Shown: piece after piece, positions 1 to 64,000 of the stretch
Numbering within the stretch: position 1 is the first letter of the stretch
Layout of the letters: the number at the start of each line of letters is the position of its first letter
Source: a virus
Lineage: Duplodnaviria; Caudoviricetes
Length of the DNA stretch: 64,000 nt
Direction: 5' to 3' (one strand)
IMG/VR virus record: IMGVR_UViG_3300025849_003344
Notes under the pieces: model-generated
What the model was told of the DNA's origin: nothing
Database searches by the model: none
The model's input: the letters and a program-made list of their open reading frames with translations, nothing else
Position numbers and translations under genes: made by a program

Positions 1-618
1 ATCATTCAATAAACCATTTTGCTCACAATATACTAAAAATTCTTGATTTAATTTTTTATGTTTAGATCCTAAATAACTGCAGAACAGATATTTTTTCTTA
101 TCGAACCAATTTGGATTGTAAAACAGATATTTCCTATTCATTGTATTCAATGAATCTGTTCTGAAATTAAACTCAAAAAACCTACTAAAGTTTACTATAA
201 GATCATCTTCATAGTGCGAATGACCCATTATTTTTATATTATAATTTTGTAAAAATTTCCACCAGTCTTGACTTGTAATAAACACACCATCTTGTTTTGA
301 TATATTTAGTATTTCCCAAGATCGATCTAAATAGCATTGAATGCCATGTTTATTACACCATTCAAATATATTTTCATTTTGCTGTAATAGATAAAGTTTA
401 CGTTCTGGATCGGTTAACCTATGACATATCTCATTACTTAAAACTTTATTAAAGAAGAATATTTTTGGAAGAGATGAACTAGGTGTGTCTATGAAAATAT
501 GTTTTGTCTTTCCGAATGCATATTGTGCAATTTGTCTTTCCTGTAAAAGACCTTCTAATCCGCTTCTTCTATCTGTTTTTCTACGATCAACCCATAATTC
601 AAATATTGGTGTTTCCAT
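1..618 (-). CDS. Partial ORF running off the window start; paralog of the 395-aa GT-like protein at 2195-3382
   Basis: Absent from the ORF track. Manual translation from ATG at 618 gives METPIFELWVDRRK...WCNKHGIQCYLDRSWE...YLFCSYLG, open to position 1. It matches WCLDNNIKVFLDDSWE...YFYNLFVG in the 2195-3382 protein. Confidence 0.75.
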   Translation of the reverse strand, partial: METPIFELWVDRRKTDRRSGLEGLLQERQIAQYAFGKTKHIFIDTPSSSLPKIFFFNKVLSNEICHRLTDPERKLYLLQQNENIFEWCNKHGIQCYLDRSWEILNISKQDGVFITSQDWWKFLQNYNIKIMGHSHYEDDLIVNFSRFFEFNFRTDSLNTMNRKYLFYNPNWFDKKKYLFCSYLGSKHKKLNQEFLVYCEQNGLLND

Positions 619-1708
619 ATGGAATTGCTCCGAGTCTTTCTCTCCATGGATCTACTATAACAGATCCTTCAGGGAATTCATAATCAGTATTTGAAGAGCC
701 AAATGTTGTTTGATGTGAATGCGCTAGTAAGAATACGGCTGGTTTACTAAAATCATCGAATGTACAATCGCAAAATTGAGAAACTAGAATAGATGGAGAT
801 CCATCTTCATATGGCACATCAGGTTTAAAACCTTTACCAATAATTATAATAGGAAGATCATGCTCAGTTGATAATTTTTTAAGATACTTTGCCATGTTAG
901 CAGCTTGTTTTTCTCTAGCTACTATGATAGTATCAAACATATCATAGCCTAGATCTAATTCTTGAGCTAGCCAACGCAATGCAATGTTATCACGAGGGTG
1001 ACAGCTACCTCCGTCACCCATGCCGGCTTTCATATATTTAGGTGACATAATGCGTAGTGTAGATTGTGCTAAGGCATCTGTAACAACATCGACGTTCATA
1101 TTACCTAATTTCATAGCAACGTCTTGCACCATATTAGCAAGAGTAATTTTAGTCGTTATAAACGTATTATAGAATATTTTAATAGATTCGCATTCTTCAT
1201 ATGTGCCACGAATGTATCTGTCACAATCACAAATACCTTTATAGAAATTTTCTAAAATCTCCATTGCTGATTCATCACCGCCCATCATAATCATTTCAGG
1301 ATTAACAAAGTCTTCTTTGACTGTTCCCATTGCGATTAGATAAGGGTTATATACAAACTTTGCATTTTGAATACGAGGTTCAAATTCCCTAGCTGTTGTT
1401 CCTGGTAATACTGTAGAAATTAATACAACAATCTGATCTTTATTCACTAAAGGATTGATTGCTTCGAGTGTTTCATTAACAATAGAATAATCAAAATCTT
1501 TTGGTTCTAGATCTGAACAAACATATCTTCCGTCATACAGCGGATCGTGAGGAGTTGGAACAGCTATAAAAATTATATCTTTATTTAAAACTGCGTCTGA
1601 TATTGATCCTCTACCATCGATATCATAACCAGTGACGTCATGCTGTGTAGCCATGACTTCACTGACTGGATTTCCTAGTTTACCTAATCCAATAAATCCG
1701 ATTTTCAT
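599..1708 (-). CDS. ugd: UDP-glucose/GDP-mannose dehydrogenase family nucleotide-sugar 6-dehydrogenase
   Basis: N-terminal Rossmann motif GFIGLGKLG; IFIAVPTP, STVLPGT, YNP, KIFYNTF; catalytic-type GDGGSCHPRD; GKGFKPDV. Confidence 0.88.
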   Translation of the reverse strand: MKIGFIGLGKLGNPVSEVMATQHDVTGYDIDGRGSISDAVLNKDIIFIAVPTPHDPLYDGRYVCSDLEPKDFDYSIVNETLEAINPLVNKDQIVVLISTVLPGTTAREFEPRIQNAKFVYNPYLIAMGTVKEDFVNPEMIMMGGDESAMEILENFYKGICDCDRYIRGTYEECESIKIFYNTFITTKITLANMVQDVAMKLGNMNVDVVTDALAQSTLRIMSPKYMKAGMGDGGSCHPRDNIALRWLAQELDLGYDMFDTIIVAREKQAANMAKYLKKLSTEHDLPIIIIGKGFKPDVPYEDGSPSILVSQFCDCTFDDFSKPAVFLLAHSHQTTFGSSNTDYEFPEGSVIVDPWRERLGAIPYGNTNI

Positions 1709-2214
1709 TATTTACCTGCTATTTCTAAGTTATATAATTTATCGTGGATATGATAATAGTAATTATATTTTTCATTAAAGCATGATCGTGCGGTGCTTCT
1801 CGGAAAGGCTAAACTTAGATTAACAATAATACCCTTTCTTGCATTATCTATTGCTATGTCATCATAAGTACTGTATATACATCTATCAATATGTTGCCCG
1901 CAGAAAAAAATATTTGGCTTATGTTTATGTTTTAATTCCTGAGTATAAAACCAATTCTTTGCCTCAACTTTAGGCCAGTCATGATCAGTTAATGATTCTA
2001 TCTAACCATTATGTGTGTTATGCGACACTATCTGATATCCATTGTTCGCTAAAACACTTAGACTGTACTTAAGATAATTATAAAAATATGCTCCTGACTT
2101 TAATACGTCATAAAAATCACTTGTATTGCTAGATTTAAGAGTATTTTCTTTCCAATGAGATTCACTCCACATATCAACTACGACAATATATCCTTTAGGC
2201 CAAGGTGAAGACAT
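1708..2214 (-). pseudogene. Isochorismatase/cysteine-hydrolase-like gene (about 168 codons) interrupted by one in-frame TAG at 2002-2004
   Basis: The 70-aa ORF (GYIVVVDMW) continues in frame after TAG for 97 more sense codons (IESLTDHDWP...NIFFCGQHIDRCIY...EIAGK). It ends at TAA 1708-1710, which overlaps the ugd ATG (TAATG). Confidence 0.6.
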
Positions 2215-3382
2215 TATATAAGTGTTCCTTGTATTTAGAAATTCTAGAATTTTTCATGTACAAATAATAGTTATATTCTATCTTTTCAATTAAAGAAGGT
2301 TGACTAAATATTGACATTGGTTCTTTTTCAAGTCGTTTGACGTTGTCAGCAATATGCTGAGCTCTCTTGTATATATTATATCTGCCGTCATCTTCACCTC
2401 CTTGTGGTTCTTCAAAAGAGTAATCAAACAGCTCATCGTATAATTCAAAGCCATATTTACTTGCAAATATTTGATTATCTTTAGGACCGCCAAATATAAT
2501 AAAAGGAAGCTTAGCTATTACGTGCTTAAAAGTTTTTTCTGTATAAAATCCATCAACCGCCATAGTCTCATTAACTACAGAGAAATGGCAATTTAGCATT
2601 TCTTGAGGTATTCTTCTTTCATCTATAATATTTAAAGGATCTTTAGGATTAAAATAAGAATATTTAAATTGCAATTCGTATGGATCGTGTTTTAAAACTT
2701 CTTGCTGATTATTTTTTGCGTAATTAATAAATTGTAAATAACCAGAATCTTTTATATCTAAATTGCAATTGCTAATCCATTCTAGTTTGTTAAGATCACT
2801 TTTATTAATTTTTGTAACGATAGAGTTCTCATCTATCAAATCATTATATGCAAACACCGAATACAATATACTAGACTTGTCTTTTGTAATATCGCCTACA
2901 AATAAATTATAAAAATATTCTTTATCAGAGAATCTAGAATGGTAAGTATTTTGCCTAGTTCTATGATTCCATTCGTCATGCTGATAACGCATACTAAAGA
3001 AAAAACTATTAATGTCAACAAAAATAGGATTGTCGGTAATAGTATTTGTTAATATTTTTATATTGTTATCGAGAAAAAACTTTTCGTATTGTCTTGTCAA
3101 TTGACTAAGATTTTCACCACCATATTCCCAACTATCGTCTAGAAACACTTTAATATTATTATCTAGACACCATTTTATTTCCTTCATTTGGGTCTCAGGA
3201 AATACACTATTATGTTGTATACTATGATTGTAGTAAATTATTGCAATGTTTTGCTCATTATGATTTACATCTAAAAAGAAAGGTTTGTGGGTAAACGTAG
3301 TCTCCCACAAACCTGCTAACTTCACGTCTTGAAGCCATGAATTGCCTCCATGGATATCATAATCTAAATATGTATTAATCAT
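2195..3382 (-). CDS. Putative glycosyltransferase-like protein of marine phage glyco-islands
   Basis: C-terminal HFSVVNET...FYTEKTFK...PFIIFG...GFELYDELFDYSFE motif, recalled from GT-B-like phage proteins; neighbours are sugar genes. Confidence 0.5.
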   Translation of the reverse strand: MINTYLDYDIHGGNSWLQDVKLAGLWETTFTHKPFFLDVNHNEQNIAIIYYNHSIQHNSVFPETQMKEIKWCLDNNIKVFLDDSWEYGGENLSQLTRQYEKFFLDNNIKILTNTITDNPIFVDINSFFFSMRYQHDEWNHRTRQNTYHSRFSDKEYFYNLFVGDITKDKSSILYSVFAYNDLIDENSIVTKINKSDLNKLEWISNCNLDIKDSGYLQFINYAKNNQQEVLKHDPYELQFKYSYFNPKDPLNIIDERRIPQEMLNCHFSVVNETMAVDGFYTEKTFKHVIAKLPFIIFGGPKDNQIFASKYGFELYDELFDYSFEEPQGGEDDGRYNIYKRAQHIADNVKRLEKEPMSIFSQPSLIEKIEYNYYLYMKNSRISKYKEHLYNVFTLA

Positions 3383-3384
3383 TA

Positions 3385-3795
3385 TTACTTATTGCCGATA
3401 TTATATTTTGGGCAAAGTTCCCACTGTTCTTTCTCTTTAAAAGGAATAATTTTAATCTGTCTAAGTGGCGCTAATGGTTTGGCTTCTTCAGCATTTTGAA
3501 TCTCAACCAAACCCCAATCAGACATTAGAGTTGTAATAGTATTTCTACGAGCTACATCATTTTCTTCAAGATTTGCTTTCTTACCGTCAAGCAAGAATAA
3601 CTCTTTAAAATGCACAATAAAATAACGGCCTTGTTTATGCAATATATGACAAGACTGAAATAGTTTTTTATCTTTACGGGATGCGACACCAATACGTGTC
3701 AATGTTTCACGAACCTTTAAAAAATCATCTGGTTCGTTTAAAGTAATTTCCAACATAGTAGCTGGAGACCACTCAACAATTATTTGTTCTTCCAC
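3385..3795 (-). CDS. regA: RegA translational repressor
   Basis: DDFLKVRETLTRIGVAS, LFQSCHILHKQGRYFIVHFKELFLLDG, KEQWELCPKYNIG; follows gp62. Confidence 0.96.
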   Translation of the reverse strand: MEEQIIVEWSPATMLEITLNEPDDFLKVRETLTRIGVASRKDKKLFQSCHILHKQGRYFIVHFKELFLLDGKKANLEENDVARRNTITTLMSDWGLVEIQNAEEAKPLAPLRQIKIIPFKEKEQWELCPKYNIGNK

Positions 3796-4159
3796 CTTTA
3801 TTCACCTTCTTCTTTAACCCATTTATTTGTTCGGGTGAGAGAAGTGGTAATATTTGACGAGCTTTCTCATTACTATAGCCATAATATTTTTTAACCACTT
3901 CAACGTCACTCTCAATCTGAGGCTTTATCCATTTAGAAAAGCGTTTGCGCTTTCTAACCATATTTATAAGAAAGTCAAATTGTAAACGATTGTCAAGGTG
4001 GTGGTAGCGATTCATCTCATTAGCTAGTACAACAGTATCGTTAAAATAAGAAAGTGAACGATTGACCATAAAACTGTTATATGCTTTTTCTGTTATATCA
4101 TCTGTTATAACATCTTTTTTAGTGGTATTAATAGAATTTAAATAATCAAACGGGTTCAT
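3773..4159 (-). CDS. gp62: Clamp loader small subunit gp62
   Basis: MNPFDYLNSIN, YNSFMVNRSLSYFNDTV...ANEMN, KRKRFSKW, KKYYGYSNEKA. Confidence 0.93.
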   Translation of the reverse strand: MNPFDYLNSINTTKKDVITDDITEKAYNSFMVNRSLSYFNDTVVLANEMNRYHHLDNRLQFDFLINMVRKRKRFSKWIKPQIESDVEVVKKYYGYSNEKARQILPLLSPEQINGLKKKVNKGGRTNNC

Positions 4160-5196
4160 AGCTGTCCTTCAATTCCACTATCTACTCCAGGCCATTCGGG
4201 CTTAAATAGTCTTTTGATACCTTCTAACATTTCAAATGTTTCTTCTGGCCTAGATACGTGAAAACATCGATGAGGAAACGATTGTATTTGTTTAGCAAAA
4301 GGATAATCGTTGCCGCCTTCTTGAGTATCATCGCCAAAGAAGATAATACTATTATACACTTCTTCTAGGTGTTTGTACACCTGTCCTTTATCCCTTCCGT
4401 CTTCACACACGTCGATGCCAGTTTCTCCAGCAATTTGAGCAGAGTACGAATGAAATACTGAATTAAATTCTCTTGCTAAGATTTCTCTTTCATTAGTGCG
4501 TTCATCATATTTAATATATTCCTGACGTTTCTTCTTTGTACAGCCTCTTCCTATAATAGAGAAATTCATCATACCAGGACGTAGGTCAATATGTTTTTTA
4601 CCAGTCCTATATGGAAACTTGCTTTCTTCAAGTCGCTGCTTACACCATTTAACCATTACTGTCGACATAGTAAACGTAGGAACAGACTTGACCAACTCAT
4701 CATTTACCCATAACTCATTACCAGCGCACTGATAAGAACCTTTTACAACTTTAGTTAAATCTCCTAATTGCTCTTTAGTCTTGGCAAAGTCTGATCCAGT
4801 AAGAAAGTAAATATCGACACTACTAGAAAGTTGCCGTATTACTTCTGCATAATCAGGATCGATCTTTTCTCTACTAGGAGTAATAGTTCCATCAACATCA
4901 AAAACAAGACAATTATCTTTTTTAGTTTGTGCTATAGCTTCTTTTATTCTCTGACCTAAATTTTCACCTGTCAGCTTTTTTGTATCAATATCTTTATTGA
5001 TCCATATGTCATGACCAGGCACTCTCCAATAAAGCATAGGAACAGTCTTATGACCTTTCCTTTTCAGGAAGGCTTTTGCCTCTGGATCTTTGGTAATGTC
5101 GACTGCTTGAAAGTCTTCGGTGCCATCCATCTTACTGAGCATGCGCTTCATGATCTCACAATAGTGGCATCTTGGTTGTGTGTATAGTATTAGCAT
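4156..5196 (-). CDS. Fusion of a glutaredoxin/NrdH-like domain and a HAD-IIB phosphomannomutase (PMM/SEC53 type)
   Basis: N-terminal LYTQPRCHYC...TVPML; then FDVDGT, FLTGSD, RPGMMNFSIIGR, FFGDDTQEGGNDY in a single ORF. Confidence 0.8.
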   Translation of the reverse strand: MLILYTQPRCHYCEIMKRMLSKMDGTEDFQAVDITKDPEAKAFLKRKGHKTVPMLYWRVPGHDIWINKDIDTKKLTGENLGQRIKEAIAQTKKDNCLVFDVDGTITPSREKIDPDYAEVIRQLSSSVDIYFLTGSDFAKTKEQLGDLTKVVKGSYQCAGNELWVNDELVKSVPTFTMSTVMVKWCKQRLEESKFPYRTGKKHIDLRPGMMNFSIIGRGCTKKKRQEYIKYDERTNEREILAREFNSVFHSYSAQIAGETGIDVCEDGRDKGQVYKHLEEVYNSIIFFGDDTQEGGNDYPFAKQIQSFPHRCFHVSRPEETFEMLEGIKRLFKPEWPGVDSGIEGQL

Positions 5197-6134
5197 TAAT
5201 TAAACTCTACATTTGCCATTATCTCTGTCATACAAGCCACAACATTTAATTCGTGATCTGCCACGAAAGCGTGCTTGTATTGATAGTCTGCTAATATAAG
5301 TACGAGTTGCGGTATTGATCTACTAGCAACTACTTCTGTCATATTATCATATAATCCACGAAAGATAGATGAGGCATCGACGTCCATGTTATTTGCGACC
5401 CAATGCCTCATCTTCTTGAAGTCTTTTTCTTTTAGGTGTTTGGAGAGATCACTAATGGAAGCAAGGCCATTGCTATTATCGTTACCATTAATCCCGCTAC
5501 CACCAAATCCACTTCTTTGCCCTTCATTTAATACTCTCCTCCAGTCTGGAGCGTACTTCATAACGAGATTAGCCGCAGCATTTTTCTCGAATGATACGCC
5601 TTCTTGATTAAGTATATATACGAAACGCTTGAAAAATTGTGCTGCTAGCTCGGCCATTTCTTTCTTTGAAGTATTAAATTCGTATACACCACAGCGAGAG
5701 TGAAGTGGTTCGATAATACGATTTTTAAAATTACAAGTAAGAATGAACCGGCAATTATTGCTAAACTCTTCAATAAATCCGCGAAGTGCAGGTTGAGTAG
5801 ATTGTGGATTAAGATAATCTGCTTCGTCTAAGATAACAACTTTATATCCACCCTGTAATGAAACAGTAGATGCAAATTGCTTGATCTTAGTACGAAGTGT
5901 ATCAATGTTGCCTTCTTCCGAACCATTGATTATGATATAATCTAAGCCCAGTTCATTGCATAATGCTTTAGCAACAGTCGTTTTACCTAGACCGGCTGTA
6001 CCGGTGAAAAGCATGTTAGGCATTTCACCGGTATCAACCATGCTCTGAAACGTGTCTTTAAGTCTAGGAGGCAGTATCGTTTCAGATATAGCTTTAGGCC
6101 GATATTTTTCGACCCATAGAAATTCGTTTGACAT
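5196..6134 (-). CDS. gp44: Clamp loader AAA+ subunit gp44
   Basis: LWVEKYRP, Walker A GTAGLGKT, Walker B VILDEAD, IIEPLHSRC. Start set at MSNEF (6134) after a GAAGGA SD; the ORF track extends to a TTG at 6173. Confidence 0.96.
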   Translation of the reverse strand: MSNEFLWVEKYRPKAISETILPPRLKDTFQSMVDTGEMPNMLFTGTAGLGKTTVAKALCNELGLDYIIINGSEEGNIDTLRTKIKQFASTVSLQGGYKVVILDEADYLNPQSTQPALRGFIEEFSNNCRFILTCNFKNRIIEPLHSRCGVYEFNTSKKEMAELAAQFFKRFVYILNQEGVSFEKNAAANLVMKYAPDWRRVLNEGQRSGFGGSGINGNDNSNGLASISDLSKHLKEKDFKKMRHWVANNMDVDASSIFRGLYDNMTEVVASRSIPQLVLILADYQYKHAFVADHELNVVACMTEIMANVEFN

Positions 6135-6156
6135 ATTCTTTCCTTCATAATATAAT

Positions 6157-6185
6157 ATAATAACATAGTTCAATAGGAAAGTACA
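6157..6185 (-). promoter_or_regulatory. Early sigma70-type promoter upstream of gp44
   Basis: TGTACT-N17-TATTAT with a TG extended -10; resembles the other early promoters in the window. Confidence 0.5.
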
Positions 6186-6188
6186 TAG

Positions 6189-6413
6189 TTATTCAGCGGT
6201 AGCTTGCTCCTGCTGATAGTTTTCTGCCAATTGAATAACTTGAACACATTGGTCACGAAGTTGTCCAATAGTAGAAAGCTCTTCTCCTTTAAAGGCACCT
6301 CGTTGACACATAGTGTCAATCACCGCAATCATACTGCGCGAAGCACGATTACTTGTTTCATAAATGGGAGCATGCGGATCCGCTGCTTGCTCTTCTTTTT
6401 TATTTTTTGACAT
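6189..6413 (-). CDS. Small conserved hypothetical protein between gp45 and gp44
   Basis: VIDTMCQRGAFKGEELSTIGQLRD; abuts the gp45 stop; likely start MSKNKK. Confidence 0.7.
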   Translation of the reverse strand: MSKNKKEEQAADPHAPIYETSNRASRSMIAVIDTMCQRGAFKGEELSTIGQLRDQCVQVIQLAENYQQEQATAE

Positions 6414-6414
6414 T

Positions 6415-7089
6415 TTATACTCCGTATTCTGATGTCTTTTCAAGGGCGATCCAATATTGAATGCCTACTTCTTTGTTAACAAAATGTGAAATAAGTTTTG
6501 ATGAGATACCAACTTCATAATCACCCGGAATCATTTTCAGATTTGCAATATTAAAGATGAAGTTAAAATTATCTCCTACAAATTCTCCACTCACATCAAT
6601 GGAGAATGCATTTGACGTTGCGTTTTGACTATCAACAACTGATAGACTTAACACTCCGTCTTTTCCAGTAATGGAAAGCTCAGAGTGGCCAAGAGTCGAG
6701 GCCGCTCGTTTAATTCGATTTAGTGTATCTTGATCCAAATTAAATGTCACATCAGCAGATGGCATTTTAACATCCTTACTAGGAGACGTTAGCATCTCAG
6801 GATCAGAAAAGAAATATTTAATTCGAGAGCGATTACTGCTATCTGTAATAACCACATAATCTTGCTCAAATGCTAAACGAGGTTCACCAACGAGATTGAT
6901 AACACCTAGAAACTCATTGAGATCATAGATGCCAAATTCTTGTGGGAAACTTTCATCGAGCGTAGCCGAAGACAAAACATTGCGTGCCTCGGTCATAGTT
7001 TTAATTGTGTTACCTTCTTGAATCACGATATTGGGATTAATCGATGCGTAATTCTTCAATACAGAAAGTGTTGAGTCTTTCAGTTCCAT
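6415..7089 (-). CDS. gp45: Sliding clamp gp45
   Basis: TLSVLKNYASINPNI, FGIYDLNEFL, NLKMIPGDYEV, YWIALE. Confidence 0.96.
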   Translation of the reverse strand: MELKDSTLSVLKNYASINPNIVIQEGNTIKTMTEARNVLSSATLDESFPQEFGIYDLNEFLGVINLVGEPRLAFEQDYVVITDSSNRSRIKYFFSDPEMLTSPSKDVKMPSADVTFNLDQDTLNRIKRAASTLGHSELSITGKDGVLSLSVVDSQNATSNAFSIDVSGEFVGDNFNFIFNIANLKMIPGDYEVGISSKLISHFVNKEVGIQYWIALEKTSEYGV

Positions 7090-7115
7090 TATATACTCCA
7101 GTTGATTATGTATAT

Positions 7116-7145
7116 ATTATACCACATGTTAACGTCATTGTAAAC
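7116..7145 (-). promoter_or_regulatory. T4-type early promoter upstream of gp45
   Basis: GTTTACA-N17-TATAAT preceded by TGTGG, matching the T4 early consensus; GGAG SD before the gp45 ATG. Confidence 0.8.
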
Positions 7146-8169
7146 TATTAAATTCAAATCCACGAATTTTATTCATAATTTTTGTGTTCCTTTCTAACTC
7201 TTCTTTGCAAAAATGATCATACTGAGAAATTATCTCCATAGGCAAATATTCTACGCTATCGATTTCTTTTTGAGTCATGGTGAATATTGGAGAGCACCAC
7301 CGTGGATCATATACAATATTATTCCAGACTAGGTTACATTCTATATTTAGAGAGTTATGCCATTCTGTTATTTCGTTAAGACTGCGAATATTATAACTAG
7401 AAATTGTTGGAACAATACTTAAAACTTGTATTCCTAAATTAAAAACTAACTCTAAGTTTTTTACTGTTTTATCAAACGGAGTACCTCTAATCCAATCATA
7501 TTTTCTTCCTACAGCATCAATGCTGAATATTAATTCGAAATTATAATGATATTTTTTTATAATATCTAAAAACTTCTGAGGTATTAGTACGCCATTAGTT
7601 ACAATTACAACTCGGCAAAAAGGATTTATTTCAAATAAAGATTCTAATATTTGAACGTTACGCATGTCAGCAAAAGGTTCTCCACCTTTCAATGTTAATG
7701 TTTGCAAATCAGGTAATATTTCTAATACCTTTTCTAAATCGTTAGCCGATAAACTATATGATTTTTCTGCTGGACGATCGAAGTAATGTTCTATTTTTCT
7801 CCACTGGCTACTAAACTTACTTCCACAGGTTACGCATTGTTGATTGCAAGTATTGCTTGTCGTAAGTTCTAAATATTGTAAAGTTTTTAGATCTGGATCA
7901 AATCTCTGAGAATCGTCATAGCCAGTAAAAATGTTTTGCTTTTTGTCATTCTGACAAGCAACACAATCCTTTATTTTGTTCCATCCAAAAAGGTCAAACG
8001 ATTTTTGTATTTTTTCATATTCTTCACCATAAAAAAAATCATATAAACTATCTACGTCGCTTATGTGAATATTAAAAATACCTTTTTTGCTTTCAATCAT
8101 ACAGCATAACGTTAAATAACCCTGCGGATCAATAGTCATGCCAGTCCATGGAAAAGTACAGTTTTTCAT
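7135..8169 (-). CDS. Radical SAM protein with an N-terminal SPASM/twitch-like Cys cluster
   Basis: CNQQCVTC (CxxxCxxC), GGEPF, VTNG, FSIDAVG; N-terminal CTFPW...LCC...CVAC. Confidence 0.85.
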   Translation of the reverse strand: MKNCTFPWTGMTIDPQGYLTLCCMIESKKGIFNIHISDVDSLYDFFYGEEYEKIQKSFDLFGWNKIKDCVACQNDKKQNIFTGYDDSQRFDPDLKTLQYLELTTSNTCNQQCVTCGSKFSSQWRKIEHYFDRPAEKSYSLSANDLEKVLEILPDLQTLTLKGGEPFADMRNVQILESLFEINPFCRVVIVTNGVLIPQKFLDIIKKYHYNFELIFSIDAVGRKYDWIRGTPFDKTVKNLELVFNLGIQVLSIVPTISSYNIRSLNEITEWHNSLNIECNLVWNNIVYDPRWCSPIFTMTQKEIDSVEYLPMEIISQYDHFCKEELERNTKIMNKIRGFEFNSLQ

Positions 8170-8170
8170 T

Positions 8171-9877
8171 TTAAGCCGCTATTTTACTAAAGTTTTTTTC
8201 TTTTATAAATTCTAGTTTATGCTGAAACTTTCCATCCAGAATATCTCCCTTGTGAGAAATGATGAACGTATTTGAATTCTCATCAAGTGAATGTAAGATT
8301 TTCATGAGGTTTTCAACGCCATCGTGATCTAGACTGGAATCAAACGTTTCATCTAGTAGAAGTAGGTTTGTTGAAATAGAGTTTTTCATTTTAGCAATCA
8401 TTCTCCAAGTAAAGAGAAGCGCCAAATCGATACGCTGCTTTTCACCTTCAGAAAATGAGTCATATGAGAATGCATCTCTGTGGCGTGATCTTATTGTTTC
8501 TTGAAAGCTTTCATCTAAATCAAAATGAACGTAAAAATCTAAGATTTGCAGATATTGATTAACTAGCTTATTGATCACTGGCATGTATTGCTTAATGATT
8601 TTTGTTTTAATGCCTGTATCCTTTAGCATCTCTGACATAACATTGTTGTAAGAGTATTCTTCGTTTAGTTCAAATTTCTTATAATTTAAATCACTAACAG
8701 TATTTTCCATTACTGATAGTTCATCTTTAGCAGATTCAATATCACCAGTTTGATCTAGTTCTGTCTCCAGAGTTCGAATCTCATTTTGGATCCTGGCGAT
8801 TGTTTTATTGTTAGAATGAATAACTGACTGCTTCGATCGCACTCCAGTGAGTTCATTAGTGACCCTCGTAATATTTGTTTCCAGATCAGCATACTTTTCA
8901 GAGGCATGGTCCATTGCTTCTTTAAGTTCTTTTGCTTTAGCTTTGGAGTTATCCAGCTTCGATGATCTGAGTTCATCACTAATATCTTGGCTGCACGTTG
9001 GGCAATTCTCATTTTCTTCGTAGAACTTAGAATCTTTAACGACCTGGGACATTTGCTGGCGGAATTGAGCTTGGTACTGTACGATCGCTTGCCTTTTATC
9101 GTGGACTTTATTAAGTTCTTCTTCGAGCGGGGCTTGCCTTTCTTCAACTTCCGCCGATAGGCCAATGTTTTCATCTTGTAATTCCTTAGCTTCTTTAGTT
9201 AGCTCATTAACTCTAGAATCTTTCTTTTCCTTCTCTACATTATTCAATGCTTTAATATCAGAAATGTATTTTTTCTGAGTTGTAATTTTATTATTTTCGA
9301 CGTCTAATTTAAAGGAAATATCTTTTAGACTATCTTTAAGTGTAGCAGTTTTTTCTTTTAAAAGCTGATTCATTTTAGAAAAAACATTAATGTCCAGAAG
9401 ATCCTCGATCACATCCCGCCGGTGTTGTGCAGGGAGTTGCATGAAAGGAACAAAGGAGGACGACCCCAAGACAACGATCTGATGAAAGCTTTTATGATTT
9501 AGCTTCAAGATGTTTTGCTCGAGAATCTTCTGGTACTCTTTGGAATGAGATGATTGATTAATCATATCACCATTCTTCCAAATCTCAAATACGTTTGGTT
9601 TAATGCCACGTATAATTTTATACGAAGCTTTACCTACATCAAAGGTAACTTCAACCGAACAGTTTTTATTGTTAATTGAATTTACTAATTGTGGTTTGTT
9701 GATATTACGATGTGGCTTACCAAATAAACCAAACGCAATAGCGTCTAGCATGGTTGACTTGCCAGCACCATTTTGACCTACAATCAATGTAGACTTAGAT
9801 TGGTTTAAATTGACTTCTGTCCAATTATTACCTGTAGACAAGAAGTTTTTAAACCTTAAACTTTTAAATAAAATCAT
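8171..9877 (-). CDS. gp46: Recombination endonuclease ATPase subunit gp46 (Rad50/SbcC-like)
   Basis: GQNGAGKST, zinc hook CPTC, FSEGEKQRIDLAL, LLLDETFD. Confidence 0.97.
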   Translation of the reverse strand: MILFKSLRFKNFLSTGNNWTEVNLNQSKSTLIVGQNGAGKSTMLDAIAFGLFGKPHRNINKPQLVNSINNKNCSVEVTFDVGKASYKIIRGIKPNVFEIWKNGDMINQSSHSKEYQKILEQNILKLNHKSFHQIVVLGSSSFVPFMQLPAQHRRDVIEDLLDINVFSKMNQLLKEKTATLKDSLKDISFKLDVENNKITTQKKYISDIKALNNVEKEKKDSRVNELTKEAKELQDENIGLSAEVEERQAPLEEELNKVHDKRQAIVQYQAQFRQQMSQVVKDSKFYEENENCPTCSQDISDELRSSKLDNSKAKAKELKEAMDHASEKYADLETNITRVTNELTGVRSKQSVIHSNNKTIARIQNEIRTLETELDQTGDIESAKDELSVMENTVSDLNYKKFELNEEYSYNNVMSEMLKDTGIKTKIIKQYMPVINKLVNQYLQILDFYVHFDLDESFQETIRSRHRDAFSYDSFSEGEKQRIDLALLFTWRMIAKMKNSISTNLLLLDETFDSSLDHDGVENLMKILHSLDENSNTFIISHKGDILDGKFQHKLEFIKEKNFSKIAA

Positions 9878-10935
9878 ACTGTTTCGATAGCCTGTGCTTC
9901 AGTCATAAGATTACGCATAGAAACCTTTAGCCTAGGTTTATCTAAGTCTGTATCAACAGCTTCGATATACGAATCCAATAATTCAGTCGTCTCTTCAATT
10001 GAAACAGATTCATCTTCAACATTATCACCAATAAACTCGTCAAAGTTTTCAGCAATTTTTAGATCATGAATCTTCCTGTTTTGTATTCTATCAACAAATC
10101 GATCAAATGTAAACAGGTCTTTTTTATTAACGACAACAATTTTTACGAACTTATTATCTAAATCAGTTACGTTGTACTTATTATAATCTATTTTGTCGTC
10201 ATTGTACACAATTTTATGAAATAAAGTGTGAGGATTTTGTATAGCTTCTATCTCACGTGTTTCTGTATCAACAACATGAAAGTGTTTGGGATCATCGGCA
10301 TCAGACCAAAAGAATTCTAATTGAGTGCCAAGATATGTTACATTGTCACGCTGCGATTTAGTATGGTAATGTCCTGATAAAACTTTTTCAAACCGAGATA
10401 GTGTTCTATGATCTAATCCGTGCGGAGCAACAACACCACGCATAACATTAAAACCAGCAAATTCAAAGTGACCGCCGACCCAGTCGCACTTGGCATTTTG
10501 TATAAACTCCATTGTGCGGTCGTTGTTTTCAGGACAAATCCACGGTATCATTCCAATCTTAAGAGATCCATATTCCATTACGGTTGGTTCATGAATAATA
10601 TGGACCTCATTCATGTAATGCCCAAGTAACTCTTTTAATGAATTTAGATCATTAGTGTTTTTGTAGTAAGTGTCATGGTTACCACAAATGATATCCATTG
10701 TTATTTTTTCTTTCCGAATCCGTTCAAGGAATACATGGCGGTTCCGGTTAAGAGCGCGGAAGTTAATAAATTTCCTGTTATCAAAGTAATCGCCAAGATG
10801 GATAATATGGCGAATATCATGTTCCAAAAGATAAGGAAAAAATACATCATTATAAAATTTCTCTGCATTATCGAGAAATACGTCAGAGCTATTGCGGATA
10901 CCACAATGAGTGTCATTTAAAATTGCTACTTTCAT
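9874..10935 (-). CDS. gp47: Recombination endonuclease nuclease subunit gp47 (Mre11/SbcD-like)
   Basis: LNDTHCG, HLGDYFD, GNHD, GHYH metallophosphoesterase motifs. Confidence 0.97.
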   Translation of the reverse strand: MKVAILNDTHCGIRNSSDVFLDNAEKFYNDVFFPYLLEHDIRHIIHLGDYFDNRKFINFRALNRNRHVFLERIRKEKITMDIICGNHDTYYKNTNDLNSLKELLGHYMNEVHIIHEPTVMEYGSLKIGMIPWICPENNDRTMEFIQNAKCDWVGGHFEFAGFNVMRGVVAPHGLDHRTLSRFEKVLSGHYHTKSQRDNVTYLGTQLEFFWSDADDPKHFHVVDTETREIEAIQNPHTLFHKIVYNDDKIDYNKYNVTDLDNKFVKIVVVNKKDLFTFDRFVDRIQNRKIHDLKIAENFDEFIGDNVEDESVSIEETTELLDSYIEAVDTDLDKPRLKVSMRNLMTEAQAIETV

Positions 10936-11510
10936 TTAAAAAACTTTGTCAAATCAGAATCTACTTTTTGCATTGGACGCCGGCGTTTCTTTTCTTTTTT
11001 AACAAAAGCTTTTACTTCAGTATCATATTCTTTTACTTTTTCGATACGGCCTCTTAACGTGTCAATGAAGTGAGCTGATACTGCATTATCAGTTTCGTCC
11101 AATAAGAAAGATTCAACACCTGTTTGTGACATGTATTTAAATTTAATATCTTGCTGTTTCTTTTCTTTAGCAATACGACGTAAAAACGCATACCAAGAAA
11201 TCTGTGTAAAGTATGCAAACGCATTAGGTTTACCAGATCGTGTGGCTGCTTCTAGATTATAATTTTCGATGGCTTTTAAACAATTTTCAACTGCGTCCAT
11301 AACCATTTCTTCACGATACGTATACCGAATAAAGTTTGATTTATGAGAAAGTCCTTCAGCAATCTTAAGAAAACACTGAGCAATATAGTTTGGAACTATA
11401 GGGAGAGCTTCTTCGTTTTGCTTAGCTTCACGTACAATTGTAACGTAGTCTACAACCGCTTGTGAGAATTGTGCATTATTTACGTAATGTGGTCTATCTT
11501 TAGGTTTCAT
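10932..11510 (-). CDS. gp55: Late-transcription sigma factor gp55
   Basis: HYVNNAQF, IAEGLSHKSNFIRYTYREEMVMDAVENCL, NAFAYFTQI. Confidence 0.96.
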   Translation of the reverse strand: MKPKDRPHYVNNAQFSQAVVDYVTIVREAKQNEEALPIVPNYIAQCFLKIAEGLSHKSNFIRYTYREEMVMDAVENCLKAIENYNLEAATRSGKPNAFAYFTQISWYAFLRRIAKEKKQQDIKFKYMSQTGVESFLLDETDNAVSAHFIDTLRGRIEKVKEYDTEVKAFVKKEKKRRRPMQKVDSDLTKFFK

Positions 11511-11531
11511 AATATATCCTCAATATAATAT

Positions 11532-11561
11532 ATTCTATCACATTTGGGCACGGATGTACAC
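11532..11561 (-). promoter_or_regulatory. Early-type promoter for gp55
   Basis: GTGTACA-N17-TAGAAT, then an AGGA SD and the gp55 ATG. Confidence 0.7.
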
Positions 11562-11593
11562 TAAAAAAATAATTAATTTTAGCTAAATTAACT

Positions 11594-11623
11594 GTGTACA
11601 AACCATATAAACTGGTGTATAAT
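11594..11623 (+). promoter_or_regulatory. Orphan early-type promoter on the plus strand with no downstream ORF
   Basis: GTGTACA-N17-TATAAT pointing antisense into the uvsW operon. Confidence 0.6.
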
Positions 11624-11658
11624 TAAAGAGTAAGCACTGAGGGAGGACAGTATACCTG

Positions 11659-12093
11659 TCAGTGTATCTTATCTGAAGGTCCCGGAAACGATATGATATT
11701 TCCTAATTCTGCAGAATCTAATCCTTCTTGATCTGACATGTATTGTCTAGCTTTTTTCTCTGCCGTCTTTTTAACGTCATCTTCGTTATTGTCACTTGTA
11801 AGCCCTTCTAATGAAATAAAATACTCATTAATAAGATCTTTAGATGGAGCAGCTTCAGCCATAATATGTGAACATTGAATTATTTGAAAAGCTTCAGGTT
11901 CTAATTGATACATCATATAAGGGCGAAAGGCAAAAAATCTAACCCCGCTTGGATTCATGCTTTCGATAGCATATAGTTTAAGAGCTTTACGAACTACAAT
12001 AGCGTCTTCTTCTTCGTGAAATTCTACAACTTCACACATGACTTCTTCGCCGCCTGATAATTTAAATTGTCTAAGATCCAATTGGTACCTCAA
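11659..12093 (-). CDS. Conserved hypothetical protein downstream of uvsW (KLxxGEE Sm-like start)
   Basis: QFKLSGGEEVMCEV; occupies the usual position in marine T4-like phages; true start may be the TTG at about 12081. Confidence 0.7.
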   Translation of the reverse strand: MRYQLDLRQFKLSGGEEVMCEVVEFHEEEDAIVVRKALKLYAIESMNPSGVRFFAFRPYMMYQLEPEAFQIIQCSHIMAEAAPSKDLINEYFISLEGLTSDNNEDDVKKTAEKKARQYMSDQEGLDSAELGNIISFPGPSDKIH

Positions 12094-13597
12094 TTATTTT
12101 ATAATTAAACTCTTCTTTATTATATATTTTTACTCTTTCTTCGCTATGAAGGAGAGCATAGTTCTTTCTTCCTTTAGTATGCAAATCATCCGCTAAGTCA
12201 AAAAGTTTAGTAGCCTGTCCATTCTCCGATTTCCGTAATCCTCGCCCAATCGATTGTAATACTTTGATTTGTGATTTTGAGGGACTTGCAAATATAATAT
12301 TATGCAAATTCCGTATATTGATACCAGTGCTGAAAGTACCAAGACTAGCGACAATGATAGCATTTTTCTGACTCTCTGTAATTTCTCTTATAGCTTCTCG
12401 ATCAGATGTTGCAACTTCACCAGATACATAAAAAATCTTTCTACCTTCTTCAGCCTTATTATTAATCATATCAAAAAGAGGCTTACCGTGTTTATCGACA
12501 TAGTTGAATAACACAAGAGTATTTCCATCAGTATCTAAAGCTAAATTTCGAATAAAATTATTACGTTTTTCATTTCGAACAATAAAGTCAATTTCATCTT
12601 GATAATTTGCTTTTCCTAAAGACTTACGAATTTCTTCATCATATTTAAGAACAATTATATTTATATCGAGTTTAGCAAGCGTGTTACTGTCTTGCAGAGC
12701 CTTGGTTGTTGTAACCCTATGGATTTTACCGAACAAGCCTTGTAATACAAGGTGGTGGACTTGGGCGTTGTCCAGAGTACCAGTTGTACCAATTCTATAT
12801 TTTGCTTGACTACATTTATTCATAATGTCTGTCAGAGACTTAGATTTAAATCCATGGCACTCATCTCCGATAACCATGCCAAATTGCTCAAACCATTCAG
12901 GATCTAGTTTATAAATTGACTGCCACGTAGAAACTACAATATCAGAATCTATGCGGTCTTTGTCTTTACCCGAATAGATTTTATGAATGCCTTTAGCGTT
13001 ATATCCATAATCAATAAAATCTTTTTCCATCTGCTCAACAAGTGAAGTTGTAGGAACAACTACTAACACTTTATCGGCTTCAGGATAATTAACTTCGTTT
13101 GTTAAATATTTAAGCCATATTTGAGCTAAACAGTAGATAATTAAAGATTTACCAGAACCAGTTGGAGATAGTAGTACGCATCTATTTAAATTTAATGCTT
13201 TCATTACAGCATCAAATTGGTAATCTCTTATGTCAATTGGCTTGCCACGAGATTGAAGTTTTAGATCTTTAATATATGTAAAAACATCATTTGGGTCTTG
13301 CTCGCTTCTGTCTACTAAAGATCCGTAATCAGATGATTCTACTTTTAGAGTATAACTATTTCTTTTACAAAATTCATCAACAAAAGGATAAAGTCCTGCC
13401 GGCAATTCTCTTGATGTAGAATTAAATAATCTGATTTTACCATCCCAGATTTTTCGTTTGTACAGTTTCATGTACTTGTAACCAGGAACGAAGAAAGAAA
13501 AATATTCACTTAAACCATGAGCAATACCTGCATCGCAATCTACTAAAGCTATACTTTCATTTTTCTTCCATATTGTAATATCACCCGCCACTCTCAA
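12071..13597 (-). CDS. uvsW: UvsW SF2 DNA helicase
   Basis: IRDYQ, SPTGSGKS, GDECH, GTFSTGINI, QSIGRGLR. Confidence 0.97.
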   Translation of the reverse strand: MRVAGDITIWKKNESIALVDCDAGIAHGLSEYFSFFVPGYKYMKLYKRKIWDGKIRLFNSTSRELPAGLYPFVDEFCKRNSYTLKVESSDYGSLVDRSEQDPNDVFTYIKDLKLQSRGKPIDIRDYQFDAVMKALNLNRCVLLSPTGSGKSLIIYCLAQIWLKYLTNEVNYPEADKVLVVVPTTSLVEQMEKDFIDYGYNAKGIHKIYSGKDKDRIDSDIVVSTWQSIYKLDPEWFEQFGMVIGDECHGFKSKSLTDIMNKCSQAKYRIGTTGTLDNAQVHHLVLQGLFGKIHRVTTTKALQDSNTLAKLDINIIVLKYDEEIRKSLGKANYQDEIDFIVRNEKRNNFIRNLALDTDGNTLVLFNYVDKHGKPLFDMINNKAEEGRKIFYVSGEVATSDREAIREITESQKNAIIVASLGTFSTGINIRNLHNIIFASPSKSQIKVLQSIGRGLRKSENGQATKLFDLADDLHTKGRKNYALLHSEERVKIYNKEEFNYKIIEVPIGS

Positions 13598-14024
13598 ATA
13601 TTCTCCACTTAATCATATTGCCAATTGTTTGATGTCGCCAAGTAACGTTATTAATAATTTCGTTTAATGTTTCAATAATTGTTTTTAAATATTCTATTTT
13701 CTCAACAGAGTGCTGTATTTCCGGATCTGCATCGTAGTAATAATCCATTTCGCCTTTGAGTATCTTAAGCCCATCAAAAGGGTCCGGCTTCCAGCCTTTT
13801 TCACCAATTTCACTTTGATCCATTTTGCCATTGTAATAAAGCCACTTGTCCTTAAGCAATATTTTCTGGTTCTGTTCAGCCTTTTTTAGGCGAAGTTTTG
13901 TTGTTGAAAGAAGTTCTAAATATTTTGCATGAAGCATGGGAGTTTGTCTAGAAGATTCATCTAAACTAGTTTGACCAATAACACAGTCGCTCGACCACAT
14001 GTCGAGAATCATTTTTAAATCCAT
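13581..14024 (-). CDS. uvsY: UvsY recombination mediator
   Basis: LHAKYL, KWLYYNGK, PDPFDGLKILK, NVTWRHQTIGNMIKWRIFESG. Confidence 0.92.
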   Translation of the reverse strand: MDLKMILDMWSSDCVIGQTSLDESSRQTPMLHAKYLELLSTTKLRLKKAEQNQKILLKDKWLYYNGKMDQSEIGEKGWKPDPFDGLKILKGEMDYYYDADPEIQHSVEKIEYLKTIIETLNEIINNVTWRHQTIGNMIKWRIFESGG

Positions 14025-14038
14025 AATATATCCTAAGG

Positions 14039-14575
14039 TTATTCAATTTCAAAGTATGAGAACCTAAACGAAATGGGGAATGTCATATACTGAACATCTC
14101 CAGCCGCGGCTTCAAAAGCAATATCTCCTAATAGAGTGGGCACTGCATCTCTATATATTATCTTCTTCGCTATGTTATTATGGCTAGTCAATATAGAAAG
14201 ACTAATATCAGCAGTTGAAGGACCCTTTGCTCCGTTCTCTGCCTCTGCAGGTTTTACGTCTGGCGCTTCTACAAATGATTTCAGCCACTCATACATTTCA
14301 GTATAAGCTGAAAGGTTTTCATCCATAATAATCATTGCGGTCATTTCACCAAAAACTAGTTTGTCACCAGTAAGAGGGATAGATCCAATTCTTCTATAAG
14401 GAACTTCAATAGCTGAAATTTGCATATCTGGGTGTTGTACAGACTGCGCAAAATATTCAACGTTTGGAAAATACTTACGGTTAATGCCTAACTTAAATCC
14501 AGTTGGCTGTAAGTAGTTTACATTTGTTGCAAGAGTAGATTCTAGAATTCCAGTTGATATAGTTGGTGTAGCCAT
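14039..14575 (-). CDS. gp3: Tail completion / tube terminator gp3
   Basis: NYLQPTGFKL, FPNVEYFAQSV, GDKLVFG, DENLSAYTEMYEWL, PTLLGDIAF. Confidence 0.9.
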   Translation of the reverse strand: MATPTISTGILESTLATNVNYLQPTGFKLGINRKYFPNVEYFAQSVQHPDMQISAIEVPYRRIGSIPLTGDKLVFGEMTAMIIMDENLSAYTEMYEWLKSFVEAPDVKPAEAENGAKGPSTADISLSILTSHNNIAKKIIYRDAVPTLLGDIAFEAAAGDVQYMTFPISFRFSYFEIE

Positions 14576-14577
14576 AA

Positions 14578-15192
14578 TTAGTGTCCGTTCGTTACGGTGT
14601 TATAAAACAACTTGCCAGAGAAATCTGTAGTTTTAGCTATGCTAGGACCAGAGTAACTGAATACCGCCGTACCTGGGCCAGTATCGTTACCGAAAATAGC
14701 ATATAGTTTATAGTATTGGCCGTTTATTAAATTAAATGTGCCACTTCTTTCTGTCGCGCCATGTCTACCGCCATTTTGTACAACAGCATTATCCAGGTCT
14801 TCATTTGCAGGAGGTCCAGCGTCAGGTCCAAGGAAAAGATAACTGGCGTCATCTGAGTTAATAAAGAAAGTAAATTCGCCTGTAGCTGGTGCTAAGAAAT
14901 AACCAGTCTCAGTATAGGTTGTACTCTCACTAACTGTTCCAGGCCTACTAACGCTAGTAGTAGCACCTTCAGCCGAGATAGTTGCCCCGCCGTTAATAAT
15001 AACTGAGTCGTACGTAGGTTGGTCATCATAAGGTCCGGAACCTAGTTGTCCGAAGTAATTATTATAAGTTCTCTCATATACACCAGATGCAAGGGTAAGA
15101 TCACTAACGTCATCAGCGACAACGTCGCCCATCTGTATATTCCTGATCATGGAAACTCCAAGACCAGATCCCATACCCATACTAATAGTCAT
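14578..15192 (-). CDS. Putative head-spike fibre with a C-terminal PA14/GLEYA carbohydrate-binding domain
   Basis: TGYFLAPATGEFTFFINSDDASYLFLG...ERSGTFNLINGQYY is PA14-like; N-terminus MTISMGMGSGLG resembles the RcGTA spike-fibre anchor as recalled (MIALGLGLGL). Confidence 0.7.
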   Translation of the reverse strand: MTISMGMGSGLGVSMIRNIQMGDVVADDVSDLTLASGVYERTYNNYFGQLGSGPYDDQPTYDSVIINGGATISAEGATTSVSRPGTVSESTTYTETGYFLAPATGEFTFFINSDDASYLFLGPDAGPPANEDLDNAVVQNGGRHGATERSGTFNLINGQYYKLYAIFGNDTGPGTAVFSYSGPSIAKTTDFSGKLFYNTVTNGH

Positions 15193-15193
15193 T

Positions 15194-15457
15194 TTACCAA
15201 AGACCTACTAGGTTAGTTGCAGTAGTTCCGGTCGCATATACTCTAGACGCTCTAACAGGAATAACAGTACCGGCAACCACGCCACTCAACGTTACGGTAT
15301 CACCTAAAACCGTATCGATTTTGACATTACCTGCTCCACCAATATACAACGATCTAGTAGCATTAGTTAAATCAGTTGTGTCATTAGGTGTGATAGCAGC
15401 CGCATTTTCTGCAGGTGACTCAAGATGCGGCGAATAGCTTTTATATTTGTCTGACAT
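15194..15457 (-). CDS. Head-spike base protein similar to the RcGTA spike base (rcc01079 type)
   Basis: LESPA..A.AITP.D.TDL...R.LY...GNV......V.....AG..IPVR..RV.ATGTTAT pattern, recalled from the GTA spike base. Confidence 0.72.
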   Translation of the reverse strand: MSDKYKSYSPHLESPAENAAAITPNDTTDLTNATRSLYIGGAGNVKIDTVLGDTVTLSGVVAGTVIPVRASRVYATGTTATNLVGLW

Positions 15458-15482
15458 TATTTTTCCACTTTACCTTTAAATG

Positions 15483-15490
15483 TATTTATA
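15483..15490 (-). promoter_or_regulatory. gp55-dependent late promoter for the spike genes
   Basis: Exact TATAAATA immediately after the gp23 terminator. Confidence 0.85.
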
Positions 15491-15492
15491 AT

Positions 15493-15518
15493 AAAAAAAG
15501 GGCCGCCGAAGCGACCCT
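15493..15518 (-). terminator. Rho-independent terminator after gp23
   Basis: AGGGTCGC-TTCG-GCGGCCCT stem with a UUCG tetraloop followed by a T run. Confidence 0.9.
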
Positions 15519-15542
15519 CTAGTTAGATTTTTCCTATTTGGC

Positions 15543-16871
15543 TTAAGCCATAATGTTGTCGACTCGGAAAATTCTGTAGTATTGGTTTGATTTCGCAGCA
15601 GCAAGACCATTTGCAGGTGTTGCACCGACGAATGGGTTTGAAGCCATGCCGTAGCGAGTTTTGAAACCAATTTTTGGCTGGAAGTTATCTTCACCAACCG
15701 CACGAACCATTGTGAGCGGTACGTATGGGCAATAGAAGAGACCAGCGTCATATGGGTTTGTACCCTTATAACCAACAGTCACATAGTCAACAGTTGCATA
15801 TGGGTCAATATAGACTCTTGTGCGACCGTTAAGAACACCAGCAAATGTGTTGCCTGTGTCATCTACGTTCAAGTTAGTGGACAGCGCTGGAGTGTAATCC
15901 AACATACCGGAAGCAGCCAAAGCAGAAGCTACGTCTGAAGAACAGATAATGAAGTTACCTTTTCCTCTACGTGTTTCTTTTGCAATTACGTTTGCTTCAC
16001 GTTCGATTTGAACGATCAGGCCTTTGAATTTCTCAACAGACCAACGGCCATCTGCATCAGATGACATATCAAAGATACCGTTAACAGCTGTGGAAGCTTG
16101 AAGGGCACCAGTTTTGGCTTGCGAGTTGATTGTACGAATTACTTCGCGGTTGATTTCAGCCAAGATTTCAGTTGAAAGAATGTTGGCCAACTCTGTTTCA
16201 GCGTCAAGACCGTGAATCGCTTTCAAGTCTTGAGCAAGCTCTAGCGAGTACTCAGCTTTTAGCGCACGTGATTTCGCTGTCACAGTTGCTTTTTCAATGG
16301 TGAAACCCATTTGTTCGAAAGCATTGTTTGCGGAATCACCAAGAGTTTCAGCAGAGTCTGTTGTCATACCAATGTTAGCAAGATTGGTCAGACGATCTGA
16401 GTCAATTGTGTTTGGTGAGTTAGCGTTAGTAACATCCAAACCTGAACCGTCTGCACCAGCAGCCGCAGCAGTTTTTGTACCTGCGTGACGCGCGTTAGCT
16501 TCGTTGAACAGAGCTTCTGTTGAACCAGTTGCACCAGAGTCGTAACGTGATTTCATCGCAAAGATGAGACCAGTTGGGCCGGACATAGGCTGAACGCCAG
16601 CAACGTCATATGCCATTAGGTTTGGCATGGAACGACGAACCAATGAGATCAATACTGGATCCCATGTTCCGATTGAACCGGTGTTTGCACCAGCAGGAGC
16701 AGCTTCGGACAAGAAGCCATTGTGCTGTGCACGCTCTTCGCGCAGAGCAATTTCTTGGTTTTCTAGAATAGCAGCTGTAACTGCTTTTTTGTGGTGATCA
16801 TTAATAGTGCCAGCAGACTCTTCATTAAGTACTGGCGCCCACTTTTCGATCAACTTATCGTAAGATTGCAT
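15543..16871 (-). CDS. gp23: Major capsid protein gp23
   Basis: DPVLISLVRRSMPNLMAYDVAGVQPMSGPTGLIFAMKSRY, KSRALKAEYSLELAQDLKAIHGLDAE, QPKIGFKTRYG. Confidence 0.99.
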   Translation of the reverse strand: MQSYDKLIEKWAPVLNEESAGTINDHHKKAVTAAILENQEIALREERAQHNGFLSEAAPAGANTGSIGTWDPVLISLVRRSMPNLMAYDVAGVQPMSGPTGLIFAMKSRYDSGATGSTEALFNEANARHAGTKTAAAAGADGSGLDVTNANSPNTIDSDRLTNLANIGMTTDSAETLGDSANNAFEQMGFTIEKATVTAKSRALKAEYSLELAQDLKAIHGLDAETELANILSTEILAEINREVIRTINSQAKTGALQASTAVNGIFDMSSDADGRWSVEKFKGLIVQIEREANVIAKETRRGKGNFIICSSDVASALAASGMLDYTPALSTNLNVDDTGNTFAGVLNGRTRVYIDPYATVDYVTVGYKGTNPYDAGLFYCPYVPLTMVRAVGEDNFQPKIGFKTRYGMASNPFVGATPANGLAAAKSNQYYRIFRVDNIMA

Positions 16872-16888
16872 TGTTTTGGACTCCCAAA

Positions 16889-17941
16889 TTATTTGTGCGT
16901 CGATTTACGAATCGCGTTAATGTATTGAGCCATTGAAGTAGAAGATTCCATGATGTTTCCATCATCGTCTTCTGTTGTTTCTTCAATTACAGACTCAACT
17001 GTTTCTTTTTTGAAGTATGATTCTTTTACAACTTTAACTTTTTCAGCAAAAGTTTCAGTGTCTTCGAAATCGATATCTTCCACAAGCTTCGCAAGTTTTT
17101 CAACTTGAGTTTCTGCTAGATCTTTAGACGCTTCACGAATTACTTCGCTTCGTTTCATCATTTCTAGTTCTTCTGAGACTTGAATTGCTTTTTGCATAGA
17201 ACCGTTCAGAGCTTCTTCAAGCTCTTCTACTTCTGCTGCAAGTTCGTCAACTAGGTCAACTTTAGATTCAGGAACTTCAATGTAAGACTCGGTAAAGAGA
17301 TCTTTCAAAGATGTCATAAACTTCTCAGCAATCTCGGTGCGTAGACCAGATTGTACTGCTAGTTTATTTTCTTCCATCCATCCTTCTACGACGTAGTTAA
17401 GGTAGCTGTCAACTTTCTCTACAAGGTCAGCCTTAGTAGCTGATAGTTCCTCTTCGAGTTCATTGGCATATGATTCTTCCAAACGGTCAATTTCTTCTGA
17501 CAATTTAGATTTAATAGCTGCTTCAAAAATTACCGCTGTTTTAGCTTTAAACTCTTCGGAAAGAGTAGCTTCAGACTCGATTAATGCATCTAGATCTTGA
17601 GAAAAATCAGCTTGATATTCAACCATTGGTTGCGCATCGGTTTCCAATTCTTCTGCAACAGTTTCGCCCATAATTTTATTGAACATGCCTGCTAGCTCTT
17701 CTTTTTTCATTTTGCTAGCTTTCATGTACATCGCATTAATCATACCAGCTTTAGTTCCTGGCAGTTTTTGCATAGGATCTTTGGCTCCGCCTTTGCCACC
17801 TGGCTCTTTAGCGGTTTTGCCTTTTCCTTCAGCACCTTTTACAGAAGCGATTGATTGTGCTTCTGCATTCTTAGGATCGTGAGCTTCTTCGATTTCATTC
17901 TCGTCGAGCTCAACATCCTGGTCTTGGATTTGATCAGTCAT
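16889..17941 (-). CDS. gp22: Prohead core scaffold gp22
   Basis: LSEEFKAKTAVIFEAA, VDSYLNYVVEGW, KVKVVKESYF; acidic coiled coil. Confidence 0.95.
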   Translation of the reverse strand: MTDQIQDQDVELDENEIEEAHDPKNAEAQSIASVKGAEGKGKTAKEPGGKGGAKDPMQKLPGTKAGMINAMYMKASKMKKEELAGMFNKIMGETVAEELETDAQPMVEYQADFSQDLDALIESEATLSEEFKAKTAVIFEAAIKSKLSEEIDRLEESYANELEEELSATKADLVEKVDSYLNYVVEGWMEENKLAVQSGLRTEIAEKFMTSLKDLFTESYIEVPESKVDLVDELAAEVEELEEALNGSMQKAIQVSEELEMMKRSEVIREASKDLAETQVEKLAKLVEDIDFEDTETFAEKVKVVKESYFKKETVESVIEETTEDDDGNIMESSTSMAQYINAIRKSTHK

Positions 17942-17956
17942 GTTTTGACTCCTATA

Positions 17957-18616
17957 TTATAGTTTAGTTTTCAGTAACGAGAGGAAATTCTTAAACTCAC
18001 GAGTCTGAGTCTCATAGAGATCAGCACGTGGAGCTGTCTTAATTTCAGTCTCCATTTTTTCAATTTCTTGAGCTTCAATGAGGCCATTATTCCAGATCCA
18101 GTCAACGCCTTCCATAATTCCATTAACAAAAGCTCCTGGAGCTGATGGATCTTGTACGATGTCAATCGTATTAAGCATAAAGTCCTCTTTGACAAACATG
18201 GCATCACCACGTTTCTCAAGGCTACCCATACCACGAGTTGATACGCCTAGTTGTACGCCGCCTTCAAGCAAACCTTTTACGATTTGACCCATAGGGGTGT
18301 CCAATATGCGTGCTTTGCCCATCACATTATTGTTCTCAAACTTGAGGTCAGTAATAAGATGGGAAACTTTATCCAAGTTAACAGTAGGCCCGTCAGGGTG
18401 ATTAAGTTCACCGACAGCTCTCTTTGTGTCAACTTGTTCTTTGGAGTATTTTTTTACCGCAGCTTCCATAATAGCTTTTGGGTAAATACGTCCATTTCTA
18501 TTCTTTTGTTCAGCTTGTGCAAATACACCTTCGATGGTATAATTCTTAGTACCATCTTCCTTGGCTTCTACCAAGCATTCAATATTTTGTTCTGTGTATT
18601 CAGCAATAAGCTTCAT
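17957..18616 (-). CDS. gp21: Prohead protease gp21
   Basis: IEGVFAQAEQKNRNGRIYP, GELNHP, GVSTRGMGS, DIVQDPSAP. Confidence 0.97.
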   Translation of the reverse strand: MKLIAEYTEQNIECLVEAKEDGTKNYTIEGVFAQAEQKNRNGRIYPKAIMEAAVKKYSKEQVDTKRAVGELNHPDGPTVNLDKVSHLITDLKFENNNVMGKARILDTPMGQIVKGLLEGGVQLGVSTRGMGSLEKRGDAMFVKEDFMLNTIDIVQDPSAPGAFVNGIMEGVDWIWNNGLIEAQEIEKMETEIKTAPRADLYETQTREFKNFLSLLKTKL

Positions 18617-18816
18617 TATTCTATTTCCTTAACAAACTGCATAAGCATTTTTTGCGCATGCCGTTTCGTATCATACGTATCTAATTTTTCACCGTCTACA
18701 TATGCTTCAAACTTGTCATACTTTTGAATTATTTCAAGTTTGTAGCCCATATATTTTCTTTGAAAAACTGTACGTTCTTTTTTGACAGCTTCCCTAATCG
18801 TCCTCAGAGTCTTCAT
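18616..18816 (-). CDS. Small prohead core protein at the gp68 position
   Basis: Basic 66-aa ORF (MKTLRTIREA...) coupled to gp21 by TAATG; assignment is positional. Confidence 0.55.
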   Translation of the reverse strand: MKTLRTIREAVKKERTVFQRKYMGYKLEIIQKYDKFEAYVDGEKLDTYDTKRHAQKMLMQFVKEIE

Positions 18817-19081
18817 CGGCGTGTTCTGTATCGTCTTCGTCGTCAACATCTAAGTCATCCTCTTCAGACTCTACGTCGTCATCATCTTCTAAGTCTAATT
18901 CAAGCTGTTCTTCATCAGTGTCCTCTGCTTCCAAACCATTATAAATTTGACCAGATACTCTGATCCTCTCTTGATCCAATGCGTCGTTCATTTTAGCTGC
19001 CATAATATCTGCAAAAGTACCATTTGCCTTTGCTAAATCTTGATCAGTAGCTTGTTGAATCAATTGTTCAATATTTTCCAT
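18794..19081 (-). CDS. Acidic prohead core protein, gp67-like
   Basis: Very acidic C-terminus; follows the portal gene; GGAG SD before MENIEQ. Confidence 0.65.
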   Translation of the reverse strand: MENIEQLIQQATDQDLAKANGTFADIMAAKMNDALDQERIRVSGQIYNGLEAEDTDEEQLELDLEDDDDVESEEDDLDVDDEDDTEHADEDSEDD

Positions 19082-19100
19082 AATATCTCCGTTTAACAAT

Positions 19101-19108
19101 TATTTATA
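19101..19108 (-). promoter_or_regulatory. Late promoter for the gp67-gp23 head genes
   Basis: Exact TATAAATA between gp20 and gp67. Confidence 0.85.
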
Positions 19109-19114
19109 ATAAAA

Positions 19115-20623
19115 CTATTCTTCATCTTGCACCGGAGCATCATTTTGTTCCGGTTCTTCTTCGTCTGACTGCTTTTCAACTTGTTTAATGTCATCGTCAT
19201 TAAACTGTAAAACATTCTTCATAACCCACTCTTTTGAGAAATAGTCTCCGACATACTGGCTAACTTGATCCAGTGTCTGTAAACGCTCTCTAAGTAGTTC
19301 GGCATCTTTTAGTTCAGTGAAATGATTATCACGTGTGAAATCAATAATAATATCGTTTTTCCACTCATTCCAATCATCCTCGGTAATTAAGCCTTTCATG
19401 ATCAATTGTTTTTTTAGAATCTCTAGAAATAACATTGAAAAGCGTTTACGAAGTCTATCAATAAACTTTTGGAATTTAAGTTCGTCGCGATTAATTTCTG
19501 TAGATCTGCCTAAACTAAATTGCTGTTCTTGTTCTAAGCGATTAATCGGAACATTGAGAGACCTATAAAGACGCTTTTGAAAATAGATAATATCGTCGAT
19601 TTGACCGAGATTTTCTCCTCCTGGTAAAGTAGAGATCTCAGTTCCTCTACCTCCTTCACGCCGAGGTAACCAAAAGTCTTCGAGCATTGACATATGTTTT
19701 CTGTCATCTCTAATCTGTCCTGTGTCTGCGTCATATACAAGTTTATTACGATAACGAGACATGATGTCTTTCATATATTGCTCAGATTTACCGCGAGGTA
19801 GGTTACCGACGTCAATATAGAAAATACGCCTCTCAGGCGCTCGTGCAAGCCGATAGATGACTAGTGAGTCTTCCATCATTCGAAGTTGATTGATTGGCTT
19901 CACCGCTTTATGTAAATGCGATACAACCTTCTTACGACTAGCATCTAGTAAGCCTGATGTAACATAACTAACAGAATCGTTTGAAAGTTTTATACCAGAA
20001 GTCTGTGATCCAGGTTTTTCTTGATAAATGTAATATTCGTCAATTGACTCAACTAAATTTGCTCCAGTTATCGGATCTTTCTTTTTCTTTATTTGTTTTA
20101 CTTTACGAATCTTTGCAGAATCAATAGGTCTAATTTCCTGAATGCCTGCCTTAATATTAGATTCATTTACAACAAGATGATGATATAAACGGCCGTCAAC
20201 ATACCAACGTTTAAACATATCATGGCCGTTGTTAGTAAAGTCCAACATTGAAATAACATTGTCAAACTCTTCCGTAATTCCTTTTTTAATCTGATCGGAT
20301 ACTTCAACTTTATCAAGAACAATAGAGACTGGTTGTTCTTGTTCTTGAGCTGATACAGATTCGTTAATAATATCTTCAATCGCAGCATCAACTTCAGGAT
20401 GAGTTGAAATGCCACGGTATTTCATAATTAACTGATGATTATCCTTAGAATCATCTCCATCAATATTAACATATTGACCGTAATGTGAACCAGAAGCAGT
20501 TACGTATCCAGCACCATCGTCATCTTGACGAGGTACAATAGACTGTAACTTCTTGTCTTCTTGTTTCTGATTGGCTCTACGAATTTCAAAGCCAAAGATT
20601 TTTAATGCGTTATTATCGGCCAT
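19115..20623 (-). CDS. gp20: Portal protein gp20
   Basis: HPEVDAAIEDIINE, NQLRMMEDSLVIYRLARAPERRIFYIDVGNLP, EDFWLPRREGGRGTEI. Confidence 0.98.
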   Translation of the reverse strand: MADNNALKIFGFEIRRANQKQEDKKLQSIVPRQDDDGAGYVTASGSHYGQYVNIDGDDSKDNHQLIMKYRGISTHPEVDAAIEDIINESVSAQEQEQPVSIVLDKVEVSDQIKKGITEEFDNVISMLDFTNNGHDMFKRWYVDGRLYHHLVVNESNIKAGIQEIRPIDSAKIRKVKQIKKKKDPITGANLVESIDEYYIYQEKPGSQTSGIKLSNDSVSYVTSGLLDASRKKVVSHLHKAVKPINQLRMMEDSLVIYRLARAPERRIFYIDVGNLPRGKSEQYMKDIMSRYRNKLVYDADTGQIRDDRKHMSMLEDFWLPRREGGRGTEISTLPGGENLGQIDDIIYFQKRLYRSLNVPINRLEQEQQFSLGRSTEINRDELKFQKFIDRLRKRFSMLFLEILKKQLIMKGLITEDDWNEWKNDIIIDFTRDNHFTELKDAELLRERLQTLDQVSQYVGDYFSKEWVMKNVLQFNDDDIKQVEKQSDEEEPEQNDAPVQDEE

Positions 20624-20641
20624 TTTTCACCTAAAGAGTTA

Positions 20642-20665
20642 GGGAGGGACGTAGTTGCCCCTCCC
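20642..20665 (-). terminator. GC-rich hairpin between gp19 and gp20 (weak terminator or processing site)
   Basis: GGGAGGG...CCCTCCC stem; poor U tract. Confidence 0.4.
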
Positions 20666-20673
20666 AAATAATA

Positions 20674-21201
20674 TTAAGAAGTTGTATTGGATGTCCAATA
20701 TTGATACGTAAACTCAACAGTAAATTCTTCAATCTGATCATTTGCATCGTATGCAAGCTCGATTGGAGAAACGCCTGTTGGGAATGACGCAATAAAGTTA
20801 TATGTCTTAAGAATGTTCTCATCTTTATCAAGTTGATCTACTTTGAGATCCGCCTGATAATCTGTAGGATTCACAAGACCAGTATTTAATGTGTGAGCAT
20901 TAATACCATTCATCCAACGTTCCATTGAATCACGAATAGTGAAATTAGTATCGTTAATAATTGTCACTGTCCATGGTTCAAAAACACGATCGCCAGCCAT
21001 TTGTAACTGTCTGCCTCTGAAAGGAACAGTCATTGCTGGAATCGTAGAACCAGGCAACTGAGCCGATCTACACATGAATGATGTTAATTCAACATCACCT
21101 CCAGCATAAGCTGGAAAATTCAAAGTTGCCTTGAATAGGTTGGGGCGAGCACCGCCACCAGCCAGTTTTGCTTTAAAATCGTCTACACCTAAAATAGCCA
21201 T
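20674..21201 (-). CDS. gp19: Tail tube protein gp19
   Basis: GGGARPNLF, VPFRGR, AGDRVFEPWTVTIINDT, IEEFTVEFTYQYW. Confidence 0.97.
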   Translation of the reverse strand: MAILGVDDFKAKLAGGGARPNLFKATLNFPAYAGGDVELTSFMCRSAQLPGSTIPAMTVPFRGRQLQMAGDRVFEPWTVTIINDTNFTIRDSMERWMNGINAHTLNTGLVNPTDYQADLKVDQLDKDENILKTYNFIASFPTGVSPIELAYDANDQIEEFTVEFTYQYWTSNTTS

Positions 21202-21212
21202 TTGTTATCTCC

Positions 21213-22949
21213 TTATACGCCTGAGATTTCACTGAAATCGACGCCAGTACGAACGGCAACAAAGTTAAGAGTAACAAAGTTGATTGAACGTGCAGGTTTG
21301 ACTAAGATCGTAGCGACAAACTCATTTCTATCTATAACAGCACCAGTGTTGTTTGTTTCGTCACAAATAACACGGAAGTCTGTAATACCACGACGACCTT
21401 TAATGTCCCTCAAGAACGGCTCTACAACACCAACAAATTCTGCTCTTGTAAATTCATCATTGAATTCGAACATAACGTTACGCGCTGCAATTGAAATTGC
21501 TCTTTCGATTGTCAAGAACAAACGACGTACGTTAATACGATCGAATGCTGAAGGTCTTGCCAGTTTTGTCTTATCACCGAACAACAACAAACCTTGTCCA
21601 GGAATATTAGAAATTGGGTTAACACCATTTCTATATAGCACATCTCTCTGAGATTTATTTGGAGAGTATGCAAGTCCTGTTACTCCAAGATACTGACCAC
21701 GACGTGGACCAGCTGGTGAGAACCATGTTGCCGCAGTTACATCAGTAGCTGCCATGATACCGGCTGTTGAGGAGTTAGCTGGGATAAAAATAAACTCATC
21801 GTTATATTTATCATACACTTTAAGGTAATTGTTATCAACTACTAGGTAAGAGGATGATGTGAATGTTGCAGCAGTTGCAACCGCATTTGTATTTGCGGCA
21901 GTCGCAGTAGCTCCGACAATATCAGTTCTTGCAGGTGATGCAACAACCACACAGTCTTTACGCTGACCTTGAGCAATACTTACCATATCGTTAACGATTG
22001 TAGTTGTATCTGTACGACTTGACATTTGAGGAGCAATCATAAGATCCACTTGGATATTATCTTTGTCTTCAAATTGGTCAAAACCAGTAATGTAATCACC
22101 AACATCCATGTTAGTAGATTCATCACCTTGAGTCAGATCGTAGTTTTTAGCATTTAGAACTGAAGCAGAAAGTTGGAAGTCAACACCAGAATCAGCATCG
22201 TCACCAGCATTTGCAACATTATAGTCGGAATCAAAACCGGCCATCCAAATGTATTCTGATTTTCTATTAATAACGTCTCTTACAAAGTTTGTAGAACCGT
22301 CAGATGTTTTAGCGTTAGCGGCCAAAGATACAAATGGATATGTTTCTAGAACTGTACCTTTTGTTCCTGTAAATTTACCGCCAGTATCAACGATAGCTAC
22401 GTGAACTTCGTCGTTATCTGCGTTTAAACCTTCAGCAAAACCGGATGTTCCTGGAGCTGCGTCAAAGTTATCTTTATATGTCCAACCATCGAACGCTGAG
22501 TCAGCTCCTTGTTGTGGGCATAGAGATACTCTCAAGCTGTTGCCGAGTTCGCCTGGCCATTTAGCAATGAAAGTATGTTGATCCGAATCAAAGCCTGACA
22601 ACGCGTTATCAAAACCGTCGTTATCTTTGATGCGAACATTTAAACCTGCTGATGCTTCGTTTGTGTTGTATGCGTTAAAGCCATCGCTATCGCCAAGAAC
22701 ACGAACAACCTGTAAAGCATTAGTATACTTAAGAAAGTAAGCTGCTGAATGATAGTCAACAGCATTTGCAGATGTAGGCGCTCCAAAGGTAGCAGACAAC
22801 TCAGCTTCATTAGAAATAAGAGTTGGCTGTTCCACTGGGCCCCATCTGAAGTTACCGACAAATGCACCGGTCGAAGAGGAAACTGCTGGTACAACACCAG
22901 ACGCGTCGACCTCTCTTACGGTAATTGCCGGAGATTCTGAAAATGCCAT
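21213..22949 (-). CDS. gp18: Tail sheath protein gp18
   Basis: SPAITVREVD, WFSPAGPRRG, AFDRINVRRLF, KPARSINFVTLNFVA. Confidence 0.98.
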   Translation of the reverse strand: MAFSESPAITVREVDASGVVPAVSSSTGAFVGNFRWGPVEQPTLISNEAELSATFGAPTSANAVDYHSAAYFLKYTNALQVVRVLGDSDGFNAYNTNEASAGLNVRIKDNDGFDNALSGFDSDQHTFIAKWPGELGNSLRVSLCPQQGADSAFDGWTYKDNFDAAPGTSGFAEGLNADNDEVHVAIVDTGGKFTGTKGTVLETYPFVSLAANAKTSDGSTNFVRDVINRKSEYIWMAGFDSDYNVANAGDDADSGVDFQLSASVLNAKNYDLTQGDESTNMDVGDYITGFDQFEDKDNIQVDLMIAPQMSSRTDTTTIVNDMVSIAQGQRKDCVVVASPARTDIVGATATAANTNAVATAATFTSSSYLVVDNNYLKVYDKYNDEFIFIPANSSTAGIMAATDVTAATWFSPAGPRRGQYLGVTGLAYSPNKSQRDVLYRNGVNPISNIPGQGLLLFGDKTKLARPSAFDRINVRRLFLTIERAISIAARNVMFEFNDEFTRAEFVGVVEPFLRDIKGRRGITDFRVICDETNNTGAVIDRNEFVATILVKPARSINFVTLNFVAVRTGVDFSEISGV

Positions 22950-23012
22950 GATTTTTTCCTCTCGAAAAATTAAATTATATGCGGGTCCATAATACGAATA
23001 TTCAATTACTAG

Positions 23013-23020
23013 TATTTATA
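23013..23020 (-). promoter_or_regulatory. Late promoter for gp18-gp19
   Basis: Exact TATAAATA in the gp17-gp18 intergenic region. Confidence 0.85.
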
Positions 23021-23024
23021 ACTT

Positions 23025-24611
23025 TTAAATATCTGGCGAATACTCGATAGCCCACGGCATACCTTCTTCTTCTTTAGGGTTATAGTCTGATAAACCATCA
23101 TCTATAAACCCGAAAGGTGGTAAGTCGTCTTCAATTTCTCTCATTTTTTGTTTAAACATCATTTCTTTCAAATTGATATCAGTCATATCAGAAAAATATT
23201 GAGTAGATACAAAATATCCAAACATAACAAAATTCATGACTAAGTCATCGTGATTGCCAGTTGAAGCTTCATATGATTGACCTTTAGCAACAAAGGTAGA
23301 AATTTCTATAATTGTGTCATCGTCTACAATGTCTAGTTTTTTGTTTTCTAATACATCTTTAAATGCTGAACATCCTAATCGTTTTACTTTACGTGTCATC
23401 TCAACTCCTAAAGCATTTGCTTTAATAGCAGATTCTACATGCATATTTTCGTATTCTAAATCATGATAAAGACCATTTGTCACAAGCGAACCTTGATCAT
23501 TTGATTCAATTACAACATATGCTTTATTATAGGAATTAGCCCACTTATATATAATGTTAGGGAAGAGTAATGGAGAGATAATGTTATTGCGATATACGGC
23601 AACCTGTTTAAAAGGTCTACAGCTTATGTCGATTAAATTAAAAGTAGAATAGTCCTGTCCTCTTCCCTTCGACACATCTACAAGCATAATATATTCATGA
23701 TCCTTTTCGGTTTCAGTATATATCTTTAAGTCGCCTCCTTCAAGGAACCTAATAGGGTTACTTGCTCTTAAATTCAATAACGTTTCGGCGTTAATTAATG
23801 TATCCCCGGTGCCAAAAAATGTATTTCCAAACTCTTGGTCAAATTGTAGTCGAGACGTATTTGCTATTGTCTGGGTTTTCCACGCTTCATCACGTCCAGG
23901 AACGTCCCACCAATCAACACGAAAAGGCTTAAATTCGTTAACTCCTTGGGATGCACCTTCCCATATTTTATGAAACACATTACCAATACCATTTGCAGTA
24001 GAAGTAATAATAATTTTAGTATCTTTACCAGATGAAACAACCGGATAAGTCGATGTATAAAACTGAGCATCATTTTCAACAAATGCAAACTCGTCCAAAT
24101 ACAATAGCGACACAGACATACCTCGAATCGAGGAACCTGAAGTTGCAGCTGCAACGATCCGCGAATTATTTGAAAATTCAATCGAACCCTTATTCAAAGC
24201 CTTACAGCCAGGCTGCAAGAAGAATGGTAGATTTTCTAGCATAAGAGTGATACGGCCAAGCATCTCACGTGCCGTAGCACCTTTGTTAGCCATAACAGCA
24301 ATAGTTTTTTCTGTATGAAATAACGCATACCATAGTAGATATGCAACAGAAGATATAGATTTACCGGATTGCCTACAAGCTAAAACAATATTAAATCTAT
24401 TCTTATTGAACTCCGTAAACATTTGCTGCTGATATGGATACAGTTGAAACGGGACAAGACCCTCATCCAACGAAATAATTTTACAATATTTAGATGCAAA
24501 ATATGATGGATCTTTCATACACCTTGCGTATTCTAAAACTTCCTCTTGATTCCAATTAGCGACGACACCGTCTCTTTTTACATTTGGATTTCCAAGATAT
24601 GTTTCATTCAT
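23025..24611 (-). CDS. gp17: Terminase large subunit gp17
   Basis: YLGNPNVK, CRQSGKS, YLDEFAF, STANG, DVSKGRGQDYS, HDDLVM; start MNETY overlaps the gp16 stop. Confidence 0.98.
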   Translation of the reverse strand: MNETYLGNPNVKRDGVVANWNQEEVLEYARCMKDPSYFASKYCKIISLDEGLVPFQLYPYQQQMFTEFNKNRFNIVLACRQSGKSISSVAYLLWYALFHTEKTIAVMANKGATAREMLGRITLMLENLPFFLQPGCKALNKGSIEFSNNSRIVAAATSGSSIRGMSVSLLYLDEFAFVENDAQFYTSTYPVVSSGKDTKIIITSTANGIGNVFHKIWEGASQGVNEFKPFRVDWWDVPGRDEAWKTQTIANTSRLQFDQEFGNTFFGTGDTLINAETLLNLRASNPIRFLEGGDLKIYTETEKDHEYIMLVDVSKGRGQDYSTFNLIDISCRPFKQVAVYRNNIISPLLFPNIIYKWANSYNKAYVVIESNDQGSLVTNGLYHDLEYENMHVESAIKANALGVEMTRKVKRLGCSAFKDVLENKKLDIVDDDTIIEISTFVAKGQSYEASTGNHDDLVMNFVMFGYFVSTQYFSDMTDINLKEMMFKQKMREIEDDLPPFGFIDDGLSDYNPKEEEGMPWAIEYSPDI

Positions 24612-24945
24612 TCTTAGGTGTAACATCAATCATTTCATCCTGTAACATACGCTGCAAATCAGTCGTAGACCCGACAAACACATTATTGGTTGTTTGACCA
24701 GGTAAAGCTTTCACATTTTCTTTTCTATTAAAGTCTTTTCGCTTCTTATGCATATCCATAAGATTGCCATTAATATCTGCTATATTTTTCATCATATTAG
24801 ACAAAACTTCAAAAGCGCGTGGATGTTCAGTTGCTCTGGCAACTTCCATCATTTCTTCCATAGACTCTGATCCCTTTGCTAACAGATCATGATATATCTG
24901 TCTAGAATATTCAAAGTCATCTTCTGCATTGGTTGAATCTATCAT
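24604..24945 (-). CDS. gp16: Terminase small subunit gp16
   Basis: DDFEYSR, EHPRAFEV, TTNNVFVGSTTDLQRML. Confidence 0.93.
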   Translation of the reverse strand: MIDSTNAEDDFEYSRQIYHDLLAKGSESMEEMMEVARATEHPRAFEVLSNMMKNIADINGNLMDMHKKRKDFNRKENVKALPGQTTNNVFVGSTTDLQRMLQDEMIDVTPKNE

Positions 24946-25727
24946 AACGCACTGTCAATCTCTTGTATCAATGTTGTAAAGCCAAAGTCACTATCCGGTC
25001 CAGCATCAGACGGATTAGGAGTAATTGTAATTCTTTCTAATGGAACATCCGAATCATTTAAACCAGCACCGATATCTAAAATATCTGTAATTGCTGTACG
25101 AATAATACCTGCAGATGAAATCGGACCATGAAACATGACATGCATATCAAAGTCCATGGTATAAATGATTGTTCTCCTAGATTCCATTGCTCCTTCATAT
25201 TCATCGTTTAAAACAACGCCGGTCAGAATAATAGGAACATCTTCTTTTATTGTATCAAAATCAGTAAATGGCTGAATAGTTAAAGTATATTGTGGATTAA
25301 AATATGGTATTACCTGCTCAACAATCTGTAAAGCATCGTCCTGATTTTTAGCATATGCACTAAGCTGAAAGCTAATAATATACGGAATACCTTGAGTAAT
25401 CTTATTTCTAGATAAAACTGATCCCGCGACTGGTTGACTAGTCGTATTAATTTTCGGTAACTGCCTAGCAGGATCGTATGATATATTTGTAATTTCAAAC
25501 GACAATCTTGGAAGTTTAATTGCAACCTTTGTATCTTCACGAAGATCTGGAACTTCTCTAATTCTATCTAAGAATTTTGATCGAGGTCCGTACGATAGTG
25601 GCACTTTTTGAGTACTAATAACGCCACCGCCGGAATCTTTACGCAAAACGTATATGTCATTAAACATGGCACCAAATGTAGCCACTGCTTTTCTGATTCT
25701 TTGATGATAAAAATAATTGCCAAACAT
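24942..25727 (-). CDS. gp15: Tail sheath stabiliser gp15
   Basis: MFGNYFYHQRIRK..ATFGAMFNDI, KVPLSYGP, LPRLSFEI, QVIPYFNPQY. Confidence 0.95.
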   Translation of the reverse strand: MFGNYFYHQRIRKAVATFGAMFNDIYVLRKDSGGGVISTQKVPLSYGPRSKFLDRIREVPDLREDTKVAIKLPRLSFEITNISYDPARQLPKINTTSQPVAGSVLSRNKITQGIPYIISFQLSAYAKNQDDALQIVEQVIPYFNPQYTLTIQPFTDFDTIKEDVPIILTGVVLNDEYEGAMESRRTIIYTMDFDMHVMFHGPISSAGIIRTAITDILDIGAGLNDSDVPLERITITPNPSDAGPDSDFGFTTLIQEIDSAL

Positions 25728-26599
25728 TAATCAGGATCTCCGAATGGATTTGTTTCACTAAAGTCAATAAAGTCTAGACCATCAAAATCGTTATTTTGTT
25801 CATTGCCGTGTAACTGATTATCTTCTGTGAATGATGATAAAGTAGCACTAGCATTAGATTCTTGACCAGTAATTGTTCTTCCTGTAGATGGCAAGTGGAA
25901 TTTACCATCACTACCACCAAGATGAACAACTGAAAGTGAATTTGTATCTGATACCCACTGAGATACTTCGGCAGACAAAATAGTTCCGTCAGCAAGAGTT
26001 TGTTCTACACGTTCACCGACCTCAAAGGTTCCAGTTACTCCGGTAAGAATCATATCAAATTCATAAGCAGATGAGTTTTCAATGCCATCAATATCACTAA
26101 TACCAGTGTCAAGATCCTCATCGCTATATTCAAATAGTTGACAGCGCATCTTAAATGTTGGTAAGTTTGATAACTGATAGAATGGCTGCTCATGCTCAAC
26201 GTGCATAACTTCAAATAAAGACTTAGAAAGAGGAAGATAAACTAAATCACCTTCCCTTGGGCGTTCACCTTCTATTTCATTATCAACGCGACCAACCGTA
26301 TTATTCCAACGTCTGCGAGCGACGACAAAAGTAGCTTCGTCTCTGATCTCAACACCGAACTTAGTGAATAGATCTCCTTCTCCTTCAAATCCTTCTGTGT
26401 TTTCAATGTACATCTCGATTTTGTATGAGTTACTAAATTGCGAGGAAACGTCTTCGCCTAGTATTCTATTTTCGTTAACGATAGTTCTTGGCAGATAATA
26501 GACGTCTTGTCCATACATCTTTAAAGATTCTATAATTATATTCTCATATAAGTGCTGCTCAGAACGTACTGCTTCTGAAAAATAGATATTGCGTGCCAT
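25727..26599 (-). CDS. gp14: Neck protein gp14
   Basis: SEQHLYENIIIESLKMYGQDVYYLPR, RPREGDLVYLP, EQPFYQL. Confidence 0.95.
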   Translation of the reverse strand: MARNIYFSEAVRSEQHLYENIIIESLKMYGQDVYYLPRTIVNENRILGEDVSSQFSNSYKIEMYIENTEGFEGEGDLFTKFGVEIRDEATFVVARRRWNNTVGRVDNEIEGERPREGDLVYLPLSKSLFEVMHVEHEQPFYQLSNLPTFKMRCQLFEYSDEDLDTGISDIDGIENSSAYEFDMILTGVTGTFEVGERVEQTLADGTILSAEVSQWVSDTNSLSVVHLGGSDGKFHLPSTGRTITGQESNASATLSSFTEDNQLHGNEQNNDFDGLDFIDFSETNPFGDPD

Positions 26600-26600
26600 G

Positions 26601-27356
26601 TTAACCTACAAAAAAGTTAGGTGGAAGTTCATGTTCTAAACGAATTCGCTCTCTTAGTCTTTCAATATCTTGCATAGCATCATCAAATAATTGTCTTCCA
26701 TTTAACGATACTCCACCAGGTAATTGCATACCTTCGAACTTAATTAGGTTAGCTCCCCACTGCTGCTTAATCAAAGCTGTAGAATATTCTTTTAACCACA
26801 TATCATCATAAACTGACGTGTGAGTATCTGGATCTACGATTTGATAAACTTCAGCAATTATATAATCTCCGGCTTTAATATCTTTATCTGCAAAGTCGCC
26901 ATGAATATATAATCTGTTTTGTCTTCTAGAAAATTCTACTTGTGGATGCCCATTAAGCTTCATATCTAGAAGTGATAGATACTGTTGCATCTGTTCGTAG
27001 TATGCCAAATCGCCAGCCCAGTTTTGTAGATCAGCGATATCATTTAGCATCATTTGATATTTAACATCAAAGAAATTGCGAGAAGCCCCAAAAGCATTAT
27101 TAACGGGTAACAGCCGAGAAACAAATATGATGCTACTAGAAATAGGGATATATTCATTCGTAACATCGTCAGCTGTTACTAGATGCTTTAAATAAGTTTT
27201 TACAGTAGCATCTGAGTGATACTCTTGATACATTTGCAATGAGTCATCTATGCGTTCTTCAAGCTGATCAACATCCACGTTAATTTCAATAACTGGATCG
27301 CCAAGTCTTCGAAGACAATAATCGATGAGTCCTTGTCTTGATGTTGGAGCTGCCAT
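26601..27356 (-). CDS. gp13: Neck protein gp13
   Basis: YCLRRLGDPVIEINV, WLKEYSTALIKQQWGANLIKFEGMQLPGGV. Confidence 0.95.
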   Translation of the reverse strand: MAAPTSRQGLIDYCLRRLGDPVIEINVDVDQLEERIDDSLQMYQEYHSDATVKTYLKHLVTADDVTNEYIPISSSIIFVSRLLPVNNAFGASRNFFDVKYQMMLNDIADLQNWAGDLAYYEQMQQYLSLLDMKLNGHPQVEFSRRQNRLYIHGDFADKDIKAGDYIIAEVYQIVDPDTHTSVYDDMWLKEYSTALIKQQWGANLIKFEGMQLPGGVSLNGRQLFDDAMQDIERLRERIRLEHELPPNFFVG

Positions 27357-27383
27357 CTTAAGTCCTTTTAAAGAATTTGTATC

Positions 27384-27391
27384 TATTTATA
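27384..27391 (-). promoter_or_regulatory. Late promoter for gp13-gp17
   Basis: Exact TATAAATA upstream of gp13. Confidence 0.85.
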
Positions 27392-27400
27392 TAAAAAAAG

Positions 27401-27430
27401 GTGTACATACATATTGATGTGTGGTATAAT
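27401..27430 (+). promoter_or_regulatory. Early promoter for the heptose operon (predicted leaderless transcript)
   Basis: GTGTACA-N17-TATAAT preceded by GTGG; ATG at 27437 lies 7 nt after the -10 box with no SD. Confidence 0.75.
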
Positions 27431-27436
27431 AGAATA

Positions 27437-27835
27437 ATGAAAACAGTATTTACAAACGGCTGCTTCGATATATTACATCGAGGTCATCTAGAATATTTAA
27501 AGGAATCTGCCTTTTTCGGAGATAGGCTTATAGTAGGTATTAACTCTGATGATAGCGTTAAAAAACTAAAAGGTTCAACTAGGCCTGTCAATAGTCAAGA
27601 AGACCGTAAGTTTGCTTTAGAATGTTTAAGTTTTGTCGATAAGGTTTATATATTTGACGAGCAGACTCCATATGAATTAATTAAATATATAAAACCAGAT
27701 ATGATTACCAAAGGTGGTGATTATATATCGGACGATGTTATTGGTAATAATTTAGCTAAAGTAAAAATTATACCTTTAACAAAAGGTTATTCTACAACTA
27801 AGTTTATTGAAAGGATTTGCAATGACACAACTTAA
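27437..27835 (+). CDS. hldC: Heptose-1-phosphate adenylyltransferase (stand-alone HldE domain II)
   Basis: VFTNGCFDILHRGH, GINSDDSV..LKG..RP, KGGDY, GYSTT. Confidence 0.9.
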   Translation: MKTVFTNGCFDILHRGHLEYLKESAFFGDRLIVGINSDDSVKKLKGSTRPVNSQEDRKFALECLSFVDKVYIFDEQTPYELIKYIKPDMITKGGDYISDDVIGNNLAKVKIIPLTKGYSTTKFIERICNDTT

Positions 27836-28181
27836 AGGCTTTGTTGAAAAAGGTTGGGGCCATGAAAACATTTTTGCTACAAATGATAAGTATACGGGAA
27901 AGCTTTTAGTATTTAATGAAGGCGCTCGTTTCTCTATGCATTTCCATGCTATAAAGGATGAAACATTCTACGTTCTTGAAGGAGTATTTGATTTACTTAC
28001 AGTCGAAACTAATACTGCTAGTGTGAAAAAACATAGGTTAGACGTCGGTGATTCTATAAGAATAGAACCTTTAACTCCGCATCAAATTATTTGTGTAAAA
28101 AAAGGTACTATTATAGAAGTATCTACTCCAGATTCAGTTGAAGATAATTACCGAGTTGCTAAGGGCGATAGCCAAAAATGA
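27822..28181 (+). CDS. Cupin-fold protein, sugar-phosphate isomerase-like
   Basis: KGWGHE, SMHFHAIKDETFYV, PHQI, EVSTPD cupin metal motifs. Confidence 0.75.
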   Translation: MTQLKGFVEKGWGHENIFATNDKYTGKLLVFNEGARFSMHFHAIKDETFYVLEGVFDLLTVETNTASVKKHRLDVGDSIRIEPLTPHQIICVKKGTIIEVSTPDSVEDNYRVAKGDSQK

Positions 28182-29062
28182 TAATATGGGGCATGTCAAA
28201 AAACGGACATGACTGGGCAATTGCTGTCTTTAAAAGTGGTAATCATATACAAACCTTTTCTGGAAAAGGTAAATCACATCCATTGACTGCTGTGCATGAA
28301 GCTAAAGATTTAGGCTGTCCTTCACTTGTTATTTGGTATGAAAATCCATATCTCAAAGCTTTAAGACAATTTATATCAGGCCAACCAAAACCTTTTAAAA
28401 GAAATAATATTAAACGCTATTTACGCGATCTTAATATCAATTGCAGATGGGATTATGTGGGTCATCATGAATCGCACGCCGCGGCCTTTTATAAAAGCGG
28501 ATTTGATGATGCAACAGTTGTTGTCTTTGATAGTATAGGTGAATTTGACTGCACATCCATATGGAAAGCAGAACACGATAAACTTAAAAAAATTAAGTCG
28601 ACTAAATATCCTCATAGCATAGGACTATTTTATTCAGCTATGACGGATCGCATAGGATTGAAGCCGCAACAAGACGAAGCGGTGTTTGAACAAATATCTC
28701 AAGCGTATACACCATTTTCGCAATTAGTAACACAAATGGAAAATGACATAATAAAACAATGGGAGCCTATGCCTAAATTCAGAGTAAACTTTCACCATGG
28801 AGTAAGACAAATGTGGTGGAACAAAGGCAAAAAAGAAATAGCTAGTGCTGCACGTATAATCTTTGAGAGTTTAGTTACTAAAGTTCTACTTCACGCAAGA
28901 GAAGTTACTGACAGTCATAATATTGTATTAAGTGGCGGTGTTGCCTTTAATAAGTCTGTACCAAATATTGCAGGTAAGATATTTAATAATTTATACATAC
29001 CGCCAAATCCAGGTGATATTGGTTCTGCAGAGGGAGCAGTGTTGTCATATCTCAGGAAATAG
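28178..29062 (+). CDS. Carbamoyltransferase N-terminal (Kae1-like) domain only
   Basis: GHD.AIA, HHESHAAA, VFDSIGE, SIGLFYSAMT, LSGGVAFN, PGDIGSAEGA; the C-terminal YrdC-like domain is missing. Confidence 0.8.
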   Translation: MIIWGMSKNGHDWAIAVFKSGNHIQTFSGKGKSHPLTAVHEAKDLGCPSLVIWYENPYLKALRQFISGQPKPFKRNNIKRYLRDLNINCRWDYVGHHESHAAAFYKSGFDDATVVVFDSIGEFDCTSIWKAEHDKLKKIKSTKYPHSIGLFYSAMTDRIGLKPQQDEAVFEQISQAYTPFSQLVTQMENDIIKQWEPMPKFRVNFHHGVRQMWWNKGKKEIASAARIIFESLVTKVLLHAREVTDSHNIVLSGGVAFNKSVPNIAGKIFNNLYIPPNPGDIGSAEGAVLSYLRK

Positions 29063-29692
29063 ACATTCATCAATATAGCGACGAACCGTAACTGGATCTA
29101 CTCCTAGGCTTTCCATAACTCGTGGAGTATGCGGATTCTTTTTCTGATTGATAGCATACCAATTGTGTTGTTCTGTATAATCGTTTTCGGTTTCTTGTCC
29201 AATATTATGAAGAAAATAATCTAGATTATCATTAGCAAGATCTAAAATTGTTTGTAACTCTTCAGGATCTCGTACATTCCCAGCAGAAACCATACTACCA
29301 CTAAAAATGTTTCTAGCCCATTCTGGTAATTCTCTTGGTTTAGAAGGAATAAAACTGTGTACTTTCTCTGTGAAATGTTGTAATATATGATTATTAGGAT
29401 CTACCGGACTAAAATCGTGAAATGCTCCAGTAACTTTATTTGGACCGGCAATAATGTCAAAACCATAAATCGGTGAAGGATCATTAAGATGAGGATATAC
29501 GCAAAGATGCATCATCCAAAGTTTACGATCTTCAGTAGCATCAATGATGTCTAAGTCTGCTCTACGAAATATAGAAGGATTAACATAGCTAATTGCCGGC
29601 CATTGAAAGTCATGTTCATAGCTGCTAACTGAAAGAGATTCCAATTGATCCTGCATTTTAGCCGCAGCCTGTGTTAACTTTTCAAAGATCAA
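29045..29692 (-). CDS. pcyX: Ferredoxin-dependent bilin reductase, PcyX-like
   Basis: LWMMHLCVYP..PIYGFDIIAG..TGAFHDFSP, NQKKNPHTPRVM; His62/Asp79 have the same 17-residue spacing as the PcyA His88/Asp105 catalytic pair. Confidence 0.82.
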   Translation of the reverse strand: MIFEKLTQAAAKMQDQLESLSVSSYEHDFQWPAISYVNPSIFRRADLDIIDATEDRKLWMMHLCVYPHLNDPSPIYGFDIIAGPNKVTGAFHDFSPVDPNNHILQHFTEKVHSFIPSKPRELPEWARNIFSGSMVSAGNVRDPEELQTILDLANDNLDYFLHNIGQETENDYTEQHNWYAINQKKNPHTPRVMESLGVDPVTVRRYIDECLFPEI

Positions 29693-30275
29693 AACGTTTC
29701 TCTAAATCATAAAATAAATTGATTGCACACTCAAAACAAACATTTGCTTCATCTGCCATGTCTAGTGTAAGCATCGTACGTATTTCTTTAATAATTTCAT
29801 ACTTATTTTCAAATGTGTATATGTTAGTCCACCATTCTTCTGTAACAGGTCTATGTCCATCACTATCAGGAGGAAAGGCCTCTAAGTTGGGTTCAGGTAG
29901 CTTGCTTTTAATAATTTGCCCACCATGCATATCTCCAAAATGGCGGACATAAATATGAGCTAGTACATCTTCTTCGCTTAATTCTGTAGCGTATTCCATA
30001 TAGTCTAACGTAGACTTTTCTAATCCTGTATTATACTTAAAAAAATTTAAGTCCGCAGCAAACTTATTAACTTGAGCTATGCTCTTTAAAACAGGATATT
30101 TATTAAATAGATTTAATTCGTTGGCTCGTGCTTCTAAAGCTGAATAAGCCTGTAGCTGGTTGTATAAATATTGTCCGTACTGATGATTGGTCATATTTCC
30201 GGAAACAAGTAATTGAGCCCATTTAGATTGTTCAGCTTTTTTATGATTTAAATCAGTTAGCTTCTTAAGAGACAT
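29682..30275 (-). CDS. hemO: Heme oxygenase
   Basis: Proximal His in HKKAE, distal helix AHIYVRHFGDMHGGQII; GGAG SD before MSLKK; coupled to pcyX. Confidence 0.88.
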   Translation of the reverse strand: MSLKKLTDLNHKKAEQSKWAQLLVSGNMTNHQYGQYLYNQLQAYSALEARANELNLFNKYPVLKSIAQVNKFAADLNFFKYNTGLEKSTLDYMEYATELSEEDVLAHIYVRHFGDMHGGQIIKSKLPEPNLEAFPPDSDGHRPVTEEWWTNIYTFENKYEIIKEIRTMLTLDMADEANVCFECAINLFYDLEKRFDL

Positions 30276-30303
30276 AAATAACTCCATAATATGTGTAAAG
30301 TGG

Positions 30304-30311
30304 TATTTATA
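30304..30311 (-). promoter_or_regulatory. Late promoter upstream of hemO-pcyX
   Basis: Exact TATAAATA about 30 nt upstream of the hemO ATG, overlapping the ATG of the divergent kinase gene. Confidence 0.7.
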
Positions 30312-31231
30312 TGATAAATGTAATAGGCGATATTATTATTGACGAATATTGGTATGGCGATACAACTCGTATTTCGCCTGAGGCTCCCGTACCAATTGTA
30401 AATCTTAATAAGAAAAAAATATCTTTAGGCGGCGCTGGCAACGTTTATATGAATTTACTTTCTCTTAATAAGAAAGTAACTCTAAACGGATATTACGACG
30501 CAGCACACGAATATATATTTAATGAGATACAGGCTACCGGTAATCTAATGATTACTGAACAAATGCCGCATAAACTTAGAATTTTTTCTGGCTCCCAATA
30601 TATGTCAAGGGTTGATGCCGAAAAAACAATAGAAGAAAATGATGTACAAGATAAATTCTTTGTACCAAACATATATGATGTGGTCATATTATCAGACTAC
30701 AATAAAGGAACAGTTAAAGATCCACAAGCGATCATTAAAAAATCTAAGCGCACCATTGTTGACCCAAAAGTTTCATTAGACAAATATAAAGGTGCTTTCA
30801 TACTTAAACCAAATCTTAAGGAATTTGAAGACTATATTGGAAAGAAAACAAATCCAAAGTCTTTAATGTCAGAAGCTCAACGATTAAGACATGAATTGGA
30901 AATTGACCATTTTATTGTCACATTAGGACCAGAAGGAGTTCTATACGTTGGAGATTCTATCGAACACTATGATGCAACTGCTCAAGAAGTGTTTGATGTT
31001 ACTGGAGCGGGAGATACCTTTACTGCCGCACTCGCATATGGGATATATAATAACTTAGAAGTTCAAGACTCTGTAATTCTGGCAAATAAAATGGCTGGAT
31101 TAGCAGTGAGTAAATCTGGAACCTATGTAATAAATCCTAAAGATTTTAATGAAGCTATGGAAAATATCAATGAATATATTAATAACAGGTCATCGAGGTT
31201 TCATCGGGAAAAACTTATGGCTTTACTTTAG
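30311..31231 (+). CDS. hldA: Heptose-7-phosphate kinase (stand-alone HldE domain I, PfkB family)
   Basis: GDIIIDEYWYG...RISPEAPVP, GGAGNV, LSDYNKG, KPNLKEF, FDVTGAGDT. Confidence 0.92.
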   Translation: MINVIGDIIIDEYWYGDTTRISPEAPVPIVNLNKKKISLGGAGNVYMNLLSLNKKVTLNGYYDAAHEYIFNEIQATGNLMITEQMPHKLRIFSGSQYMSRVDAEKTIEENDVQDKFFVPNIYDVVILSDYNKGTVKDPQAIIKKSKRTIVDPKVSLDKYKGAFILKPNLKEFEDYIGKKTNPKSLMSEAQRLRHELEIDHFIVTLGPEGVLYVGDSIEHYDATAQEVFDVTGAGDTFTAALAYGIYNNLEVQDSVILANKMAGLAVSKSGTYVINPKDFNEAMENINEYINNRSSRFHREKLMALL

Positions 31232-31994
31232 ATCAAAAGGGCATAATGTTCAAGGTTGGGAATGGGGCGACACCCCTGAGTTTATTCTACCTAAAGATTT
31301 AGATTTGGTTATTCACTGCGGCGCTATTAGCAGCACCACGGAGAATAATGCCGATAAACTTATGGAGCAAAACTATGAGTTTACCACAGATCTTATTGTA
31401 CAGTGTCTTGAAAAAAATATAGACTTGCAATATGCATCTTCAGCATCTGTGTATGGGGATAGTACTACATTCGATGAAGATGATGAATGTATGCCTATGA
31501 ACGGTTATGCGTGGTCTAAGTATCTTATTGATAGGTTTGTGAAAGAAGCTATTAGCCTACCTTTACCTATTAATATCCAAGGCTTCCGATACTTTAATGT
31601 ATATGGAAAACATGAAATCAAAAAGGGTAATCAAGCTTCTCCTATTACAAAATTTACTATGCAAGCTATAACCGAAGAATCAATTATGCTATTTGAAGAT
31701 TCTGAAAAATACAAACGAGATTTTGTGTGTGTCGACGATGTATGTAAGGTTCATGAACAGATGATTGAGCAAGACGTGTCCGGCATCTTTAATGTTGGTA
31801 CGGGTAGAGCAGTTAGTTTCCAGACCGTAGGTGAGCTTATTGCTGAGAAACACAATGTATATATTAATCAAATCCCAATGCCAAATGTATTGCGTGGAAG
31901 TTATCAAGAATTCACTAAAGCTAATATCGATAAGCTAATGAAGCATGTTGATATTGAGTGGACTAGAGTGGAGGATTATATTAACAATGTTTAA
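31170..31994 (+). CDS. hldD: ADP-L-glycero-D-manno-heptose 6-epimerase
   Basis: ITGHRGFIG, HCGAISSTTE, YASSASVYG, YAWSK, FRYFNVYG, KRDFV, YQEFTKA. Confidence 0.88.
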   Translation: MNILITGHRGFIGKNLWLYFRSKGHNVQGWEWGDTPEFILPKDLDLVIHCGAISSTTENNADKLMEQNYEFTTDLIVQCLEKNIDLQYASSASVYGDSTTFDEDDECMPMNGYAWSKYLIDRFVKEAISLPLPINIQGFRYFNVYGKHEIKKGNQASPITKFTMQAITEESIMLFEDSEKYKRDFVCVDDVCKVHEQMIEQDVSGIFNVGTGRAVSFQTVGELIAEKHNVYINQIPMPNVLRGSYQEFTKANIDKLMKHVDIEWTRVEDYINNV

Positions 31995-32637
31995 TATGTG
32001 GGGTGAGTCAACGAGTCAGCAAACACAAGAACCACAGAATGGGTCGGCCGATCAACACCTGGATAGAAAACAGCTTAATGCCAAATACCCAAAACCTCTT
32101 ATTGCCATTGATCGCGATGGAGTTATTATTGAGTGTAATGGTAATGTAAAAACGCCTGAACAATTCATTCCAATTGAAGGATCCATCCAAGCCATTTCAT
32201 TGCTGAGATCGAAGGGATATAAAGTAGCAATTGTTTTTGATCAACCAGGCATTTCTAAAAATGAAATTACAATTGCAGAAGTTGAAAATATGAATGTTTT
32301 CATGTTAGACTTATTTGGAAAGGCTGGATGTCCTAGTATTGATGGTATTCTCTATAACACATCTGAATCAAAGGATGATCCATGGTCAAAGCCAAAGCCA
32401 CTGATGTTTAATAGATTACGCGACGAATTTAAGGTACCTACTAAAGGTGGATATTATGTGGGTGATAGACTCGTCGATGCTAAAATGGCTAATAAAGGAA
32501 AGCTTAAACCAGTCTTAGTTAGAACAGGCCAGTATTCTGAGGACTTGAAGAAATTTGATAGCTTTTCTAATAAGCAGCTAAAAAAGAAAACAAAGGTGTT
32601 TGATAATCTATTAGAGTTTGCAATATCTCTTCCATAA
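31987..32637 (+). CDS. gmhB: Heptose-1,7-bisphosphate phosphatase (HAD)
   Basis: IDRDGVI, DQPGI, KPKPLMF, YVGDRLVD, VLVRTG. Confidence 0.85.
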   Translation: MFNMWGESTSQQTQEPQNGSADQHLDRKQLNAKYPKPLIAIDRDGVIIECNGNVKTPEQFIPIEGSIQAISLLRSKGYKVAIVFDQPGISKNEITIAEVENMNVFMLDLFGKAGCPSIDGILYNTSESKDDPWSKPKPLMFNRLRDEFKVPTKGGYYVGDRLVDAKMANKGKLKPVLVRTGQYSEDLKKFDSFSNKQLKKKTKVFDNLLEFAISLP

Positions 32638-32663
32638 AAAAAGGCGGCCACGGGCCGCCTTTT
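32636..32663. terminator. Bidirectional intrinsic terminator between convergent gmhB and the carbamoyltransferase
   Basis: AAAAAAAGGCGGCC-ACG-GGCCGCCTTTT with T runs on both strands. Confidence 0.9.
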
Positions 32664-32682
32664 GAGTTTGAGGTGCTTAGTA

Positions 32683-34494
32683 TTATTCGTTAGGAACTTT
32701 GATTAGCTTACCGTGTTCTGGCAAATACATATATTCAATATCTGATTTAACAAGAGTCATAATAGCATCATCGATTGTCTCAACGAGTGGATCTCCGCCC
32801 AGGTTAAAACTGGTATTGAACACAATGGGAACACCAGTCTTTTCTTTAAACGCTTTAATTAGTTTATAGTATAGAGGATTCTGTTCTTCAGTTACAGTCT
32901 GAATTCGACATGTTCCATCAACGTGGATAATAGAAGGAATCTTTTCTTCAATACCAGGTTGACAGTTGACAGCATACATCATATGTGGTGTCTCATCCAT
33001 ACCACGAAGATCAAACCATTCGTGAACATCTTCAGCTAGAATGGATCCAGCAAACGGTCTAAAATATTCACGGTCCTTAACTAGATTAACATAATCTTTA
33101 CCATCTTCAAAAGTTGGATCGAAAAGAATAGACCTATTACCTAATGCACGTGGCCCATTTTCTGAACGACCTTGATAGAATGTGACAATGTTCTTATCTG
33201 TCATTAGATCTACAACGTCTGTTTCAGTAGCATCTGTCACTTCAGCTTCTTCATATTTTGAAACAGCATTCATAACATCATCGGTAGTATATTGATGATC
33301 TGGGCCAAGATATAGAGTGTCTAGCTTACGGTTAGTTTCATCATCTGTACGAGCGTGCCAGTACATAAGTGCAGCGCCCATAGCGGTACCAGCATCATTT
33401 GAAATTGGTTCAACATAAATGTTAATACCTTCATCCTTTAGAGCTTCAAGGTAGTGGTAGTTGGCTACGCAATTAAGACCATATCCACCAGAAATCACTA
33501 CGTTGTTTTGACCAGACATTTCAACAGCTTTGCGAATAAGCTTGACCATCTCATCTTGAGTCTGAGTTTGAATAGCATACGCCATATCACGACGACAGGT
33601 TAGCTTAGTAGCATCTCCTTGCACATTTTCCCAATCTTCTTGTGATGCTTGAAAGAAGTCATAAAAACCTTCATTTACAAAAGCTCCATTAGGAACATTG
33701 GGAATAAACATATTACGATCAAACACACCTGGAACCGGCGAGCGTGGATCAAACAGATTTTTCAAGTTTTCATTTTCTGATCCATATGGAAAAAGACCCA
33801 TTGTCTTTCCAGCTTCAATTGGTTGCCATCCACAATATTGTGTTACAGCCTCATAGGCTTTAGTCAAGCCCCCTCGGTCAGTAATCATAGCATCAAATTG
33901 GCCTTCTTCGCCAAACATCTCACTATCAAGTTTGGTCATCGTGCCAACAAGCGGATCTCTACAACCTAAATGCTTATATAAAGTTTTAAAAGCTGCAGGA
34001 TATTCACAGTTAATAATTGATTCATATTCCCAAATAGCAATCCCGCCACCTTGGGGATTGGAAATAGGAATCACCGAACCTGCGCCATCAGCAATTAGAG
34101 CTACAGCTTCATCAAACGGTGAGCGATAGAATGCTATAGCAGCATGTAGCTTGTGATGCATAATAGACATATCAATTACTTGCGGGTGATTTGGGCCTCT
34201 AGCGTGACGATCGATTAGACCTAGTTTGCGCGACAGGCCAGTATATACATCATCTCCACTAAAGTCAACTTTACCCGCAGTTTCATGCAACGATTGGGTG
34301 TGAGCAATTACCAGATAATCAAGCTTATCTGTATAATCGAGAATCTTAACAATACCTGCATATGGCCCACCATCATATTTTGCACGTGAAAGGCGTTCTT
34401 CTTCAATAGAGAATACAATCTCGCCATTTTTCAGAAGGCAGACTCCAGCATTGTGACCTCGAGCAATACCTGCAATCCATACATCATTTTCCAT
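32683..34494 (-). CDS. Full-length O-carbamoyltransferase (NodU/CmcH/TobZ family)
   Basis: GHNAGVCLL, EEERLSRAK, HHKLHAA, AGKTMGL, SGGYGLNCVAN, GPRALGNRSIL, REYFRPFA, NTSFNLGG. Confidence 0.93.
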   Translation of the reverse strand: MENDVWIAGIARGHNAGVCLLKNGEIVFSIEEERLSRAKYDGGPYAGIVKILDYTDKLDYLVIAHTQSLHETAGKVDFSGDDVYTGLSRKLGLIDRHARGPNHPQVIDMSIMHHKLHAAIAFYRSPFDEAVALIADGAGSVIPISNPQGGGIAIWEYESIINCEYPAAFKTLYKHLGCRDPLVGTMTKLDSEMFGEEGQFDAMITDRGGLTKAYEAVTQYCGWQPIEAGKTMGLFPYGSENENLKNLFDPRSPVPGVFDRNMFIPNVPNGAFVNEGFYDFFQASQEDWENVQGDATKLTCRRDMAYAIQTQTQDEMVKLIRKAVEMSGQNNVVISGGYGLNCVANYHYLEALKDEGINIYVEPISNDAGTAMGAALMYWHARTDDETNRKLDTLYLGPDHQYTTDDVMNAVSKYEEAEVTDATETDVVDLMTDKNIVTFYQGRSENGPRALGNRSILFDPTFEDGKDYVNLVKDREYFRPFAGSILAEDVHEWFDLRGMDETPHMMYAVNCQPGIEEKIPSIIHVDGTCRIQTVTEEQNPLYYKLIKAFKEKTGVPIVFNTSFNLGGDPLVETIDDAIMTLVKSDIEYMYLPEHGKLIKVPNE

Positions 34495-35446
34495 TCTTAG
34501 CACCTTTGCTCACAACAATATCCAATTCTTTAGCAATTTCATCAACCGCTTTATCAGAAAGCATCATAACTCCTTCATGTGATCTTCCAATTTCTTCTTC
34601 AAAAGAAATACGGATCGGATCATATCGACGTTTACCTGCTCCCAAGTCTAACACTTGAAATATATCATTGTCATCATAGCTTACATTTTCTGGGTATGTT
34701 GCGCCAACGACTGTAACTGCTGGCGTTTCTAAAGAGTACGCGAAATGCTGACCCACGCTATCACAACCAAGAAAACCATCAGCGGCTTTAATTGCACTTG
34801 CCCAAATCCGCAAGGGCGCGCCTTCTGGTTGAGCAACAGCCTCGGTAATACCAAACTGTGAAAAGTCTGTAGGGAACTCACTCATAAGAACAATAGCATA
34901 TTTCTTTTGTAACTTCTTAATAAGTTTTACAGTATCACTCACTGAGAAACTCCGCCCGCCACTATCTATTAGTTGTTGACCTTTGTTTCCCATAGGCTGA
35001 GTACTACGACCATATGGTTGAAATACAATTACCTTTTGCTTTTGAGTTTTTTCTTTTACTTCATCAATGATATCTTTTCCACTGATGAGTTCGTCAGCCC
35101 AAAGATGAAGGTTTGGTGCTGGAAGATCTCGAACACCCTTATTATTAATTTGAATATCAAACGCCTGCGCTAGGCTAGCTTTTTGATTATAATACTCCCA
35201 CACTCGATATGGTTCGGTAGACACACAAGTTCGGTTTTTAATCTTATCTTCAAAAAGTCCTTTATGCCAGTTATCAAAGGCGCGCCTATGTAAGGTTGGA
35301 TGACCCTTGTACATGTCCATGCCACCTTCACAGACAATGATAAAATCATCATCTGGATTGTCTACTTCATATTTTTCTAAAGCTGGAATTGAGCAGACGT
35401 GACGTCCTGCTCCACCGTTCACGAAGAACGCGGTTGATCTTGTCAT
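34484..35446 (-). CDS. GT9-like (ADP-heptose) glycosyltransferase
   Basis: N-terminal GGAGR motif, VIVFQPYG, FLGCDSVGQHFAY..TPAVTV GT-B signature; next to the heptose genes. Confidence 0.7.
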   Translation of the reverse strand: MTRSTAFFVNGGAGRHVCSIPALEKYEVDNPDDDFIIVCEGGMDMYKGHPTLHRRAFDNWHKGLFEDKIKNRTCVSTEPYRVWEYYNQKASLAQAFDIQINNKGVRDLPAPNLHLWADELISGKDIIDEVKEKTQKQKVIVFQPYGRSTQPMGNKGQQLIDSGGRSFSVSDTVKLIKKLQKKYAIVLMSEFPTDFSQFGITEAVAQPEGAPLRIWASAIKAADGFLGCDSVGQHFAYSLETPAVTVVGATYPENVSYDDNDIFQVLDLGAGKRRYDPIRISFEEEIGRSHEGVMMLSDKAVDEIAKELDIVVSKGAKNGK

Positions 35447-35515
35447 TTTGCACCTCACAAGAATAAATTATAAATGAATGATTAATTAATCATCATGTCT
35501 TATATATACATGATT

Positions 35516-35545
35516 TAATGGAGCCTTATTTCTAAAGCTCCATTA
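35516..35545. terminator. Hairpin between the fibre module and the GT9 operon
   Basis: TAATGGAGC / GCTCCATTA 9-bp stem; T run only on the plus strand. Confidence 0.4.
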
Positions 35546-35551
35546 TTTTTA

Positions 35552-36238
35552 TTATGCGCTGTCGTTAGCTGCCGCAAGAGAGGCTACAAGAGAATCGGAA
35601 TCTCCAGGAGTTAGCCTAAACCCTACCTCGTGCGGAAGTAATCCAGCGGTTTGCCAAGCATCGACTTTATTTTCAGCTTCCGTTTTACACGAATTATATG
35701 CAGCGACTATGTCGGAATCAGCACCTGCTGAATCGTTTTCTGCTAACCACGTATTAATAGAGTTAACCACAGCATCTGCCTGATTAGCTATACCGCTCCA
35801 CGTCATCCAAGTCGTATGCCATGGATAAGGTTTAACCCATGACAAAGTTTCTTCATTCCACCGCATAGCATCTGCTTGATATGCTTTATGAGGTGGAAGG
35901 GGCCATGGATACGAATACGTGACACCATCTGGACCAGTTTTTACTTTTTGAGGAAGATCACTAATATCTGAATCTCTCATTCCCCAAAGAATAGAGGCTT
36001 CCAGCGGATTACCCAATGCATTCAATAGAAGGCATTGGTCATGGTCATTAGCATCTTCTGCATTCCATGCATCCAGCGTTGTTTCATCTACCGATTGAAT
36101 CATGCCATTATCTGATAGGTGAACGTGAAGATATTTTGGCCCGTGATATGTAAAGCTAGCTGAGGAATCATTTTCTGCCTCTTGTAGCGTATAATCGTCG
36201 GGTACTTTATACGTAAAAGTTTTTGTTACTCTAGACAT
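35552..36238 (-). CDS. Putative tail-fibre assembly or associated protein
   Basis: Last gene of the fibre operon; Trp/Pro-rich (YPWPLPP, PYPW); seven DS motifs. Confidence 0.5.
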   Translation of the reverse strand: MSRVTKTFTYKVPDDYTLQEAENDSSASFTYHGPKYLHVHLSDNGMIQSVDETTLDAWNAEDANDHDQCLLLNALGNPLEASILWGMRDSDISDLPQKVKTGPDGVTYSYPWPLPPHKAYQADAMRWNEETLSWVKPYPWHTTWMTWSGIANQADAVVNSINTWLAENDSAGADSDIVAAYNSCKTEAENKVDAWQTAGLLPHEVGFRLTPGDSDSLVASLAAANDSA

Positions 36239-36247
36239 TTTATTTCC

Positions 36248-37288
36248 TTATGAATAGCTTATTCTTATCATTCCGGGACCACCACGGGAACCACAGCAAC
36301 AGGTACCACCGCATGTAGCAGGTGTAAACCCACCTTGACCTACAGCTTGCTGGTTTGGCGCGCCCGTCGCAATAATACCTGATCCAACCATCATACATTG
36401 AAAGTAGTTGTGCACGCCGCCTATCGTATTACACCATTTAATTGCAACAAGACCACCATTTACTGAAGGTTTTTCAATATGACCCATTACAGGCAACTTA
36501 AAAAGGCCACCGGGGTAGGGAACAAATTCTTTATCGCCGCAACGCGACGCGTCAATGCCGGACGATGTCCCACAACATGATGTTTGATGGCATGCGTATA
36601 TACCCTTACTTCCCCCATCAGCACCATAGTATTTTGCTGGAGCGAATACATCGTTATCACTATCTGTCGTGGATCTGCCTAACATACAATCCATTCTAAC
36701 TGTAACGCAAGCAAAGCAGGTATTTGCGGTATGATACCCTTGACCATAAGTTGACGATGCCCAACCACAACAGACAGCAGCTCCAGGGTTTCCGCCCTCG
36801 GCGCAAAGATTGTCGAGGCCTGTTCCTGTAACATATGTTTTCATCCCCCGCGTACCGCGGCTAACAAATCCTAAGCCTTGGTCAGTTAACACTGTTGTGC
36901 CATCAGCGCAGAATGTGCGTGTGCAACAGTGTCTTTCTACACCATTAAAACACAAGGTGTATACGTCACCTGGAGTAACATCTACGGCTTTATAGGCATA
37001 AGCTCCAGATCCTCCACCCAAACCCTGTGAGCAGAGATTGGATCCAGCACCCATGCCGCCGCCACCCCACAGGTGAAATGTTGCTCTGCTAGTTCCAACT
37101 GGAACTTCCCATTTATACTTAAAATAAAGTTCGGGGCAAAGTGCATCTGACCGTATCGCGGTACAATACTGTCCCTCGACGTTGCTTCTAACTTTAAAAA
37201 AGAAGTCATTCACATCATCATCAGCGGCGTTGATATTAGGTTGATCCGCAGAATATTGACCTAAGAATGATTGTAGTTGTTTAGCCAT
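36248..37288 (-). CDS. Cys/Gly-rich adhesin-like virion protein, type C copy 2
   Basis: MAKQLQSF, FHLWGGGG, GAYAYK, NLCAEGG, TCGGTCCCG. Confidence 0.6.
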   Translation of the reverse strand: MAKQLQSFLGQYSADQPNINAADDDVNDFFFKVRSNVEGQYCTAIRSDALCPELYFKYKWEVPVGTSRATFHLWGGGGMGAGSNLCSQGLGGGSGAYAYKAVDVTPGDVYTLCFNGVERHCCTRTFCADGTTVLTDQGLGFVSRGTRGMKTYVTGTGLDNLCAEGGNPGAAVCCGWASSTYGQGYHTANTCFACVTVRMDCMLGRSTTDSDNDVFAPAKYYGADGGSKGIYACHQTSCCGTSSGIDASRCGDKEFVPYPGGLFKLPVMGHIEKPSVNGGLVAIKWCNTIGGVHNYFQCMMVGSGIIATGAPNQQAVGQGGFTPATCGGTCCCGSRGGPGMIRISYS

Positions 37289-38289
37289 TATGCTTCATCC
37301 TCATGAAATCTAATTATTTGCAGCGGGGAGGATCCAGGGGCGCCGCAGCAGCACGCGCCACCACACGTTTGGGCTGATGGAAGGCTCATCCCCTGCATCA
37401 TATAACCTGAATACTCCGACCGACCACCATAATCGCAACAGTATGTGTTCCGATGAGAGAACCCACCCATTCCTTGCTCGCAGAAATCAGTCATTCTTAT
37501 CATTACTGAACCACTTCTATAACCAGATTGCTTCCAGTTACCAAATGAAGACCACATGGGTTTTCCACAAATGCCGCTGTCACAGCGGTTAATACACGAT
37601 CCAGATTCGAAGCCATAGTTAGAAGACGCCTTACAATACACACAATCGTACCCATAATCTTCAGCGGGCGTTGGGTTTTCCAAACAGGATGAGTGGCAAG
37701 TCGCCATAGTACATCCACGACAAGATGGATGAAGCGCAGCACCGCTTGAGCCAAGTGCGCCATAATTACAGCATGGATTATAACCATAAGTACAGACACC
37801 TGCAGCGCCACATCCGCTTTCAGTCTTTATACAGTTAATAATTGTTCCACCAGCACCACCAGATCTATGCTGTACATTAGTATGACCGCTACATTTTCCA
37901 TTGCACTCCGGGGTGCAACAACCGCAACCACTGGAAACGCAAATGAATAGATGATCACTATCTCCAACCCATTGAGGAGAATATTTAGCAACGCCGCCAG
38001 ACCTACCAGATGAGCTTTGTTGGCAACAGCATGTGCCGCCTGATGGCCCACCGCCGCCAAACATATATATGTCGGTGCCACCATCTTCGAGTTTACCCTT
38101 TTTCATACTCCCGCCGCAAAACGTATGGCGCTTCCTGTCCATATGATAGTGTTGGTGGCCATAGTCTGTACCGCCGGCGCAGCCATTCATATCTGGTCCG
38201 TACGGACCAGTATATACTATAGTCTTATATTTTAAGTCAGACGTTGCCGTTATAGACCCAGGTTGAAATGTCGATAAATTTTTTGCCAT
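37288..38289 (-). CDS. Cys/Gly-rich adhesin-like virion protein, type B copy 2
   Basis: MAKNLSTFQPG, GGTCCCQ; 32 Cys in 333 aa by hand count. Confidence 0.6.
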   Translation of the reverse strand: MAKNLSTFQPGSITATSDLKYKTIVYTGPYGPDMNGCAGGTDYGHQHYHMDRKRHTFCGGSMKKGKLEDGGTDIYMFGGGGPSGGTCCCQQSSSGRSGGVAKYSPQWVGDSDHLFICVSSGCGCCTPECNGKCSGHTNVQHRSGGAGGTIINCIKTESGCGAAGVCTYGYNPCCNYGALGSSGAALHPSCRGCTMATCHSSCLENPTPAEDYGYDCVYCKASSNYGFESGSCINRCDSGICGKPMWSSFGNWKQSGYRSGSVMIRMTDFCEQGMGGFSHRNTYCCDYGGRSEYSGYMMQGMSLPSAQTCGGACCCGAPGSSPLQIIRFHEDEA

Positions 38290-39206
38290 TAGGTTCCATC
38301 CTCGAAAGTATTACAGCAGCTGTATGTTATCCTAATTCTTCCAGGACTCCAATATCCGCCACAAGCCGAGTTTCCACCGCAATGTGCTACACCTGGTTTA
38401 CCCCAACCTGCCATAAACACTTTGCCGCTTTCGGAGTTGCAAGAACCATAGAAGTCTGAAAGAATACCATCAGTAGGGCCTGATCCCCCACAACATATAT
38501 TAGTACTACTCAGCTGAAGATGTCCTATTAAATGGCCACCTCTTTTATTCCAAAGCCCACCTGGATAAGGTATACCTTGTCTATAATAGTTATAATTCGT
38601 TTGATCAAGGGCTGAGTCGATCAACTGAATAAATCCAGGATGCCCTCTAGTGCCTCCGTCAGCGCCAAAATATCTTGCTCCCTCATTTTCACTATCTTGG
38701 AACATATATTGTTTTGATCCATCTGCTGGCGCAAGATTGCAACATACTACAGAAGATGAGCATCCGTGTTCAGCACAGAAATTTGTCAACCCTGTGCCAG
38801 TAATCCAAGTGTGGCGATTGGTATTGTTACATGGCGTTGATTTTGTCGTATCAGATCCTCCATTTGGAGGATAACAGCAATATTGCCAAGCAGTATGAGT
38901 TCTATAACATGTGTTTGGAGTAACAGTCAAATATTTATATGCATACGCCCCAGCCGCGGCAGGTCCAGAGTACATACAATTGCATCCGCCACCCGGCGCG
39001 CCACCTGTGCCCCATATCTCAAACTTTACACAGCAGATATCTGCAGGCACGCAAAAGAATTGCTCATGTGTAAAATTCACACATGACCGATCCTCGTTAA
39101 AACGTGTTCTTGGAACATAATCCCATGTACAATAAGGAACTAGACCAGCAACGTCGACCGACGATGAGCCTATAGATTTTACAAAAGTGTTTAGATTCTT
39201 AGCCAT
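38289..39206 (-). CDS. Cys/Gly-rich adhesin-like virion protein, type A copy 2
   Basis: MAKNLNTFVKS, FEIWGTGG, GAYAYK, TNFCAE, KRGGHL, GRIRITYS. Confidence 0.6.
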   Translation of the reverse strand: MAKNLNTFVKSIGSSSVDVAGLVPYCTWDYVPRTRFNEDRSCVNFTHEQFFCVPADICCVKFEIWGTGGAPGGGCNCMYSGPAAAGAYAYKYLTVTPNTCYRTHTAWQYCCYPPNGGSDTTKSTPCNNTNRHTWITGTGLTNFCAEHGCSSSVVCCNLAPADGSKQYMFQDSENEGARYFGADGGTRGHPGFIQLIDSALDQTNYNYYRQGIPYPGGLWNKRGGHLIGHLQLSSTNICCGGSGPTDGILSDFYGSCNSESGKVFMAGWGKPGVAHCGGNSACGGYWSPGRIRITYSCCNTFEDGT

Positions 39207-39214
39207 ACTAATTC

Positions 39215-40294
39215 CTATTTATACGTGATAGCCACTAGGCCCATACCACCATAATCGCCACAGCAACATGTTCCGCCACATGTCCATGAACTTGCCCCAC
39301 CAACACCTATCATAGCACCACCATTATCAAATTGATTGTTAGCTACTGTTGAGCCCATCATCATCTGCCGTTCAGCGGTACCGTGCGGCCCAAACATTCC
39401 GAAGGAGGTGTTAACGCAATTCCGATAGTGATTGCCTACATGATATCCATACTTACTATTTAGTGTAGTTCCCATCCACCATTTCCCGCCAGGCATTGCA
39501 ATCCAGTGAATAAAGCTGGATTCATTACAACAGTTAGCTTCGAAGCAGCCGCAACAACCGTGCTGCCATTCAGAATGTAGTCCTCTTGACCCGCCATCTG
39601 CTCCATAGTAACAAGCAGTTCTAAATCTAGAACTATCGCTATCGTTAGGATCTCTGTCTAACATATCACAAGCCCTAACCCTAGCATCCTGTTCGAATGT
39701 TACGCCGCGGCCACCATTGGGGCCGTCAAAAAGCCGGGCACAGCCACCTCTGATATGCGCTTGAGCCGTAAAGCCAGGATTCCCGCCTTCAGCACAAAAG
39801 TTTGTAAGACCTGGGCCAGTTACATAAGCAGTGATACCTTTACATCCTGCCATAATATAACAAGTGCAACTGGCGGCCGTGGCGTCCCAGCTTTCCGCAG
39901 CCGTTCCCGGAGGGCAACAGAAATGCGCGGCTGAGGTGGAGCAAGATAATGTTTGCACATCACCTAAGCATGAAACATATCTGTCACCTGCTGAAAACCC
40001 GCTTGTTATTTTCTTATATGCATACGCTCCAGCACCAGCGTGAAAACCTTGCATACAACAATGTGAGCCGGCTCCAACGCCTCCGCTTCCCCATGCATGG
40101 ACAGTTATTTCTGAGGTCCCCGGAGGAACTATCCAAACGTCTTTAGTCCCACCCGCATTTGCGGAAGATCCATGACGCGTGATCCAGTCCACACCGGTGC
40201 CGATTTTCTGATTAGTAAACCAATGAACTTTCACCTCGGTCTCGGCAACTTGGGAAGGTGCCAAATTAATTAGAGATTGTAATGTTTTAGCCAT
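39215..40294 (-). CDS. Cys/Gly-rich adhesin-like virion protein, type C copy 1
   Basis: MAKTLQSL, HAWGSGG, GAYAYK, TNFCAEGG, TCGGTCCCG. Confidence 0.6.
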   Translation of the reverse strand: MAKTLQSLINLAPSQVAETEVKVHWFTNQKIGTGVDWITRHGSSANAGGTKDVWIVPPGTSEITVHAWGSGGVGAGSHCCMQGFHAGAGAYAYKKITSGFSAGDRYVSCLGDVQTLSCSTSAAHFCCPPGTAAESWDATAASCTCYIMAGCKGITAYVTGPGLTNFCAEGGNPGFTAQAHIRGGCARLFDGPNGGRGVTFEQDARVRACDMLDRDPNDSDSSRFRTACYYGADGGSRGLHSEWQHGCCGCFEANCCNESSFIHWIAMPGGKWWMGTTLNSKYGYHVGNHYRNCVNTSFGMFGPHGTAERQMMMGSTVANNQFDNGGAMIGVGGASSWTCGGTCCCGDYGGMGLVAITYK

Positions 40295-40315
40295 ATTATC
40301 CTACTTTTCCTAGCA

Positions 40316-41260
40316 CTATTTATACCAAATAGTAATGAATGCAGGCTGCCCCGGCCCACCGCAATAACAGTTGCCACCCGTGGCAACCGCCGGAAATCCG
40401 CCAGTTCCGGCCGTACAAATTCCGCCCATACCAAAGGATGGGTTTGTTCCCCCAAACATTCTCATGAAACCACATGTTGTGGTCCCGCCATGTTGGTTGT
40501 CTGTTTTGGTCATCGGCGCGCCGGCATAGTGTGATAAATTAGTTTTAAAATGATTGAGATCTGCAAAATGACTAGTTCCGCACAACGTATTTGGCGGGCT
40601 CGCACAACATGCTGTAACGACAAAACCTGGGCGTGATTTAAATACGTTTGCGTCTGAATCAAAAATAGCTCCTTTAGTAGTGGCTATAGAGCATGCCTGA
40701 CACCCATATACGCTTATATTGGATATCTGATTGTCTGGCTCCCAACATCTACCCGCGGTCGTGCTGCTGATATCACCCCAACAGTGGCAGAAACAATTGC
40801 TTTGGTTTTGCATATTACAGCATGATCTCGTGCATGCCGCGCCATCAGCCTTAAAAACAAGCTCACTATTAGTATCGTTATATATTTCAATCTGGCAGCC
40901 TTGTTGACCATTATCAGTTGCAACACAACAGCCACCGGCGCGGATACAGAAGCACCATTTTTCATCTGCTACAACATCTACATCCAATATTCCTGAAGAA
41001 CCTGAATTGCCAGGCACACTGGTCTGGCAACAGTTAGTACCACCTGTACTAGATCCGTTAGCCACATAAAAGAATTTAGCTTGTGTGATTCCGGTAGGAA
41101 CTGTCCACTTATATCCATGCCCACCATAATTAGGGGTACGCGGGCCTACACCGTTGTGACATCCATTCCCAGCTCTAAACGTCTGAACCTGCCAGCTGCC
41201 AAGACCTAGAGTTACCTCGCCAGCCATGCCCGGCGCAAATTGTGTTATATTTTTCGCCAT
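40316..41260 (-). CDS. Cys/Gly-rich adhesin-like virion protein, type B copy 1
   Basis: MAKNITQFAPG, GGTNCCQ, GGNCYCG. Confidence 0.6.
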   Translation of the reverse strand: MAKNITQFAPGMAGEVTLGLGSWQVQTFRAGNGCHNGVGPRTPNYGGHGYKWTVPTGITQAKFFYVANGSSTGGTNCCQTSVPGNSGSSGILDVDVVADEKWCFCIRAGGCCVATDNGQQGCQIEIYNDTNSELVFKADGAACTRSCCNMQNQSNCFCHCWGDISSTTAGRCWEPDNQISNISVYGCQACSIATTKGAIFDSDANVFKSRPGFVVTACCASPPNTLCGTSHFADLNHFKTNLSHYAGAPMTKTDNQHGGTTTCGFMRMFGGTNPSFGMGGICTAGTGGFPAVATGGNCYCGGPGQPAFITIWYK

Positions 41261-41268
41261 AGTTCCTA

Positions 41269-42177
41269 CTAACTGAATAAAATTCTAATTTTGCCCGCTT
41301 CGTTTAGGTGCCCGCATTTTGTGGTGCCGGCGCAAATTGTGTACCCAGGCGAGCCCATTCCAGCCATCTCCCAATTTTGTGGGATAGCGGATTCAAGGCC
41401 CGTTGCGATGCACATCCCCTGGTCCATATTCATACCAAGCATGCGGTACATGATCTGTGCTGAAACATCGTTACAACAAGCTGCAACTTGAATATGACCA
41501 CCTAATTTACCATAAACATTACATCCTGGTAATGGTGCCCAAAACCGAAAATTACAAAGGGATGTAGCTATACCTAGACTATTAGTTGTTAAGTACCCCT
41601 TTTCGCCACGAAGTCCATTTTCTGCTCCATAGTAACAAGCCCTATTAGGTCCTCCAGCAGAATCACCGTTTCCGTAATATGGAGTTGCACTATCAAATAA
41701 ACTAGCAGCAAAACCAAGTGTATCGCAACACACGTATCCGGAATGATAGCCAGATTGTGCACAAAAATTAGTTAAGCCAGTTCCTATAACATACGTGTCG
41801 CCATGCGCGGAATCTCTAATATCTCCAGCTAACCAAGTAGCATCATAGGTATGGCAACATCTTTTCACTCCGCCATGAATCGCGTAACAGTCGCCTGGAG
41901 TAACACTTACGGTTTTATATGCATAAGCTCCAGAGCTACTAGGAACACCTACACCACATCCAGTTCCGCCGCCCACATATCCGCCAGCCCCCCAAATATG
42001 AAATGTTGCTGTTGAAATTCCAGGTGGAACGCACCAAGATGTCCAATTCGCGCCATGATTACACGCGCACTGCCCCATGGCGGTTGGAACCCAGTCAAAG
42101 ATATGTTGGTCTTTAAATGGCAATGGGTTCCCCCCAGAAGAGAAGCTTTTTACATATCTTGATAAATTTTTAGCCAT
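41269..42177 (-). CDS. Cys/Gly-rich adhesin-like virion protein, type A copy 1
   Basis: MAKNLSRYVKS, FHIWGAGG, GAYAYK, TNFCAQ, KLGGHI, GKIRILFS. Confidence 0.6.
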   Translation of the reverse strand: MAKNLSRYVKSFSSGGNPLPFKDQHIFDWVPTAMGQCACNHGANWTSWCVPPGISTATFHIWGAGGYVGGGTGCGVGVPSSSGAYAYKTVSVTPGDCYAIHGGVKRCCHTYDATWLAGDIRDSAHGDTYVIGTGLTNFCAQSGYHSGYVCCDTLGFAASLFDSATPYYGNGDSAGGPNRACYYGAENGLRGEKGYLTTNSLGIATSLCNFRFWAPLPGCNVYGKLGGHIQVAACCNDVSAQIMYRMLGMNMDQGMCIATGLESAIPQNWEMAGMGSPGYTICAGTTKCGHLNEAGKIRILFS

Positions 42178-42203
42178 GATGTGTTCCTAAATTAATTTAT
42201 TAC

Positions 42204-42629
42204 TTATCCTTGAACGACAAATTGCCATCCATAAGTATCACCAGACCATACAATCTGTACAGCAATACCTTGAGTATTAATTAGAATATCACTGTCCTGA
42301 CCAAGAATTTTTTCACCGGTTGCAGGAGAAATTGTAAAGTTATTTGTTGCAAAGTTTTGCGCAAGGTCAACAAAAGTAATTTTACCATCGCCAGCAACGT
42401 TTCCACTCACTGATGGAAGTGTTGCAGTAACTGCTGCAGAAGATGTGTTTACAAAGTGTCCACCATAACTATCAGCGTTAAAGTCAACAGCATCTGTTGA
42501 CCATGAAGTCGATTGTTCGATACCATTTGCTGCTTTAGTAAGATACGCTAATTGTTCTGGGGTCGCAGAAGTAATAGACGTATTAATCTTATCAAGCAAC
42601 GCATTTCTGACTGTATCAATACTTGCCAT
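42204..42629 (-). CDS. Small tail-fibre module protein
   Basis: GHFVNTSSAAVTATLP...ITFVD....FATNNFTI...E.I.G....IL.....QIVWSG..YGW, a domain recalled from marine phage fibres. Confidence 0.6.
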   Translation of the reverse strand: MASIDTVRNALLDKINTSITSATPEQLAYLTKAANGIEQSTSWSTDAVDFNADSYGGHFVNTSSAAVTATLPSVSGNVAGDGKITFVDLAQNFATNNFTISPATGEKILGQDSDILINTQGIAVQIVWSGDTYGWQFVVQG

Positions 42630-42661
42630 TTTTTATTTCCTTTTACTGTGGTTATCTCTAT

Positions 42662-45600
42662 TTATTTAAGATTTTTACCATCATTTTTTGTTACATCATA
42701 GATATTAAATCCCATGAATAGCTCTGTGGCTAATGCACCGGATTTAGCGTTTGCGGGTAAGGACAATGAGGATGCTCCTTCAAGCTTTGTATCCACGTAT
42801 GTCTTAACTGCTGACTCTGTAGGTACGGCCGTGGTTGAATTACCAGATAATGTGCCGTCCGTTGAGAATTCGTTAATAGAAGCACCTAGCTGAGCACCAA
42901 TCGAACCAAGTCTCAATGATGTCAAACCTGAAAGGTCAAATGCCGATGCATCCAATGTTGCTCGACCAGTCGCCTGATCAATTCTAAAGTAATTACCAAC
43001 TCTAAAGTTACCAGATTGGTCAGTAGATACGTAGTAAACGCGGCCTTGAGCCAATTCAACCACTTCATTAGCTTGTGCTGGTTGTTGGTTTGGATCTCCA
43101 GGATAATTTGTTTGTGTTTTATTACCAGTACCAATATTCAAGAAGTCATGACCTGTAAGTCTTGCTTGTGAATAGTTATATCTGATTTTTACTTGTTGTC
43201 CTTCAGCAGCAGGTCTTTGTGAAGTTTTCTCTTGAGCAAAGACTAACAGAACATTACCAGTAGCCGAGTCGTAATCAGTGACAGTTTGAATAACGTAGCT
43301 TCCGATTGAATCGTAACCTGAATCTCCTAAGTTTCCAACAAATTCTAATGATCCACCTGGTCTTGGCTTAGCGGCAGTAAATCCGTCAAACGCCATAGTA
43401 AATCCATATTGATCGTGGGCAGTATCGCTATCTGATAGAATTGCTGATACAACTCCTGCGCTATCTTCAATAGAGTCACCATCAATAAATCCAGTGCCGA
43501 TAATGTTATCGATAATAATTTTATTTGCACCTGGCTGATGATTAATTACAGTAGCTCTTGGCCCAACCGCAAAGATTTGTGCCGAGTCAAGGTCATCACC
43601 TGAGTCAGTAAGTCTTAGAGTACCACCAGATGTATATACTGAATATGACGTAGCATTTACGTCCGATGGATCTACAATCGTAAATTCACCATGTAGTGTT
43701 CCAGTTCCGCTATTTGCATAGTGAAGAGTATTTGGAGCAGAGCTGTCAACTTCAATAACCATACGGTTACCTGCTGTTGCTCTTGAATTTCTAACGCCAG
43801 TTGTATATTCGCCGCTATAAGAAACTGCTGACCATCCAGTCGAATCTGTTGTAGTTAGATAGAATGCGCCACTAACTGATGAATCAATATCAAATAGATA
43901 TTTAGAACCACGATAAAGTGTAGCATTCGGTTCAACTGAAGCCGAATATGATTGTCCGCCAATTGTACCAGTCAAAGTATAGTCTGCACCGGTTTTTGCA
44001 ACCGTAATATGACTATGTTCAGCTTCACGCAAATTAATGGTTGAAGACGTATGATCATGAACACTAAAGTGCTGGTTATTAACCTGCGTCATTCCGCCAA
44101 CGTTTTGAATGCGTAGAAGATCCCAGCTATCAAACGAATGAGATGCTACAGTTACAGTCATTGGATTTGAACGAGTAATATCTGTAATACCAACGTTCGT
44201 GACCGATCTTCCACCAATCGATGTACCATCTGCCGGATTTGACAATCCAGTATTAGTGTAAAGATCCATTGTATTTGAATCAATTATATCGGCATAATAT
44301 TCTGTAGTTTCATCAAATGAAGCCCAAGAAGCAGGAAGTTGAGGATCTACTCGAATGAGATGACCGTCTGAAAGACCGTGAGGTTCTTTTGTACCAATAC
44401 GAATGGGGCTAGATCTAGTTAAGAATGATACTTGTTTTAAACGATCTGGAGATTTAATAATTGCATTGTTTGCAAAGTCTCCTCCTAGATTTGTACCATC
44501 CTGATAGTCTAAGCTATAACCACGAACATTACCGTTGTTTGTTGTTTCTGTAGAATCGAATCCGTATGAAACAGCGCCATAACGACCGTAAGAGTTGTTA
44601 CCGTTTAGAGCACGAATAAATCCACCGTCCGATGTTGCATATCCAAAATCGCAATAATAAGTAAAGCATGATACAATCTCAGCTTTACCATTTCTTCGTA
44701 CCCAGAAACCAACACCGCCGTCATGAATTTGTGTATATGTGTGGAATACCATTGATCCATTGTTATTTGGATCGTTATTCAAACCACCATCAACAATTGC
44801 TCCAATACCTCCGGTTGAAAAGGCAGAACATTCTTTGATATAAGGAGATTTTGTAATTACCGCAGCTGGATCTAGTCGTAAAAATACACCACCGACTGTA
44901 GCTGTTTCAATGTGATCTGGTCCATTAGAATCTGGAATAAATCCAGTTAGTCCAGATAAAACAAGCTCTTTCATTAAGACACCATTGTTCAATAAGAACA
45001 TGGTTTCTTGTTCATCGCCAGCTTGTGGTTTAATAAAGCAGTTACGTTGGCCAGCGCCCATCACAGTAACATTTGTTGGAATTGTAATAGGAAGCTGTTC
45101 TTCGTAAGATCCTTCGGAAATATGAACCACCGCAGTTGAATCTACATTTTTATTTGCAGTAATGTGATCCATTGCATAACGTACAGATGCAAATGGTTTT
45201 TGTTTTGATACGCCTGAAGACGCACTATCGATTCCATCCGGAGATATATAAAAAGTATTTGGTGAGTTATCAGTATAGTCTAACAAAAAGCCTGACGCAT
45301 CGTTTTTAACAACAATAGATTTACCAACATCACCCGCTGTAATTGTAGGAAGAGCTCCTGAACCACCAGCAGCAAAGACTGTCCATCTACCGTCTGACTC
45401 ATCATTAGCAAAGTTAGACGTCGACGTATGAGTATTTTGCGCAATGTACGATGATGTACCAGATTGAATAATATCGTTTACGACATAAAGGGTGGATTGT
45501 CCCCAAGTTCCTCTATTTCGAACACCTTCAGCAAACGCTACAATTTTACTTGAACTTAAGTCGGTTGCAAAAGTTCCTGAAGTGTGAGCTTGTTCTACGA

Positions 45601-46612
45601 TATATGTTGTACCACCGTATTTTACCAACGTGCCAGGCAAATAAGTTTGCGCTGTCGCCCATGTTCCACCATTACTAACACTATCAATTAATATGCGCCA
45701 TGCAGTTGGCGTAGCGGATGGGGTAGAACCTGTAGAAGCTAACAAGGCAAGATAAAGTTGACCACCAGCAAGAACTACTTCACCTGGATAATATTTTCTT
45801 GCGGCGTCATAATTACCTACAAATGATTGACCATCTAGGAAAGATTCCCAATAAATGGTGTTAATTGGATGAGTTCCGGTTATATCGCCTTTAGCTTTAT
45901 ATAGATTTCCACCAAATCTTACGATATCATTTTTGACATATGCAGTAGCGCTATCAAAAGAATCTTTTAAATCAAAGCCACCAACAAATTGTTCCCAGTT
46001 TGGACTACCTTGGCTCGGAGCCGTACCGCTAACATCTTGTAAAGCCTTATAAGTTGTACCACCGTAAGTTACAATATCGTCTTTTTGATATGAAGCGGCA
46101 GCGCTATATGTTCCTTCAACCTGAAGACCTGATGAAAACACATCCCATGCAGAATCTACCGCGCTTGGTACTTCAGAAGTAGTATCTCTTTTGGCAACAT
46201 AAGAGGTACCGCCGTGAGTAACAATATCAGATAGTTGATAAGCTGATGCGCTATCCCATACACCTTCATATTGAAGACCGTCAACAAACTTTGAATAATG
46301 CGATAAGCTAGGAGGTGTTACCCCGGTAACCGTATCGGCAGTAACAACATAAACGGTACCACCATATGAAAAGCCGTCGCCAATCACGTATGTTGTAGCA
46401 GCGTTATAGACTCCTTCAAAATTGAAGCCTTCCATCATCAGATCCCAATACGTAGTATTGGTTGGTACGTTACCTGATAACGCCGTACCGTATTTGTATA
46501 CGTATACGTTACCACCGTATTTTACTACGTCGTTCCATTCGTATACCTTAGAGCCACTATAAACTCCTTGATATTCGAATCTGATTTTACCTAAATCAAT
46601 TATTGTTGCCAT
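42662..46612 (-). CDS. Large multidomain tail-fibre or spike protein (CBM-like repeats plus a pectin-lyase-like region)
   Basis: Eight W/Y-x4-Y-x2-D-x-V-x-YGG-x-Y repeats; FYISPDG..KPFASV beta-helix entry; C-terminal SARLTGHDFLNIGTG and FSTDGTLSGNS. Confidence 0.7.
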   Translation of the reverse strand: MATIIDLGKIRFEYQGVYSGSKVYEWNDVVKYGGNVYVYKYGTALSGNVPTNTTYWDLMMEGFNFEGVYNAATTYVIGDGFSYGGTVYVVTADTVTGVTPPSLSHYSKFVDGLQYEGVWDSASAYQLSDIVTHGGTSYVAKRDTTSEVPSAVDSAWDVFSSGLQVEGTYSAAASYQKDDIVTYGGTTYKALQDVSGTAPSQGSPNWEQFVGGFDLKDSFDSATAYVKNDIVRFGGNLYKAKGDITGTHPINTIYWESFLDGQSFVGNYDAARKYYPGEVVLAGGQLYLALLASTGSTPSATPTAWRILIDSVSNGGTWATAQTYLPGTLVKYGGTTYIVEQAHTSGTFATDLSSSKIVAFAEGVRNRGTWGQSTLYVVNDIIQSGTSSYIAQNTHTSTSNFANDESDGRWTVFAAGGSGALPTITAGDVGKSIVVKNDASGFLLDYTDNSPNTFYISPDGIDSASSGVSKQKPFASVRYAMDHITANKNVDSTAVVHISEGSYEEQLPITIPTNVTVMGAGQRNCFIKPQAGDEQETMFLLNNGVLMKELVLSGLTGFIPDSNGPDHIETATVGGVFLRLDPAAVITKSPYIKECSAFSTGGIGAIVDGGLNNDPNNNGSMVFHTYTQIHDGGVGFWVRRNGKAEIVSCFTYYCDFGYATSDGGFIRALNGNNSYGRYGAVSYGFDSTETTNNGNVRGYSLDYQDGTNLGGDFANNAIIKSPDRLKQVSFLTRSSPIRIGTKEPHGLSDGHLIRVDPQLPASWASFDETTEYYADIIDSNTMDLYTNTGLSNPADGTSIGGRSVTNVGITDITRSNPMTVTVASHSFDSWDLLRIQNVGGMTQVNNQHFSVHDHTSSTINLREAEHSHITVAKTGADYTLTGTIGGQSYSASVEPNATLYRGSKYLFDIDSSVSGAFYLTTTDSTGWSAVSYSGEYTTGVRNSRATAGNRMVIEVDSSAPNTLHYANSGTGTLHGEFTIVDPSDVNATSYSVYTSGGTLRLTDSGDDLDSAQIFAVGPRATVINHQPGANKIIIDNIIGTGFIDGDSIEDSAGVVSAILSDSDTAHDQYGFTMAFDGFTAAKPRPGGSLEFVGNLGDSGYDSIGSYVIQTVTDYDSATGNVLLVFAQEKTSQRPAAEGQQVKIRYNYSQARLTGHDFLNIGTGNKTQTNYPGDPNQQPAQANEVVELAQGRVYYVSTDQSGNFRVGNYFRIDQATGRATLDASAFDLSGLTSLRLGSIGAQLGASINEFSTDGTLSGNSTTAVPTESAVKTYVDTKLEGASSLSLPANAKSGALATELFMGFNIYDVTKNDGKNLK
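45380..46580 (-). repeat. Eight tandem repeats of about 47 aa, CBM5/12-like (coordinates approximate)
   Basis: e.g. WDSASAYQLSDIVTHGGTSY, YSAAASYQKDDIVTYGGTTY, FDSATAYVKNDIVRFGGNLY. Confidence 0.7.
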
Positions 46613-46633
46613 AGGACTAGTGTCTCCGGATCA

Positions 46634-46948
46634 TTAATACACAACCATTTCTATATGGCCGGTATTGTTATTAAATCGAAATGTAATTGCATCTACTGAC
46701 CAAAAATGTGCTTTGTAGTCGTCAGGATGCATAAATGTTACGTTAGAATCCGTTGCTGTAGAATCAACATAGGATCTGTATGCAGTATGGTTAGCCGAAG
46801 GTAATTTTACCGTATCGCTATCGTGTGGTTTAATTACTTCAATGTCTAAATGGCCTACGCTGTCAAGTTTAAAGCCATAAGAAGTTTTATCCGAAAAAGA
46901 AGTTCCAGTATAAACTCCACCTTCGTTATCGTGACCATAAGAACTCAT
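46634..46948 (-). CDS. Small virion-associated hypothetical protein
   Basis: In the late operon; C-terminal FRFNNNTGHIEMV; four DS motifs. Confidence 0.55.
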   Translation of the reverse strand: MSSYGHDNEGGVYTGTSFSDKTSYGFKLDSVGHLDIEVIKPHDSDTVKLPSANHTAYRSYVDSTATDSNVTFMHPDDYKAHFWSVDAITFRFNNNTGHIEMVVY

Positions 46949-47283
46949 GTTTCAACTTCCTGTACAACGGTCATGATAATACTAAATGCATTATCTAATG
47001 GAGCTGATACTTTAATTAAATCTCCATTTTCTACCATTACTTTAGAGTTATTTATAAGTAAGTCAACGGTGTCATTTGGTAGAATTCTTTTATTAAATGC
47101 CATATAAATTATATCAGATCCACGGACTAATTTAACAGTAATAGGCAATGCCGAACCAAAAATATTGGTTGTCATCATACTAACAATTAAATGTCGGCCA
47201 GTCAATCCTGCAGGAGCGGTGTACAGAGTTTGTTCTGTACTTCCTACATTTTTAACAAAACTGGTTTCGAATACTGCTGCCAT
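46945..47283 (-). CDS. Small beta-rich virion structural protein
   Basis: MAAVFETSFVKNVGSTEQTLYTAP...GDLIKV; first gene after a late promoter. Confidence 0.6.
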   Translation of the reverse strand: MAAVFETSFVKNVGSTEQTLYTAPAGLTGRHLIVSMMTTNIFGSALPITVKLVRGSDIIYMAFNKRILPNDTVDLLINNSKVMVENGDLIKVSAPLDNAFSIIMTVVQEVET

Positions 47284-47308
47284 TTTACCTACTGAATCTT
47301 TTATTGTT

Positions 47309-47316
47309 TATTTATA
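47309..47316 (-). promoter_or_regulatory. Late promoter for the 47283-35552 fibre operon
   Basis: Exact intergenic TATAAATA. Confidence 0.85.
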
Positions 47317-47334
47317 TAAATCTGAATTACAAAT

Positions 47335-50300
47335 TTACATATTAATGTAACCAAATAATCCGCCGCCGGCACCACCGCCACCGCCACCGAGAGTTGATGC
47401 TAAAGTGTCTGCTCTAACTTTTCTAAGTTGACCACCAGTTGTTCCACTATATACTAAGAAATATTCTGACGTATTTACCCAAGAATCTGCAAAGACTTCT
47501 TCATGCCTTGTAATATGGCGTTCATGAAGTTTAAATCCTCCGACTGAACCATAAGCAGAATCAAATGTAAGATCTCCAAGGCTGTCTTCATTGTCTTTAA
47601 AGTGTTGGAAAAATTCTGCTTCAGATGGTCCATTATAGGTTAGCGAACCAGCAATAGAATCGTAAATTAGTGATCCGTCTCCGCCACCGTCTATAACGCT
47701 TATAGCTGATCTTGCTCTAGCCGCAGTAAAGTATTGAGTACCGCTAGCCGAATCAGCTGATGGATCTTCGGGTAAATTAGATGTATTATGATTAGATAAG
47801 TCTGAAACTTGACCCGTAACATTGCCTGTTACATTACCAACAATATTACCATAACCAGTACCAAACTGAATATTAGCATCTGTATATGATGAATCTGAAG
47901 TATTGATAGAAGCATCGATAGTCGATGTGTATCCATCAAAGAATTTAAATCTTCCGTCAGCGTTATCTCTAAACGCACCAGCTCTTGCAAATGGACCATT
48001 CGGTGGATTATAATTACCAATCAGACCAAGATCAAGGTTAGAAGGAGCAGCGGTACCACTCCATCTTTCATTTACATCATGACCTGTTGCAGCTTCAAAC
48101 TCAAAGCTAATTCCGTGTCTAAGATCACCAGTTAGTCCGTTAGTTGATAGGTTCCACGAAGAAGGACCGCCATCAGATTCAAAGTTTAGGAGAGTTGTAA
48201 AATCTGAATCAAAAGACCAAACAAGTGTGTCACCTGACGAGTCAGCGCTAGTTATTTTTAAGTAATAAGCAACATCAGAATCACCTGTGTAAGTACCCAC
48301 TAACGACAGATCATCAAGTCCAGAATCTAGCGCATTGGCTGTGACAGTATCACCAGCCGCAAGGAATACAAAGTTATCGGAAACTGCTAAGTTAGCAACC
48401 TGAGTTTGTGTCTCAGTTCCAAGTAAGTTAAGGTTACCAGCGATAGTAACATCAGCATCAAATCGCGCGTTACCTTGGACTCTAATATTCTCAAAGACTT
48501 CAGCTTTTAGTCCAACCTGAATACAACCACCAACATTGCCACCTGTTGCCGAATCAGCTACAAGAACAACACCAACTTCAAAAGGATAGTTAGGATATTG
48601 GGGATTGTAATTAACGAGCTCACCAGCAGAGTCTGGAGAAACGTGTACAACGTCGCCAGGATTAAATGCGGAAGTATTTAATCCGCCATATAAACCACGA
48701 ACTGTGACATAACCGTATGTGCCACTGGGGATTGCATGAGAAGTTAAACCTTGCGTTTCATAAACCGTTTCAAAATTATTTGATTGAGCTAATGCAATGG
48801 TTGGAAAATCGTTTGTAGCACCAGTAATATAGACCGCTTTGCCTTTTGCGATTGCGGTACCAGTGTTGTTATAAACCCTAACAACTTCATCCTGACCAAG
48901 TTTGATATTCATAGTTGCGTTAGAATATGTTAAGGCGTCAGGCCCTTGGAAATAGAATAAGTTACCTTCTCTAAATGATGGAAGGTTATTAGGAACATCT
49001 ACATCTGTAAAGCGAGTAGTATCAAACGCAATACGATCGGCTTCTACTATTGGAATATCTGCGTATGAATCAACTTTTAATTGCTCAGCAACTCTTAACT
49101 GATTAAAAAATTCTGAGTAACGGTCAATAAGAATTCGACCTGAAGTTGAATCTTCAGTTATTACTCTACCAATATGAAACGGATATGCTGATGCAGAACT
49201 AGGTTCTGTTGTAGTAAACCCACCATTTGAATCTGTAGCAAGATACAGCTCTGAACCTTCGCTTAGTCCAGTAGTATTAATTCCATTAACAAAACCGCTT
49301 TGAGTAACATAACCAAAACCGCCAGGCTGAATCGTAGATGTAAGAACACCATCAACTCTTGCTGTTGAAGCAGCATCGGCTTTTGATAGTCGTATAGTCG
49401 GCGTATTACCCATTCGACCGTCAAAGTATACAGCACGTCCATTATAGAAAGGTGTACCAGTATCGTTGTAAACTCTTACAACAAATTCTTGACCGACGTT
49501 AATTGTAACATCATTTTTATCATTATAGTATGAGATAGCCTTTGCATCGCTATCATAAAATACACGGCCTTCTTTCCAAGGCGCTGCGTAACTTACGTCG
49601 TAATCAATATGCTTAACAGCAGCAGAACTTAAAGTAATATCGGCTGTCGAATCAATTCTAAACGTTGCCGTTGAATCTTCATAATCTAAACCTAAGCCGG
49701 CATTAAAGTCTTTACGTGCTAAAATGCGCTGATTTAAGTCGCCAGTAGCAGTTGATAATGTAAGAATCCCACTGGAAGAGTCAAAAGATACACTATCTAA
49801 AGTTGCAATAGCAATGTTTTTAATACTATCAACGATTCCAAGAGAATCAACGGTAATTTGCGGAACAAGGGTTGGGCTACCATATATTCCGGCATTTGCA
49901 CCAGATGATGGAATTCTAAATATTCCGTTTATACTATCATATGCTAGTCCAGGACCAGGAGATAGTATTGACTTCATCTGAGCCGAGTCAGGTAGTTCAT
50001 CTATCCGCTTATTAATAGAATCAACGGCCGGACCAGTTAAATTGCCAGCAACTGCTAATCCGGTATTAAGTTCAAATTGATCGGTATTTTTATCATACAG
50101 CATAAATTTGATGTTGCTGCCACCGCCAAGAAGAAAACCGCCGCCGTTTAAATTATCAACATTACTATCATTTACTGAAAAGATAATTCTATTATCAGTG
50201 GCATGCAAAAACGGTGCATCAAGTAAAATTCTACTAGATTTTAGATTAATTTCTCCAGAAGAAATGTTTAGTCTATCTGTACTATCAATTGAAGAAATAC

Positions 50301-52377
50301 TATCGACAAATAATCTATTTGAAATTGTAGCTTGATTAATAACGGCAGAATCAGTTACTGTTAATTGGCCTGTAACAATACTACCTGTTACGATATTAGC
50401 TGAGCTATCTAATCTAAACGTGCCGCTAGCTTCATTATAGTCAATTCCAAGACCACCTTCAAAATGAGCTCGTACTTCTGCAGGAGAAGGCCCAACAAAA
50501 GAGAATACACCAGTCGATTCATCGTACGTGAGAGTACCGTCACCCGTATTATCGGATTCTCTTACACTAATAAAAGATCTTAGATCAAAGGTACTAGGAC
50601 CGCTATACGTAAACTGGCCAGTAGCAGAATCATATGTTAAACTTGTTCCGCCGGCGTCATCGGACACCACACTGAACAACGAACGTACGCTATCATCTTC
50701 TAATATAAACGAAAACTGGCCAGTGGACGAGTCAAGCGTGAGTTGACCCATAGATAGGGAATCAGTATTTGCTGAAAGAAGACCTGCTACATCTGCTACA
50801 TCAGGTCCTTTGTAAACAATTCTACCTTGTTTTACAAAATAATTGAGTGAACCAAGCCCACCAGAATCTTCAACTGTTAAGGAGTTCCTAATGTTCGAAT
50901 CAGTAGTACCATTAATAGTAAGTACACCGGTAGAAGCATTATAAGAAGCCCCGCCATATGGGCTAGAATCGAAAGCAGTATCACCGATAAAATTAACAGA
51001 TATAGCATTCCTAGCATCTGAATCCTCGTAGTGTACTCCGGTTGTAATACTAAATTGACCAATAGAAGAATCATATGATAGATCTCCGGCAGCTGAAAAC
51101 TGACTACGGATTTCAGCTTGTTGCACGCCTGTATGATCGATAACGCCAGTGGTCGGATCAAATGTTATAAATCCGAAACCACCTCCGCTATTCGCAGCAG
51201 ATATAGATCCACGAATATCTGAGTCTGTTACTCTTGTAAATGTAAATTGGCCAGTTGTATTATCATAGGCTAGCGATCCATAATCACCACTATCATTTGT
51301 TACAGATAGTAGTGCTCTAGTAACCGCAGAGTCAGTAACATCAACAGAACCTAAATCAACACTGAAAACGCCTGTAGCGGTATCATATCCTAGATCGCCG
51401 GATACATTAAATAAGCCTCGTACTTCAGCATCAGTACGTTCAGTAAAACTAATTATTCCGGTATTTTGATTATAGCTTATATCACCTGTAGCGGTGATTA
51501 ATCCTCGAACAGCAGAGTCACTTGCACCCTGATATGTAATTTGACCGGAAGCACTATTATATGATAAAGAACCTTGGCCGCCATTATCAATAACTGATAT
51601 AGCTCCGCGGGCATCCGCATCCGTATAAGTTCCGCCTAAAGATCCTGTAAAGGTAATTTTACCAGTAGCTGAATCATAACCAAGATTGTCACCGACGTTA
51701 ATAACGCTACGTGTTTCAGATACTGACGGTCCATTATAGGTGATTTGACCGGTTACATTGTTGTAAGTTAACGATCCAAACCCGCCGTTATCAACTGCAG
51801 AAATAGCAGCACGACCGCGGGAATCAGTAAAATAAAGACTAGAACCTTCAGTTAGATCATCTGTAGTTTTTAATGCAAAATTAGAATCGAATGCTGCAGA
51901 TGTATCTGGTACATTTACAGAAAATTCACCAGTTACTGCGTTATATGTTAAATCGTTTCCAGCACTGAACAGTGCTCTAATCTGCGATTGTGTTGGACCT
52001 TCAAGTCTAACAGTACCATCAGTATAAGATAAAGTTCCTAATGAAGATGAATCGTACGTTGCATTAAACAGCGAATGAATACTATCGGAAGAAGGACCTT
52101 CGTATGTAAGTATTGCTAAATTTGAATCATAAGCAAGAGATCCTAGTCCGCCAGAATCTTGTACAGTAAGCCCGCTGCCAGTAATTGATGCAGCACTAAC
52201 ATGCAGGAATTTTCCAGATGCACTGTCATATTGTAGAATTGTACCGTCAGAAAGATTAACTGAGCCATTAACATCATCTAAACCAGTTAGTGATCCGTTA
52301 GCTGCGGATCCAACCCGTAAAGGAGTTCCAACAGTTATCTTTTTTACGATTGTGTTTTGACCAACAACAACGCGCAT
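47335..52377 (-). CDS. Long repetitive tail fibre (1680 aa)
   Basis: Many DxGGxGSLxYDSxTGxFTYxGP repeats; two YFTxxRxRxAIS motifs; a duplicated VVRVYNxTGT domain. Confidence 0.75.
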   Translation of the reverse strand: MRVVVGQNTIVKKITVGTPLRVGSAANGSLTGLDDVNGSVNLSDGTILQYDSASGKFLHVSAASITGSGLTVQDSGGLGSLAYDSNLAILTYEGPSSDSIHSLFNATYDSSSLGTLSYTDGTVRLEGPTQSQIRALFSAGNDLTYNAVTGEFSVNVPDTSAAFDSNFALKTTDDLTEGSSLYFTDSRGRAAISAVDNGGFGSLTYNNVTGQITYNGPSVSETRSVINVGDNLGYDSATGKITFTGSLGGTYTDADARGAISVIDNGGQGSLSYNSASGQITYQGASDSAVRGLITATGDISYNQNTGIISFTERTDAEVRGLFNVSGDLGYDTATGVFSVDLGSVDVTDSAVTRALLSVTNDSGDYGSLAYDNTTGQFTFTRVTDSDIRGSISAANSGGGFGFITFDPTTGVIDHTGVQQAEIRSQFSAAGDLSYDSSIGQFSITTGVHYEDSDARNAISVNFIGDTAFDSSPYGGASYNASTGVLTINGTTDSNIRNSLTVEDSGGLGSLNYFVKQGRIVYKGPDVADVAGLLSANTDSLSMGQLTLDSSTGQFSFILEDDSVRSLFSVVSDDAGGTSLTYDSATGQFTYSGPSTFDLRSFISVRESDNTGDGTLTYDESTGVFSFVGPSPAEVRAHFEGGLGIDYNEASGTFRLDSSANIVTGSIVTGQLTVTDSAVINQATISNRLFVDSISSIDSTDRLNISSGEINLKSSRILLDAPFLHATDNRIIFSVNDSNVDNLNGGGFLLGGGSNIKFMLYDKNTDQFELNTGLAVAGNLTGPAVDSINKRIDELPDSAQMKSILSPGPGLAYDSINGIFRIPSSGANAGIYGSPTLVPQITVDSLGIVDSIKNIAIATLDSVSFDSSSGILTLSTATGDLNQRILARKDFNAGLGLDYEDSTATFRIDSTADITLSSAAVKHIDYDVSYAAPWKEGRVFYDSDAKAISYYNDKNDVTINVGQEFVVRVYNDTGTPFYNGRAVYFDGRMGNTPTIRLSKADAASTARVDGVLTSTIQPGGFGYVTQSGFVNGINTTGLSEGSELYLATDSNGGFTTTEPSSASAYPFHIGRVITEDSTSGRILIDRYSEFFNQLRVAEQLKVDSYADIPIVEADRIAFDTTRFTDVDVPNNLPSFREGNLFYFQGPDALTYSNATMNIKLGQDEVVRVYNNTGTAIAKGKAVYITGATNDFPTIALAQSNNFETVYETQGLTSHAIPSGTYGYVTVRGLYGGLNTSAFNPGDVVHVSPDSAGELVNYNPQYPNYPFEVGVVLVADSATGGNVGGCIQVGLKAEVFENIRVQGNARFDADVTIAGNLNLLGTETQTQVANLAVSDNFVFLAAGDTVTANALDSGLDDLSLVGTYTGDSDVAYYLKITSADSSGDTLVWSFDSDFTTLLNFESDGGPSSWNLSTNGLTGDLRHGISFEFEAATGHDVNERWSGTAAPSNLDLGLIGNYNPPNGPFARAGAFRDNADGRFKFFDGYTSTIDASINTSDSSYTDANIQFGTGYGNIVGNVTGNVTGQVSDLSNHNTSNLPEDPSADSASGTQYFTAARARSAISVIDGGGDGSLIYDSIAGSLTYNGPSEAEFFQHFKDNEDSLGDLTFDSAYGSVGGFKLHERHITRHEEVFADSWVNTSEYFLVYSGTTGGQLRKVRADTLASTLGGGGGGAGGGLFGYINM
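50400..52240 (-). repeat. Degenerate beta-hairpin protein repeats of about 25-40 aa (coordinates approximate)
   Basis: Recurring GSLxYD/NxxTGxFxF/Y units in the N-terminal 690 aa of the fibre. Confidence 0.7.
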
Positions 52378-52392
52378 GTGAATTCCTTAAGG

Positions 52393-52743
52393 TTATGTTA
52401 CGCTAGGCGTAACGGTAATTGAGCCTTCAAGGATTCTTTCAACCACTGTACTTGCATCACTATCAACGAAAGAAATCTCTACATCATATACATATCTACC
52501 AGCCTTGAGAGTGCTAGTTTGCGTATTACTCAAAGTAAGGTTAACAACACCTGCAGTAGCAGGAGCTTCAACTTCTGTAGTAAATGAAACCGCCTCGCTG
52601 TCAGAAGTATTATAACTTTTCTTTAACTTGCCAGCAACAGTATGGTTCGTAAGATCTTTTTCGTTACCCTGATTATCCTCTAACTCGAGTTTCAGGGTAA
52701 TGTCAGATCCTTTGTCTATTGACAGTTCTTCATATTGGGCCAT
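52393..52743 (-). CDS. BppU-N-like fibre attachment or baseplate protein
   Basis: IDKGSD...DLTNHTVAGKLKK...GVVNLTL....T..LKAGRYVYDVEI...RILEG.ITV.PSVT. Confidence 0.7.
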   Translation of the reverse strand: MAQYEELSIDKGSDITLKLELEDNQGNEKDLTNHTVAGKLKKSYNTSDSEAVSFTTEVEAPATAGVVNLTLSNTQTSTLKAGRYVYDVEISFVDSDASTVVERILEGSITVTPSVT

Positions 52744-52761
52744 GTAACAAACACTCTTAGG

Positions 52762-53679
52762 TTATTTGTTCTTATTTATATCTCTTATCCACTCCATTTT
52801 CTTATTGATGAAGTGATAAAGTTTAGCTTTTGGATCCATTTGATTTGGATCTGAAACTAACTCGTCGACAAGCCAATGCCATTCTTTTTTCATATATTGA
52901 ATTTGTATTTCTCGTGACTTAACCCAAAATGAAAACACGGTCTCATTATCATAATTAAATACACGTTGAATATTTTCAGGATAGAGAGAATACTCGTCAT
53001 GTTTTACTTCAGTCATAAGATTAATAATATAATCAAAGTTTTTAAAATAATCTAGTTGCTTAATTACCTCTGACGACGCTGCCATAATTCCTGTATTGAA
53101 TACATCATTTTCAGGATCAAAGCCTTCTTCCATCAACATGGCATGGGTGTTCCAATATTTTGTGGCAGGATTACGAATGCAAAGATTGTAATCCTTTGCT
53201 TTCATGACTTTACCGCGAATTGCGAGGCGATTAGATTCTGCAACAGCCATCATTGTATCGACGTTATGCGCTTCAAAAATACAGTCAGTAGTATTTGGTA
53301 CAACATCGAAATCTAAGTAGCAGACGTACTCGTACTGGTCCGCCATATCTCGCATAACGCGATGTTTATAGAAGTTTACTATATCATACTCTGAGATCTC
53401 TGTAAACCTATTTTTTATTTCATTAAAGAACTTTTTATATGTACTATCATATTCAAATAGTATATAGTCAGCACCAATATCATTTGCATATTGCTTTTGG
53501 CGTTCAGTTACTAATTCAGCATTATTAAGCAATGCAAGTTTTGTTTGCTTACTTTTGTCTGTTATAACTTGTTTACCTTGATCGTACCATCCAGGATTAT
53601 CTAAACGGTCTTCTGGAATATCAATAAAAATACTGAATACTACTTTATTTTCCAATGACAGTAAACCTCTTAAAATCAC
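52762..53679 (-). CDS. GT-A fold glycosyltransferase (GT8/nucleotide-diphospho-sugar transferase-like)
   Basis: YANDIGADY, VCYLDFDVV (DxD), VFNTGIM, YDNETVF, LYHFIN. Confidence 0.7.
   Translation of the reverse strand: MILRGLLSLENKVVFSIFIDIPEDRLDNPGWYDQGKQVITDKSKQTKLALLNNAELVTERQKQYANDIGADYILFEYDSTYKKFFNEIKNRFTEISEYDIVNFYKHRVMRDMADQYEYVCYLDFDVVPNTTDCIFEAHNVDTMMAVAESNRLAIRGKVMKAKDYNLCIRNPATKYWNTHAMLMEEGFDPENDVFNTGIMAASSEVIKQLDYFKNFDYIINLMTEVKHDEYSLYPENIQRVFNYDNETVFSFWVKSREIQIQYMKKEWHWLVDELVSDPNQMDPKAKLYHFINKKMEWIRDINKNK
52773..52780 (-). promoter_or_regulatory. Late promoter for 52743-47335, inside the 3' end of the upstream GT gene
   Basis: Exact TATAAATA 30 nt upstream of the ATG. Confidence 0.8.
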
Positions 53680-54268
53680 CTAAGTCTATTGTATCAATAT
53701 CAGCCACCCAATTAAGATCTAAACTATCTGCAAATAACTCGGCTGTAGGATAGCAATTAACATGTGAATCTAGATCTACATAATCGTTAGATTGAAATGC
53801 AACCCAACAGTCAGGATCTTTAGATTTAATAATATTATTTAAATCTTTTTGCTCCATATGCTCACAAGAGGTGTTTACAATCCCTGTATATTGTGGTATA
53901 ATAAAAGAGTCATTTATGTTGAGGGTGGAGAACCCTATGTCATAATCATGAAATAGTTTATATCCATATTCTTCACACATAGGATCCATATCAGTAGATT
54001 CTATATTCATTTGTTTTTCCGGCCACTGTTTACGTAATTGATAAGCCATCATCCCATACCACCCGCCGAGCACTAATAATTTACCGGCGTCATGATTATA
54101 TAACTCATAAAGCTTTTCAGCTAATAATTGTTTACCAATCCAATGATTATCATCTACTGAATGGGATAAGTCCTTAATTCTGTAAAGATCATCGATTCCG
54201 TACATAGATTCGTCATAAATTTCTTCACTTAATTTTATAGTTCTATATAAGATCTTCGAGTCGTACAT
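53645..54268 (-). CDS. Class I SAM-dependent methyltransferase-like protein
   Basis: LLVLGGWYG (motif I), STDMDPMC, VNTSCEHM, FQSNDY. Confidence 0.6.
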   Translation of the reverse strand: MYDSKILYRTIKLSEEIYDESMYGIDDLYRIKDLSHSVDDNHWIGKQLLAEKLYELYNHDAGKLLVLGGWYGMMAYQLRKQWPEKQMNIESTDMDPMCEEYGYKLFHDYDIGFSTLNINDSFIIPQYTGIVNTSCEHMEQKDLNNIIKSKDPDCWVAFQSNDYVDLDSHVNCYPTAELFADSLDLNWVADIDTIDLGDFKRFTVIGK

Positions 54269-54893
54269 CCAATTCCTCATACGTAGTCACTGTGGCACCC
54301 CATGGGTCTTCATGTTTTTTTGATTGTACAAATGAAGGTGGTAAAGTTTTAAATTTAAAATCTTCATGGGCTAAAAATCTATCCATACCTCCAGAATATT
54401 TTCTCATATAGTAGTCACGAAATCCTGTGTTAAAGTGTTCCCATATATCGTGATGTCTTCCAGCAGTCCATGTCATAATAGAACTATGAATGTTTACGTC
54501 GTAGCTAGATAGTCGACCATATCTTTTTTTATTATCTTTCCAAGGCGCTGCGCATAAACTAAGCATATCCCAATCGTGAAGCTCAAGGGCCTTAAAAATG
54601 CAATTATTCACTGCAACATCTAAGTCTAAATAAATAGTATTACCGCTAAAAGGCATATCCGGATCAAACAGTCTAAGTTTATTCCAAACGCCTTTTAACG
54701 TGGGATCTTTCTTTTCATTGATTACTTTTATGCTAGGGTGCAAACCCTCAGGATTATCTGTATAACAATAAAACTGATATTGCGATGTAGTGTAATATGA
54801 ACGAGAAAAATATCCGATTGCCGAATATATTTTATTTACAAATTCAGAATCGTATTTAGTTCCAAATTTAACCGTGATTATGTTGTATGTCAT
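54243..54893 (-). CDS. GT-A fold glycosyltransferase
   Basis: ITVKFGTKY..EFVN, FYCYTD, WNKLRLF, IYLDLDVAV (DxD), HSSIMTW. Confidence 0.7.
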   Translation of the reverse strand: MTYNIITVKFGTKYDSEFVNKIYSAIGYFSRSYYTTSQYQFYCYTDNPEGLHPSIKVINEKKDPTLKGVWNKLRLFDPDMPFSGNTIYLDLDVAVNNCIFKALELHDWDMLSLCAAPWKDNKKRYGRLSSYDVNIHSSIMTWTAGRHHDIWEHFNTGFRDYYMRKYSGGMDRFLAHEDFKFKTLPPSFVQSKKHEDPWGATVTTYEELDVRLEDLI

Positions 54894-56010
54894 AATATGC
54901 TGCAAATAATTCAGGTATACTTTTTGCTTTACGTACTTTCATTTTTAGTTTACGGTCTTTATGATTTTTTACTTCAGGTAAATTAAAGATTACCAATTTA
55001 GTTTTAAATACAGTATCTTCATCTTCTTTATTAGTTACTAGGTATTTAGCAACATTTTCAGGATTAATTTTTTCTTCAGTAGAACTAGAGCCTAATTTAA
55101 ATTTATCCATAAAGTTTTGTTTTATATTTTTTATTTCTTCACTTTTGTAATCTTCTACTTCATCATATCGCTTTTGAAACTCTACATCTAATTCTGACTG
55201 CAATATACCTAGTTGTTCTGATCTATAAGCATCCGCCTGCTTATATCTTTCCTCAACTTGAACATCTAATTCTGATTGTAGAATTTTTAGCTGAGAGTCA
55301 CGATATTCATCAACATCTTTAAACCCTTCAGAAACTCTACGTTCCACTTGTTCATCAAGCTCTTGTTGTAGAACTTCTAATTGTTCTTTTTTGTACAACT
55401 CTACTTCTTTATAACGTTCTTCAATCTGTAAATCAACTTCAGATTGCAGTACATCTAGTTGTTCTTGCTTATAGGCATCAGCTTCAGATTGCAGTACATC
55501 TAGTTGTTCTTGCTTATAGGCATCAGCTTCTTTATAACGCTTTTCTATTTGTTCATCAACTTCTGCTTGAAGAATACTTAGTTGTTCTTCTTTGTATTTG
55601 TCAACGCCTTTAAATCCTTCAGAAACTCTATATGACACTTGTTCATCGAGTTCAGCTTGTAAAATTTTAAGTTCTTTTTCTTTGTATTTTTCGAAAAGCT
55701 TATAACGTTCTTCGTCTTGCTTGTCTAATTCAATTTGAGCATTTATTACCCATTCATCGAACATGGACTTTGCTGCATCATGAAGGGTTCTATTTTTACG
55801 ATTTTCTAGAGAGCTATAATAATTTTTTGTTCTATCTTGAATATTTTCAATAGTAAACTCATCCAAGAGATCTAAGAAATCTTGGTTATTATAATTTAAT
55901 TCTAGAATATAAGAATGCGTTTGATCATCTATTCCATATAGAATCTCAATAGTTTTTTCTTTTTGATCTACAAATTTAACATCTTGGATCTTGTTAGAAA
56001 ATCTTGCCAT
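54868..56010 (-). CDS. Coiled-coil repeat protein of unknown function
   Basis: About seven YKxEQLxxLQxExDxQxExRYKExDx units of 15-30 aa. Confidence 0.7.
   Translation of the reverse strand: MARFSNKIQDVKFVDQKEKTIEILYGIDDQTHSYILELNYNNQDFLDLLDEFTIENIQDRTKNYYSSLENRKNRTLHDAAKSMFDEWVINAQIELDKQDEERYKLFEKYKEKELKILQAELDEQVSYRVSEGFKGVDKYKEEQLSILQAEVDEQIEKRYKEADAYKQEQLDVLQSEADAYKQEQLDVLQSEVDLQIEERYKEVELYKKEQLEVLQQELDEQVERRVSEGFKDVDEYRDSQLKILQSELDVQVEERYKQADAYRSEQLGILQSELDVEFQKRYDEVEDYKSEEIKNIKQNFMDKFKLGSSSTEEKINPENVAKYLVTNKEDEDTVFKTKLVIFNLPEVKNHKDRKLKMKVRKAKSIPELFAAYYDIQHNHG
55437..55530. repeat. Perfect 45-bp in-frame tandem duplication
   Basis: cttcagattgcagtacatctagttgttcttgcttataggcatcag twice plus 4 nt; encodes ADAYKQEQLDVLQSE. 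Confidence 0.92.
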
Positions 56011-56023
56011 AATAAACCTTTCA

Positions 56024-57058
56024 TTAAGTATTACCTATTCCTAAAAAATTGGTAGACTCTATAGATGGTGTTCCGGTAGGAACATTTTGTGCATAGTATA
56101 TACTAGCATTTGGATCTGGCGCGTTTTGATCTTGTCTTTCAATATAGTTCAAAACATATGTATCAGTTATACCAGTACCTCTTGTATTAAAATCAAAACC
56201 GCTAAGATAAGATGACGTTCCAAATTGATAGCGTATTGCTTTATCCCATACATTAGCGGGATCTACTGACCAATATTTTATAAGATCTTTTAACATATCT
56301 CTAAAAACATCTCTATCTATTGTTTTTATGTGATCGTCGATAGACCATGATACAACAGGCAAATTAAAATCTACATGAGATACCGCATTAACTCTGTGCA
56401 AATAGAATTCAGTTTGAGAAACTACATTTACTTGATCGAGAGCTTCAGGTAAATCTCCTACACTAAATGCATTTATGTCTTCAGTAGTATCTATAGCAAT
56501 AGGAGTTGACGACATAAGTGTAGCGTCTGATTCTGATAAAGACGTAGACACAAAGTAAGTACCTGCATTATCAGCAGGTACTGTTGTAGAAGAAACCAAT
56601 CTTTCAATAGCTGGTTGTATAAACGTATCTCTTATGTCAATCCATGACATAGCTTTAATGTAATTATTATCTTCATCGTAAAATAGCGGATACGAGTGAT
56701 TTGCATACGTACTACCAGAGCGATCTTTATAGGGAAAAGATGAGCGCCAGTTCAACTCGGTTAACACTCTAATATAATTTACAGCATTATACGTTGGAAC
56801 TGAAGTAAGTCCAGATGGGTTTGAATATGCACCACTTGACCGCGAAATCGCTGTACTAGCACGCAATCTTCTATCAATAAGAGTGCCTAGTTTAAATTCA
56901 AAAAGTGATCCATCAGGAGAATCGTCTGTTACTTCAAGCGAAACACCAGGATCATTGCCATATATGCGAATTATTTCATCAATAATGTTTGTAACTTCGG
57001 CAGCGGACATAACTCTTAAATCGCTGCCGACTCTCTTTAAAGGCTTTACAACTGCCAT
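56024..57058 (-). CDS. Virion structural protein, hypothetical
   Basis: In the baseplate operon; C-terminal NVPTGTP; Ser/Thr-rich. Confidence 0.55.
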   Translation of the reverse strand: MAVVKPLKRVGSDLRVMSAAEVTNIIDEIIRIYGNDPGVSLEVTDDSPDGSLFEFKLGTLIDRRLRASTAISRSSGAYSNPSGLTSVPTYNAVNYIRVLTELNWRSSFPYKDRSGSTYANHSYPLFYDEDNNYIKAMSWIDIRDTFIQPAIERLVSSTTVPADNAGTYFVSTSLSESDATLMSSTPIAIDTTEDINAFSVGDLPEALDQVNVVSQTEFYLHRVNAVSHVDFNLPVVSWSIDDHIKTIDRDVFRDMLKDLIKYWSVDPANVWDKAIRYQFGTSSYLSGFDFNTRGTGITDTYVLNYIERQDQNAPDPNASIYYAQNVPTGTPSIESTNFLGIGNT

Positions 57059-57060
57059 AA

Positions 57061-57447
57061 TTAAGTTCCAGCTGAATAAAGTGTCTTTAAAGCCACTCCT
57101 GATGAGTCATAGATTATTAATGTTTGCAGGTTTCTAAGATGTTCACTCCCAACTTCATCATCACCAATTTTAGCTGCTACAACTGCACCGTTTGCGATAT
57201 CTGAAGTATTAACTGGAAACGTGCCGCCAATTAAAGAAATGGTTTGCGCTGAATCCAAAGTTGCAATTGCATCAACCTGAGTTTGTAACAAGCCTAAATC
57301 AGAATCTAATTCATTAATAGATTCTACAAGGTCGGAATCTCCAGTAGTTGTAAGAAGATCCAAGTCTCCGACTTTATAACTTAAGTCGTTAAACTTTTCT
57401 CTCCATGCGCTAACTAAGTCATTTAGATCGACATAAATTCTAGCCAT
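57061..57447 (-). CDS. Short fibre or collar-like protein
   Basis: N-terminal DLVSAWREKFN (fibritin/gp9-like start), GDLDLL...DLVESINEL, IANGAVVAAKI repeat. Confidence 0.5.
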   Translation of the reverse strand: MARIYVDLNDLVSAWREKFNDLSYKVGDLDLLTTTGDSDLVESINELDSDLGLLQTQVDAIATLDSAQTISLIGGTFPVNTSDIANGAVVAAKIGDDEVGSEHLRNLQTLIIYDSSGVALKTLYSAGT

Positions 57448-57673
57448 TGTTTTCTACCAATCTTTGCAACAGCCCCTTAATATCGGCCATATCTTTTTTT
57501 ATATTATCAACATCGTCTTTTACTAATTCAAACTCTAAGGCTTTCTTTTTTCTTTCAGCCTTGAGGTGTCTAGCTCTTTTAATTTCTTCAGCATTTACAT
57601 TCACTATTGCACCATTATTAGGGTCTCGAAAAAACGATTCTGTACCCTGTACTTTCTGATATTTATCTTTCAT
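57440..57673 (-). CDS. Small conserved protein following the DUF4815 gene
   Basis: KVQGTESFFRDPNNGAIVNVN followed by a coiled coil. Confidence 0.65.
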   Translation of the reverse strand: MKDKYQKVQGTESFFRDPNNGAIVNVNAEEIKRARHLKAERKKKALEFELVKDDVDNIKKDMADIKGLLQRLVENNG

Positions 57674-57674
57674 T

Positions 57675-60600
57675 TTAAACTGCCAAAGCTATTACTCTTA
57701 GGTCCTTAAATGTTGGAACTCTTGCATTATTAGTAGATGTCATTACAAGTTTAATAATAAATCTGTTAAATGGTACTGCCAATCCACCTTGACCACCAAC
57801 AATAAATTGGTAATCTCTGAAAATTGCTGGATTTTCATCAGAAGGAAGATTAACTTCCCGCTTAACTTCTACCCAGTCAACATCTTCAAATCTAGCGTCA
57901 TCACTAATTGCTTTATAATACATTTCAAAATTTGCAACTGATGGACGGTTGGCACCAAGAATAATTTTAAGACCAACAGAAGCTTCTGCTAAAGTTACAG
58001 GTCTTGTGATATGTTTCGATATTATAGTGCCACCAGTTTTGTCTGTTTCTGCAATGAAGTTTAACGGAGTATTAATATTTGTTAAAGAGGATCCATCAGA
58101 ATCTGGATTATCAATTCTATTGTGCGTCAACCAAAGAGCAGCACGTTGCATATCAACAACCGGTGATACATATTCGGACGCTGTTTCTAAATCAACTTTG
58201 ATAGTTGCTGATTTTTCTCCGGATGCTAGATTTGCAGTTTCAATATAATCTGAAGCGATAACTCTAGGCGCATTGAAAATATTTCTATTACGAAGCGCTA
58301 AAGGAGAATAAGCTAAATCTTGACTATATGCAGTCTCAGAACCGGCAATGGACTTACCTGTCATAAATTTACCTGATACAGCTAAAGACGTAGACTGCGG
58401 AAGATTAGTTTCAAGATACGGCCAAACTTCTTCGAATGGAATGTTTTGGCTATTTAGAACTGCAAACCCTCCAATTGATTTTGTTAATGTAGCATTGCCA
58501 CTAGCTTCAACCGTAAAGTTGTCATGATCAACCGATGTGATTTCTCTTGTTCCTAAAATATCAGTGCCGTCAAGTCCTGCATAAGTAAGAGCTGAATCAA
58601 AACCATAAATCTTAACGTCGTCTCCAGCAACAAATCCATGATCTTCATGATTAATTGTTAATGTAGCATCTCCGCTTACTGCAGAGATAGGATCTACGTT
58701 AAGCAGGCGCAACGGAACGGTACCATTTCTCATAATAATTTCTGCATTATCAGTTGAGAATTTAGCTCTCTTGATTTTAAACATAAGATCTTTTGCTTGA
58801 TCCGGTTCCCATGTTGAACCGTTTTGTGACTTAAACAATGATCCCATTGCAGGCTGAGATGTAATACGTTTTTCAGTAGAATTAAGAATAAATTCTTCTG
58901 TTTCTGCGATATAGACGTTATAGCTATCACATTCAGAAAGAAGAACTACTGAATATTCTTCGTATGGCATTAGGAAGACAGGCTCTTCGAATGTGAATGT
59001 TGTTACTGCTGTAGCATCATCAGACACATTAATATTTGAAGGAGATTTAAATACCACTGAACCTGGCATGATTTCGTCAGAAGCAGGAACGCCATTAACC
59101 GTTGGACGCAACTGAAGTTGTGCCGGAATAATATCGTCTTTTGAGTTAAAGTAAATATCTACACTGGTAATAAACACACCATCTTGATCGCTTACAAAGA
59201 ATGTCTGAGCAAGAGGATCAGCTTGTCTTATTGTACGAGGCGGAGTAACGACTACACCATTAACTCGACGTTCGCCTGTAGCGACATTCCAAGAAGTAAC
59301 TGATATACCTGTTCTTGATCCTGTTACGCTAGAACTAGAGTTGCTAACCGTACTTGTTGCAACATTTCTAACTCGAGTAGATCTGACAGTGCGTTGTCGT
59401 GTTTCTAAAACACCTTGAGCTACGTACGCTGCAATTGCCATAGACGTTGCGTTTTCTTCATTATTACCTGAAATATCAAGCAGCTTGAATTCTCTCACAC
59501 CAGTACGGAATCGTTCTGTATCAGTATTCGGAATAAAGAATTCGCCTTCTACTTTACCTTCATTATCAGTAAACAAAGATGTTCCGCCGCCATCAGGATG
59601 ACCGGTGTTTCTATCATACCTATTGCCTGCTTCATTGTCTGTTGCAGAAATTCGAGTAAAGCTACCGGATCTAACCCAATTATCGACGCCTACTCCATCA
59701 AAAAATGGGAACATTCTGTGATTTGGCTTTAACCCTTCGGCTCTAAAGCTGACTCGTCGAGATCTCATAAACGGTATCATTGCAACATCGACTACTCTAT
59801 CACCTACGACGCTTCGAATAGTGGAGAAAGATGCAACTCGTGCAACGGCAGTTCTTGTAGTTACAGTAGTAATGTCAGTTGTAGTCGTACGCGTAGCTGT
59901 TGCTCTCCAATTACCTGCTGCGCCATTACCTGTTGCAGTTGAGGTCCTACTACTATTGCTGGTCGATGAGCCTAGACTTTGTTGTCTAGTATCACCAGTT
60001 GAAGTACCACCCCAATTCCATTGTGAATTATTAAACAGCTGAGCTTGGCTACCGCTTATTCGAGTAACAGTACCGCCACTAATCACATTATCAGCAATAC
60101 GTTGCGTCTCTCTCCAATCATCTGAAGCTGGTGAAAGAGTTACGACGCCTTGGTTAGTGATAACATTAAACGGATTAATGTTCATTGTCCCAGAAACTTG
60201 AGGTTGATTTAAGTAATCAACTTCACTAAATTTCATGTAAACGTTATCACCTTTGATAACAGTATTTGTAGACAAATCAGAATCGTAAATAAGCCGAATA
60301 TTTTCTTCTCTGAAAGAAGGTCTTAATATTTGTGCCTGAGGATCAATAGATGCTCTATACTCAACGTTATTAAAATCTGTAGCAAGCTGATCTTGGAAGT
60401 TATCAACTAAGAATCCAGCCTTTGTTCTATCATTGCCTGTAGAATCAAAGACTGCAAAGTTAGATAATCCAGTCTCTAGTAACGATAGTGTTGTAAGTTC
60501 AAATAGGTTATCAACCTTTTTCTCGATAGAAGAAATATCATCCATAGAGAATTTTTTCTTATCGATAGGAATACTACCAACGTCTGAATCGTCGATTGTA

Positions 60601-62909
60601 AACGGAGCCATATTAACGTCAAATAAGTTTAAGGTATTTTCAGGAATATCTGGATATTGCGGCTGAAGATCAGATCTGCCTTTGATGTTAAATATGTTTG
60701 CATCTTGGTCTATAACAAATCTATCAAACCTAGGCAAATAATATTCAGCGTCAGCTGTGATAAGATCAGTATTTGTTGGCAATTCGTTAATACGGGCTGT
60801 ACCGCCGGTAAAGTCAGAGTCTTTATCAGTTTTACGAGGACGGAAATCTAAAACGTTTCTTAGTTCAACTTTGTTTCCGTCATTCAATGTGTGAGATGGA
60901 ATATCACCGTAATTTACCTGACCGGTATATGAGTTAACAGCGAAGAAGTCGCCAGACGCACCATGCTGAAAATATCTAAATCGTGCAAATAGATCGCCGG
61001 TTGGAGCTGTTTTGTTACCCTTTAATATGAGACGTGCAGGACCATACCAGTTATCGCGTTGACCGTTATCAATAATAAAGTCATTTAATCTATCGGCGCC
61101 GTCGGAATCAGAATCTCTTAAACGATCGAGTTTAAATAGATCTGGTTTTTCTAGCTCAAGGAATTTAAGGCCATTACCATCAGACTCAACTACACCTGAA
61201 ACTGTTGTTTCCAAGAGAGTCTTTGTGCGAACAGAACCTGAAGACTTGTTAACTTTTGTAATAACCTCAACGTTCGTGTTTGTTGGACCATTTGAAAGAG
61301 CTGCAGATTGGCTACCTGAGCCAGTGATTGTTGGAGTAATAATTTCACCATCAGAATCTACTGATACAATCCAATCTCCAGTATTTGCAAACGTCTCACC
61401 GGTTGCTGTAACTGTAAGAGTAGCCTGACCTGACGCATCGAATGTTGCGTTAAATTTACGTTGTACTTCTAAGGAAATATCAGATAGCGTTTTAGGTCTA
61501 GTAAAAGGTAATTCAAATAGTAGGTTATTATTACCAATATCGTTTAGAATAGCGTTTCCGTTATCTAGTAAGATGTCTGCATAATCTAGAGCTGAACCAC
61601 CGATTGAACGTACATCAGAAAACTTTTGGCCAGAGTTCATTACGATATCAAAAATGTATATTCTAAAATTAGCACCGTCTTCTTCGATATATCGTGAACG
61701 ACAAGTACCAATCGTAGATCCGCCATGTCCAGTTGCGCTTCTTAAGTTACGAACTTGGAAAACGTTAACGTTAGGAGTACCAACAATAGTATCACAAATT
61801 ATGTAATTACCATAGTTTGCAGCAACAACTTGGTTATTTAGATTAGATGTTTCTTGAGCCTTTGCAACTCTAATTCTTGTAGGATATTGTTTTTCTGCAC
61901 GATAACCATTAACATACGCTAATCCAGGAGAGACTACTGCTCTCAAAAAGTTAGCATTTGAATCATCTTCAAAGTTTAAGATAAAGGGTGAAATTAGGAA
62001 ATCGCCGTTAATATCTTTTGTACGTTGAGCCATACGATCTTCGATGGCTTTGTATTGATTATTACCGGTTACAATATCAAAAATAACACCATTAATAACA
62101 CGACAGAAATATACAAAGTTTTCATCGGAATCTACTTCATCATCTGTTGCAATAATTAATCTGATTCTATAGCGATCAGCTCCAGGAGCTGAGGTATTAG
62201 GAGTAGCTCCCTGATTATCATATAATGCTTCAGCGTCTGTAGAAGAAACAATGTCTTGAGTTATCTTAAACCCAACTGTTACAGTAGGCAAAGATGTATA
62301 TTTACTGATAATTTTAGATTGTTTAGCTACAAAAACAAAATGTCCTTGTACAAAGAAATCACCCTTTTCGATCGAAATACGAGAACCAAATCCTGTAGCA
62401 GGATTTACAACAGTATCAGTTGCCTGTACTGTAAGAGTAACACCAGAATTTGTTCCTACAACATCTTCACTTGCAGTTACTGTTCTTGAAGTATCGAACG
62501 TTGTTGCGTTAAGTGTATCTGTATATCTTACATATAATGTTGCCGGATCGCTAGCGGTAGCCGCAACTACTTCTAATACTATAAACTTAAAGGTTGAATC
62601 TTGGCCAGTAAACTCATCTCCCACGATTGCGGTAGTATCAACGGGAAGCGTATTTGTTGTCGTATCGAGTTTAATAAATTCATATCTGGTATTTAGTGTC
62701 GGTCCGCCTGGATTTACGGAAGCGCCTTCTTTAAAAATATTACGTCCAAAGCGCTCAATCTCTTTTTGAATAATAGTTTGCATCTGGGTAAGCTCTCTTG
62801 CTTGAAGAGCTTTACCAGCGTTAAACAATACTCTATAGTAATTGTCACTGTCTTTATAATCATCTTTATACGTATTGCTAAAGAGATTCTCTGTAAATCT
62901 GTTTGCCAT
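57675..62909 (-). CDS. Large baseplate-associated virion protein (DUF4815/VrlC-like)
   Basis: YKDDY...YYRVLF..GKALQARELTQMQ, APGADRY, GFLVDNF, NPFNV, PLAQTF, LFKSQNGSTW, VPTFKDLRVIAL. Confidence 0.85.
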   Translation of the reverse strand: MANRFTENLFSNTYKDDYKDSDNYYRVLFNAGKALQARELTQMQTIIQKEIERFGRNIFKEGASVNPGGPTLNTRYEFIKLDTTTNTLPVDTTAIVGDEFTGQDSTFKFIVLEVVAATASDPATLYVRYTDTLNATTFDTSRTVTASEDVVGTNSGVTLTVQATDTVVNPATGFGSRISIEKGDFFVQGHFVFVAKQSKIISKYTSLPTVTVGFKITQDIVSSTDAEALYDNQGATPNTSAPGADRYRIRLIIATDDEVDSDENFVYFCRVINGVIFDIVTGNNQYKAIEDRMAQRTKDINGDFLISPFILNFEDDSNANFLRAVVSPGLAYVNGYRAEKQYPTRIRVAKAQETSNLNNQVVAANYGNYIICDTIVGTPNVNVFQVRNLRSATGHGGSTIGTCRSRYIEEDGANFRIYIFDIVMNSGQKFSDVRSIGGSALDYADILLDNGNAILNDIGNNNLLFELPFTRPKTLSDISLEVQRKFNATFDASGQATLTVTATGETFANTGDWIVSVDSDGEIITPTITGSGSQSAALSNGPTNTNVEVITKVNKSSGSVRTKTLLETTVSGVVESDGNGLKFLELEKPDLFKLDRLRDSDSDGADRLNDFIIDNGQRDNWYGPARLILKGNKTAPTGDLFARFRYFQHGASGDFFAVNSYTGQVNYGDIPSHTLNDGNKVELRNVLDFRPRKTDKDSDFTGGTARINELPTNTDLITADAEYYLPRFDRFVIDQDANIFNIKGRSDLQPQYPDIPENTLNLFDVNMAPFTIDDSDVGSIPIDKKKFSMDDISSIEKKVDNLFELTTLSLLETGLSNFAVFDSTGNDRTKAGFLVDNFQDQLATDFNNVEYRASIDPQAQILRPSFREENIRLIYDSDLSTNTVIKGDNVYMKFSEVDYLNQPQVSGTMNINPFNVITNQGVVTLSPASDDWRETQRIADNVISGGTVTRISGSQAQLFNNSQWNWGGTSTGDTRQQSLGSSTSNSSRTSTATGNGAAGNWRATATRTTTTDITTVTTRTAVARVASFSTIRSVVGDRVVDVAMIPFMRSRRVSFRAEGLKPNHRMFPFFDGVGVDNWVRSGSFTRISATDNEAGNRYDRNTGHPDGGGTSLFTDNEGKVEGEFFIPNTDTERFRTGVREFKLLDISGNNEENATSMAIAAYVAQGVLETRQRTVRSTRVRNVATSTVSNSSSSVTGSRTGISVTSWNVATGERRVNGVVVTPPRTIRQADPLAQTFFVSDQDGVFITSVDIYFNSKDDIIPAQLQLRPTVNGVPASDEIMPGSVVFKSPSNINVSDDATAVTTFTFEEPVFLMPYEEYSVVLLSECDSYNVYIAETEEFILNSTEKRITSQPAMGSLFKSQNGSTWEPDQAKDLMFKIKRAKFSTDNAEIIMRNGTVPLRLLNVDPISAVSGDATLTINHEDHGFVAGDDVKIYGFDSALTYAGLDGTDILGTREITSVDHDNFTVEASGNATLTKSIGGFAVLNSQNIPFEEVWPYLETNLPQSTSLAVSGKFMTGKSIAGSETAYSQDLAYSPLALRNRNIFNAPRVIASDYIETANLASGEKSATIKVDLETASEYVSPVVDMQRAALWLTHNRIDNPDSDGSSLTNINTPLNFIAETDKTGGTIISKHITRPVTLAEASVGLKIILGANRPSVANFEMYYKAISDDARFEDVDWVEVKREVNLPSDENPAIFRDYQFIVGGQGGLAVPFNRFIIKLVMTSTNNARVPTFKDLRVIALAV

Positions 62910-62918
62910 TTAATTGCC

Positions 62919-64000
62919 TTACAGCTGAATAATAACTTTAATATCTTCGGTTTGGTTCGGGTCTCTTTCGATAGCCGCTCTATTATCTACATATAATAAA
63001 TCTCCGGTAAACGGTTTAACTGTAGATTTGGTAAATGCATCATCATCGCCGTCAATAGAAGCAGAATCTAAAATACCTTCACCATTACCATCAGTTTCGG
63101 TAATAGTTTCACCTTCAATAAACGTGAAATATCCTGTAGAATCAGTCTGATGATACCAAACATAATTTGAATCGAATTTATCGATATAACCCCTTGCAGC
63201 AGAAGTGGATCCAAGAATTGTTTTATCTTCGCTAAAGTTTGCTGCGATAGAACTAAACTTCAACTTATTTAATACATTACCAGCAGTACCTGTATATAAT
63301 GCACCGTCTGCAGCTGAATCGGTTTCGTATGGGTTTTTTATAATTCCGATTTGTCTAAAATCGTTACTTGTGATTAAAGCGTTGTCTTCATCTCCGGTCA
63401 GTTTAGTATTGAACATAAGAGCCGTCGATCTTAGATCATCTCTTGGGTCAGCGCCAATACCACCTGCAGGTGCTAATACGGTTCGAGCAACAGCTCCTGA
63501 TCCGCCTCCACCCGAGAATGATACTGATGCATATGCATACCCGGCACCGTAAGCTTTACCTGAACCAGAATCTTGCATTTCAACTTTAACTACTGCTCCG
63601 TTAAATACTGTTGCAGTTGCTTTAGGAGCTTTAGTTCCGTTACCAGTAAATGAAATAGTGGGAGCTGAAGTATAACCTGTTCCACCATTGTTTAATTTGA
63701 CCGCAACTACTTCACCCGGATTAGCAGCATTCTGAATAGAATATTGCTCCTGTTCTAGAGCTGGATCAGTGGCGTCTGCAGAATCAATAAATTGAATTGG
63801 AATATAGTTAGCTGAAGTAAACTTAGTAGATCTCAAAGCCGTTTGACCGTACAGATATTTCCATACATAACCATCTGCAGTGTCAAAGGGTCTCGTAAGA
63901 GTGCCAGTAGGTTTAACTGTAGACGTAACCGCATTGCCTTGTGTATCTCTACCCTGCTGTAAACAAATGTAAACAGCAAGTTCATCTGTCATAACGTAAT
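62919..64000 (-). CDS. gp8: Baseplate wedge subunit gp8 (5' end outside the window)
   Basis: VYICLQQG, DGYVWKYLY, NDFRQIGIIKNP, GDLLYVDNRAAI.R...QTEDIKVIIQL; frame is open to the window edge. Confidence 0.9.
   Translation of the reverse strand, partial: YVMTDELAVYICLQQGRDTQGNAVTSTVKPTGTLTRPFDTADGYVWKYLYGQTALRSTKFTSANYIPIQFIDSADATDPALEQEQYSIQNAANPGEVVAVKLNNGGTGYTSAPTISFTGNGTKAPKATATVFNGAVVKVEMQDSGSGKAYGAGYAYASVSFSGGGGSGAVARTVLAPAGGIGADPRDDLRSTALMFNTKLTGDEDNALITSNDFRQIGIIKNPYETDSAADGALYTGTAGNVLNKLKFSSIAANFSEDKTILGSTSAARGYIDKFDSNYVWYHQTDSTGYFTFIEGETITETDGNGEGILDSASIDGDDDAFTKSTVKPFTGDLLYVDNRAAIERDPNQTEDIKVIIQL

Follow-up and report, generated by a model that had tools for sequence, protein, structure and literature searches.

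A viral cassette of hemO and pcyX is known from ocean metagenomes through PcyX_EBK42635 and its structure, PDB 5OWG (Ledermann et al., 2016, 2018, as cited in PMC11480375 and PMC13197396). Why phages of non-photosynthetic bacteria carry genes leading from heme to bilins is an open question (PMC11480375), and the purpose of the ho1-pebS and pcyA genes of cyanophages (P-SSM2 etc.) is still termed a mystery (PMC3037559). The cyanophage genes are phage-borne heme-to-bilin genes too, but they encode another reductase family (PebS or PcyA); cyanophages have cyanobacterial hosts, and cpeT and petF are frequent in them, whereas no such genes were seen here, with ferredoxin and lyase genes sought in the window (the whole 64-kb stretch of DNA analysed here) and in five related records.

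The nearest isolate is Pelagibacter phage Mosig EXVC030M (MT647606; genes hemO and “pcyA”), with PcyX 46% and HemO 34% identical to the proteins of the window. As here, hemO–pcyX of Mosig immediately precedes the neck gene gp13 and shares its strand, and TATAAATA motifs occur in the region. Unlike here, Mosig has neither inverted heptose genes nor a promoter immediately before hemO; its cassette is the last member of a run of 2OG-Fe(II) oxygenase, ferrochelatase-like and endonuclease V genes, with TATAAATA 4.3 kb upstream, and the phage has its own ferredoxin. The hemO–pcyX pair of the window is an already known two-gene phage unit for converting heme to a pink bilin, and what is new is its regulatory setting: the HemO–PcyX papers checked mention neither this promoter nor these opposite-strand neighbours, and the term “late promoter” occurs 0 times in PMC11480375.

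Gene content and orientation of the locus

An earlier note on this DNA had described the two bilin genes as an inverted cassette, antisense between two halves of a plus-strand sugar cluster. The gene calls and strands confirm the antisense position; however, the cassette is not inverted relative to the backbone of the window. All non-sugar ORFs lie on the minus strand and only six sugar genes on the plus strand, so the sugar genes are the inverted ones and the cassette keeps the backbone orientation.

The first sugar block (27437–29062) consists of genes for an HldC-like adenylyltransferase (27437–27835), a WbuC-like cupin (27807–28181) and the N-half of a carbamoyltransferase (28178–29062), and its 3′ end overlaps that of pcyX by 18 nt. 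The second block (30311–32637) encodes an HldA-like kinase (30311–31231; TIGR02198, 5e-72), an HldD-like epimerase (31149–31994; TIGR02197, 4e-72) and a GmhB-like phosphatase (31945–32637; NF006506, 4e-28). The best NCBIfam matches of these three enzymes and of the adenylyltransferase (8e-48) are heptose enzymes, all below the equivalog cut-offs. No GmhA (SIS-domain sedoheptulose-7-phosphate isomerase) was found in the sugar cluster, where the WbuC-like cupin takes its place, and this enzyme may be supplied by the host. A two-way intrinsic terminator at 32636–32663 (GGCGGCC/GGCCGCC hairpin with T runs on both strands, fold −19.5 kcal/mol) divides a late-strand carbamoyltransferase gene from the end of the second block; comparable hairpins occur in L017, L018, L019 and L021.

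Among about 23 related contigs, the positions of the cassette and gp13 are constant, and the sugar genes vary in how many there are, on which side they lie and even on which strand (L036, L078). The notion that the cassette always lies beside neck genes was dropped, as other contigs have it by PhoH or an N4-like RNA polymerase. In L018 and L019, an AlaS-like gene (PF00155, E 1.6e-62) adjoins pcyX.

The window was also said to be devoid of ferredoxin, lyase and photosynthesis genes, and this holds: Pfam found none in the 40 larger ORFs scanned, which include all non-structural ones and make up about two thirds of the ORFs of at least 90 aa. The eight further large ORFs named by PHROGs were all replication or structural genes, and no ferredoxin, lyase or photosynthesis gene was seen among the small ORFs of two gaps.

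Identity of HemO and PcyX

The heme oxygenase gene hemO (29682–30275, minus strand, 197 aa) matches PF01126 with 58.5 bits (cut-off 23). It starts at ATG 30275, preceded by GGAG at 30282–30285; an ATG further upstream (30287) does not share the reading frame in relatives, e.g., L005. The translation contains LNHKKAE and GDMHGGQ, which hold the proximal His and the Gly-rich motif of the distal helix, with roles as in HO-1. Heme oxygenases convert heme to biliverdin, Fe2+ and CO, and the biliverdin would then be reduced by PcyX, probably to phycoerythrobilin.

The gene pcyX, for a PcyX-type ferredoxin-dependent bilin reductase (29045–29692, minus strand, 215 aa; PF05996, 57.1 bits, cut-off 31), starts with TTG and overlaps the hemO stop by 11 nt; relatives have ATG at the equivalent position. 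Among solved structures its product is closest to PcyX 5OWG (E 2.7e-52), and the best PcyA match has E 1.7e-9. In the alignment to 5OWG, residues 48, 62 and 79 fall on chain positions 63, 77 and 94, which would be positions 55, 69 and 86 provided that the chain has 8 additional N-terminal residues; on this numbering the equivalents of Asp55, His69 and Asp86 are kept. The catalytic D/H/D residues are present in 73/76, 76/76 and 76/76 homologs, respectively, and Asp55 has been reported missing from the PcyA-like CB_2 enzyme (PMC11480375). The locus thus resembles the ocean-metagenome cassette in the adjacency of the genes for heme oxygenase and PcyA-like reductase and in the retention of Asp55, His69 and Asp86, whereas the proteins are substantially different in sequence and, in PcyX of the clade studied here, Asp replaces His two residues before Asp55. 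This clade-specific change leaves some doubt as to whether the predicted product is PEB or PCB. Across the clade, PcyX is 70–86% identical and HemO 34–61%; the higher conservation of PcyX, together with the kept catalytic residues, suggests selection on the reduction step itself.

A predicted late promoter in front of hemO

An exact copy of TATAAATA, the T4-type late promoter motif, lies on the minus strand at 30304–30311, 29 nt before ATG 30275 and outside the hemO coding sequence; its first base pairs with the A in the hldA ATG. The earlier note had likened this motif to those of the structural operons, and the likeness is borne out, since 8/13 minus-strand copies of TATAAATA stand in the 75 nt before the start of a minus-strand gene (binomial P 2.5e-7). 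One of them (27384–27391, minus strand) precedes gp13 (26601–27356), back to back with the early promoter of hldC, and in Mosig, too, gp13 is preceded by this motif, at a distance of 28 nt. In T4 late transcription, TATAAATA is read by gp55 with gp33 and the gp45 clamp. The window encodes both a gp55-like late sigma factor (10932–11510, minus strand; phrog_234 at 2e-51), which is itself preceded by an early promoter at about 11510–11560, and the sliding clamp gp45 (phrog_223 at 2e-75).

Where hemO faces hldA, a late-type motif was present in 16/16 related contigs, and in 14 of these an exact TATAAATA stands 28–40 nt upstream of hemO between flanking bases that vary; these loci represent about 10 distinct upstream sequences, and the contigs are not independent. 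The remaining two have the motif displaced to −65 (L016) or CATAAATA instead (L036). Among co-oriented contigs, a late motif before hemO was found in 0/56, including L004, L010 and L020 of the same clade. The assignment of 30304–30311 as the late promoter of hemO–pcyX is therefore well supported at the level of sequence.

The motif might instead be an AU-rich element for hldA translation, or a chance match. In most relatives its distance from the hldA start codon is −1 to +2 nt, so a role in hldA translation is conceivable; in addition, the raw number of TATAAATA copies in the window (14, with 8.9 expected) is not significant. However, the exact 8-mer is retained while its flanks diverge, it is the consensus of the gp55 type of sigma factor that the phage encodes, and its position and leader length equal those at other late genes. 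Moreover, in L016 the motif has moved inside the hldA coding region, with hemO still downstream of it. We therefore regard a non-promoter origin as very unlikely.

With the motif read as a promoter, the suggestion of the earlier note that the bilin is made during virion assembly stands insofar as the motif, its conservation and the gp55 and gp45 homologs point to late expression. The virion pigment of that suggestion, discussed below, is not supported.

Transcription of the sugar genes

Upstream of hldC lies a sigma70-type early promoter (27402–27430, plus strand: TGTACA, 17 nt, TATAAT with a TGTGG extension) that ends 6 nt before the hldC ATG at 27437. The same motif precedes gp55 and gp45, and it is kept before hldC in most members of the clade. 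A generic sigma70 scan gave 24 matches, fewer than the 31 obtained in shuffles, and the internal minus-strand matches upstream of hemO were on this ground dismissed as chance.

No sigma70-type promoter was found before hldA in the window or in any relative, in agreement with the earlier note, which had, however, missed late-type motifs on the plus strand there. The only plus-strand TATAAATA of the window (30163–30170), within the Tyr-Leu-Tyr codons of hemO and 141 nt upstream of hldA, is a candidate late promoter for hldA–hldD–gmhB. A second candidate, CATAAATA at 30273–30280 (plus strand), ends 30 nt before the hldA ATG and is the complement of the hemO spacer and start codon; a third motif, also CATAAATA, is at 29948–29955 (plus strand). 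Three of the four plus-strand NATAAATA sites of the window fall within 365 nt upstream of hldA (P 7e-7). By an analytic Markov calculation, 14.5 plus-strand copies of ATAAATA would be expected; there are 4, three of them just upstream of hldA. In ten relatives, 11/22 opposite-strand sites are no more than 400 nt upstream of hldA. The codon form TAT-TTA-TA is kept in 8/11 distinct divergent-type hemO genes and in 0/5 co-oriented ones that also encode YLY. These patterns suggest that hldA may have late promoters of its own, though the embedded motifs are missing in L016 and partly in L018 and L019, and coding (the Tyr-Leu-Tyr codons and the spacer of the hemO start) could also explain them.

The earlier note had proposed that read-through from hldC acts as antisense to the cassette. 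Such early read-through is possible, as the search for plus-strand terminators between 29062 and 30311 gave none. A transcript from the hldC promoter might even serve as a switch, crossing the cassette to reach hldA–hldD–gmhB and silencing hemO–pcyX until late transcription sets in. The strong, conserved early promoter before hldC and its lack before hldA fit such a switch, as does the splitting of the kinase and adenylyltransferase of one pathway between the two blocks, and a metatranscriptome contig across 30062–30363 gives a weak hint of it. But if hldA owns late promoters, read-through is not needed for its expression, and the silencing step is conjectural. The metatranscriptome and virome contigs over 25500–35500 are 200–700 nt long, of low depth, and cover structural, sugar and bilin genes alike; those from metatranscriptomes are unstranded and carry no timing, DNA carry-over is possible in them, and uncovered parts do not count as evidence, so they establish neither the strand nor a single transcript. 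A switch of this kind is possible, but we hold it to be doubtful.

Discussion

In our preferred explanation, which we consider probable, the known two-gene unit has its own late promoter, is insulated from upstream late transcription and is flanked by a first sugar block that is expressed early. The cassette shares the late, minus-strand orientation of the backbone of a T4-like marine phage and adjoins the neck genes. On both of its sides, the ADP-heptose genes of this clade appear to have come onto the opposite strand, and the inverted genes and the two-way terminator would cut the cassette off from upstream late transcription, which would account for a gp55-type late promoter of its own. The cassette transcript probably continues into the neck genes. 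The first sugar block would be transcribed early from the host sigma70-type promoter, and the second might be reached by read-through across the cassette, by late promoters in the 5′ part of hemO, or by both.

For a cassette that has to regain expression, an 8-nt late promoter is the cheapest solution, and its retention therefore indicates selection for expression, not necessarily for late timing. We find it unlikely that the timing itself was selected, with heme made early and then converted late to bilin and free iron in step with virion assembly. If it were, early heme could be provided through an AlaS-like gene in an early-promoter block, as in L018 and L019, and the face-to-face late promoters would drive the cassette together with the heptose kinase block. 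Assembly, for example the metal loading or tailoring of fibre heads, would then be coupled to both heme breakdown and sugar-nucleotide supply.

Among the possible uses of the bilin, we tentatively rank first a late heme breakdown, for iron recovery or heme removal, in which PcyX clears the biliverdin. Iron recovery taken as the goal, with Fe2+ drawn from heme late for phage metalloproteins or metal-binding fibres and PcyX merely removing biliverdin to allow heme oxygenase turnover, seems to us somewhat unlikely. Iron supply has been discussed for such cassettes (PMC11480375), and in Mosig the cassette comes after a ferrochelatase-like gene and four 2OG-Fe(II) oxygenase genes. In addition, HemO proteins of two lineages have replaced one another next to the same PcyX, as if any heme oxygenase were sufficient. 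Against this, PcyX is conserved above HemO and its catalytic residues are kept in 76 homologs, which argues for selection on the reduction. A chromophore or signal for a cellular protein is ranked second, as a less likely use.

The use ranked last, and in our opinion highly improbable, is one of those proposed in the earlier note: a late bilin bound by thioether to Cys-rich fibre proteins as a virion pigment for photoprotection or light sensing. The late promoter would make synthesis coincide with assembly, six Cys-rich genes are found 6 kb upstream, and the sub-clade with GT9-like and carbamoyltransferase genes has both pcyX and Cys-rich features. The idea nevertheless failed in the comparison of pcyX with Cys-rich arrays across contigs: in those sampled, the Cys-rich genes go with the GT9-like (heptosyltransferase-like) and carbamoyltransferase genes, not with pcyX. 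Furthermore, Mosig, L004, L010, L020 and most of the more distant loci have pcyX but no Cys-rich ORF close by, cyanophage isolates outside the 14 phage records matching this PcyX contain relatives of the Cys-rich family, and the cassette is also present in contigs with an N4-like RNA polymerase. A CpeT-type lyase was absent from the five full records searched. The search of five records with the Cys-rich protein likewise gave no match, but that result is uninformative, because direct reading of its ORFs shows that L014 does carry diverged Cys-rich ones.

Comparison with known systems

Overall, the analysis narrows the hypotheses on phage bilins, a virion pigment on Cys-rich fibres being unlikely, and it yields a testable prediction of pathway timing, as the late promoter is kept exactly where upstream late transcription would be blocked. 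Compared with the hemO-pcyA/X-valaS cassettes of aquatic phages (PMC11480375), the window has no alaS at the cassette site. The relatives L018 and L019 likewise have an AlaS-like gene near pcyX, but on the opposite strand, in an early-promoter block that converges on pcyX, unlike in the three-gene cassettes. A published attempt at late-promoter prediction in pelagimyophages failed (PMC7029224), whereas the canonical motif is plain in the phage studied here; both canonical T4 late promoters and sigma70-type early promoters can thus be read in this pelagimyophage-like group. As in phage T4, an exact TATAAATA stands upstream of structural genes, and homologs of gp55 and gp45 are encoded.

A Probable Late Promoter of the hemO–pcyX Cassette

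The window covers the part of a T4-like marine phage genome that encodes structural and replication proteins, with genes for the neck proteins gp13 and gp14, sheath stabiliser, terminase, sheath, tube, portal and major head protein, and for a UvsW-like helicase, gp55, a gp46/47-like nuclease, gp45 and the clamp loader. The nearest record for the large terminase is the uncultured Phage C48C1 (73% identity; other phages all at 47% or below), and among isolates Pelagibacter phage Mosig has the closest bilin reductase (46%). Accessory genes on the minus strand include a UDP-glucose dehydrogenase-like gene (599-1708), a glutaredoxin–phosphomannomutase fusion (4156-5196), a radical SAM protein with an N-terminal SPASM domain (7135-8169) and a PA14/GLEYA-domain protein (14578-15192), which adjoins the head genes.

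The T4-type late promoter motif TATAAATA occurs 14 times in the window against 8.9 expected, which is not significant by raw count; 13 of the 14 copies lie on the coding strand, 8 of these 13 no more than 75 nt ahead of a gene start (P 2.5e-7), and both gp55 and gp45 are encoded by the phage. The copy at 30304-30311 stands 29 nt ahead of the hemO ATG, and the earlier description of a bilin cassette lying antisense between two sugar blocks behind an exact late motif is confirmed. A late-type motif precedes hemO in all 16 contigs in which it faces hldA, although these loci represent about ten distinct upstream sequences, so that 16/16 overstates their independence. In 14 of them the motif matches exactly at a distance of 28-40 nt from hemO; it stands at -65 in L016 and takes the form CATAAATA in L036 (L-numbers denote related contigs with PcyX relatives); the neighbouring bases differ. 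None of the 56 contigs in which the upstream gene is co-oriented shows the motif in the 80 nt before hemO; among them are L004, L010 and L020, members of the same clade with fibre genes ahead of hemO.

Between the upstream late genes and the inverted block lies a GC hairpin (32636-32663, -19.5 kcal/mol) that has a T run on either strand and is predicted to terminate the former; the cassette therefore needs its own promoter, and has one. No terminator was found after pcyX, so the transcript probably runs on to gp13, which has its own TATAAATA (27384-27391), as it does in Mosig. Taken together, the late expression proposed in the earlier note is reasonably supported by this promoter comparison.

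Predicted Promoters on the Opposite Strand

Three intergenic sites, ahead of gp55, gp45 and hldC, share GT(G/T)TACA, 12 nt and TGTG(G/A)TA(T/G)AAT (about 11510-11560 and 7090-7135, minus strand, and 27402-27439, plus strand, respectively). Both gp55 and gp45 are required before late transcription starts, which points to this motif being an early promoter type. The hldC promoter is kept throughout the clade, and its -10 box ends 5-6 nt ahead of the ATG in the window and in relatives, suggesting a leaderless message. Neither the window nor any relative has an early-type promoter before hldA, as had been noticed earlier for the window.

The late-type motif counted on the plus strand, NATAAATA, is depleted over the whole window (4 against 14.5 expected, P 0.001), and three of the four sites (29948, 30163 and 30273) fall within 365 nt upstream of hldA (P 7e-7). 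At 30163 an exact TATAAATA coincides with the Tyr-Leu-Tyr codons of hemO; the spelling TAT-TTA-TA is kept in 8 of 11 distinct hemO genes that face hldA, drawn from two lineages only about 35% identical, and in none of five co-oriented hemO genes that encode the same tripeptide. Ten relatives together have 22 opposite-strand sites, of which 11 are found no more than 400 nt upstream of hldA. This clustering suggests that the second sugar block may have its own late promoters, face to face with that of hemO. Early transcripts from hldC may also read through the antisense cassette, since no terminator lies between.

Predicted Enzymes of the Cassette

The pcyX gene (29045-29692, minus strand; PF05996) encodes a ferredoxin-dependent bilin reductase whose sequence matches the solved PcyX structure 5OWG (E 2.7e-52) far better than any PcyA (best 1.7e-9). 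In the alignment to 5OWG, residues 48, 62 and 79 fall on Asp, His and Asp; given eight extra N-terminal residues in the crystallised chain, they would correspond by spacing to Asp55, His69 and Asp86. Among 76 homologs from viral contigs, the first position is Asp in 73 and Glu in three, whereas the His and the second Asp are invariant (76/76 each). A freshwater phage enzyme without Asp55 is reported to yield phycocyanobilin (PMC11480375), and retention of the Asp55 equivalent therefore favours phycoerythrobilin as the predicted product here. With these three known catalytic residues unchanged, residue 46 (about 29555-29557), two residues ahead of the Asp55 equivalent, is Asp in the clade and His in 49 of the 76 homologs, solved PcyX included. 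The pcyX start is a TTG overlapping the hemO stop; relatives have ATG at the same place.

The heme oxygenase gene hemO (29682-30275, minus strand; PF01126) encodes the proximal His and the GDxxGGQ distal-helix motif. Its predicted start is the ATG at 30275, with GGAG ahead; in relatives the alternative ATG at 30287 is not in frame. Within the clade PcyX is 70-86% identical and HemO 34-61%, which argues that the reduction step is under selection. The presence of two HemO lineages, mutually about 35% identical, beside a closely similar PcyX (the hemO of the window against L002, L005, L013 and others) indicates that hemO has been exchanged independently of pcyX.

Possible Role of the Bilin Pathway

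The purpose of the pathway is regarded as unknown, and both light-related roles and iron supply have been discussed (PMC11480375). In L018 (8631-9836, minus strand) and likewise in L019, a 401-aa AlaS-like aminotransferase gene (PF00155, E 1.6e-62) is the last of an opposite-strand block that starts at an early promoter, and it converges on pcyX with overlapping 3' ends. This layout fits a scheme in which heme would be made early and broken down late. Metatranscriptome contigs contain pieces of structural, sugar and bilin genes alike and carry no strand or timing information.

The earlier note had also suggested that bilin could become a pigment on Cys-rich virion proteins. Just upstream of the cassette, on the minus strand, lie a full-length NodU-type carbamoyltransferase gene, a gene for a protein with a weak heptosyltransferase (GT9) match and then six Cys-rich genes, all within 32683-42177. 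In the sampled contigs, Cys-rich fibre-type ORFs occur near pcyX (L002, L005, L007, L008, L013, L014, L016, L017, L018, L021, L036 and L069) only where GT9-like and carbamoyltransferase genes are present too, and the pcyX surroundings lack them in Mosig, in L004, L010 and L020, and in most of the less closely related contigs. In L010 and Mosig, Gly-rich, Cys-poor proteins take their place. Relatives of the Cys-rich family, of which Mosig has none, are present in cyanophage isolates outside the 14 phage records matching this PcyX. The Cys-rich genes thus go with the GT9-like and carbamoyltransferase genes and not with pcyX; moreover, none of five full records has a CpeT-type lyase, and only Mosig among them has a ferredoxin. 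Attachment of bilin to these proteins is therefore not supported, and a lack of co-occurrence with Cys-rich genes is among the findings that the earlier note had itself named as speaking against it.

Possible Origin of the Gene Order and Comparison With Known Phages

The plus strand carries genes for an HldC-like adenylyltransferase, a WbuC-like cupin and the N-terminal half (294 aa) of a carbamoyltransferase (27437-29062, the latter two within 27807-29062), and for an HldA-like kinase, an HldD-like epimerase and a GmhB-like phosphatase (30311-32637). The full-length carbamoyltransferase (32683-34503) is an additional gene on the minus strand. The four heptose assignments are best matches, all under the NCBI equivalog cut-offs, and GmhA is absent from the cluster.

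The cassette does lie opposite to the sugar genes, as had been reported, but it is the sugar genes that are inverted: apart from these six, every ORF of at least 90 aa is on the minus strand. A scan of IMG/VR returned 80 contigs with a PcyX relative; position and strand of the cassette and of gp13–gp14–gp15 are unchanged in about 23 of these contigs (PcyX 52-86% identical). The heptose genes vary among these: gmhB is found on either side, L036 has all four enzymes upstream, L078 has them co-oriented, and L004, L010, L011, L020 and L022 have the downstream block only. On the simplest reading of these arrangements, the cassette would belong to the backbone, and the sugar genes would have ended up around it on the opposite strand.

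The cassette is a mobile module, found in other phage groups beside, for example, a tail-fibre chaperone, PhoH or an N4-like RNA polymerase. The contigs with the N4-like polymerase (L041, L043-L051 and L054) have a conserved GC hairpin and T run about 20 nt ahead of the hemO ribosome-binding site, and no late motif before hemO.

The cassette itself is already known; its regulatory setting is new. In Mosig (L001), which lacks the heptose genes, hemO–pcyX lies immediately ahead of gp13 on the same strand, as the last part of a co-oriented run (4024-9579) of a hypothetical gene, a 2OG-Fe(II) oxygenase, a ferrochelatase-like gene, endonuclease V and three more 2OG-Fe(II) oxygenases, a run that begins behind a TATAAATA located 40 nt ahead of its first gene.

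Follow-up and report, generated by a model that had tools for sequence, protein, structure and literature searches.

Does an Asp-Ser (DS) dipeptide that recurs throughout the tail fibres of an uncultured marine T4-like phage mark sites for sugar attachment, or is it part of how these proteins are built? The question is raised by a stretch of 64,000 nucleotides of a Caudoviricetes genome (IMG/VR record IMGVR_UViG_3300025849_003344, the whole of which we refer to as the window), for which a preliminary description proposed that DS saturates the external virion proteins, that three islands of glycosyltransferase (GT) genes modify it, and that the particle is thereby coated in a glycan shield. In pelagimyophages and cyanomyophages, the host recognition cluster (HRC) is a hypervariable block running from VrlC (DUF4815) to the neck genes, which contains tail fibres and GT8-type and other sugar genes (PMC7029224). 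The window shows exactly the layout of Zaragoza-Solas et al. 2020 between 26.6 and 62.9 kb, with the DUF4815 protein and the gp13-like and gp14-like neck genes as borders and the fibres and GT-like genes between them (Table 1).

The Asp-Ser excess is concentrated in two fibres and a few neighbours

Recounting agreed with most of the earlier hand counts: 22 DS in the 1316-aa tailspike-like protein, seven in the 228-aa protein, which does end in DSA, four each in the 104-aa and 128-aa proteins, six in the partial gp8, and none in gp17 and one in the carbamoyltransferase, where about 0-2 had been given. For the 1680-aa fibre the count of 51 DS stood, whilst SD rose from about nine to 14. DS is the strongest dipeptide outlier of this fibre (z 8.5; 16.5 ± 3.7 expected, an observed/expected ratio, O/E, of 3.1), with Ser following 36% of its Asp residues, and none of 5000 shuffles reached 51. 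In the 1316-aa protein, where 9.3 DS are expected and seven SD occur, one shuffle of 5000 reached 22. The proposed order bias beyond composition is therefore real, and SD is without enrichment where DS exceeds the shuffles.

Table 1 Features of the window discussed in the text
Feature	Position	Strand	Remarks
gp14-like neck gene	25727..26599		HRC border
gp13-like neck gene	26601..27356		HRC border
ADP-heptose-type sugar genes	27401..32637	+	
Heme oxygenase and bilin reductase genes	29045..30287	-	
606-aa NodU/CmcH-type carbamoyltransferase	32683..34503	-	
324-aa GT9-like (heptosyltransferase-like) protein	34484..35458	-	phrog_8954
228-aa protein	35552..36238	-	phrog_9740; DS 7, ends DSA
Six tandem paralogues	36248..42177	-	phrog_4205; GC 46%
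1316-aa tailspike-like protein (P0002)	42662..46612	-	DS 22
104-aa protein	46634..46948	-	DS 4; just upstream of the 1316-aa gene
1680-aa long fibre (P0001)	47335..52377	-	DS 51, O/E 3.1
116-aa protein resembling L-shaped tail fibre assembly protein	52393..52743	-	
305-aa divergent GT8-like putative GT-A glycosyltransferase	52762..53679	-	Invariant DxD
Two ORFs, 211 aa and 220 aa	53645..54905	-	No family matches
128-aa fibre-like protein	57061..57447	-	DS 4
VrlC/DUF4815 baseplate protein	57675..62909	-	HRC left border; DS 14, SD 21
gp8-like baseplate protein	62919..63992	-	Truncated by the window end; DS 6, SD 0

It is very improbable that composition, repeats by themselves or a motif in the DNA produced the excess as a side effect. 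D, S and G are abundant in the proteins, the fibre is repetitive, and GAY-TCN codon pairs create GANTC sites, 41 of them in frame 0 of the fibre gene, yet SD is unenriched and shuffling the fibre never attains its DS count. The Ser codons inside DS show the same TCN/AGY mix as other Ser codons, which places the signal at the amino-acid level, and a GANTC origin was rejected since the AGY share is the same as elsewhere. Repeats were rejected as the whole explanation: outside the repeat region (residues 661-1680) the fibre has 29 DS vs 8.2 expected (O/E 3.5), and an HMM of the repeat has no match in the 1316-aa protein. Loop composition was rejected by a coil-only expectation in the 1316-aa model, ~14 DS being seen vs ~5.4 expected, so that the excess survives this correction.

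The excess is restricted to part of the virion. Core virion proteins (gp23, gp20, gp18, gp15 and others) have a pooled O/E of 1.12, as do the non-structural proteins, and VrlC, an internal control, is not enriched, with fewer DS than SD. The small HRC proteins reach a pooled O/E of 1.83, with SD also at 1.48; the six paralogues show no DS enrichment as a group, and weaker signals are present in the first of them and in the 104-aa protein. The excess, about threefold over expectation, is thus concentrated in two fibres and a few small neighbours; neither a saturation of the external virion proteins nor a particle-wide shield is borne out.

DS-richness is a conserved, clade-wide trait

All 120 homologues of the long fibre are DS-rich (O/E 1.55-3.95), whatever their genomic context, and many DS sites are at least 90% conserved. 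Searches of cultured phages with the fibre (tblastn) returned fragment matches only, and the DS-rich fibre clade is without any cultured member. The 1316-aa family is sharply bimodal, with 42 proteins at O/E 2.0-4.0, 78 at 0-1.5 and none between, and its DS-rich state forms one clade with a single origin on the tree. Within this clade DS columns are as conserved as GG, mean DS occupancy being 3.9/9 vs 1.4-2.5 for most dipeptides. Where columns can be aligned with those of DS-poor relatives, ~7 sites fixed in the clade account for the excess, and sporadic gains are about as many as in the poor clade (12 vs 10); a shifting shield of sequons was rejected on these grounds.

Of 24 homologues in the 228-aa family, 23 are DS-rich and 17 terminate in DSA after a variable acidic tail. 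Orthologues of the 104-aa protein have four DS in G001 and one each in the close relatives G002 and G005, those of the 128-aa protein have four or five, including in G002, which lacks the heptose island. DS-richness therefore joins at least three unrelated families of the same genomes (fibre, tailspike-like and 228-aa protein), whilst sister-lineage homologues of these families have an O/E of ~1 or lower. Such co-occurrence would not be expected from a structural role that is purely local.

DS has flanking preferences of its own

DS behaves like a sequence motif under selection, with preferences for particular flanking residues. The two unrelated families of the long fibre and the 1316-aa protein share one context, an aromatic residue at -1 and Ala or another small residue at +2. 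Ala follows 25-30% of DS sites against a background of 8% (3.2-3.7 fold), K, R, E, P and bulky aliphatics are excluded, and I/L/V/M/T together fall to 0.14-0.15 from a background of 0.28-0.31. No such flanks surround the control dipeptides DT, DG, NS, GS, TS, DN and ES, or the DS of DS-poor homologues in the 1316-aa family. DT is itself depleted in both DS-rich families (O/E 0.48-0.52), as is ES, and at conserved Asp positions the DS-poor relatives show DT, DV or DA where the rich clade shows DS, a substitution that counts against a structural role. The proposed identity with the Bacteroidota O-glycosylation sequon, D-(S/T)-(A/I/L/V/M/T), fails on these figures: Thr is unused, and of the residues at +2 only Ala is enriched and I/L/V/M/T are depleted.

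These preferences could still describe a different sequon, [F/W/Y]-D-S followed by Ala or a small residue, at which a cytoplasmic enzyme of the phage, or possibly of the host, would modify the Ser hydroxyl in exposed fibre loops before or during assembly, the likeliest chemistry being O-glycosylation, perhaps followed by methylation or carbamoylation. We regard this as possible though short of probable. It would account for an extended context common to two unrelated families and missing from control dipeptides and DS-poor homologues, for the Ser specificity with DT and ES depleted, for the bimodality of the 1316-aa family, for a genome-level trait that spans several families, and for the retention of DSA at the end of a variable tail. 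Mycobacteriophage virion glycosylation, reportedly described by Freeman in 2023 (a study cited in PMC12801897), is one precedent; others are the Bacteroidota D-S/T-x motif (PMC8550257) and the cytoplasmic Ser heptosylation of beta-helical autotransporters (PMC4358343). On the other side, the DS sites show high conservation and do not shift, and the single origin of the rich state in the 1316-aa family reduces each gene association there to one event. A literature search found no report of a DS-type sequon in phages.

DS sites lie at strand ends, turns and helix starts in predicted models

The preliminary description suggested mapping DS onto predicted structures; the sites fall in accessible loops of distal tail proteins, and in the models they mark the ends of strands, the turns of hairpins and the beginnings of helices. 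The long fibre contains 18 helix-plus-beta-hairpin units of ~33 aa each at residues ~70-657 and one more at 1551-1584. In an AF2 model of residues 1-700, of low confidence (pLDDT 56) and built as a monomer of what is probably a trimer, which itself weakens a structural reading, six DS span the step from strand to turn in hairpins (last residue of the strand, first of the turn), seven are placed at helix N-termini and five in a loop ~six residues ahead of the next hairpin strand (DSGGLGSL and variants). Equivalent positions in other units carry N-x or D-x, and S/T/P-x-x-E caps, consistent with Asx and capping roles. A Foldseek search with this model gave no significant match. The 1316-aa protein has CBM5/12 repeats at its N-terminus, a right-handed beta-helix in the centre and a C-terminal domain that is conserved; its model (pLDDT 76) places 14 of 17 DS wholly in coil, mostly 1-3 residues past a strand end.

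From this placement, together with the conservation of DS, its behaviour as a family trait and its dissociation from GT genes, we tentatively infer, as our leading reading, that DS in distal tail proteins is a clade-specific loop-start or capping motif, unmodified and kept by selection. A motif of roughly [F/W/Y or aliphatic]-D-S-[A/N/D/S/G] would work without modification, the Asp closing a beta-strand or capping a helix N-terminus (an Asx-type cap) and the Ser and small residue opening the turn. In the long fibre, duplication of the helix-plus-hairpin unit would have multiplied the motif, in the 1316-aa protein DS would begin loops of the beta-helix and later domains, and the trait would be a property of fibre modules in one clade of uncultured marine T4-like phages, inherited with those modules. 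That DS falls on canonical cap positions, at which D and N replace one another, speaks for this and against a sequon. The predicted loop location of DS is compatible with a sequon as well, and the same flanks recur across differing settings (hairpin, helix start, beta-helix loops) whilst being absent from the controls, which sits poorly with an unmodified structural motif; so does the 228-aa family's terminal DSA, which on its variable acidic tail needs no strand or helix cap.

The DS loops might alternatively be ligand contacts, the Asp carboxylate and Ser hydroxyl binding Ca2+/Mg2+ or a host glycan, which would make them an adaptation of the receptor-binding surface particular to this clade. 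Only distal host-recognition proteins carry the excess, which peaks where they vary (in the 1316-aa protein, residues 861-1130 hold 11 of the 22 DS, O/E 4.0), the sites are conserved and in loops, and the 1316-aa protein bears CBM5/12 repeats and a depolymerase-like beta-helix. We consider ligand contact unlikely, as known metal-binding signatures (DxDxDG, RTX and similar) were not seen, DS is spread over shaft repeats as well as likely binding domains, and a terminal DSA on a small protein fits poorly.

Glycosyltransferase-like genes do not track DS

The fibre genes do have glycosyltransferase-like genes among them, as had been described, the GT8-like gene in one place and the ADP-heptose set, a weak GT9-like gene and the carbamoyltransferase in another (27401-35458). 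In the GT8-like family D123-x-D125, H289 and K293 are invariant; 24 of 47 members match PF01501 (best 1.3e-5), the window protein itself does not, and a PDB profile search with the family gave no match. In all close relatives whose locus extends to that point, its gene lies upstream of the DS-rich fibre, which speaks in favour of a sequon; distant members occur in radical-SAM cassettes, away from fibres. The 211-aa and 220-aa ORFs are conserved beside it, the former methyltransferase-like by eye only, a weak assignment, the latter with a YLDLD motif and weak profile similarity to the GT8-like family. Searches of 53645-57058 against Pfam, PHROG and NCBIfam gave no match, nor did an ESM Atlas search with the 380-aa ORF. 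The 116-aa assembly-like protein is always encoded immediately upstream of the fibre.

The 324-aa GT9-like protein reaches PF01075 at E 0.005 (16.6 bits, below the cut-off of 22) and NCBIfam RfaQ at E 0.0046, the matching part being limited to the C-terminal nucleotide-binding stretch; a PDB sequence search gave no match. The ADP-heptose set comprises a cytidylyltransferase, a cupin, half a carbamoyltransferase, a PfkB kinase, an epimerase and a HAD phosphatase, and is interrupted by the heme oxygenase and bilin reductase genes; GmhA was not seen within the window. If DS were a sequon, candidate enzymes would be the GT8-like/DxD/methyltransferase-like cassette (52762-54905), the island of GT9-like, ADP-heptose and carbamoyltransferase genes, or an unrecognised ORF such as 54868-57058.

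The suggested correlation of DS with GT genes was not seen, an outcome that the preliminary description had itself named as counting against its proposal, both recognisable GT families dissociating from DS in both directions, which argues against a sequon. The close relatives G002 and G005 are without the kinase, HAD, carbamoyltransferase and GT9-like genes, and their fibre is still DS-rich (O/E 2.9-3.2); S-CAM1, P-SSM2, AG-345-P14 and L036 have the heptose/GT9-like island and DS-poor fibres, and Pelagibacter phage Mosig has the GT8-like gene and DS-poor fibres. The GT9 island accompanies eight of eight DS-rich 1316-aa proteins vs four of nine DS-poor ones, a difference we did not accept as evidence, given the single origin of the rich state and the linkage of fibre and island as a module even in DS-poor cyanophages. 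Adjacency of the GT8-like gene as an explanation fails in Mosig and in L044. Neither the heptose/GT9-like nor the GT8-like gene island imposes DS, and since the excess does not follow GT genes, a loop motif is somewhat likelier than a sugar-attachment code.

Comparison with known systems

Pelagimyophages and cyanomyophages prey on the ocean's most abundant bacteria and their HRCs are full of unexplained sugar genes, so a bimodal, clade-wide trait of receptor-binding proteins with its own flanking consensus offers a concrete and testable handle. Were the serines modified, DS would be the first sequon-like code for phage tail-fibre decoration, specific to phages and distinct from the Bacteroidota motif, with dozens of fibre loops and the C-terminal tail of a small partner decorated, probably through O-glycosylation by an enzyme of the HRC, in an abundant uncultured marine T4-like clade. 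The HRC sugar genes, now assumed to remodel host LPS, would then be read differently; Zaragoza-Solas et al. 2020 interpret the HRC GTs as modifying the host O-chain and leave the DS motif unmentioned (PMC7029224). Were the serines unmodified, DS would be a rule, new and specific to the lineage, for building fibre loops. The negative finding matters too: neither the ADP-heptose/GT9-like island nor the GT8-like family accounts for the motif.

Bacteroidota O-glycosylation acts on exported proteins; tail fibres assemble in the cytoplasm. The nearest cultured relatives of this phage infect Pelagibacter, OM43 and cyanobacteria, and its host is probably not a member of the Bacteroidota. The likeness to the Bacteroidota sequon (PMC8550257) consists in an Asp directly ahead of the candidate acceptor Ser and a favoured Ala next to it. 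That sequon accepts Ser or Thr, a breadth that the usage seen here lacks.

TibC is 406 aa long, and the shorter 324-aa protein appears to have little room for an N-terminal beta-barrel. TibC and AAH are cytoplasmic ADP-heptose-dependent enzymes that decorate many Ser of a beta-helical adhesin, and are built with such a barrel, a thumb formed by a beta-hairpin, and a four-Cys iron finger (PMC4358343). The window resembles this system in encoding an ADP-heptose set, a GT9-like protein and a beta-helical tailspike-like protein. It differs in that the 324-aa protein (Cys at 3, 22, 43, 78 and 232) contains no CxxC, and so has no apparent iron finger judging by its sequence, and in that the same heptose island accompanies DS-poor fibres in the four phages named above.

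Asx-turns and helix N-caps, in which Asp or Asn closes a strand or opens a helix and is followed by Ser or a small residue, are universal. The interchange of D and N at the fibre hairpin position fits them, but their universality leaves unexplained why one clade uses DS about three times as often as sister clades of the same fold. Five cyanomyophages (S-CAM1, S-CAM3, S-SSM7, P-SSM2 and P-SSM5) share the arrangement of the locus, with a homologous 1316-aa-type fibre followed by small proteins and ~300-aa paralogues, a GT9-like gene, a Nol-like carbamoyltransferase and heptose genes, whereas the fibres examined in two of them (S-CAM1 and P-SSM2) and in AG-345-P14 are DS-poor (O/E 0.5-1.05). Beyond the preliminary description, the analysis adds a fibre family that is DS-rich throughout, a bimodal 1316-aa family, a shared aromatic-D-S-Ala/small context and the C-terminal DSA of the 228-aa family.

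Layout of the host recognition region

The window comes from an uncultured T4-like myophage of marine origin, whose core genes share 67-69% nucleotide identity with Phage C48C1, Pelagibacter phage Mosig, OM43 phage Melnitz and cyanomyophages. Between VrlC/DUF4815 and a gp13-like neck gene it has the same layout as the host recognition cluster (HRC) of pelagimyophages and cyanomyophages, in which fibres are intermixed with sugar genes (PMC7029224). The tandem phrog_4205 paralogues have a GC content of 46% (35-40% in the surroundings), four of the six end in a similar tail (C-G-x-x-G-x-x-x-I-x-I-x-Y/F), and the copy number in relatives is 3-5, with differing lengths. The heme oxygenase/bilin reductase pair is retained in relatives missing most heptose genes, and G002, a close syntenic relative, retains the half carbamoyltransferase and its cupin, yet lacks the full-length carbamoyltransferase. 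The 116-aa protein resembles the L-shaped tail fibre assembly protein and lies immediately upstream of the fibre homologue in all loci covering that position, including the distant locus L044 (48% identity); locus L038 also carries it. The C-terminus of the 1680-aa fibre (47335-47400) is a Gly-rich run followed by L-F-G-Y-I-N-M.

Features of the HRC-like stretch, in gene order
Feature	Coordinates	Strand	Remark
VrlC/DUF4815	57675-62909		one border
128-aa fibre-like protein		minus	
344-aa and 380-aa ORFs		minus	no family match
220-aa ORF, 211-aa ORF		minus	YLDLD motif in the 220-aa ORF
305-aa GT8-like gene	52762-53679	minus	
116-aa fibre-assembly-like protein	52393-52743	minus	
1680-aa fibre	47335-52377	minus	
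112-aa and 104-aa proteins		minus	
1316-aa tailspike-like protein	42662-46612	minus	
141-aa gp9/10-like protein		minus	
Six phrog_4205 paralogues	36248-42177	minus	
228-aa protein	35552-36238	minus	
GT9-like gene, carbamoyltransferase		minus	
ADP-heptose-type gene set		plus	broken by the next pair
Heme oxygenase, ferredoxin-dependent bilin reductase	29045-30287	opposite to the sugar gene set	
294-aa ORF	28178-29062		separate ORF, N-terminal carbamoyltransferase domain only; adjoins cupin
gp13-like neck gene	26601-27356		other border

Asp-Ser counts

DS was the strongest dipeptide outlier of the 1680-aa fibre, with 51 occurrences against 16.5 ± 3.7 expected (reached by 0 of 5000 shuffles), and the 1316-aa protein had 22 against 9.3 expected (1 of 5000 shuffles gets there), which makes an artefact a very improbable source of the excess. 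The hand counts of DS in the preliminary description were correct, its SD count for the fibre was not (14, not 9); DT in the fibre lay under expectation (8 vs 13.4). The mix of TCN and AGY Ser codons is the same within DS as elsewhere; the target of selection is therefore the protein, and a GANTC-type DNA word is ruled out as the source. The proposed saturation of external virion proteins did not hold, as the excess is not particle-wide: the pooled observed/expected ratio (O/E) of DS is 1.12 in core virion proteins, equal to that of non-structural proteins (1.12). Small HRC proteins pooled reach 1.83, but their SD is likewise raised (1.48), and VrlC/DUF4815 has a bias opposite to that of the fibres, with 21 SD where 11.2 are expected (a count attained in 16 of 5000 shuffles) and 14 DS.

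Structural setting and inheritance

The fibre has 18 repeat units of ~33 aa at residues about 70-657 and an extra unit at 1551-1584; its non-repeat part (661-1680) is richer still (29 DS vs 8.2 expected), so repeat duplication is not the whole story. In a low-confidence model (pLDDT 56), built from a 52-sequence alignment, the regular secondary structure is a short helix, then a beta-hairpin with a four-residue turn. Among the 25 DS within the first 700 residues, six form the last strand residue and first turn residue of the hairpin (Y-D-S-x-x-G), seven lie at helix N-termini (T-D-S-x-x-R) and five in a loop, some six residues short of the following hairpin strand (DSGGLGSL or a variant of it). 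Equivalent positions in other units hold Y-N-x, Y-D-T/N/E/P or S/P-x-x-E, an interchange that, as modelled, is typical of Asx and capping positions. A model of residues 420-1316 of the 1316-aa protein (pLDDT 76) includes a right-handed parallel beta-helix, a domain matching phage tailspikes and pectin methylesterases; in this model 14 of 17 DS lie entirely in coil, mostly 1-3 residues past a strand end, and one is the fibre's hairpin motif again (Y-D-S-A-T-G).

The best 120 metagenomic fibre homologues (down to 29% identity) all have a DS O/E of 1.55-3.95 (median 3.2), with SD near 0.8, and many DS positions are conserved at ≥90%. The 1316-aa family is sharply bimodal, with 42 homologues at 2.0-4.0, 78 at 0-1.5 and none between. 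In its tree one fully supported branch separates all DS-rich proteins from the rest, and there are no reversals. Within the DS-rich clade DS outnumbers every other dipeptide in the ungapped columns, its columns being conserved like GG; where columns can be aligned with those of the DS-poor clade, the surplus traces to about seven clade-fixed sites, at which the DS-poor clade has DT, DV, DA, AT or G-x. We tentatively favour, at close to an even chance, an intrinsic, unmodified loop motif, which would be supported by the predicted placement of DS at canonical cap and turn positions, the D/N interchange there, high conservation and inheritance with the protein family, and the single origin of the DS-rich state in the 1316-aa family. 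A metal- or ligand-contact role of DS is unlikely.

Shared flanking context

After related sites were collapsed, the fibre and 1316-aa families, whose folds are unrelated, had the same DS flanks: an aromatic residue (W, F or Y) at -1 (20-29% vs 9-11% background) and Ala at +2 (25-30% vs 8%), where N, D, S and G are also tolerated but K, R, E, P or a bulky aliphatic residue is avoided. The pattern was found neither at DS sites of DS-poor homologues nor at DT, DG, NS, ES, TS, GS and DN sites of the same proteins. Nearly all members of the 228-aa family are DS-rich (23/24), with an exact C-terminal DSA behind a variable acidic tail in 17/24; the homologues in S-CAM1, locus L036 and P-SSM2 have 0-1 DS. 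Fibre and tailspike-like protein are jointly DS-rich in the distant DS-rich genomes L033, L034 and L043, and in the first two the 228-aa homologue and first paralogue share this enrichment, so the trait is a property of the phage clade, acting on several proteins. This is the main argument for a putative common recognising factor. That DS is a modification sequon recognised by such a factor is a real though doubtful possibility, which would draw on the spread of the clade-level trait over unrelated proteins, the single flanking consensus across different structural settings, the Ser specificity and the conserved terminal DSA.

Sugar genes and DS content

The phage GT islands had been proposed to modify these sites. 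DS content does not track them: both the heptose/GT9-like island (27401-35458) and the GT8-like gene dissociate from DS, which would further support the intrinsic motif. G002 (135 kb) and G005 (31 kb), close syntenic relatives with core proteins 82-93% identical to those of the window, are without the kinase, HAD, carbamoyltransferase, GT9-like gene, 228-aa protein and paralogues and keep the DS-rich fibre (O/E 2.9-3.2); their 1316-aa homologue stands at about 1.0-1.2. The heptose/GT9-like/carbamoyltransferase island adjoins DS-poor fibres in S-CAM1, P-SSM2, AG-345-P14 and L036. Cultured phages with GT9-like/carbamoyltransferase/heptose genes are exactly those with a 1316-aa-type fibre (S-CAM1, S-CAM3, S-SSM7, S-SSM6a, Sf-FS3, P-SSM2, P-SSM5 and AG-345 viruses), which ties fibre and island together as one module regardless of DS content, and accounts for the island being present with 8/8 DS-rich 1316-aa genes examined. 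Gene order (window 32683-46612) is the same in all three loci examined (S-CAM1, P-SSM2, AG-345-P14), and fibre plus sugar genes looks like an old module that does not depend on DS content. The GT9-like protein matches GT9 only below threshold, and CxxC is absent from its sequence, so there is no sign of the iron finger that is a feature of BAHT (PMC4358343).

The GT8-like family (about 200 representatives, 24 of 47 sampled members matching PF01501) has an invariant DxD. Wherever the locus of a close relative extends far enough, the gene is found with the fibre, and the same holds for L033-35 and L043; the only cultured homologue is that of Pelagibacter phage Mosig, whose fibres have a DS O/E of 0.5-0.9. 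No GT8-like gene lies within 10 kb of the distant DS-rich fibre of L044 (O/E 2.66), whose 1369-aa neighbour stands at 0.16. More remote members of the family are found apart from fibres, in radical-SAM cassettes. Those of loci L039, L040 and L042 lie with radical-SAM/SPASM genes, joined in the L040 cassette by TauD, cupin and Asp/Arg-hydroxylase genes, with curli genes CsgG/CsgF on the same contig; some members are tandem fusions of 520-577 aa.

Comparison with the Bacteroidota motif

Our literature search found no publication describing the DS motif. The substrates of the Bacteroidota O-glycosylation system are exported proteins, and nothing in the analysis suggests a Bacteroidota host for this phage. 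The Asp-Ser-Ala of the phage proteins fits the Bacteroidota motif, D-(S/T)-(A/I/L/V/M/T) (PMC8550257), which however admits Thr, and I/L/V/M/T after the acceptor, whereas the phage motif avoids Thr and is depleted of I/L/V/M/T. Together with the points on substrates and host, these differences make the resemblance a partial one and place the phage motif outside that class.

Follow-up and report, generated by a model that had tools for sequence, protein, structure and literature searches.

Six genes for cysteine- and glycine-rich proteins of the fibre-head type lie side by side on the minus strand of the DNA analysed here (Table 1), a stretch of 64,000 nucleotides referred to below as the window. 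They belong to an uncultured marine myovirus, T4-like and akin to cyanomyoviruses, and lie in its host-recognition region. In marine T4-like phages, which kill ocean bacteria and cyanobacteria on a large scale, host range is determined by the receptor-binding proteins. The six genes are packed with gaps of 8-21 nt and two TAATG overlaps, one of which joins the stop of A2 to the start of B2, and such tight junctions are compatible with equimolar synthesis of the heads. Upstream, the motif TATAAATA precedes a co-directional block comprising genes for 112-aa and 104-aa proteins, a long fibre, a 141-aa module and the six heads. Motifs of this T4-type late-promoter pattern were not significantly enriched across the window (14 found against 8.9 expected), hence it is by position that TATAAATA is taken for a promoter.

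Table 1. Features of the head-gene locus, with positions counted from the first nucleotide of the window
Feature	Position	Strand	Description
A1	41269..42177	-	302-aa Cys/Gly-rich fibre-head protein, class A, first triplet; ORF
B1	40316..41260	-	314-aa head protein, class B, first triplet; ORF
C1	39215..40294	-	359-aa head protein, class C, first triplet; ORF
A2	38289..39206	-	305-aa head protein, class A, second triplet; ORF
B2	37288..38289	-	333-aa head protein, class B, second triplet; ORF; most Cys-rich of the six
C2	36248..37288	-	346-aa head protein, class C, second triplet; ORF
141-aa module	42204..42629	-	Directly upstream of the array; candidate distal-fibre adaptor for head docking
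228-aa gene	35552..36238	-	Directly downstream of the array; likely tail-fibre assembly chaperone; phrog_9740
1316-aa long tail-fibre protein	42662..46612	-	CBM5/12 repeats
TATAAATA	47309..47316	-	T4-type late-promoter motif; pattern search; upstream of the block's first gene

Pairing and composition of the six genes

All six proteins begin with MAK[NTQ][LI] (36248-42177, minus strand), as the initial annotation had stated, and no MAK start was found among the other ORFs of at least 150 aa within the window. The residues that follow this peptide are class-specific: [FY]VKS in A, F[AQ]PG in B, and LINLAP or FLGQY in C. The motifs by which that annotation had distinguished the three classes, searched as regular expressions, are each confined to the stated pair, with the exception of C[DM]..[DG]R...DSD, which is exact in C1 and matches C2 only with one residue fewer. 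The proposed pairs and the order A-B-C-A-B-C were borne out by a maximum-likelihood tree (IQ-TREE) of the six window proteins and their orthologues from two other six-gene phages. This recovered A1/A2 (positions 1 and 4, support 95/97), B1/B2 (positions 2 and 5, 100/98) and C1/C2 (positions 3 and 6, 88/91), with each of the six array positions forming a separate orthologue clade. Pairwise BLAST was weaker for B, as B2 has B1 for its best match but B1 has C2, while C1 and C2 are reciprocal best matches. The triplet duplication is old; relatives down to 43% C2 identity still hold a six-gene array, and all six genes are retained in every relative found with one. Such age and full retention are compatible with two heads that are both in use.

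Mean cysteine content across the six is 7.25%, eleven times the 0.65% of 26 other window genes, and glycine reaches 15.6% against 7.2%. The annotated cysteine figure of about 10% suits B2 (9.6%), but overstates the other five (A1 6.0%, B1 7.6%, C1 6.4%, A2 7.2% and C2 6.6%). The CC and CCC runs described earlier are both present, with 26 CC dipeptides against 9.5 +/- 2.6 in shuffles, and CCC in C1, B2 (twice) and C2. The region is also richer in GC than its flanks, again in agreement with the first description (45.5-47.3% against 33-42%). As codon position 2 carries most of this excess (0.555 against 0.378), with position 3 carrying some (0.364 against 0.256), it follows mainly from amino-acid composition.

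Family, predicted fold and conserved flanking genes

Judged by profile searches, the six proteins are divergent relatives of the PF21722 / phrog_4205 family, with membership of PF21722 being transitive only. Five match phrog_4205 (A1, E 1.1e-23; B1, E 2e-05; C1, E 7.9e-31; A2, E 4.2e-27; C2, E 4.1e-34), while B2 had neither a phrog nor a Pfam match. C2 alone of the six matches PF21722 (Gly_rich_2), at 13.3 bits and E 0.081, below the gathering cut-off of 24.3. The family alignment of 69 sequences, the six window proteins among them, contains 21 that match it, with a best E of 1.5e-11. PF12810, the ALK/LTK glycine-rich domain, gave no match to any of the six proteins at E up to 0.1, nor was a sequence match to PDB chains detectable for them, even by profile.

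The predicted fold is that of the Pam3 fibre protein gp24, in which a glycine-rich lattice domain both follows a TNF-like beta-sandwich and interleaves with it. The AF2 model of C2 (pLDDT 75, pTM 0.80) matched the Pam3 fibre 7YPX_A at Z 13.9 and rmsd 3.2 over 191 residues (Foldseek E 1.6e-05). The Bxb1 tail tip 9D93_Qa came next (Z 11.6), then the ALK glycine-rich domain (Z 7.4-8.6), with the next unrelated match at Z 4.4. The B2 model (pLDDT 54, pTM 0.60) gave the same ranking: the Pam3 fibre at Z 12.4 (rmsd 3.4, 184 residues), Bxb1 at Z 10.6, ALK at Z 7.3-7.7 and the next unrelated match at 3.5. Many structural neighbours in BFVD are 'glycine-rich domain-containing' proteins. The long N-terminal helical domain of the Pam3 type is missing; the C2 alignment begins at model residue 25 and chain residue 77, and the N-terminus of the C2 model has only a short helix (residues 2-8, pLDDT 53-57). 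The earlier assignment of these proteins to fibre tips was right in kind, and their likening to gp38-type adhesins came near; the head of Pam3 gp24 is the nearer fold, and S16 gp38 was absent from the top matches listed in either fold search.

The genes on both sides of the array are conserved. In 78 of 80 loci the array is directly preceded by a homologue of the 141-aa module, either as an ORF or as the C-terminus of a fibre. Over residues 42-136 the module shares 40% identity (E 9e-17) with the final 95 residues of the 1477-aa fibre of S-SSM7, and in S-SSM7-type phages the small module before the array is the C-terminus of a long fibre. There is also a weak match to PF07880 T4_gp9_10_N (18.4 bits against a cut-off of 25). 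The module is a candidate docking partner of the heads, and the 1316-aa fibre, which matches phrog_9851 tail fiber protein (E 1.3e-220) and PF02839 CBM_5_12 (E 1.1e-22) and whose gene is syntenic with the fibres of S-CAM1 and S-SSM7, is likely the shaft that bears it. In 84 of 88 sources an ORF was found after the array, and by jackhmmer every one of the 84 is a homologue of the window's 228-aa copy. Those of the S-SSM7 lineage score 32-45 bits for PF16778 Phage_tail_APC, above its cut-off of 26.6; the window's 228-aa protein, which had no Pfam match and is tied to these members by iterated search only, is likely a tail-fibre assembly chaperone.

Heterotrimers, homotrimers or monomers

The best reading of this locus, to which we would give a probability of about 0.55, is that a duplicated A-B-C set encodes two heterotrimeric receptor-binding heads on the distal fibre. 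Each triplet would yield one heterotrimer, with one A, one B and one C chain around the three-fold axis usual for TNF-like domains, built like C1q from three paralogous chains, and the virion would bear two different heads of this kind. The heads would dock through the 141-aa module via the N-terminal peptide common to all six, the class-specific residues behind this peptide may set the order of chains in the ring, and the 228-aa protein may act as a folding and assembly chaperone, like Pam3 gp25.

Two independent lines point to the pair of heterotrimers first proposed for this array, and neither is at odds with six separate homotrimers. Firstly, related phages yielded 43 complete arrays after removal of redundancy, 38 of them with three members and four with six; the single exception, L012, has four (A, B, B' and C), so the rule of three does not hold throughout. 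No array shows a permuted gene order, and position-specific clades hold across up to 41 loci. Secondly, a three-chain model of A1+B1+C1 reached an ipSAE of 0.70 (runs 0.57, 0.70 and 0.75) against 0.05 for the best of three controls, in a test by which heterotrimer and homotrimers are indistinguishable. Of 80 solved complexes, 58 attained this mark, as did 2 of 110 mismatched pairs. The runs had at least 34% of their contacts in common, with 73-127 confident contacts in each; chain pLDDT was 57-63 (at least 57 for the partner, C1), and the N-terminal arm of each chain, at about residues 18-31, rests on the neighbouring chain in the model. Nevertheless, as close cousins of a true partner also pass, and the solved Pam3 gp24 is a homotrimer, this pass may reflect likeness only.

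The strongest alternative, which we consider rather unlikely, is that each of the six genes encodes its own homotrimeric mini-fibre like Pam3 gp24, making six different receptor-binding heads, with three per set corresponding to three attachment sites or receptor specificities. To our knowledge, phage fibres are almost always homotrimers. T4 gp34, gp36 and gp37 are homotrimeric fibre proteins whose gene number is likewise fixed, which counts against inferring a heterotrimer here. Gain, loss and reshuffling are usually unrestricted among receptor-binding proteins that act independently, whereas 42 of the 43 arrays have three or six members, in fixed order and with deep position-specific clades; the four-member L012 array is easier to explain with independent units. 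The closest solved relative, Pam3 gp24, is indeed a homotrimer, but its chains are joined chiefly through a long bundle of N-terminal helices (PMC9608196), which the window proteins lack. The Pam3 fibre is mounted at two wedge sites that differ from each other (PMC9942802), so a baseplate may offer more than one site. While the passing of the complex test by close cousins suits homotrimers, the class motifs after the N-terminal peptide are conserved within paralogue pairs, which is what one would expect of classes with separate positions in one assembly.

It is less probable still that the heads are adhesins that stay monomeric, in the manner of S16 gp38 or the ALK domain, with three different monomers side by side on one fibre tip, rather than a true trimer. 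A single copy of S16 gp38 serves as the cap, and the ALK TG domain is not known to be an obligate trimer. The head genes come after a fibre gene and its C-terminal module, just as gp38 follows gp37, and gp38 caps the trimeric gp37 tip (PMC9942802). A three-fold symmetric tip, however, would need only one kind of cap, not three. The extensive confident contacts of the three-chain model argue against monomers, as do the best fold matches, which are trimeric fibre proteins, with S16 gp38 not near the top. Finally, it is extremely unlikely that these are not virion parts but, for example, secreted or intracellular cysteine-rich metal-binding proteins encoded among structural genes: the high cysteine content and CC runs recall metallothionein-like proteins, and proteomic evidence of virion location was not found (proteomics covering other phages only), but the fold is that of a phage fibre head, CxxC is not enriched in the six proteins (6 against 10.3 +/- 2.8 in shuffles), and in nearly every relative the genes lie between the fibre module and the gene with chaperone-domain relatives in one co-directional block. 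A literature search returned no virion proteomics, expression or structural data for any family member.

The cysteines appear to sit mostly within single chains, with 1 of the 65 in A1+B1+C1 falling in the confidently predicted interface of the complex model. Odd cysteine counts are as common as even ones among family members (111 against 123 proteins), hence some cysteines lie outside intrachain disulfides. Of the disulfides and metal-thiolate clusters first proposed, our guess is that intrachain disulfide stapling after release into oxygenated seawater is the likeliest role. The initial annotation called such density unusual for proteins folded in a reducing cytoplasm, a view softened by the Pam3 virion, in which proven disulfides tie fibre to wedge and are broken by DTT (PMC9942802). 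A tentative extension of the heterotrimer reading, possible rather than probable, is that these are the first heterotrimeric receptor-binding heads in tailed phages, with a C1q-like A-B-C make-up, assembled as two heads or as up to eight mixes of A1/A2, B1/B2 and C1/C2; their cysteines, oxidised only after lysis, might form a scaffold whose rigidity is set by redox state, stiff in oxygenated seawater and perhaps looser at the reducing cell surface, as DTT loosens Pam3 fibres.

A three-chain head, if true, would triple the independently variable surface, explain the exact retention of three (or six) paralogues, and provide a phage counterpart to C1q and TNF heterotrimers. The adaptor at the fibre C-terminus, the three or six heads and the likely chaperone together make up a compact, widely conserved module that lends itself to expression and structure determination. 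It also offers a test case for the folding, and for the function outside the cell, of a protein that is 6-13% cysteine and is produced in a reducing cytoplasm. The three-or-six array counts, the A1+B1+C1 model, the upstream fibre C-terminal module and the downstream chaperone-domain relatives are new here; no paper on the triplet organisation or cysteine richness of these head genes was found in the literature search.

Comparison with known systems

The PF21722 / phrog_4205 family of glycine-rich domain proteins, which spans phages and giant viruses, is matched by five of the six at the level of phrog_4205, but its annotation includes neither function, cysteine richness nor triplet organisation. 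The Pam3 gp24/gp25 system (PDB 7YPX, 7YFW; PMC9608196, PMC9942802) shares a TNF-like and glycine-rich head of similar size, in a myovirus of aquatic hosts in whose virion cysteines also matter. The Pam3 fibre gene stands just before a chaperone gene, and the gene that comes after the array has relatives with a fibre-chaperone domain. However, Pam3 has one gene and a homotrimer, rather than three or six paralogues in fixed order; its N-terminal helical docking and trimerising domain has ~75 residues, whereas about 25 residues precede the TNF-like domain here; and the window proteins differ in carrying 18-32 cysteines per chain.

In solved relatives the glycine-rich part is a polyglycine-II lattice, and that of Pam3 gp24 superposes on S16 gp38 over about 52 residues (PMC9608196). 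The gp38 of S16 and T2, whose gene comes after that of the distal fibre, is similarly a glycine-rich cap that binds the receptor, with a fold comprising an N-terminal attachment domain, a middle beta-helix domain and a three-layer polyglycine-II sandwich. The middle domain sets S16 gp38 apart (PMC9608196), and its link to the present heads runs only through Pam3 gp24. The ALK/LTK TG supradomain (PDB 7NX3, 7LIR, 7LRZ, 7LS0) has the same two-part fold (Z 7.3-8.6), but is an animal receptor ectodomain with different biology and no sequence relation.

C1q A/B/C and lymphotoxin alpha1-beta2, a solved heterotrimer by the title of its entry (PDB 4MXW), resemble the heads in forming TNF-like jelly-roll heads from paralogous chains. 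This is an architectural analogy only, as the weak fold matches of the C2 model to C1q and TNF (Z 3.5-3.9) reflect a common beta-sandwich, not kinship. The C1q genes also stand in tandem. Among phages, the Bxb1 mycobacteriophage tail tip (PDB 9D93 chains Qa/Qb) has the same fold as the heads, and gp35/36/37 of phage Mysterious are three tandem paralogues forming a heterotrimeric baseplate accessory (PMC13252515). Both are siphoviruses of actinobacteria, unlike the phage studied here, and the Mysterious proteins are described as plain beta-sandwiches, rather than the glycine-rich heads of this array.

Organisation and composition of the head array

The six cysteine- and glycine-rich fibre-head genes at window positions 36248-42177 are best read as encoding two heterotrimers, one per triplet, in which each head would combine one A, one B and one C chain (probability roughly 55%). 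The phage itself is a T4-like marine myovirus, and among cultured phages its closest kin are the cyanomyoviruses S-CAM1, S-CAM3 and S-SSM7. The array lies within the variable "host recognition cluster", between large structural genes and neck genes (PMC7029224). Its six ORFs (302-359 aa), named A1 to C2 in transcription order, are closely packed, being separated at the first three junctions by 8, 21 and 8 nt and overlapping, stop with start, as TAATG at the last two.

Features of the head array and its surroundings, in minus-strand order where one applies
Order	Feature	Window position	Strand	Product
1	TATAAATA motif	47309-47316	minus	
2	two small genes		minus	
3	fibre with CBM5/12 repeats	42662-46612	minus	1316 aa
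4	gene upstream of heads	42204-42629	minus	141 aa
5	head A1	41269-42177	minus	302 aa
5	head B1	40316-41260	minus	314 aa
	TATAAATA copy at end of B1	40317-40324	minus	
5	head C1	39215-40294	minus	359 aa
	TATAAATA copy at end of C1	39216-39223	minus	
5	head A2	38289-39206	minus	305 aa
5	head B2	37288-38289	minus	333 aa
5	head C2	36248-37288	minus	346 aa
6	gene downstream of heads	35552-36238	minus	228 aa
7, 8	GT9-like gene, then carbamoyltransferase	32683-35458	minus	
	structural gene	47335-52377		1680 aa
	phrog_3304 protein	52393-52743		116 aa

All six heads share the N-terminus MAK[NTQ][LI], and no other window ORF of at least 150 aa starts with MAK. Each class motif listed in the initial annotation was found and was confined to the pair to which it had been assigned, the C[DM]..[DG]R...DSD motif being one residue shorter in C2. 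Immediately behind the common MAKN[LI] come class-specific residues (8-12) that paralogue pairs and orthologues alike conserve ([FY]VKS in A; F[AQ]PG in B; LINLAP or FLGQY in C). This combination would fit a common dock, followed by class-specific recognition of the neighbouring chain.

Relative to 26 other window genes, the heads are enriched in glycine (14-17% against 7.2%) and cysteine (6.0-9.6%, mean 7.25%, against 0.65%), the latter confirming the richness noted initially, if not the figure of about 10%, which was overstated. CC dipeptides are also enriched (26, compared with 9.5 +/- 2.6 in shuffles). As had been noticed, GC content is higher here, at 45.5-47.3% compared with 33-42% in the flanks. 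The bulk of this excess falls at codon position 2, and is therefore a consequence of amino-acid composition. However, GC at codon position 3 is also raised (0.364 in the heads against 0.256 in the 26 other genes), with the glycine codons GGC and GGG relatively commoner, hence composition alone is insufficient to explain the whole excess.

The T4 late-promoter consensus TATAAATA occurs in two exact copies within the array. They arise where B1 and C1 close with Tyr-Lys-stop (TAT AAA TAA), and stand respectively 22 and 9 nt ahead of the next start codon. These may be internal late promoters, or a mere by-product of a conserved ...YK C-terminus.

Age of the duplication and conservation of array size

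Pairwise BLAST linked C1 to C2 clearly, A1 to A2 fairly and B1 to B2 weakly. The array of six genes, together with its flanking genes, recurred on metagenomic contigs L003-L005 (C2 identity 72%) and L006-L008 (C2 identity 43%). A maximum-likelihood tree of the proteins of the window, L003, L006, S-CAM1 and S-SSM7 recovered the three pairs expected from the initial annotation, joining positions 1 and 4 (95/97), 2 and 5 (100/98) and 3 and 6 (88/91), with a separate orthologue clade for each of the six positions. As judged from these sequences, the A-B-C-A-B-C pattern is genuine and old: the clades, together with the orthologues at each position, indicate that the triplet duplication predates the divergence of the six-gene phages, all six genes having been retained since.

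The unit of three extends well beyond these phages. With 79 further loci from viral contigs added and all ORFs searched with the family HMM, the 71 complete arrays had raw sizes of three in 60 cases, six in nine, four in one and two in one. The last (L023) was an artefact of the ORF-overlap filter, its true count being three; with this corrected and near-duplicates removed, the non-redundant complete arrays comprised 38 with three members, four with six and one with four. Other exceptions are only apparent: the seeming five members of L011 are six, with the sixth truncated where the contig stops, and the arrays of L032 and L081 are likewise cut by contig ends. The sole four-member complete array (L012, 6164-10777) runs A, B, B', C, its members measuring 317, 454, 436 and 312 aa; the two in the middle are B-like and about 120 aa above the usual size.

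In a tree of 234 sequences, each array position formed its own clade, spanning up to 41 loci, and the order was never permuted. Receptor-binding genes are usually among the phage genes most freely gained and lost. Hence the fixed number and order point to a single assembly that requires one chain of each kind. The N-terminal motif is common within an array and differs by lineage: the window type has MAKNL, the S-CAM1 type MSSLRD, MANLRG or MPNSNL, and the S-SSM7 type MA.Y.S.

In the same tree, built with FastTree and midpoint-rooted, the six-gene, S-CAM1 and S-SSM7 lineages each seem to hold their own A/B/C-like diversification. This would mean repeated triplication or concerted evolution within arrays, although such detail deserves little trust, because the sequences are so divergent.

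Fold, predicted assembly and possible role of the cysteines

Five of the six heads match phrog_4205, a family of unknown function. Pfam Gly_rich_2 (PF21722) is matched by C2 alone among the six, below the cut-off, and by 21 of the 69 sequences of the family alignment, which include the window proteins; the same annotation is carried by many metagenomic relatives. Megablast of the head region against 50,697 phage records returned no match, the relatives found at the protein level being S-CAM1, S-CAM3, S-SSM7, S-SSM6a, Sf-FS3 and one single-cell virus. The profile of the family alignment matched no PDB sequence at E up to 1, hence kinship to solved structures rests on fold only.

The AlphaFold2 model of C2 from the family alignment (pLDDT 75, pTM 0.80) was compared with 48,161 PDB chains by a fold search independent of Foldseek. 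The best match was the fibre of cyanophage Pam3 (7YPX_A; Z 13.9, rmsd 3.2, 191 residues), followed by a Bxb1 tail-tip chain (Z 11.6) and the ALK glycine-rich domain (Z 7.4-8.6), with the first unrelated chain at Z 4.4; Foldseek gave the same order. The model of B2, the most divergent head, was poor (pLDDT 54), and produced the same ranking (Z 12.4, 10.6, 7.3-7.7, then 3.5). The initial view of these proteins as fibre tips was therefore right, and its comparison with gp38-type adhesins was near the mark in kind, although the closest relative is instead Pam3 gp24. That protein is a homotrimeric "simplified tail fibre", in which an N-terminal helical domain docks on the baseplate, the head, which has TNF-like and glycine-rich parts, is the proposed host binder, and the glycine-rich part resembles S16 gp38 over 52 residues (PMC9608196).

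Modelled as a complex with a separate alignment per chain, A1, B1 and C1 reached an ipSAE of 0.70 (0.57, 0.70 and 0.75 in individual runs), compared with 0.05 for the highest-scoring of three controls; 58 of 80 solved complexes attained the mark applied, as did two of 110 mismatched pairs. Runs had at least 34% of contacts in common, with partner pLDDT of at least 57. The confident contacts place the N-terminal arm of C1 (18-29) on A1 221-230 and the B1 arm (22-31) against C1, so that the predicted structure is a ring with exchanged arms, which supports binding among the three chains. However, this test passes close cousins too, and a homotrimer of the same fold has been solved, hence the model does not separate a heterotrimer from the main rival, six separate homotrimers. 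The latter we consider less likely, as the fixed number and order of the arrays point to a single assembly with one chain of each kind. Two heterotrimers, one from each triplet, therefore remain the preferred reading.

The cysteine load is a property of the family: around 15 alignment columns are cysteine in at least 80% of 234 members, and the three-gene-array relatives are richer still (8-13%). The confidently predicted interface contains only one of the 65 cysteines that A1, B1 and C1 have between them. We tentatively favour intrachain disulfide stapling after lysis. Disulfides are proven in Pam3 virions, from which DTT releases the fibres (PMC9942802), hence they are not unprecedented in an aquatic phage tail. 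Metal binding or buried free thiols are also plausible. Proteins with an odd and with an even number of cysteines are about equally frequent, and CxxC is not enriched in the six heads relative to shuffles. Co-occurrence across the 234 members, which yielded lineage-linked blocks but neither clean pairs nor clean quartets, did not tell disulfides from metal sites. Cysteine as a simple substitute for glycine in lattice strands is unsupported, since cysteine stands next to glycine no more often than expected (0.146 against 0.159 +/- 0.017).

Flanking genes and comparison with known systems

The genes on either side of the heads appear, from their conserved positions, to belong to the same module. 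A homologue of the 141-aa protein lies directly upstream of the array in 78 of 80 loci. In the S-SSM7 type it instead constitutes the C-terminal 95 residues of the long fibre, where the match (40% identity, E 9e-17) spans residues 1383-1473 of the 1477-aa protein (L002:1758-6191). The window's 1316-aa fibre is without this C-terminal segment, and 1316 and 141 together come close to 1477; hence the 141-aa gene resembles a C-terminal fibre module that has become separate. As it constantly adjoins the heads, it is the foremost candidate for the platform on which they would dock. Weak similarity links it, further, to the N-terminal family of T4 gp9/gp10 (18.4 bits, short of the cut-off of 25) and to the N-terminal regions of many tailspikes. 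Domains similar to gp10 act as tailspike branching points in phages CBA120 and G7C.

Downstream of the array, an ORF was present in 84 of 88 sources, and iterated search showed all 84 to be homologues of the window's 228-aa protein. An N-terminal FTY.LPD.Y motif occurs in the majority, with LPN in S-SSM7-type copies. The proteins of the S-SSM7 lineage match PF16778 (Phage_tail_APC) over residues 162-208 at 32-45 bits (cut-off 26.6), whereas the window protein has no Pfam match. Against the PDB, the family profile gave only a marginal match (2KZ6, E 0.025), neither Pam3 gp25 nor the Mu tail-fibre assembly protein being matched at the sequence level, and a protein-atlas look-up provided only leads, with scores below 0.9.

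Further downstream, in the window, S-CAM1, S-SSM7 and all six metagenome contigs with gene lists, the heads and the 228-aa gene are succeeded by the GT9-like gene (PF01075 weak, 16.6 bits; phrog_8954 E 7e-136) and a full carbamoyltransferase, which might modify the fibre heads. At the other end of the region, the 116-aa protein matching phrog_3304, 'L-shaped tail fiber protein assembly' (E 3.1e-18), is encoded just upstream of the 1680-aa structural gene, hence a second fibre-chaperone pair is possibly present.

No description of the family was found in the literature searched on PF21722, polyglycine-II phage adhesins, cyanophage heterotrimeric fibres and cysteine-rich cyanophage virion proteins, nor does the proteomics paper on S-SM1, Syn9 and S-PM2 cover its members. 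Family and fold are thus already known, while the triplet organisation, possible heterotrimer, cysteine load and proposed adaptor-heads-chaperone module are undescribed in the literature we could find. The closest parallel is Pam3, in which the chaperone gene directly follows the fibre gene (gp24, then gp25), as the 228-aa gene, a putative chaperone gene, follows the heads. One difference lies at the N-terminus: gp24 has a long helical domain, whereas the six heads, as modelled, are without it, having only around 25 residues before the TNF-like domain.
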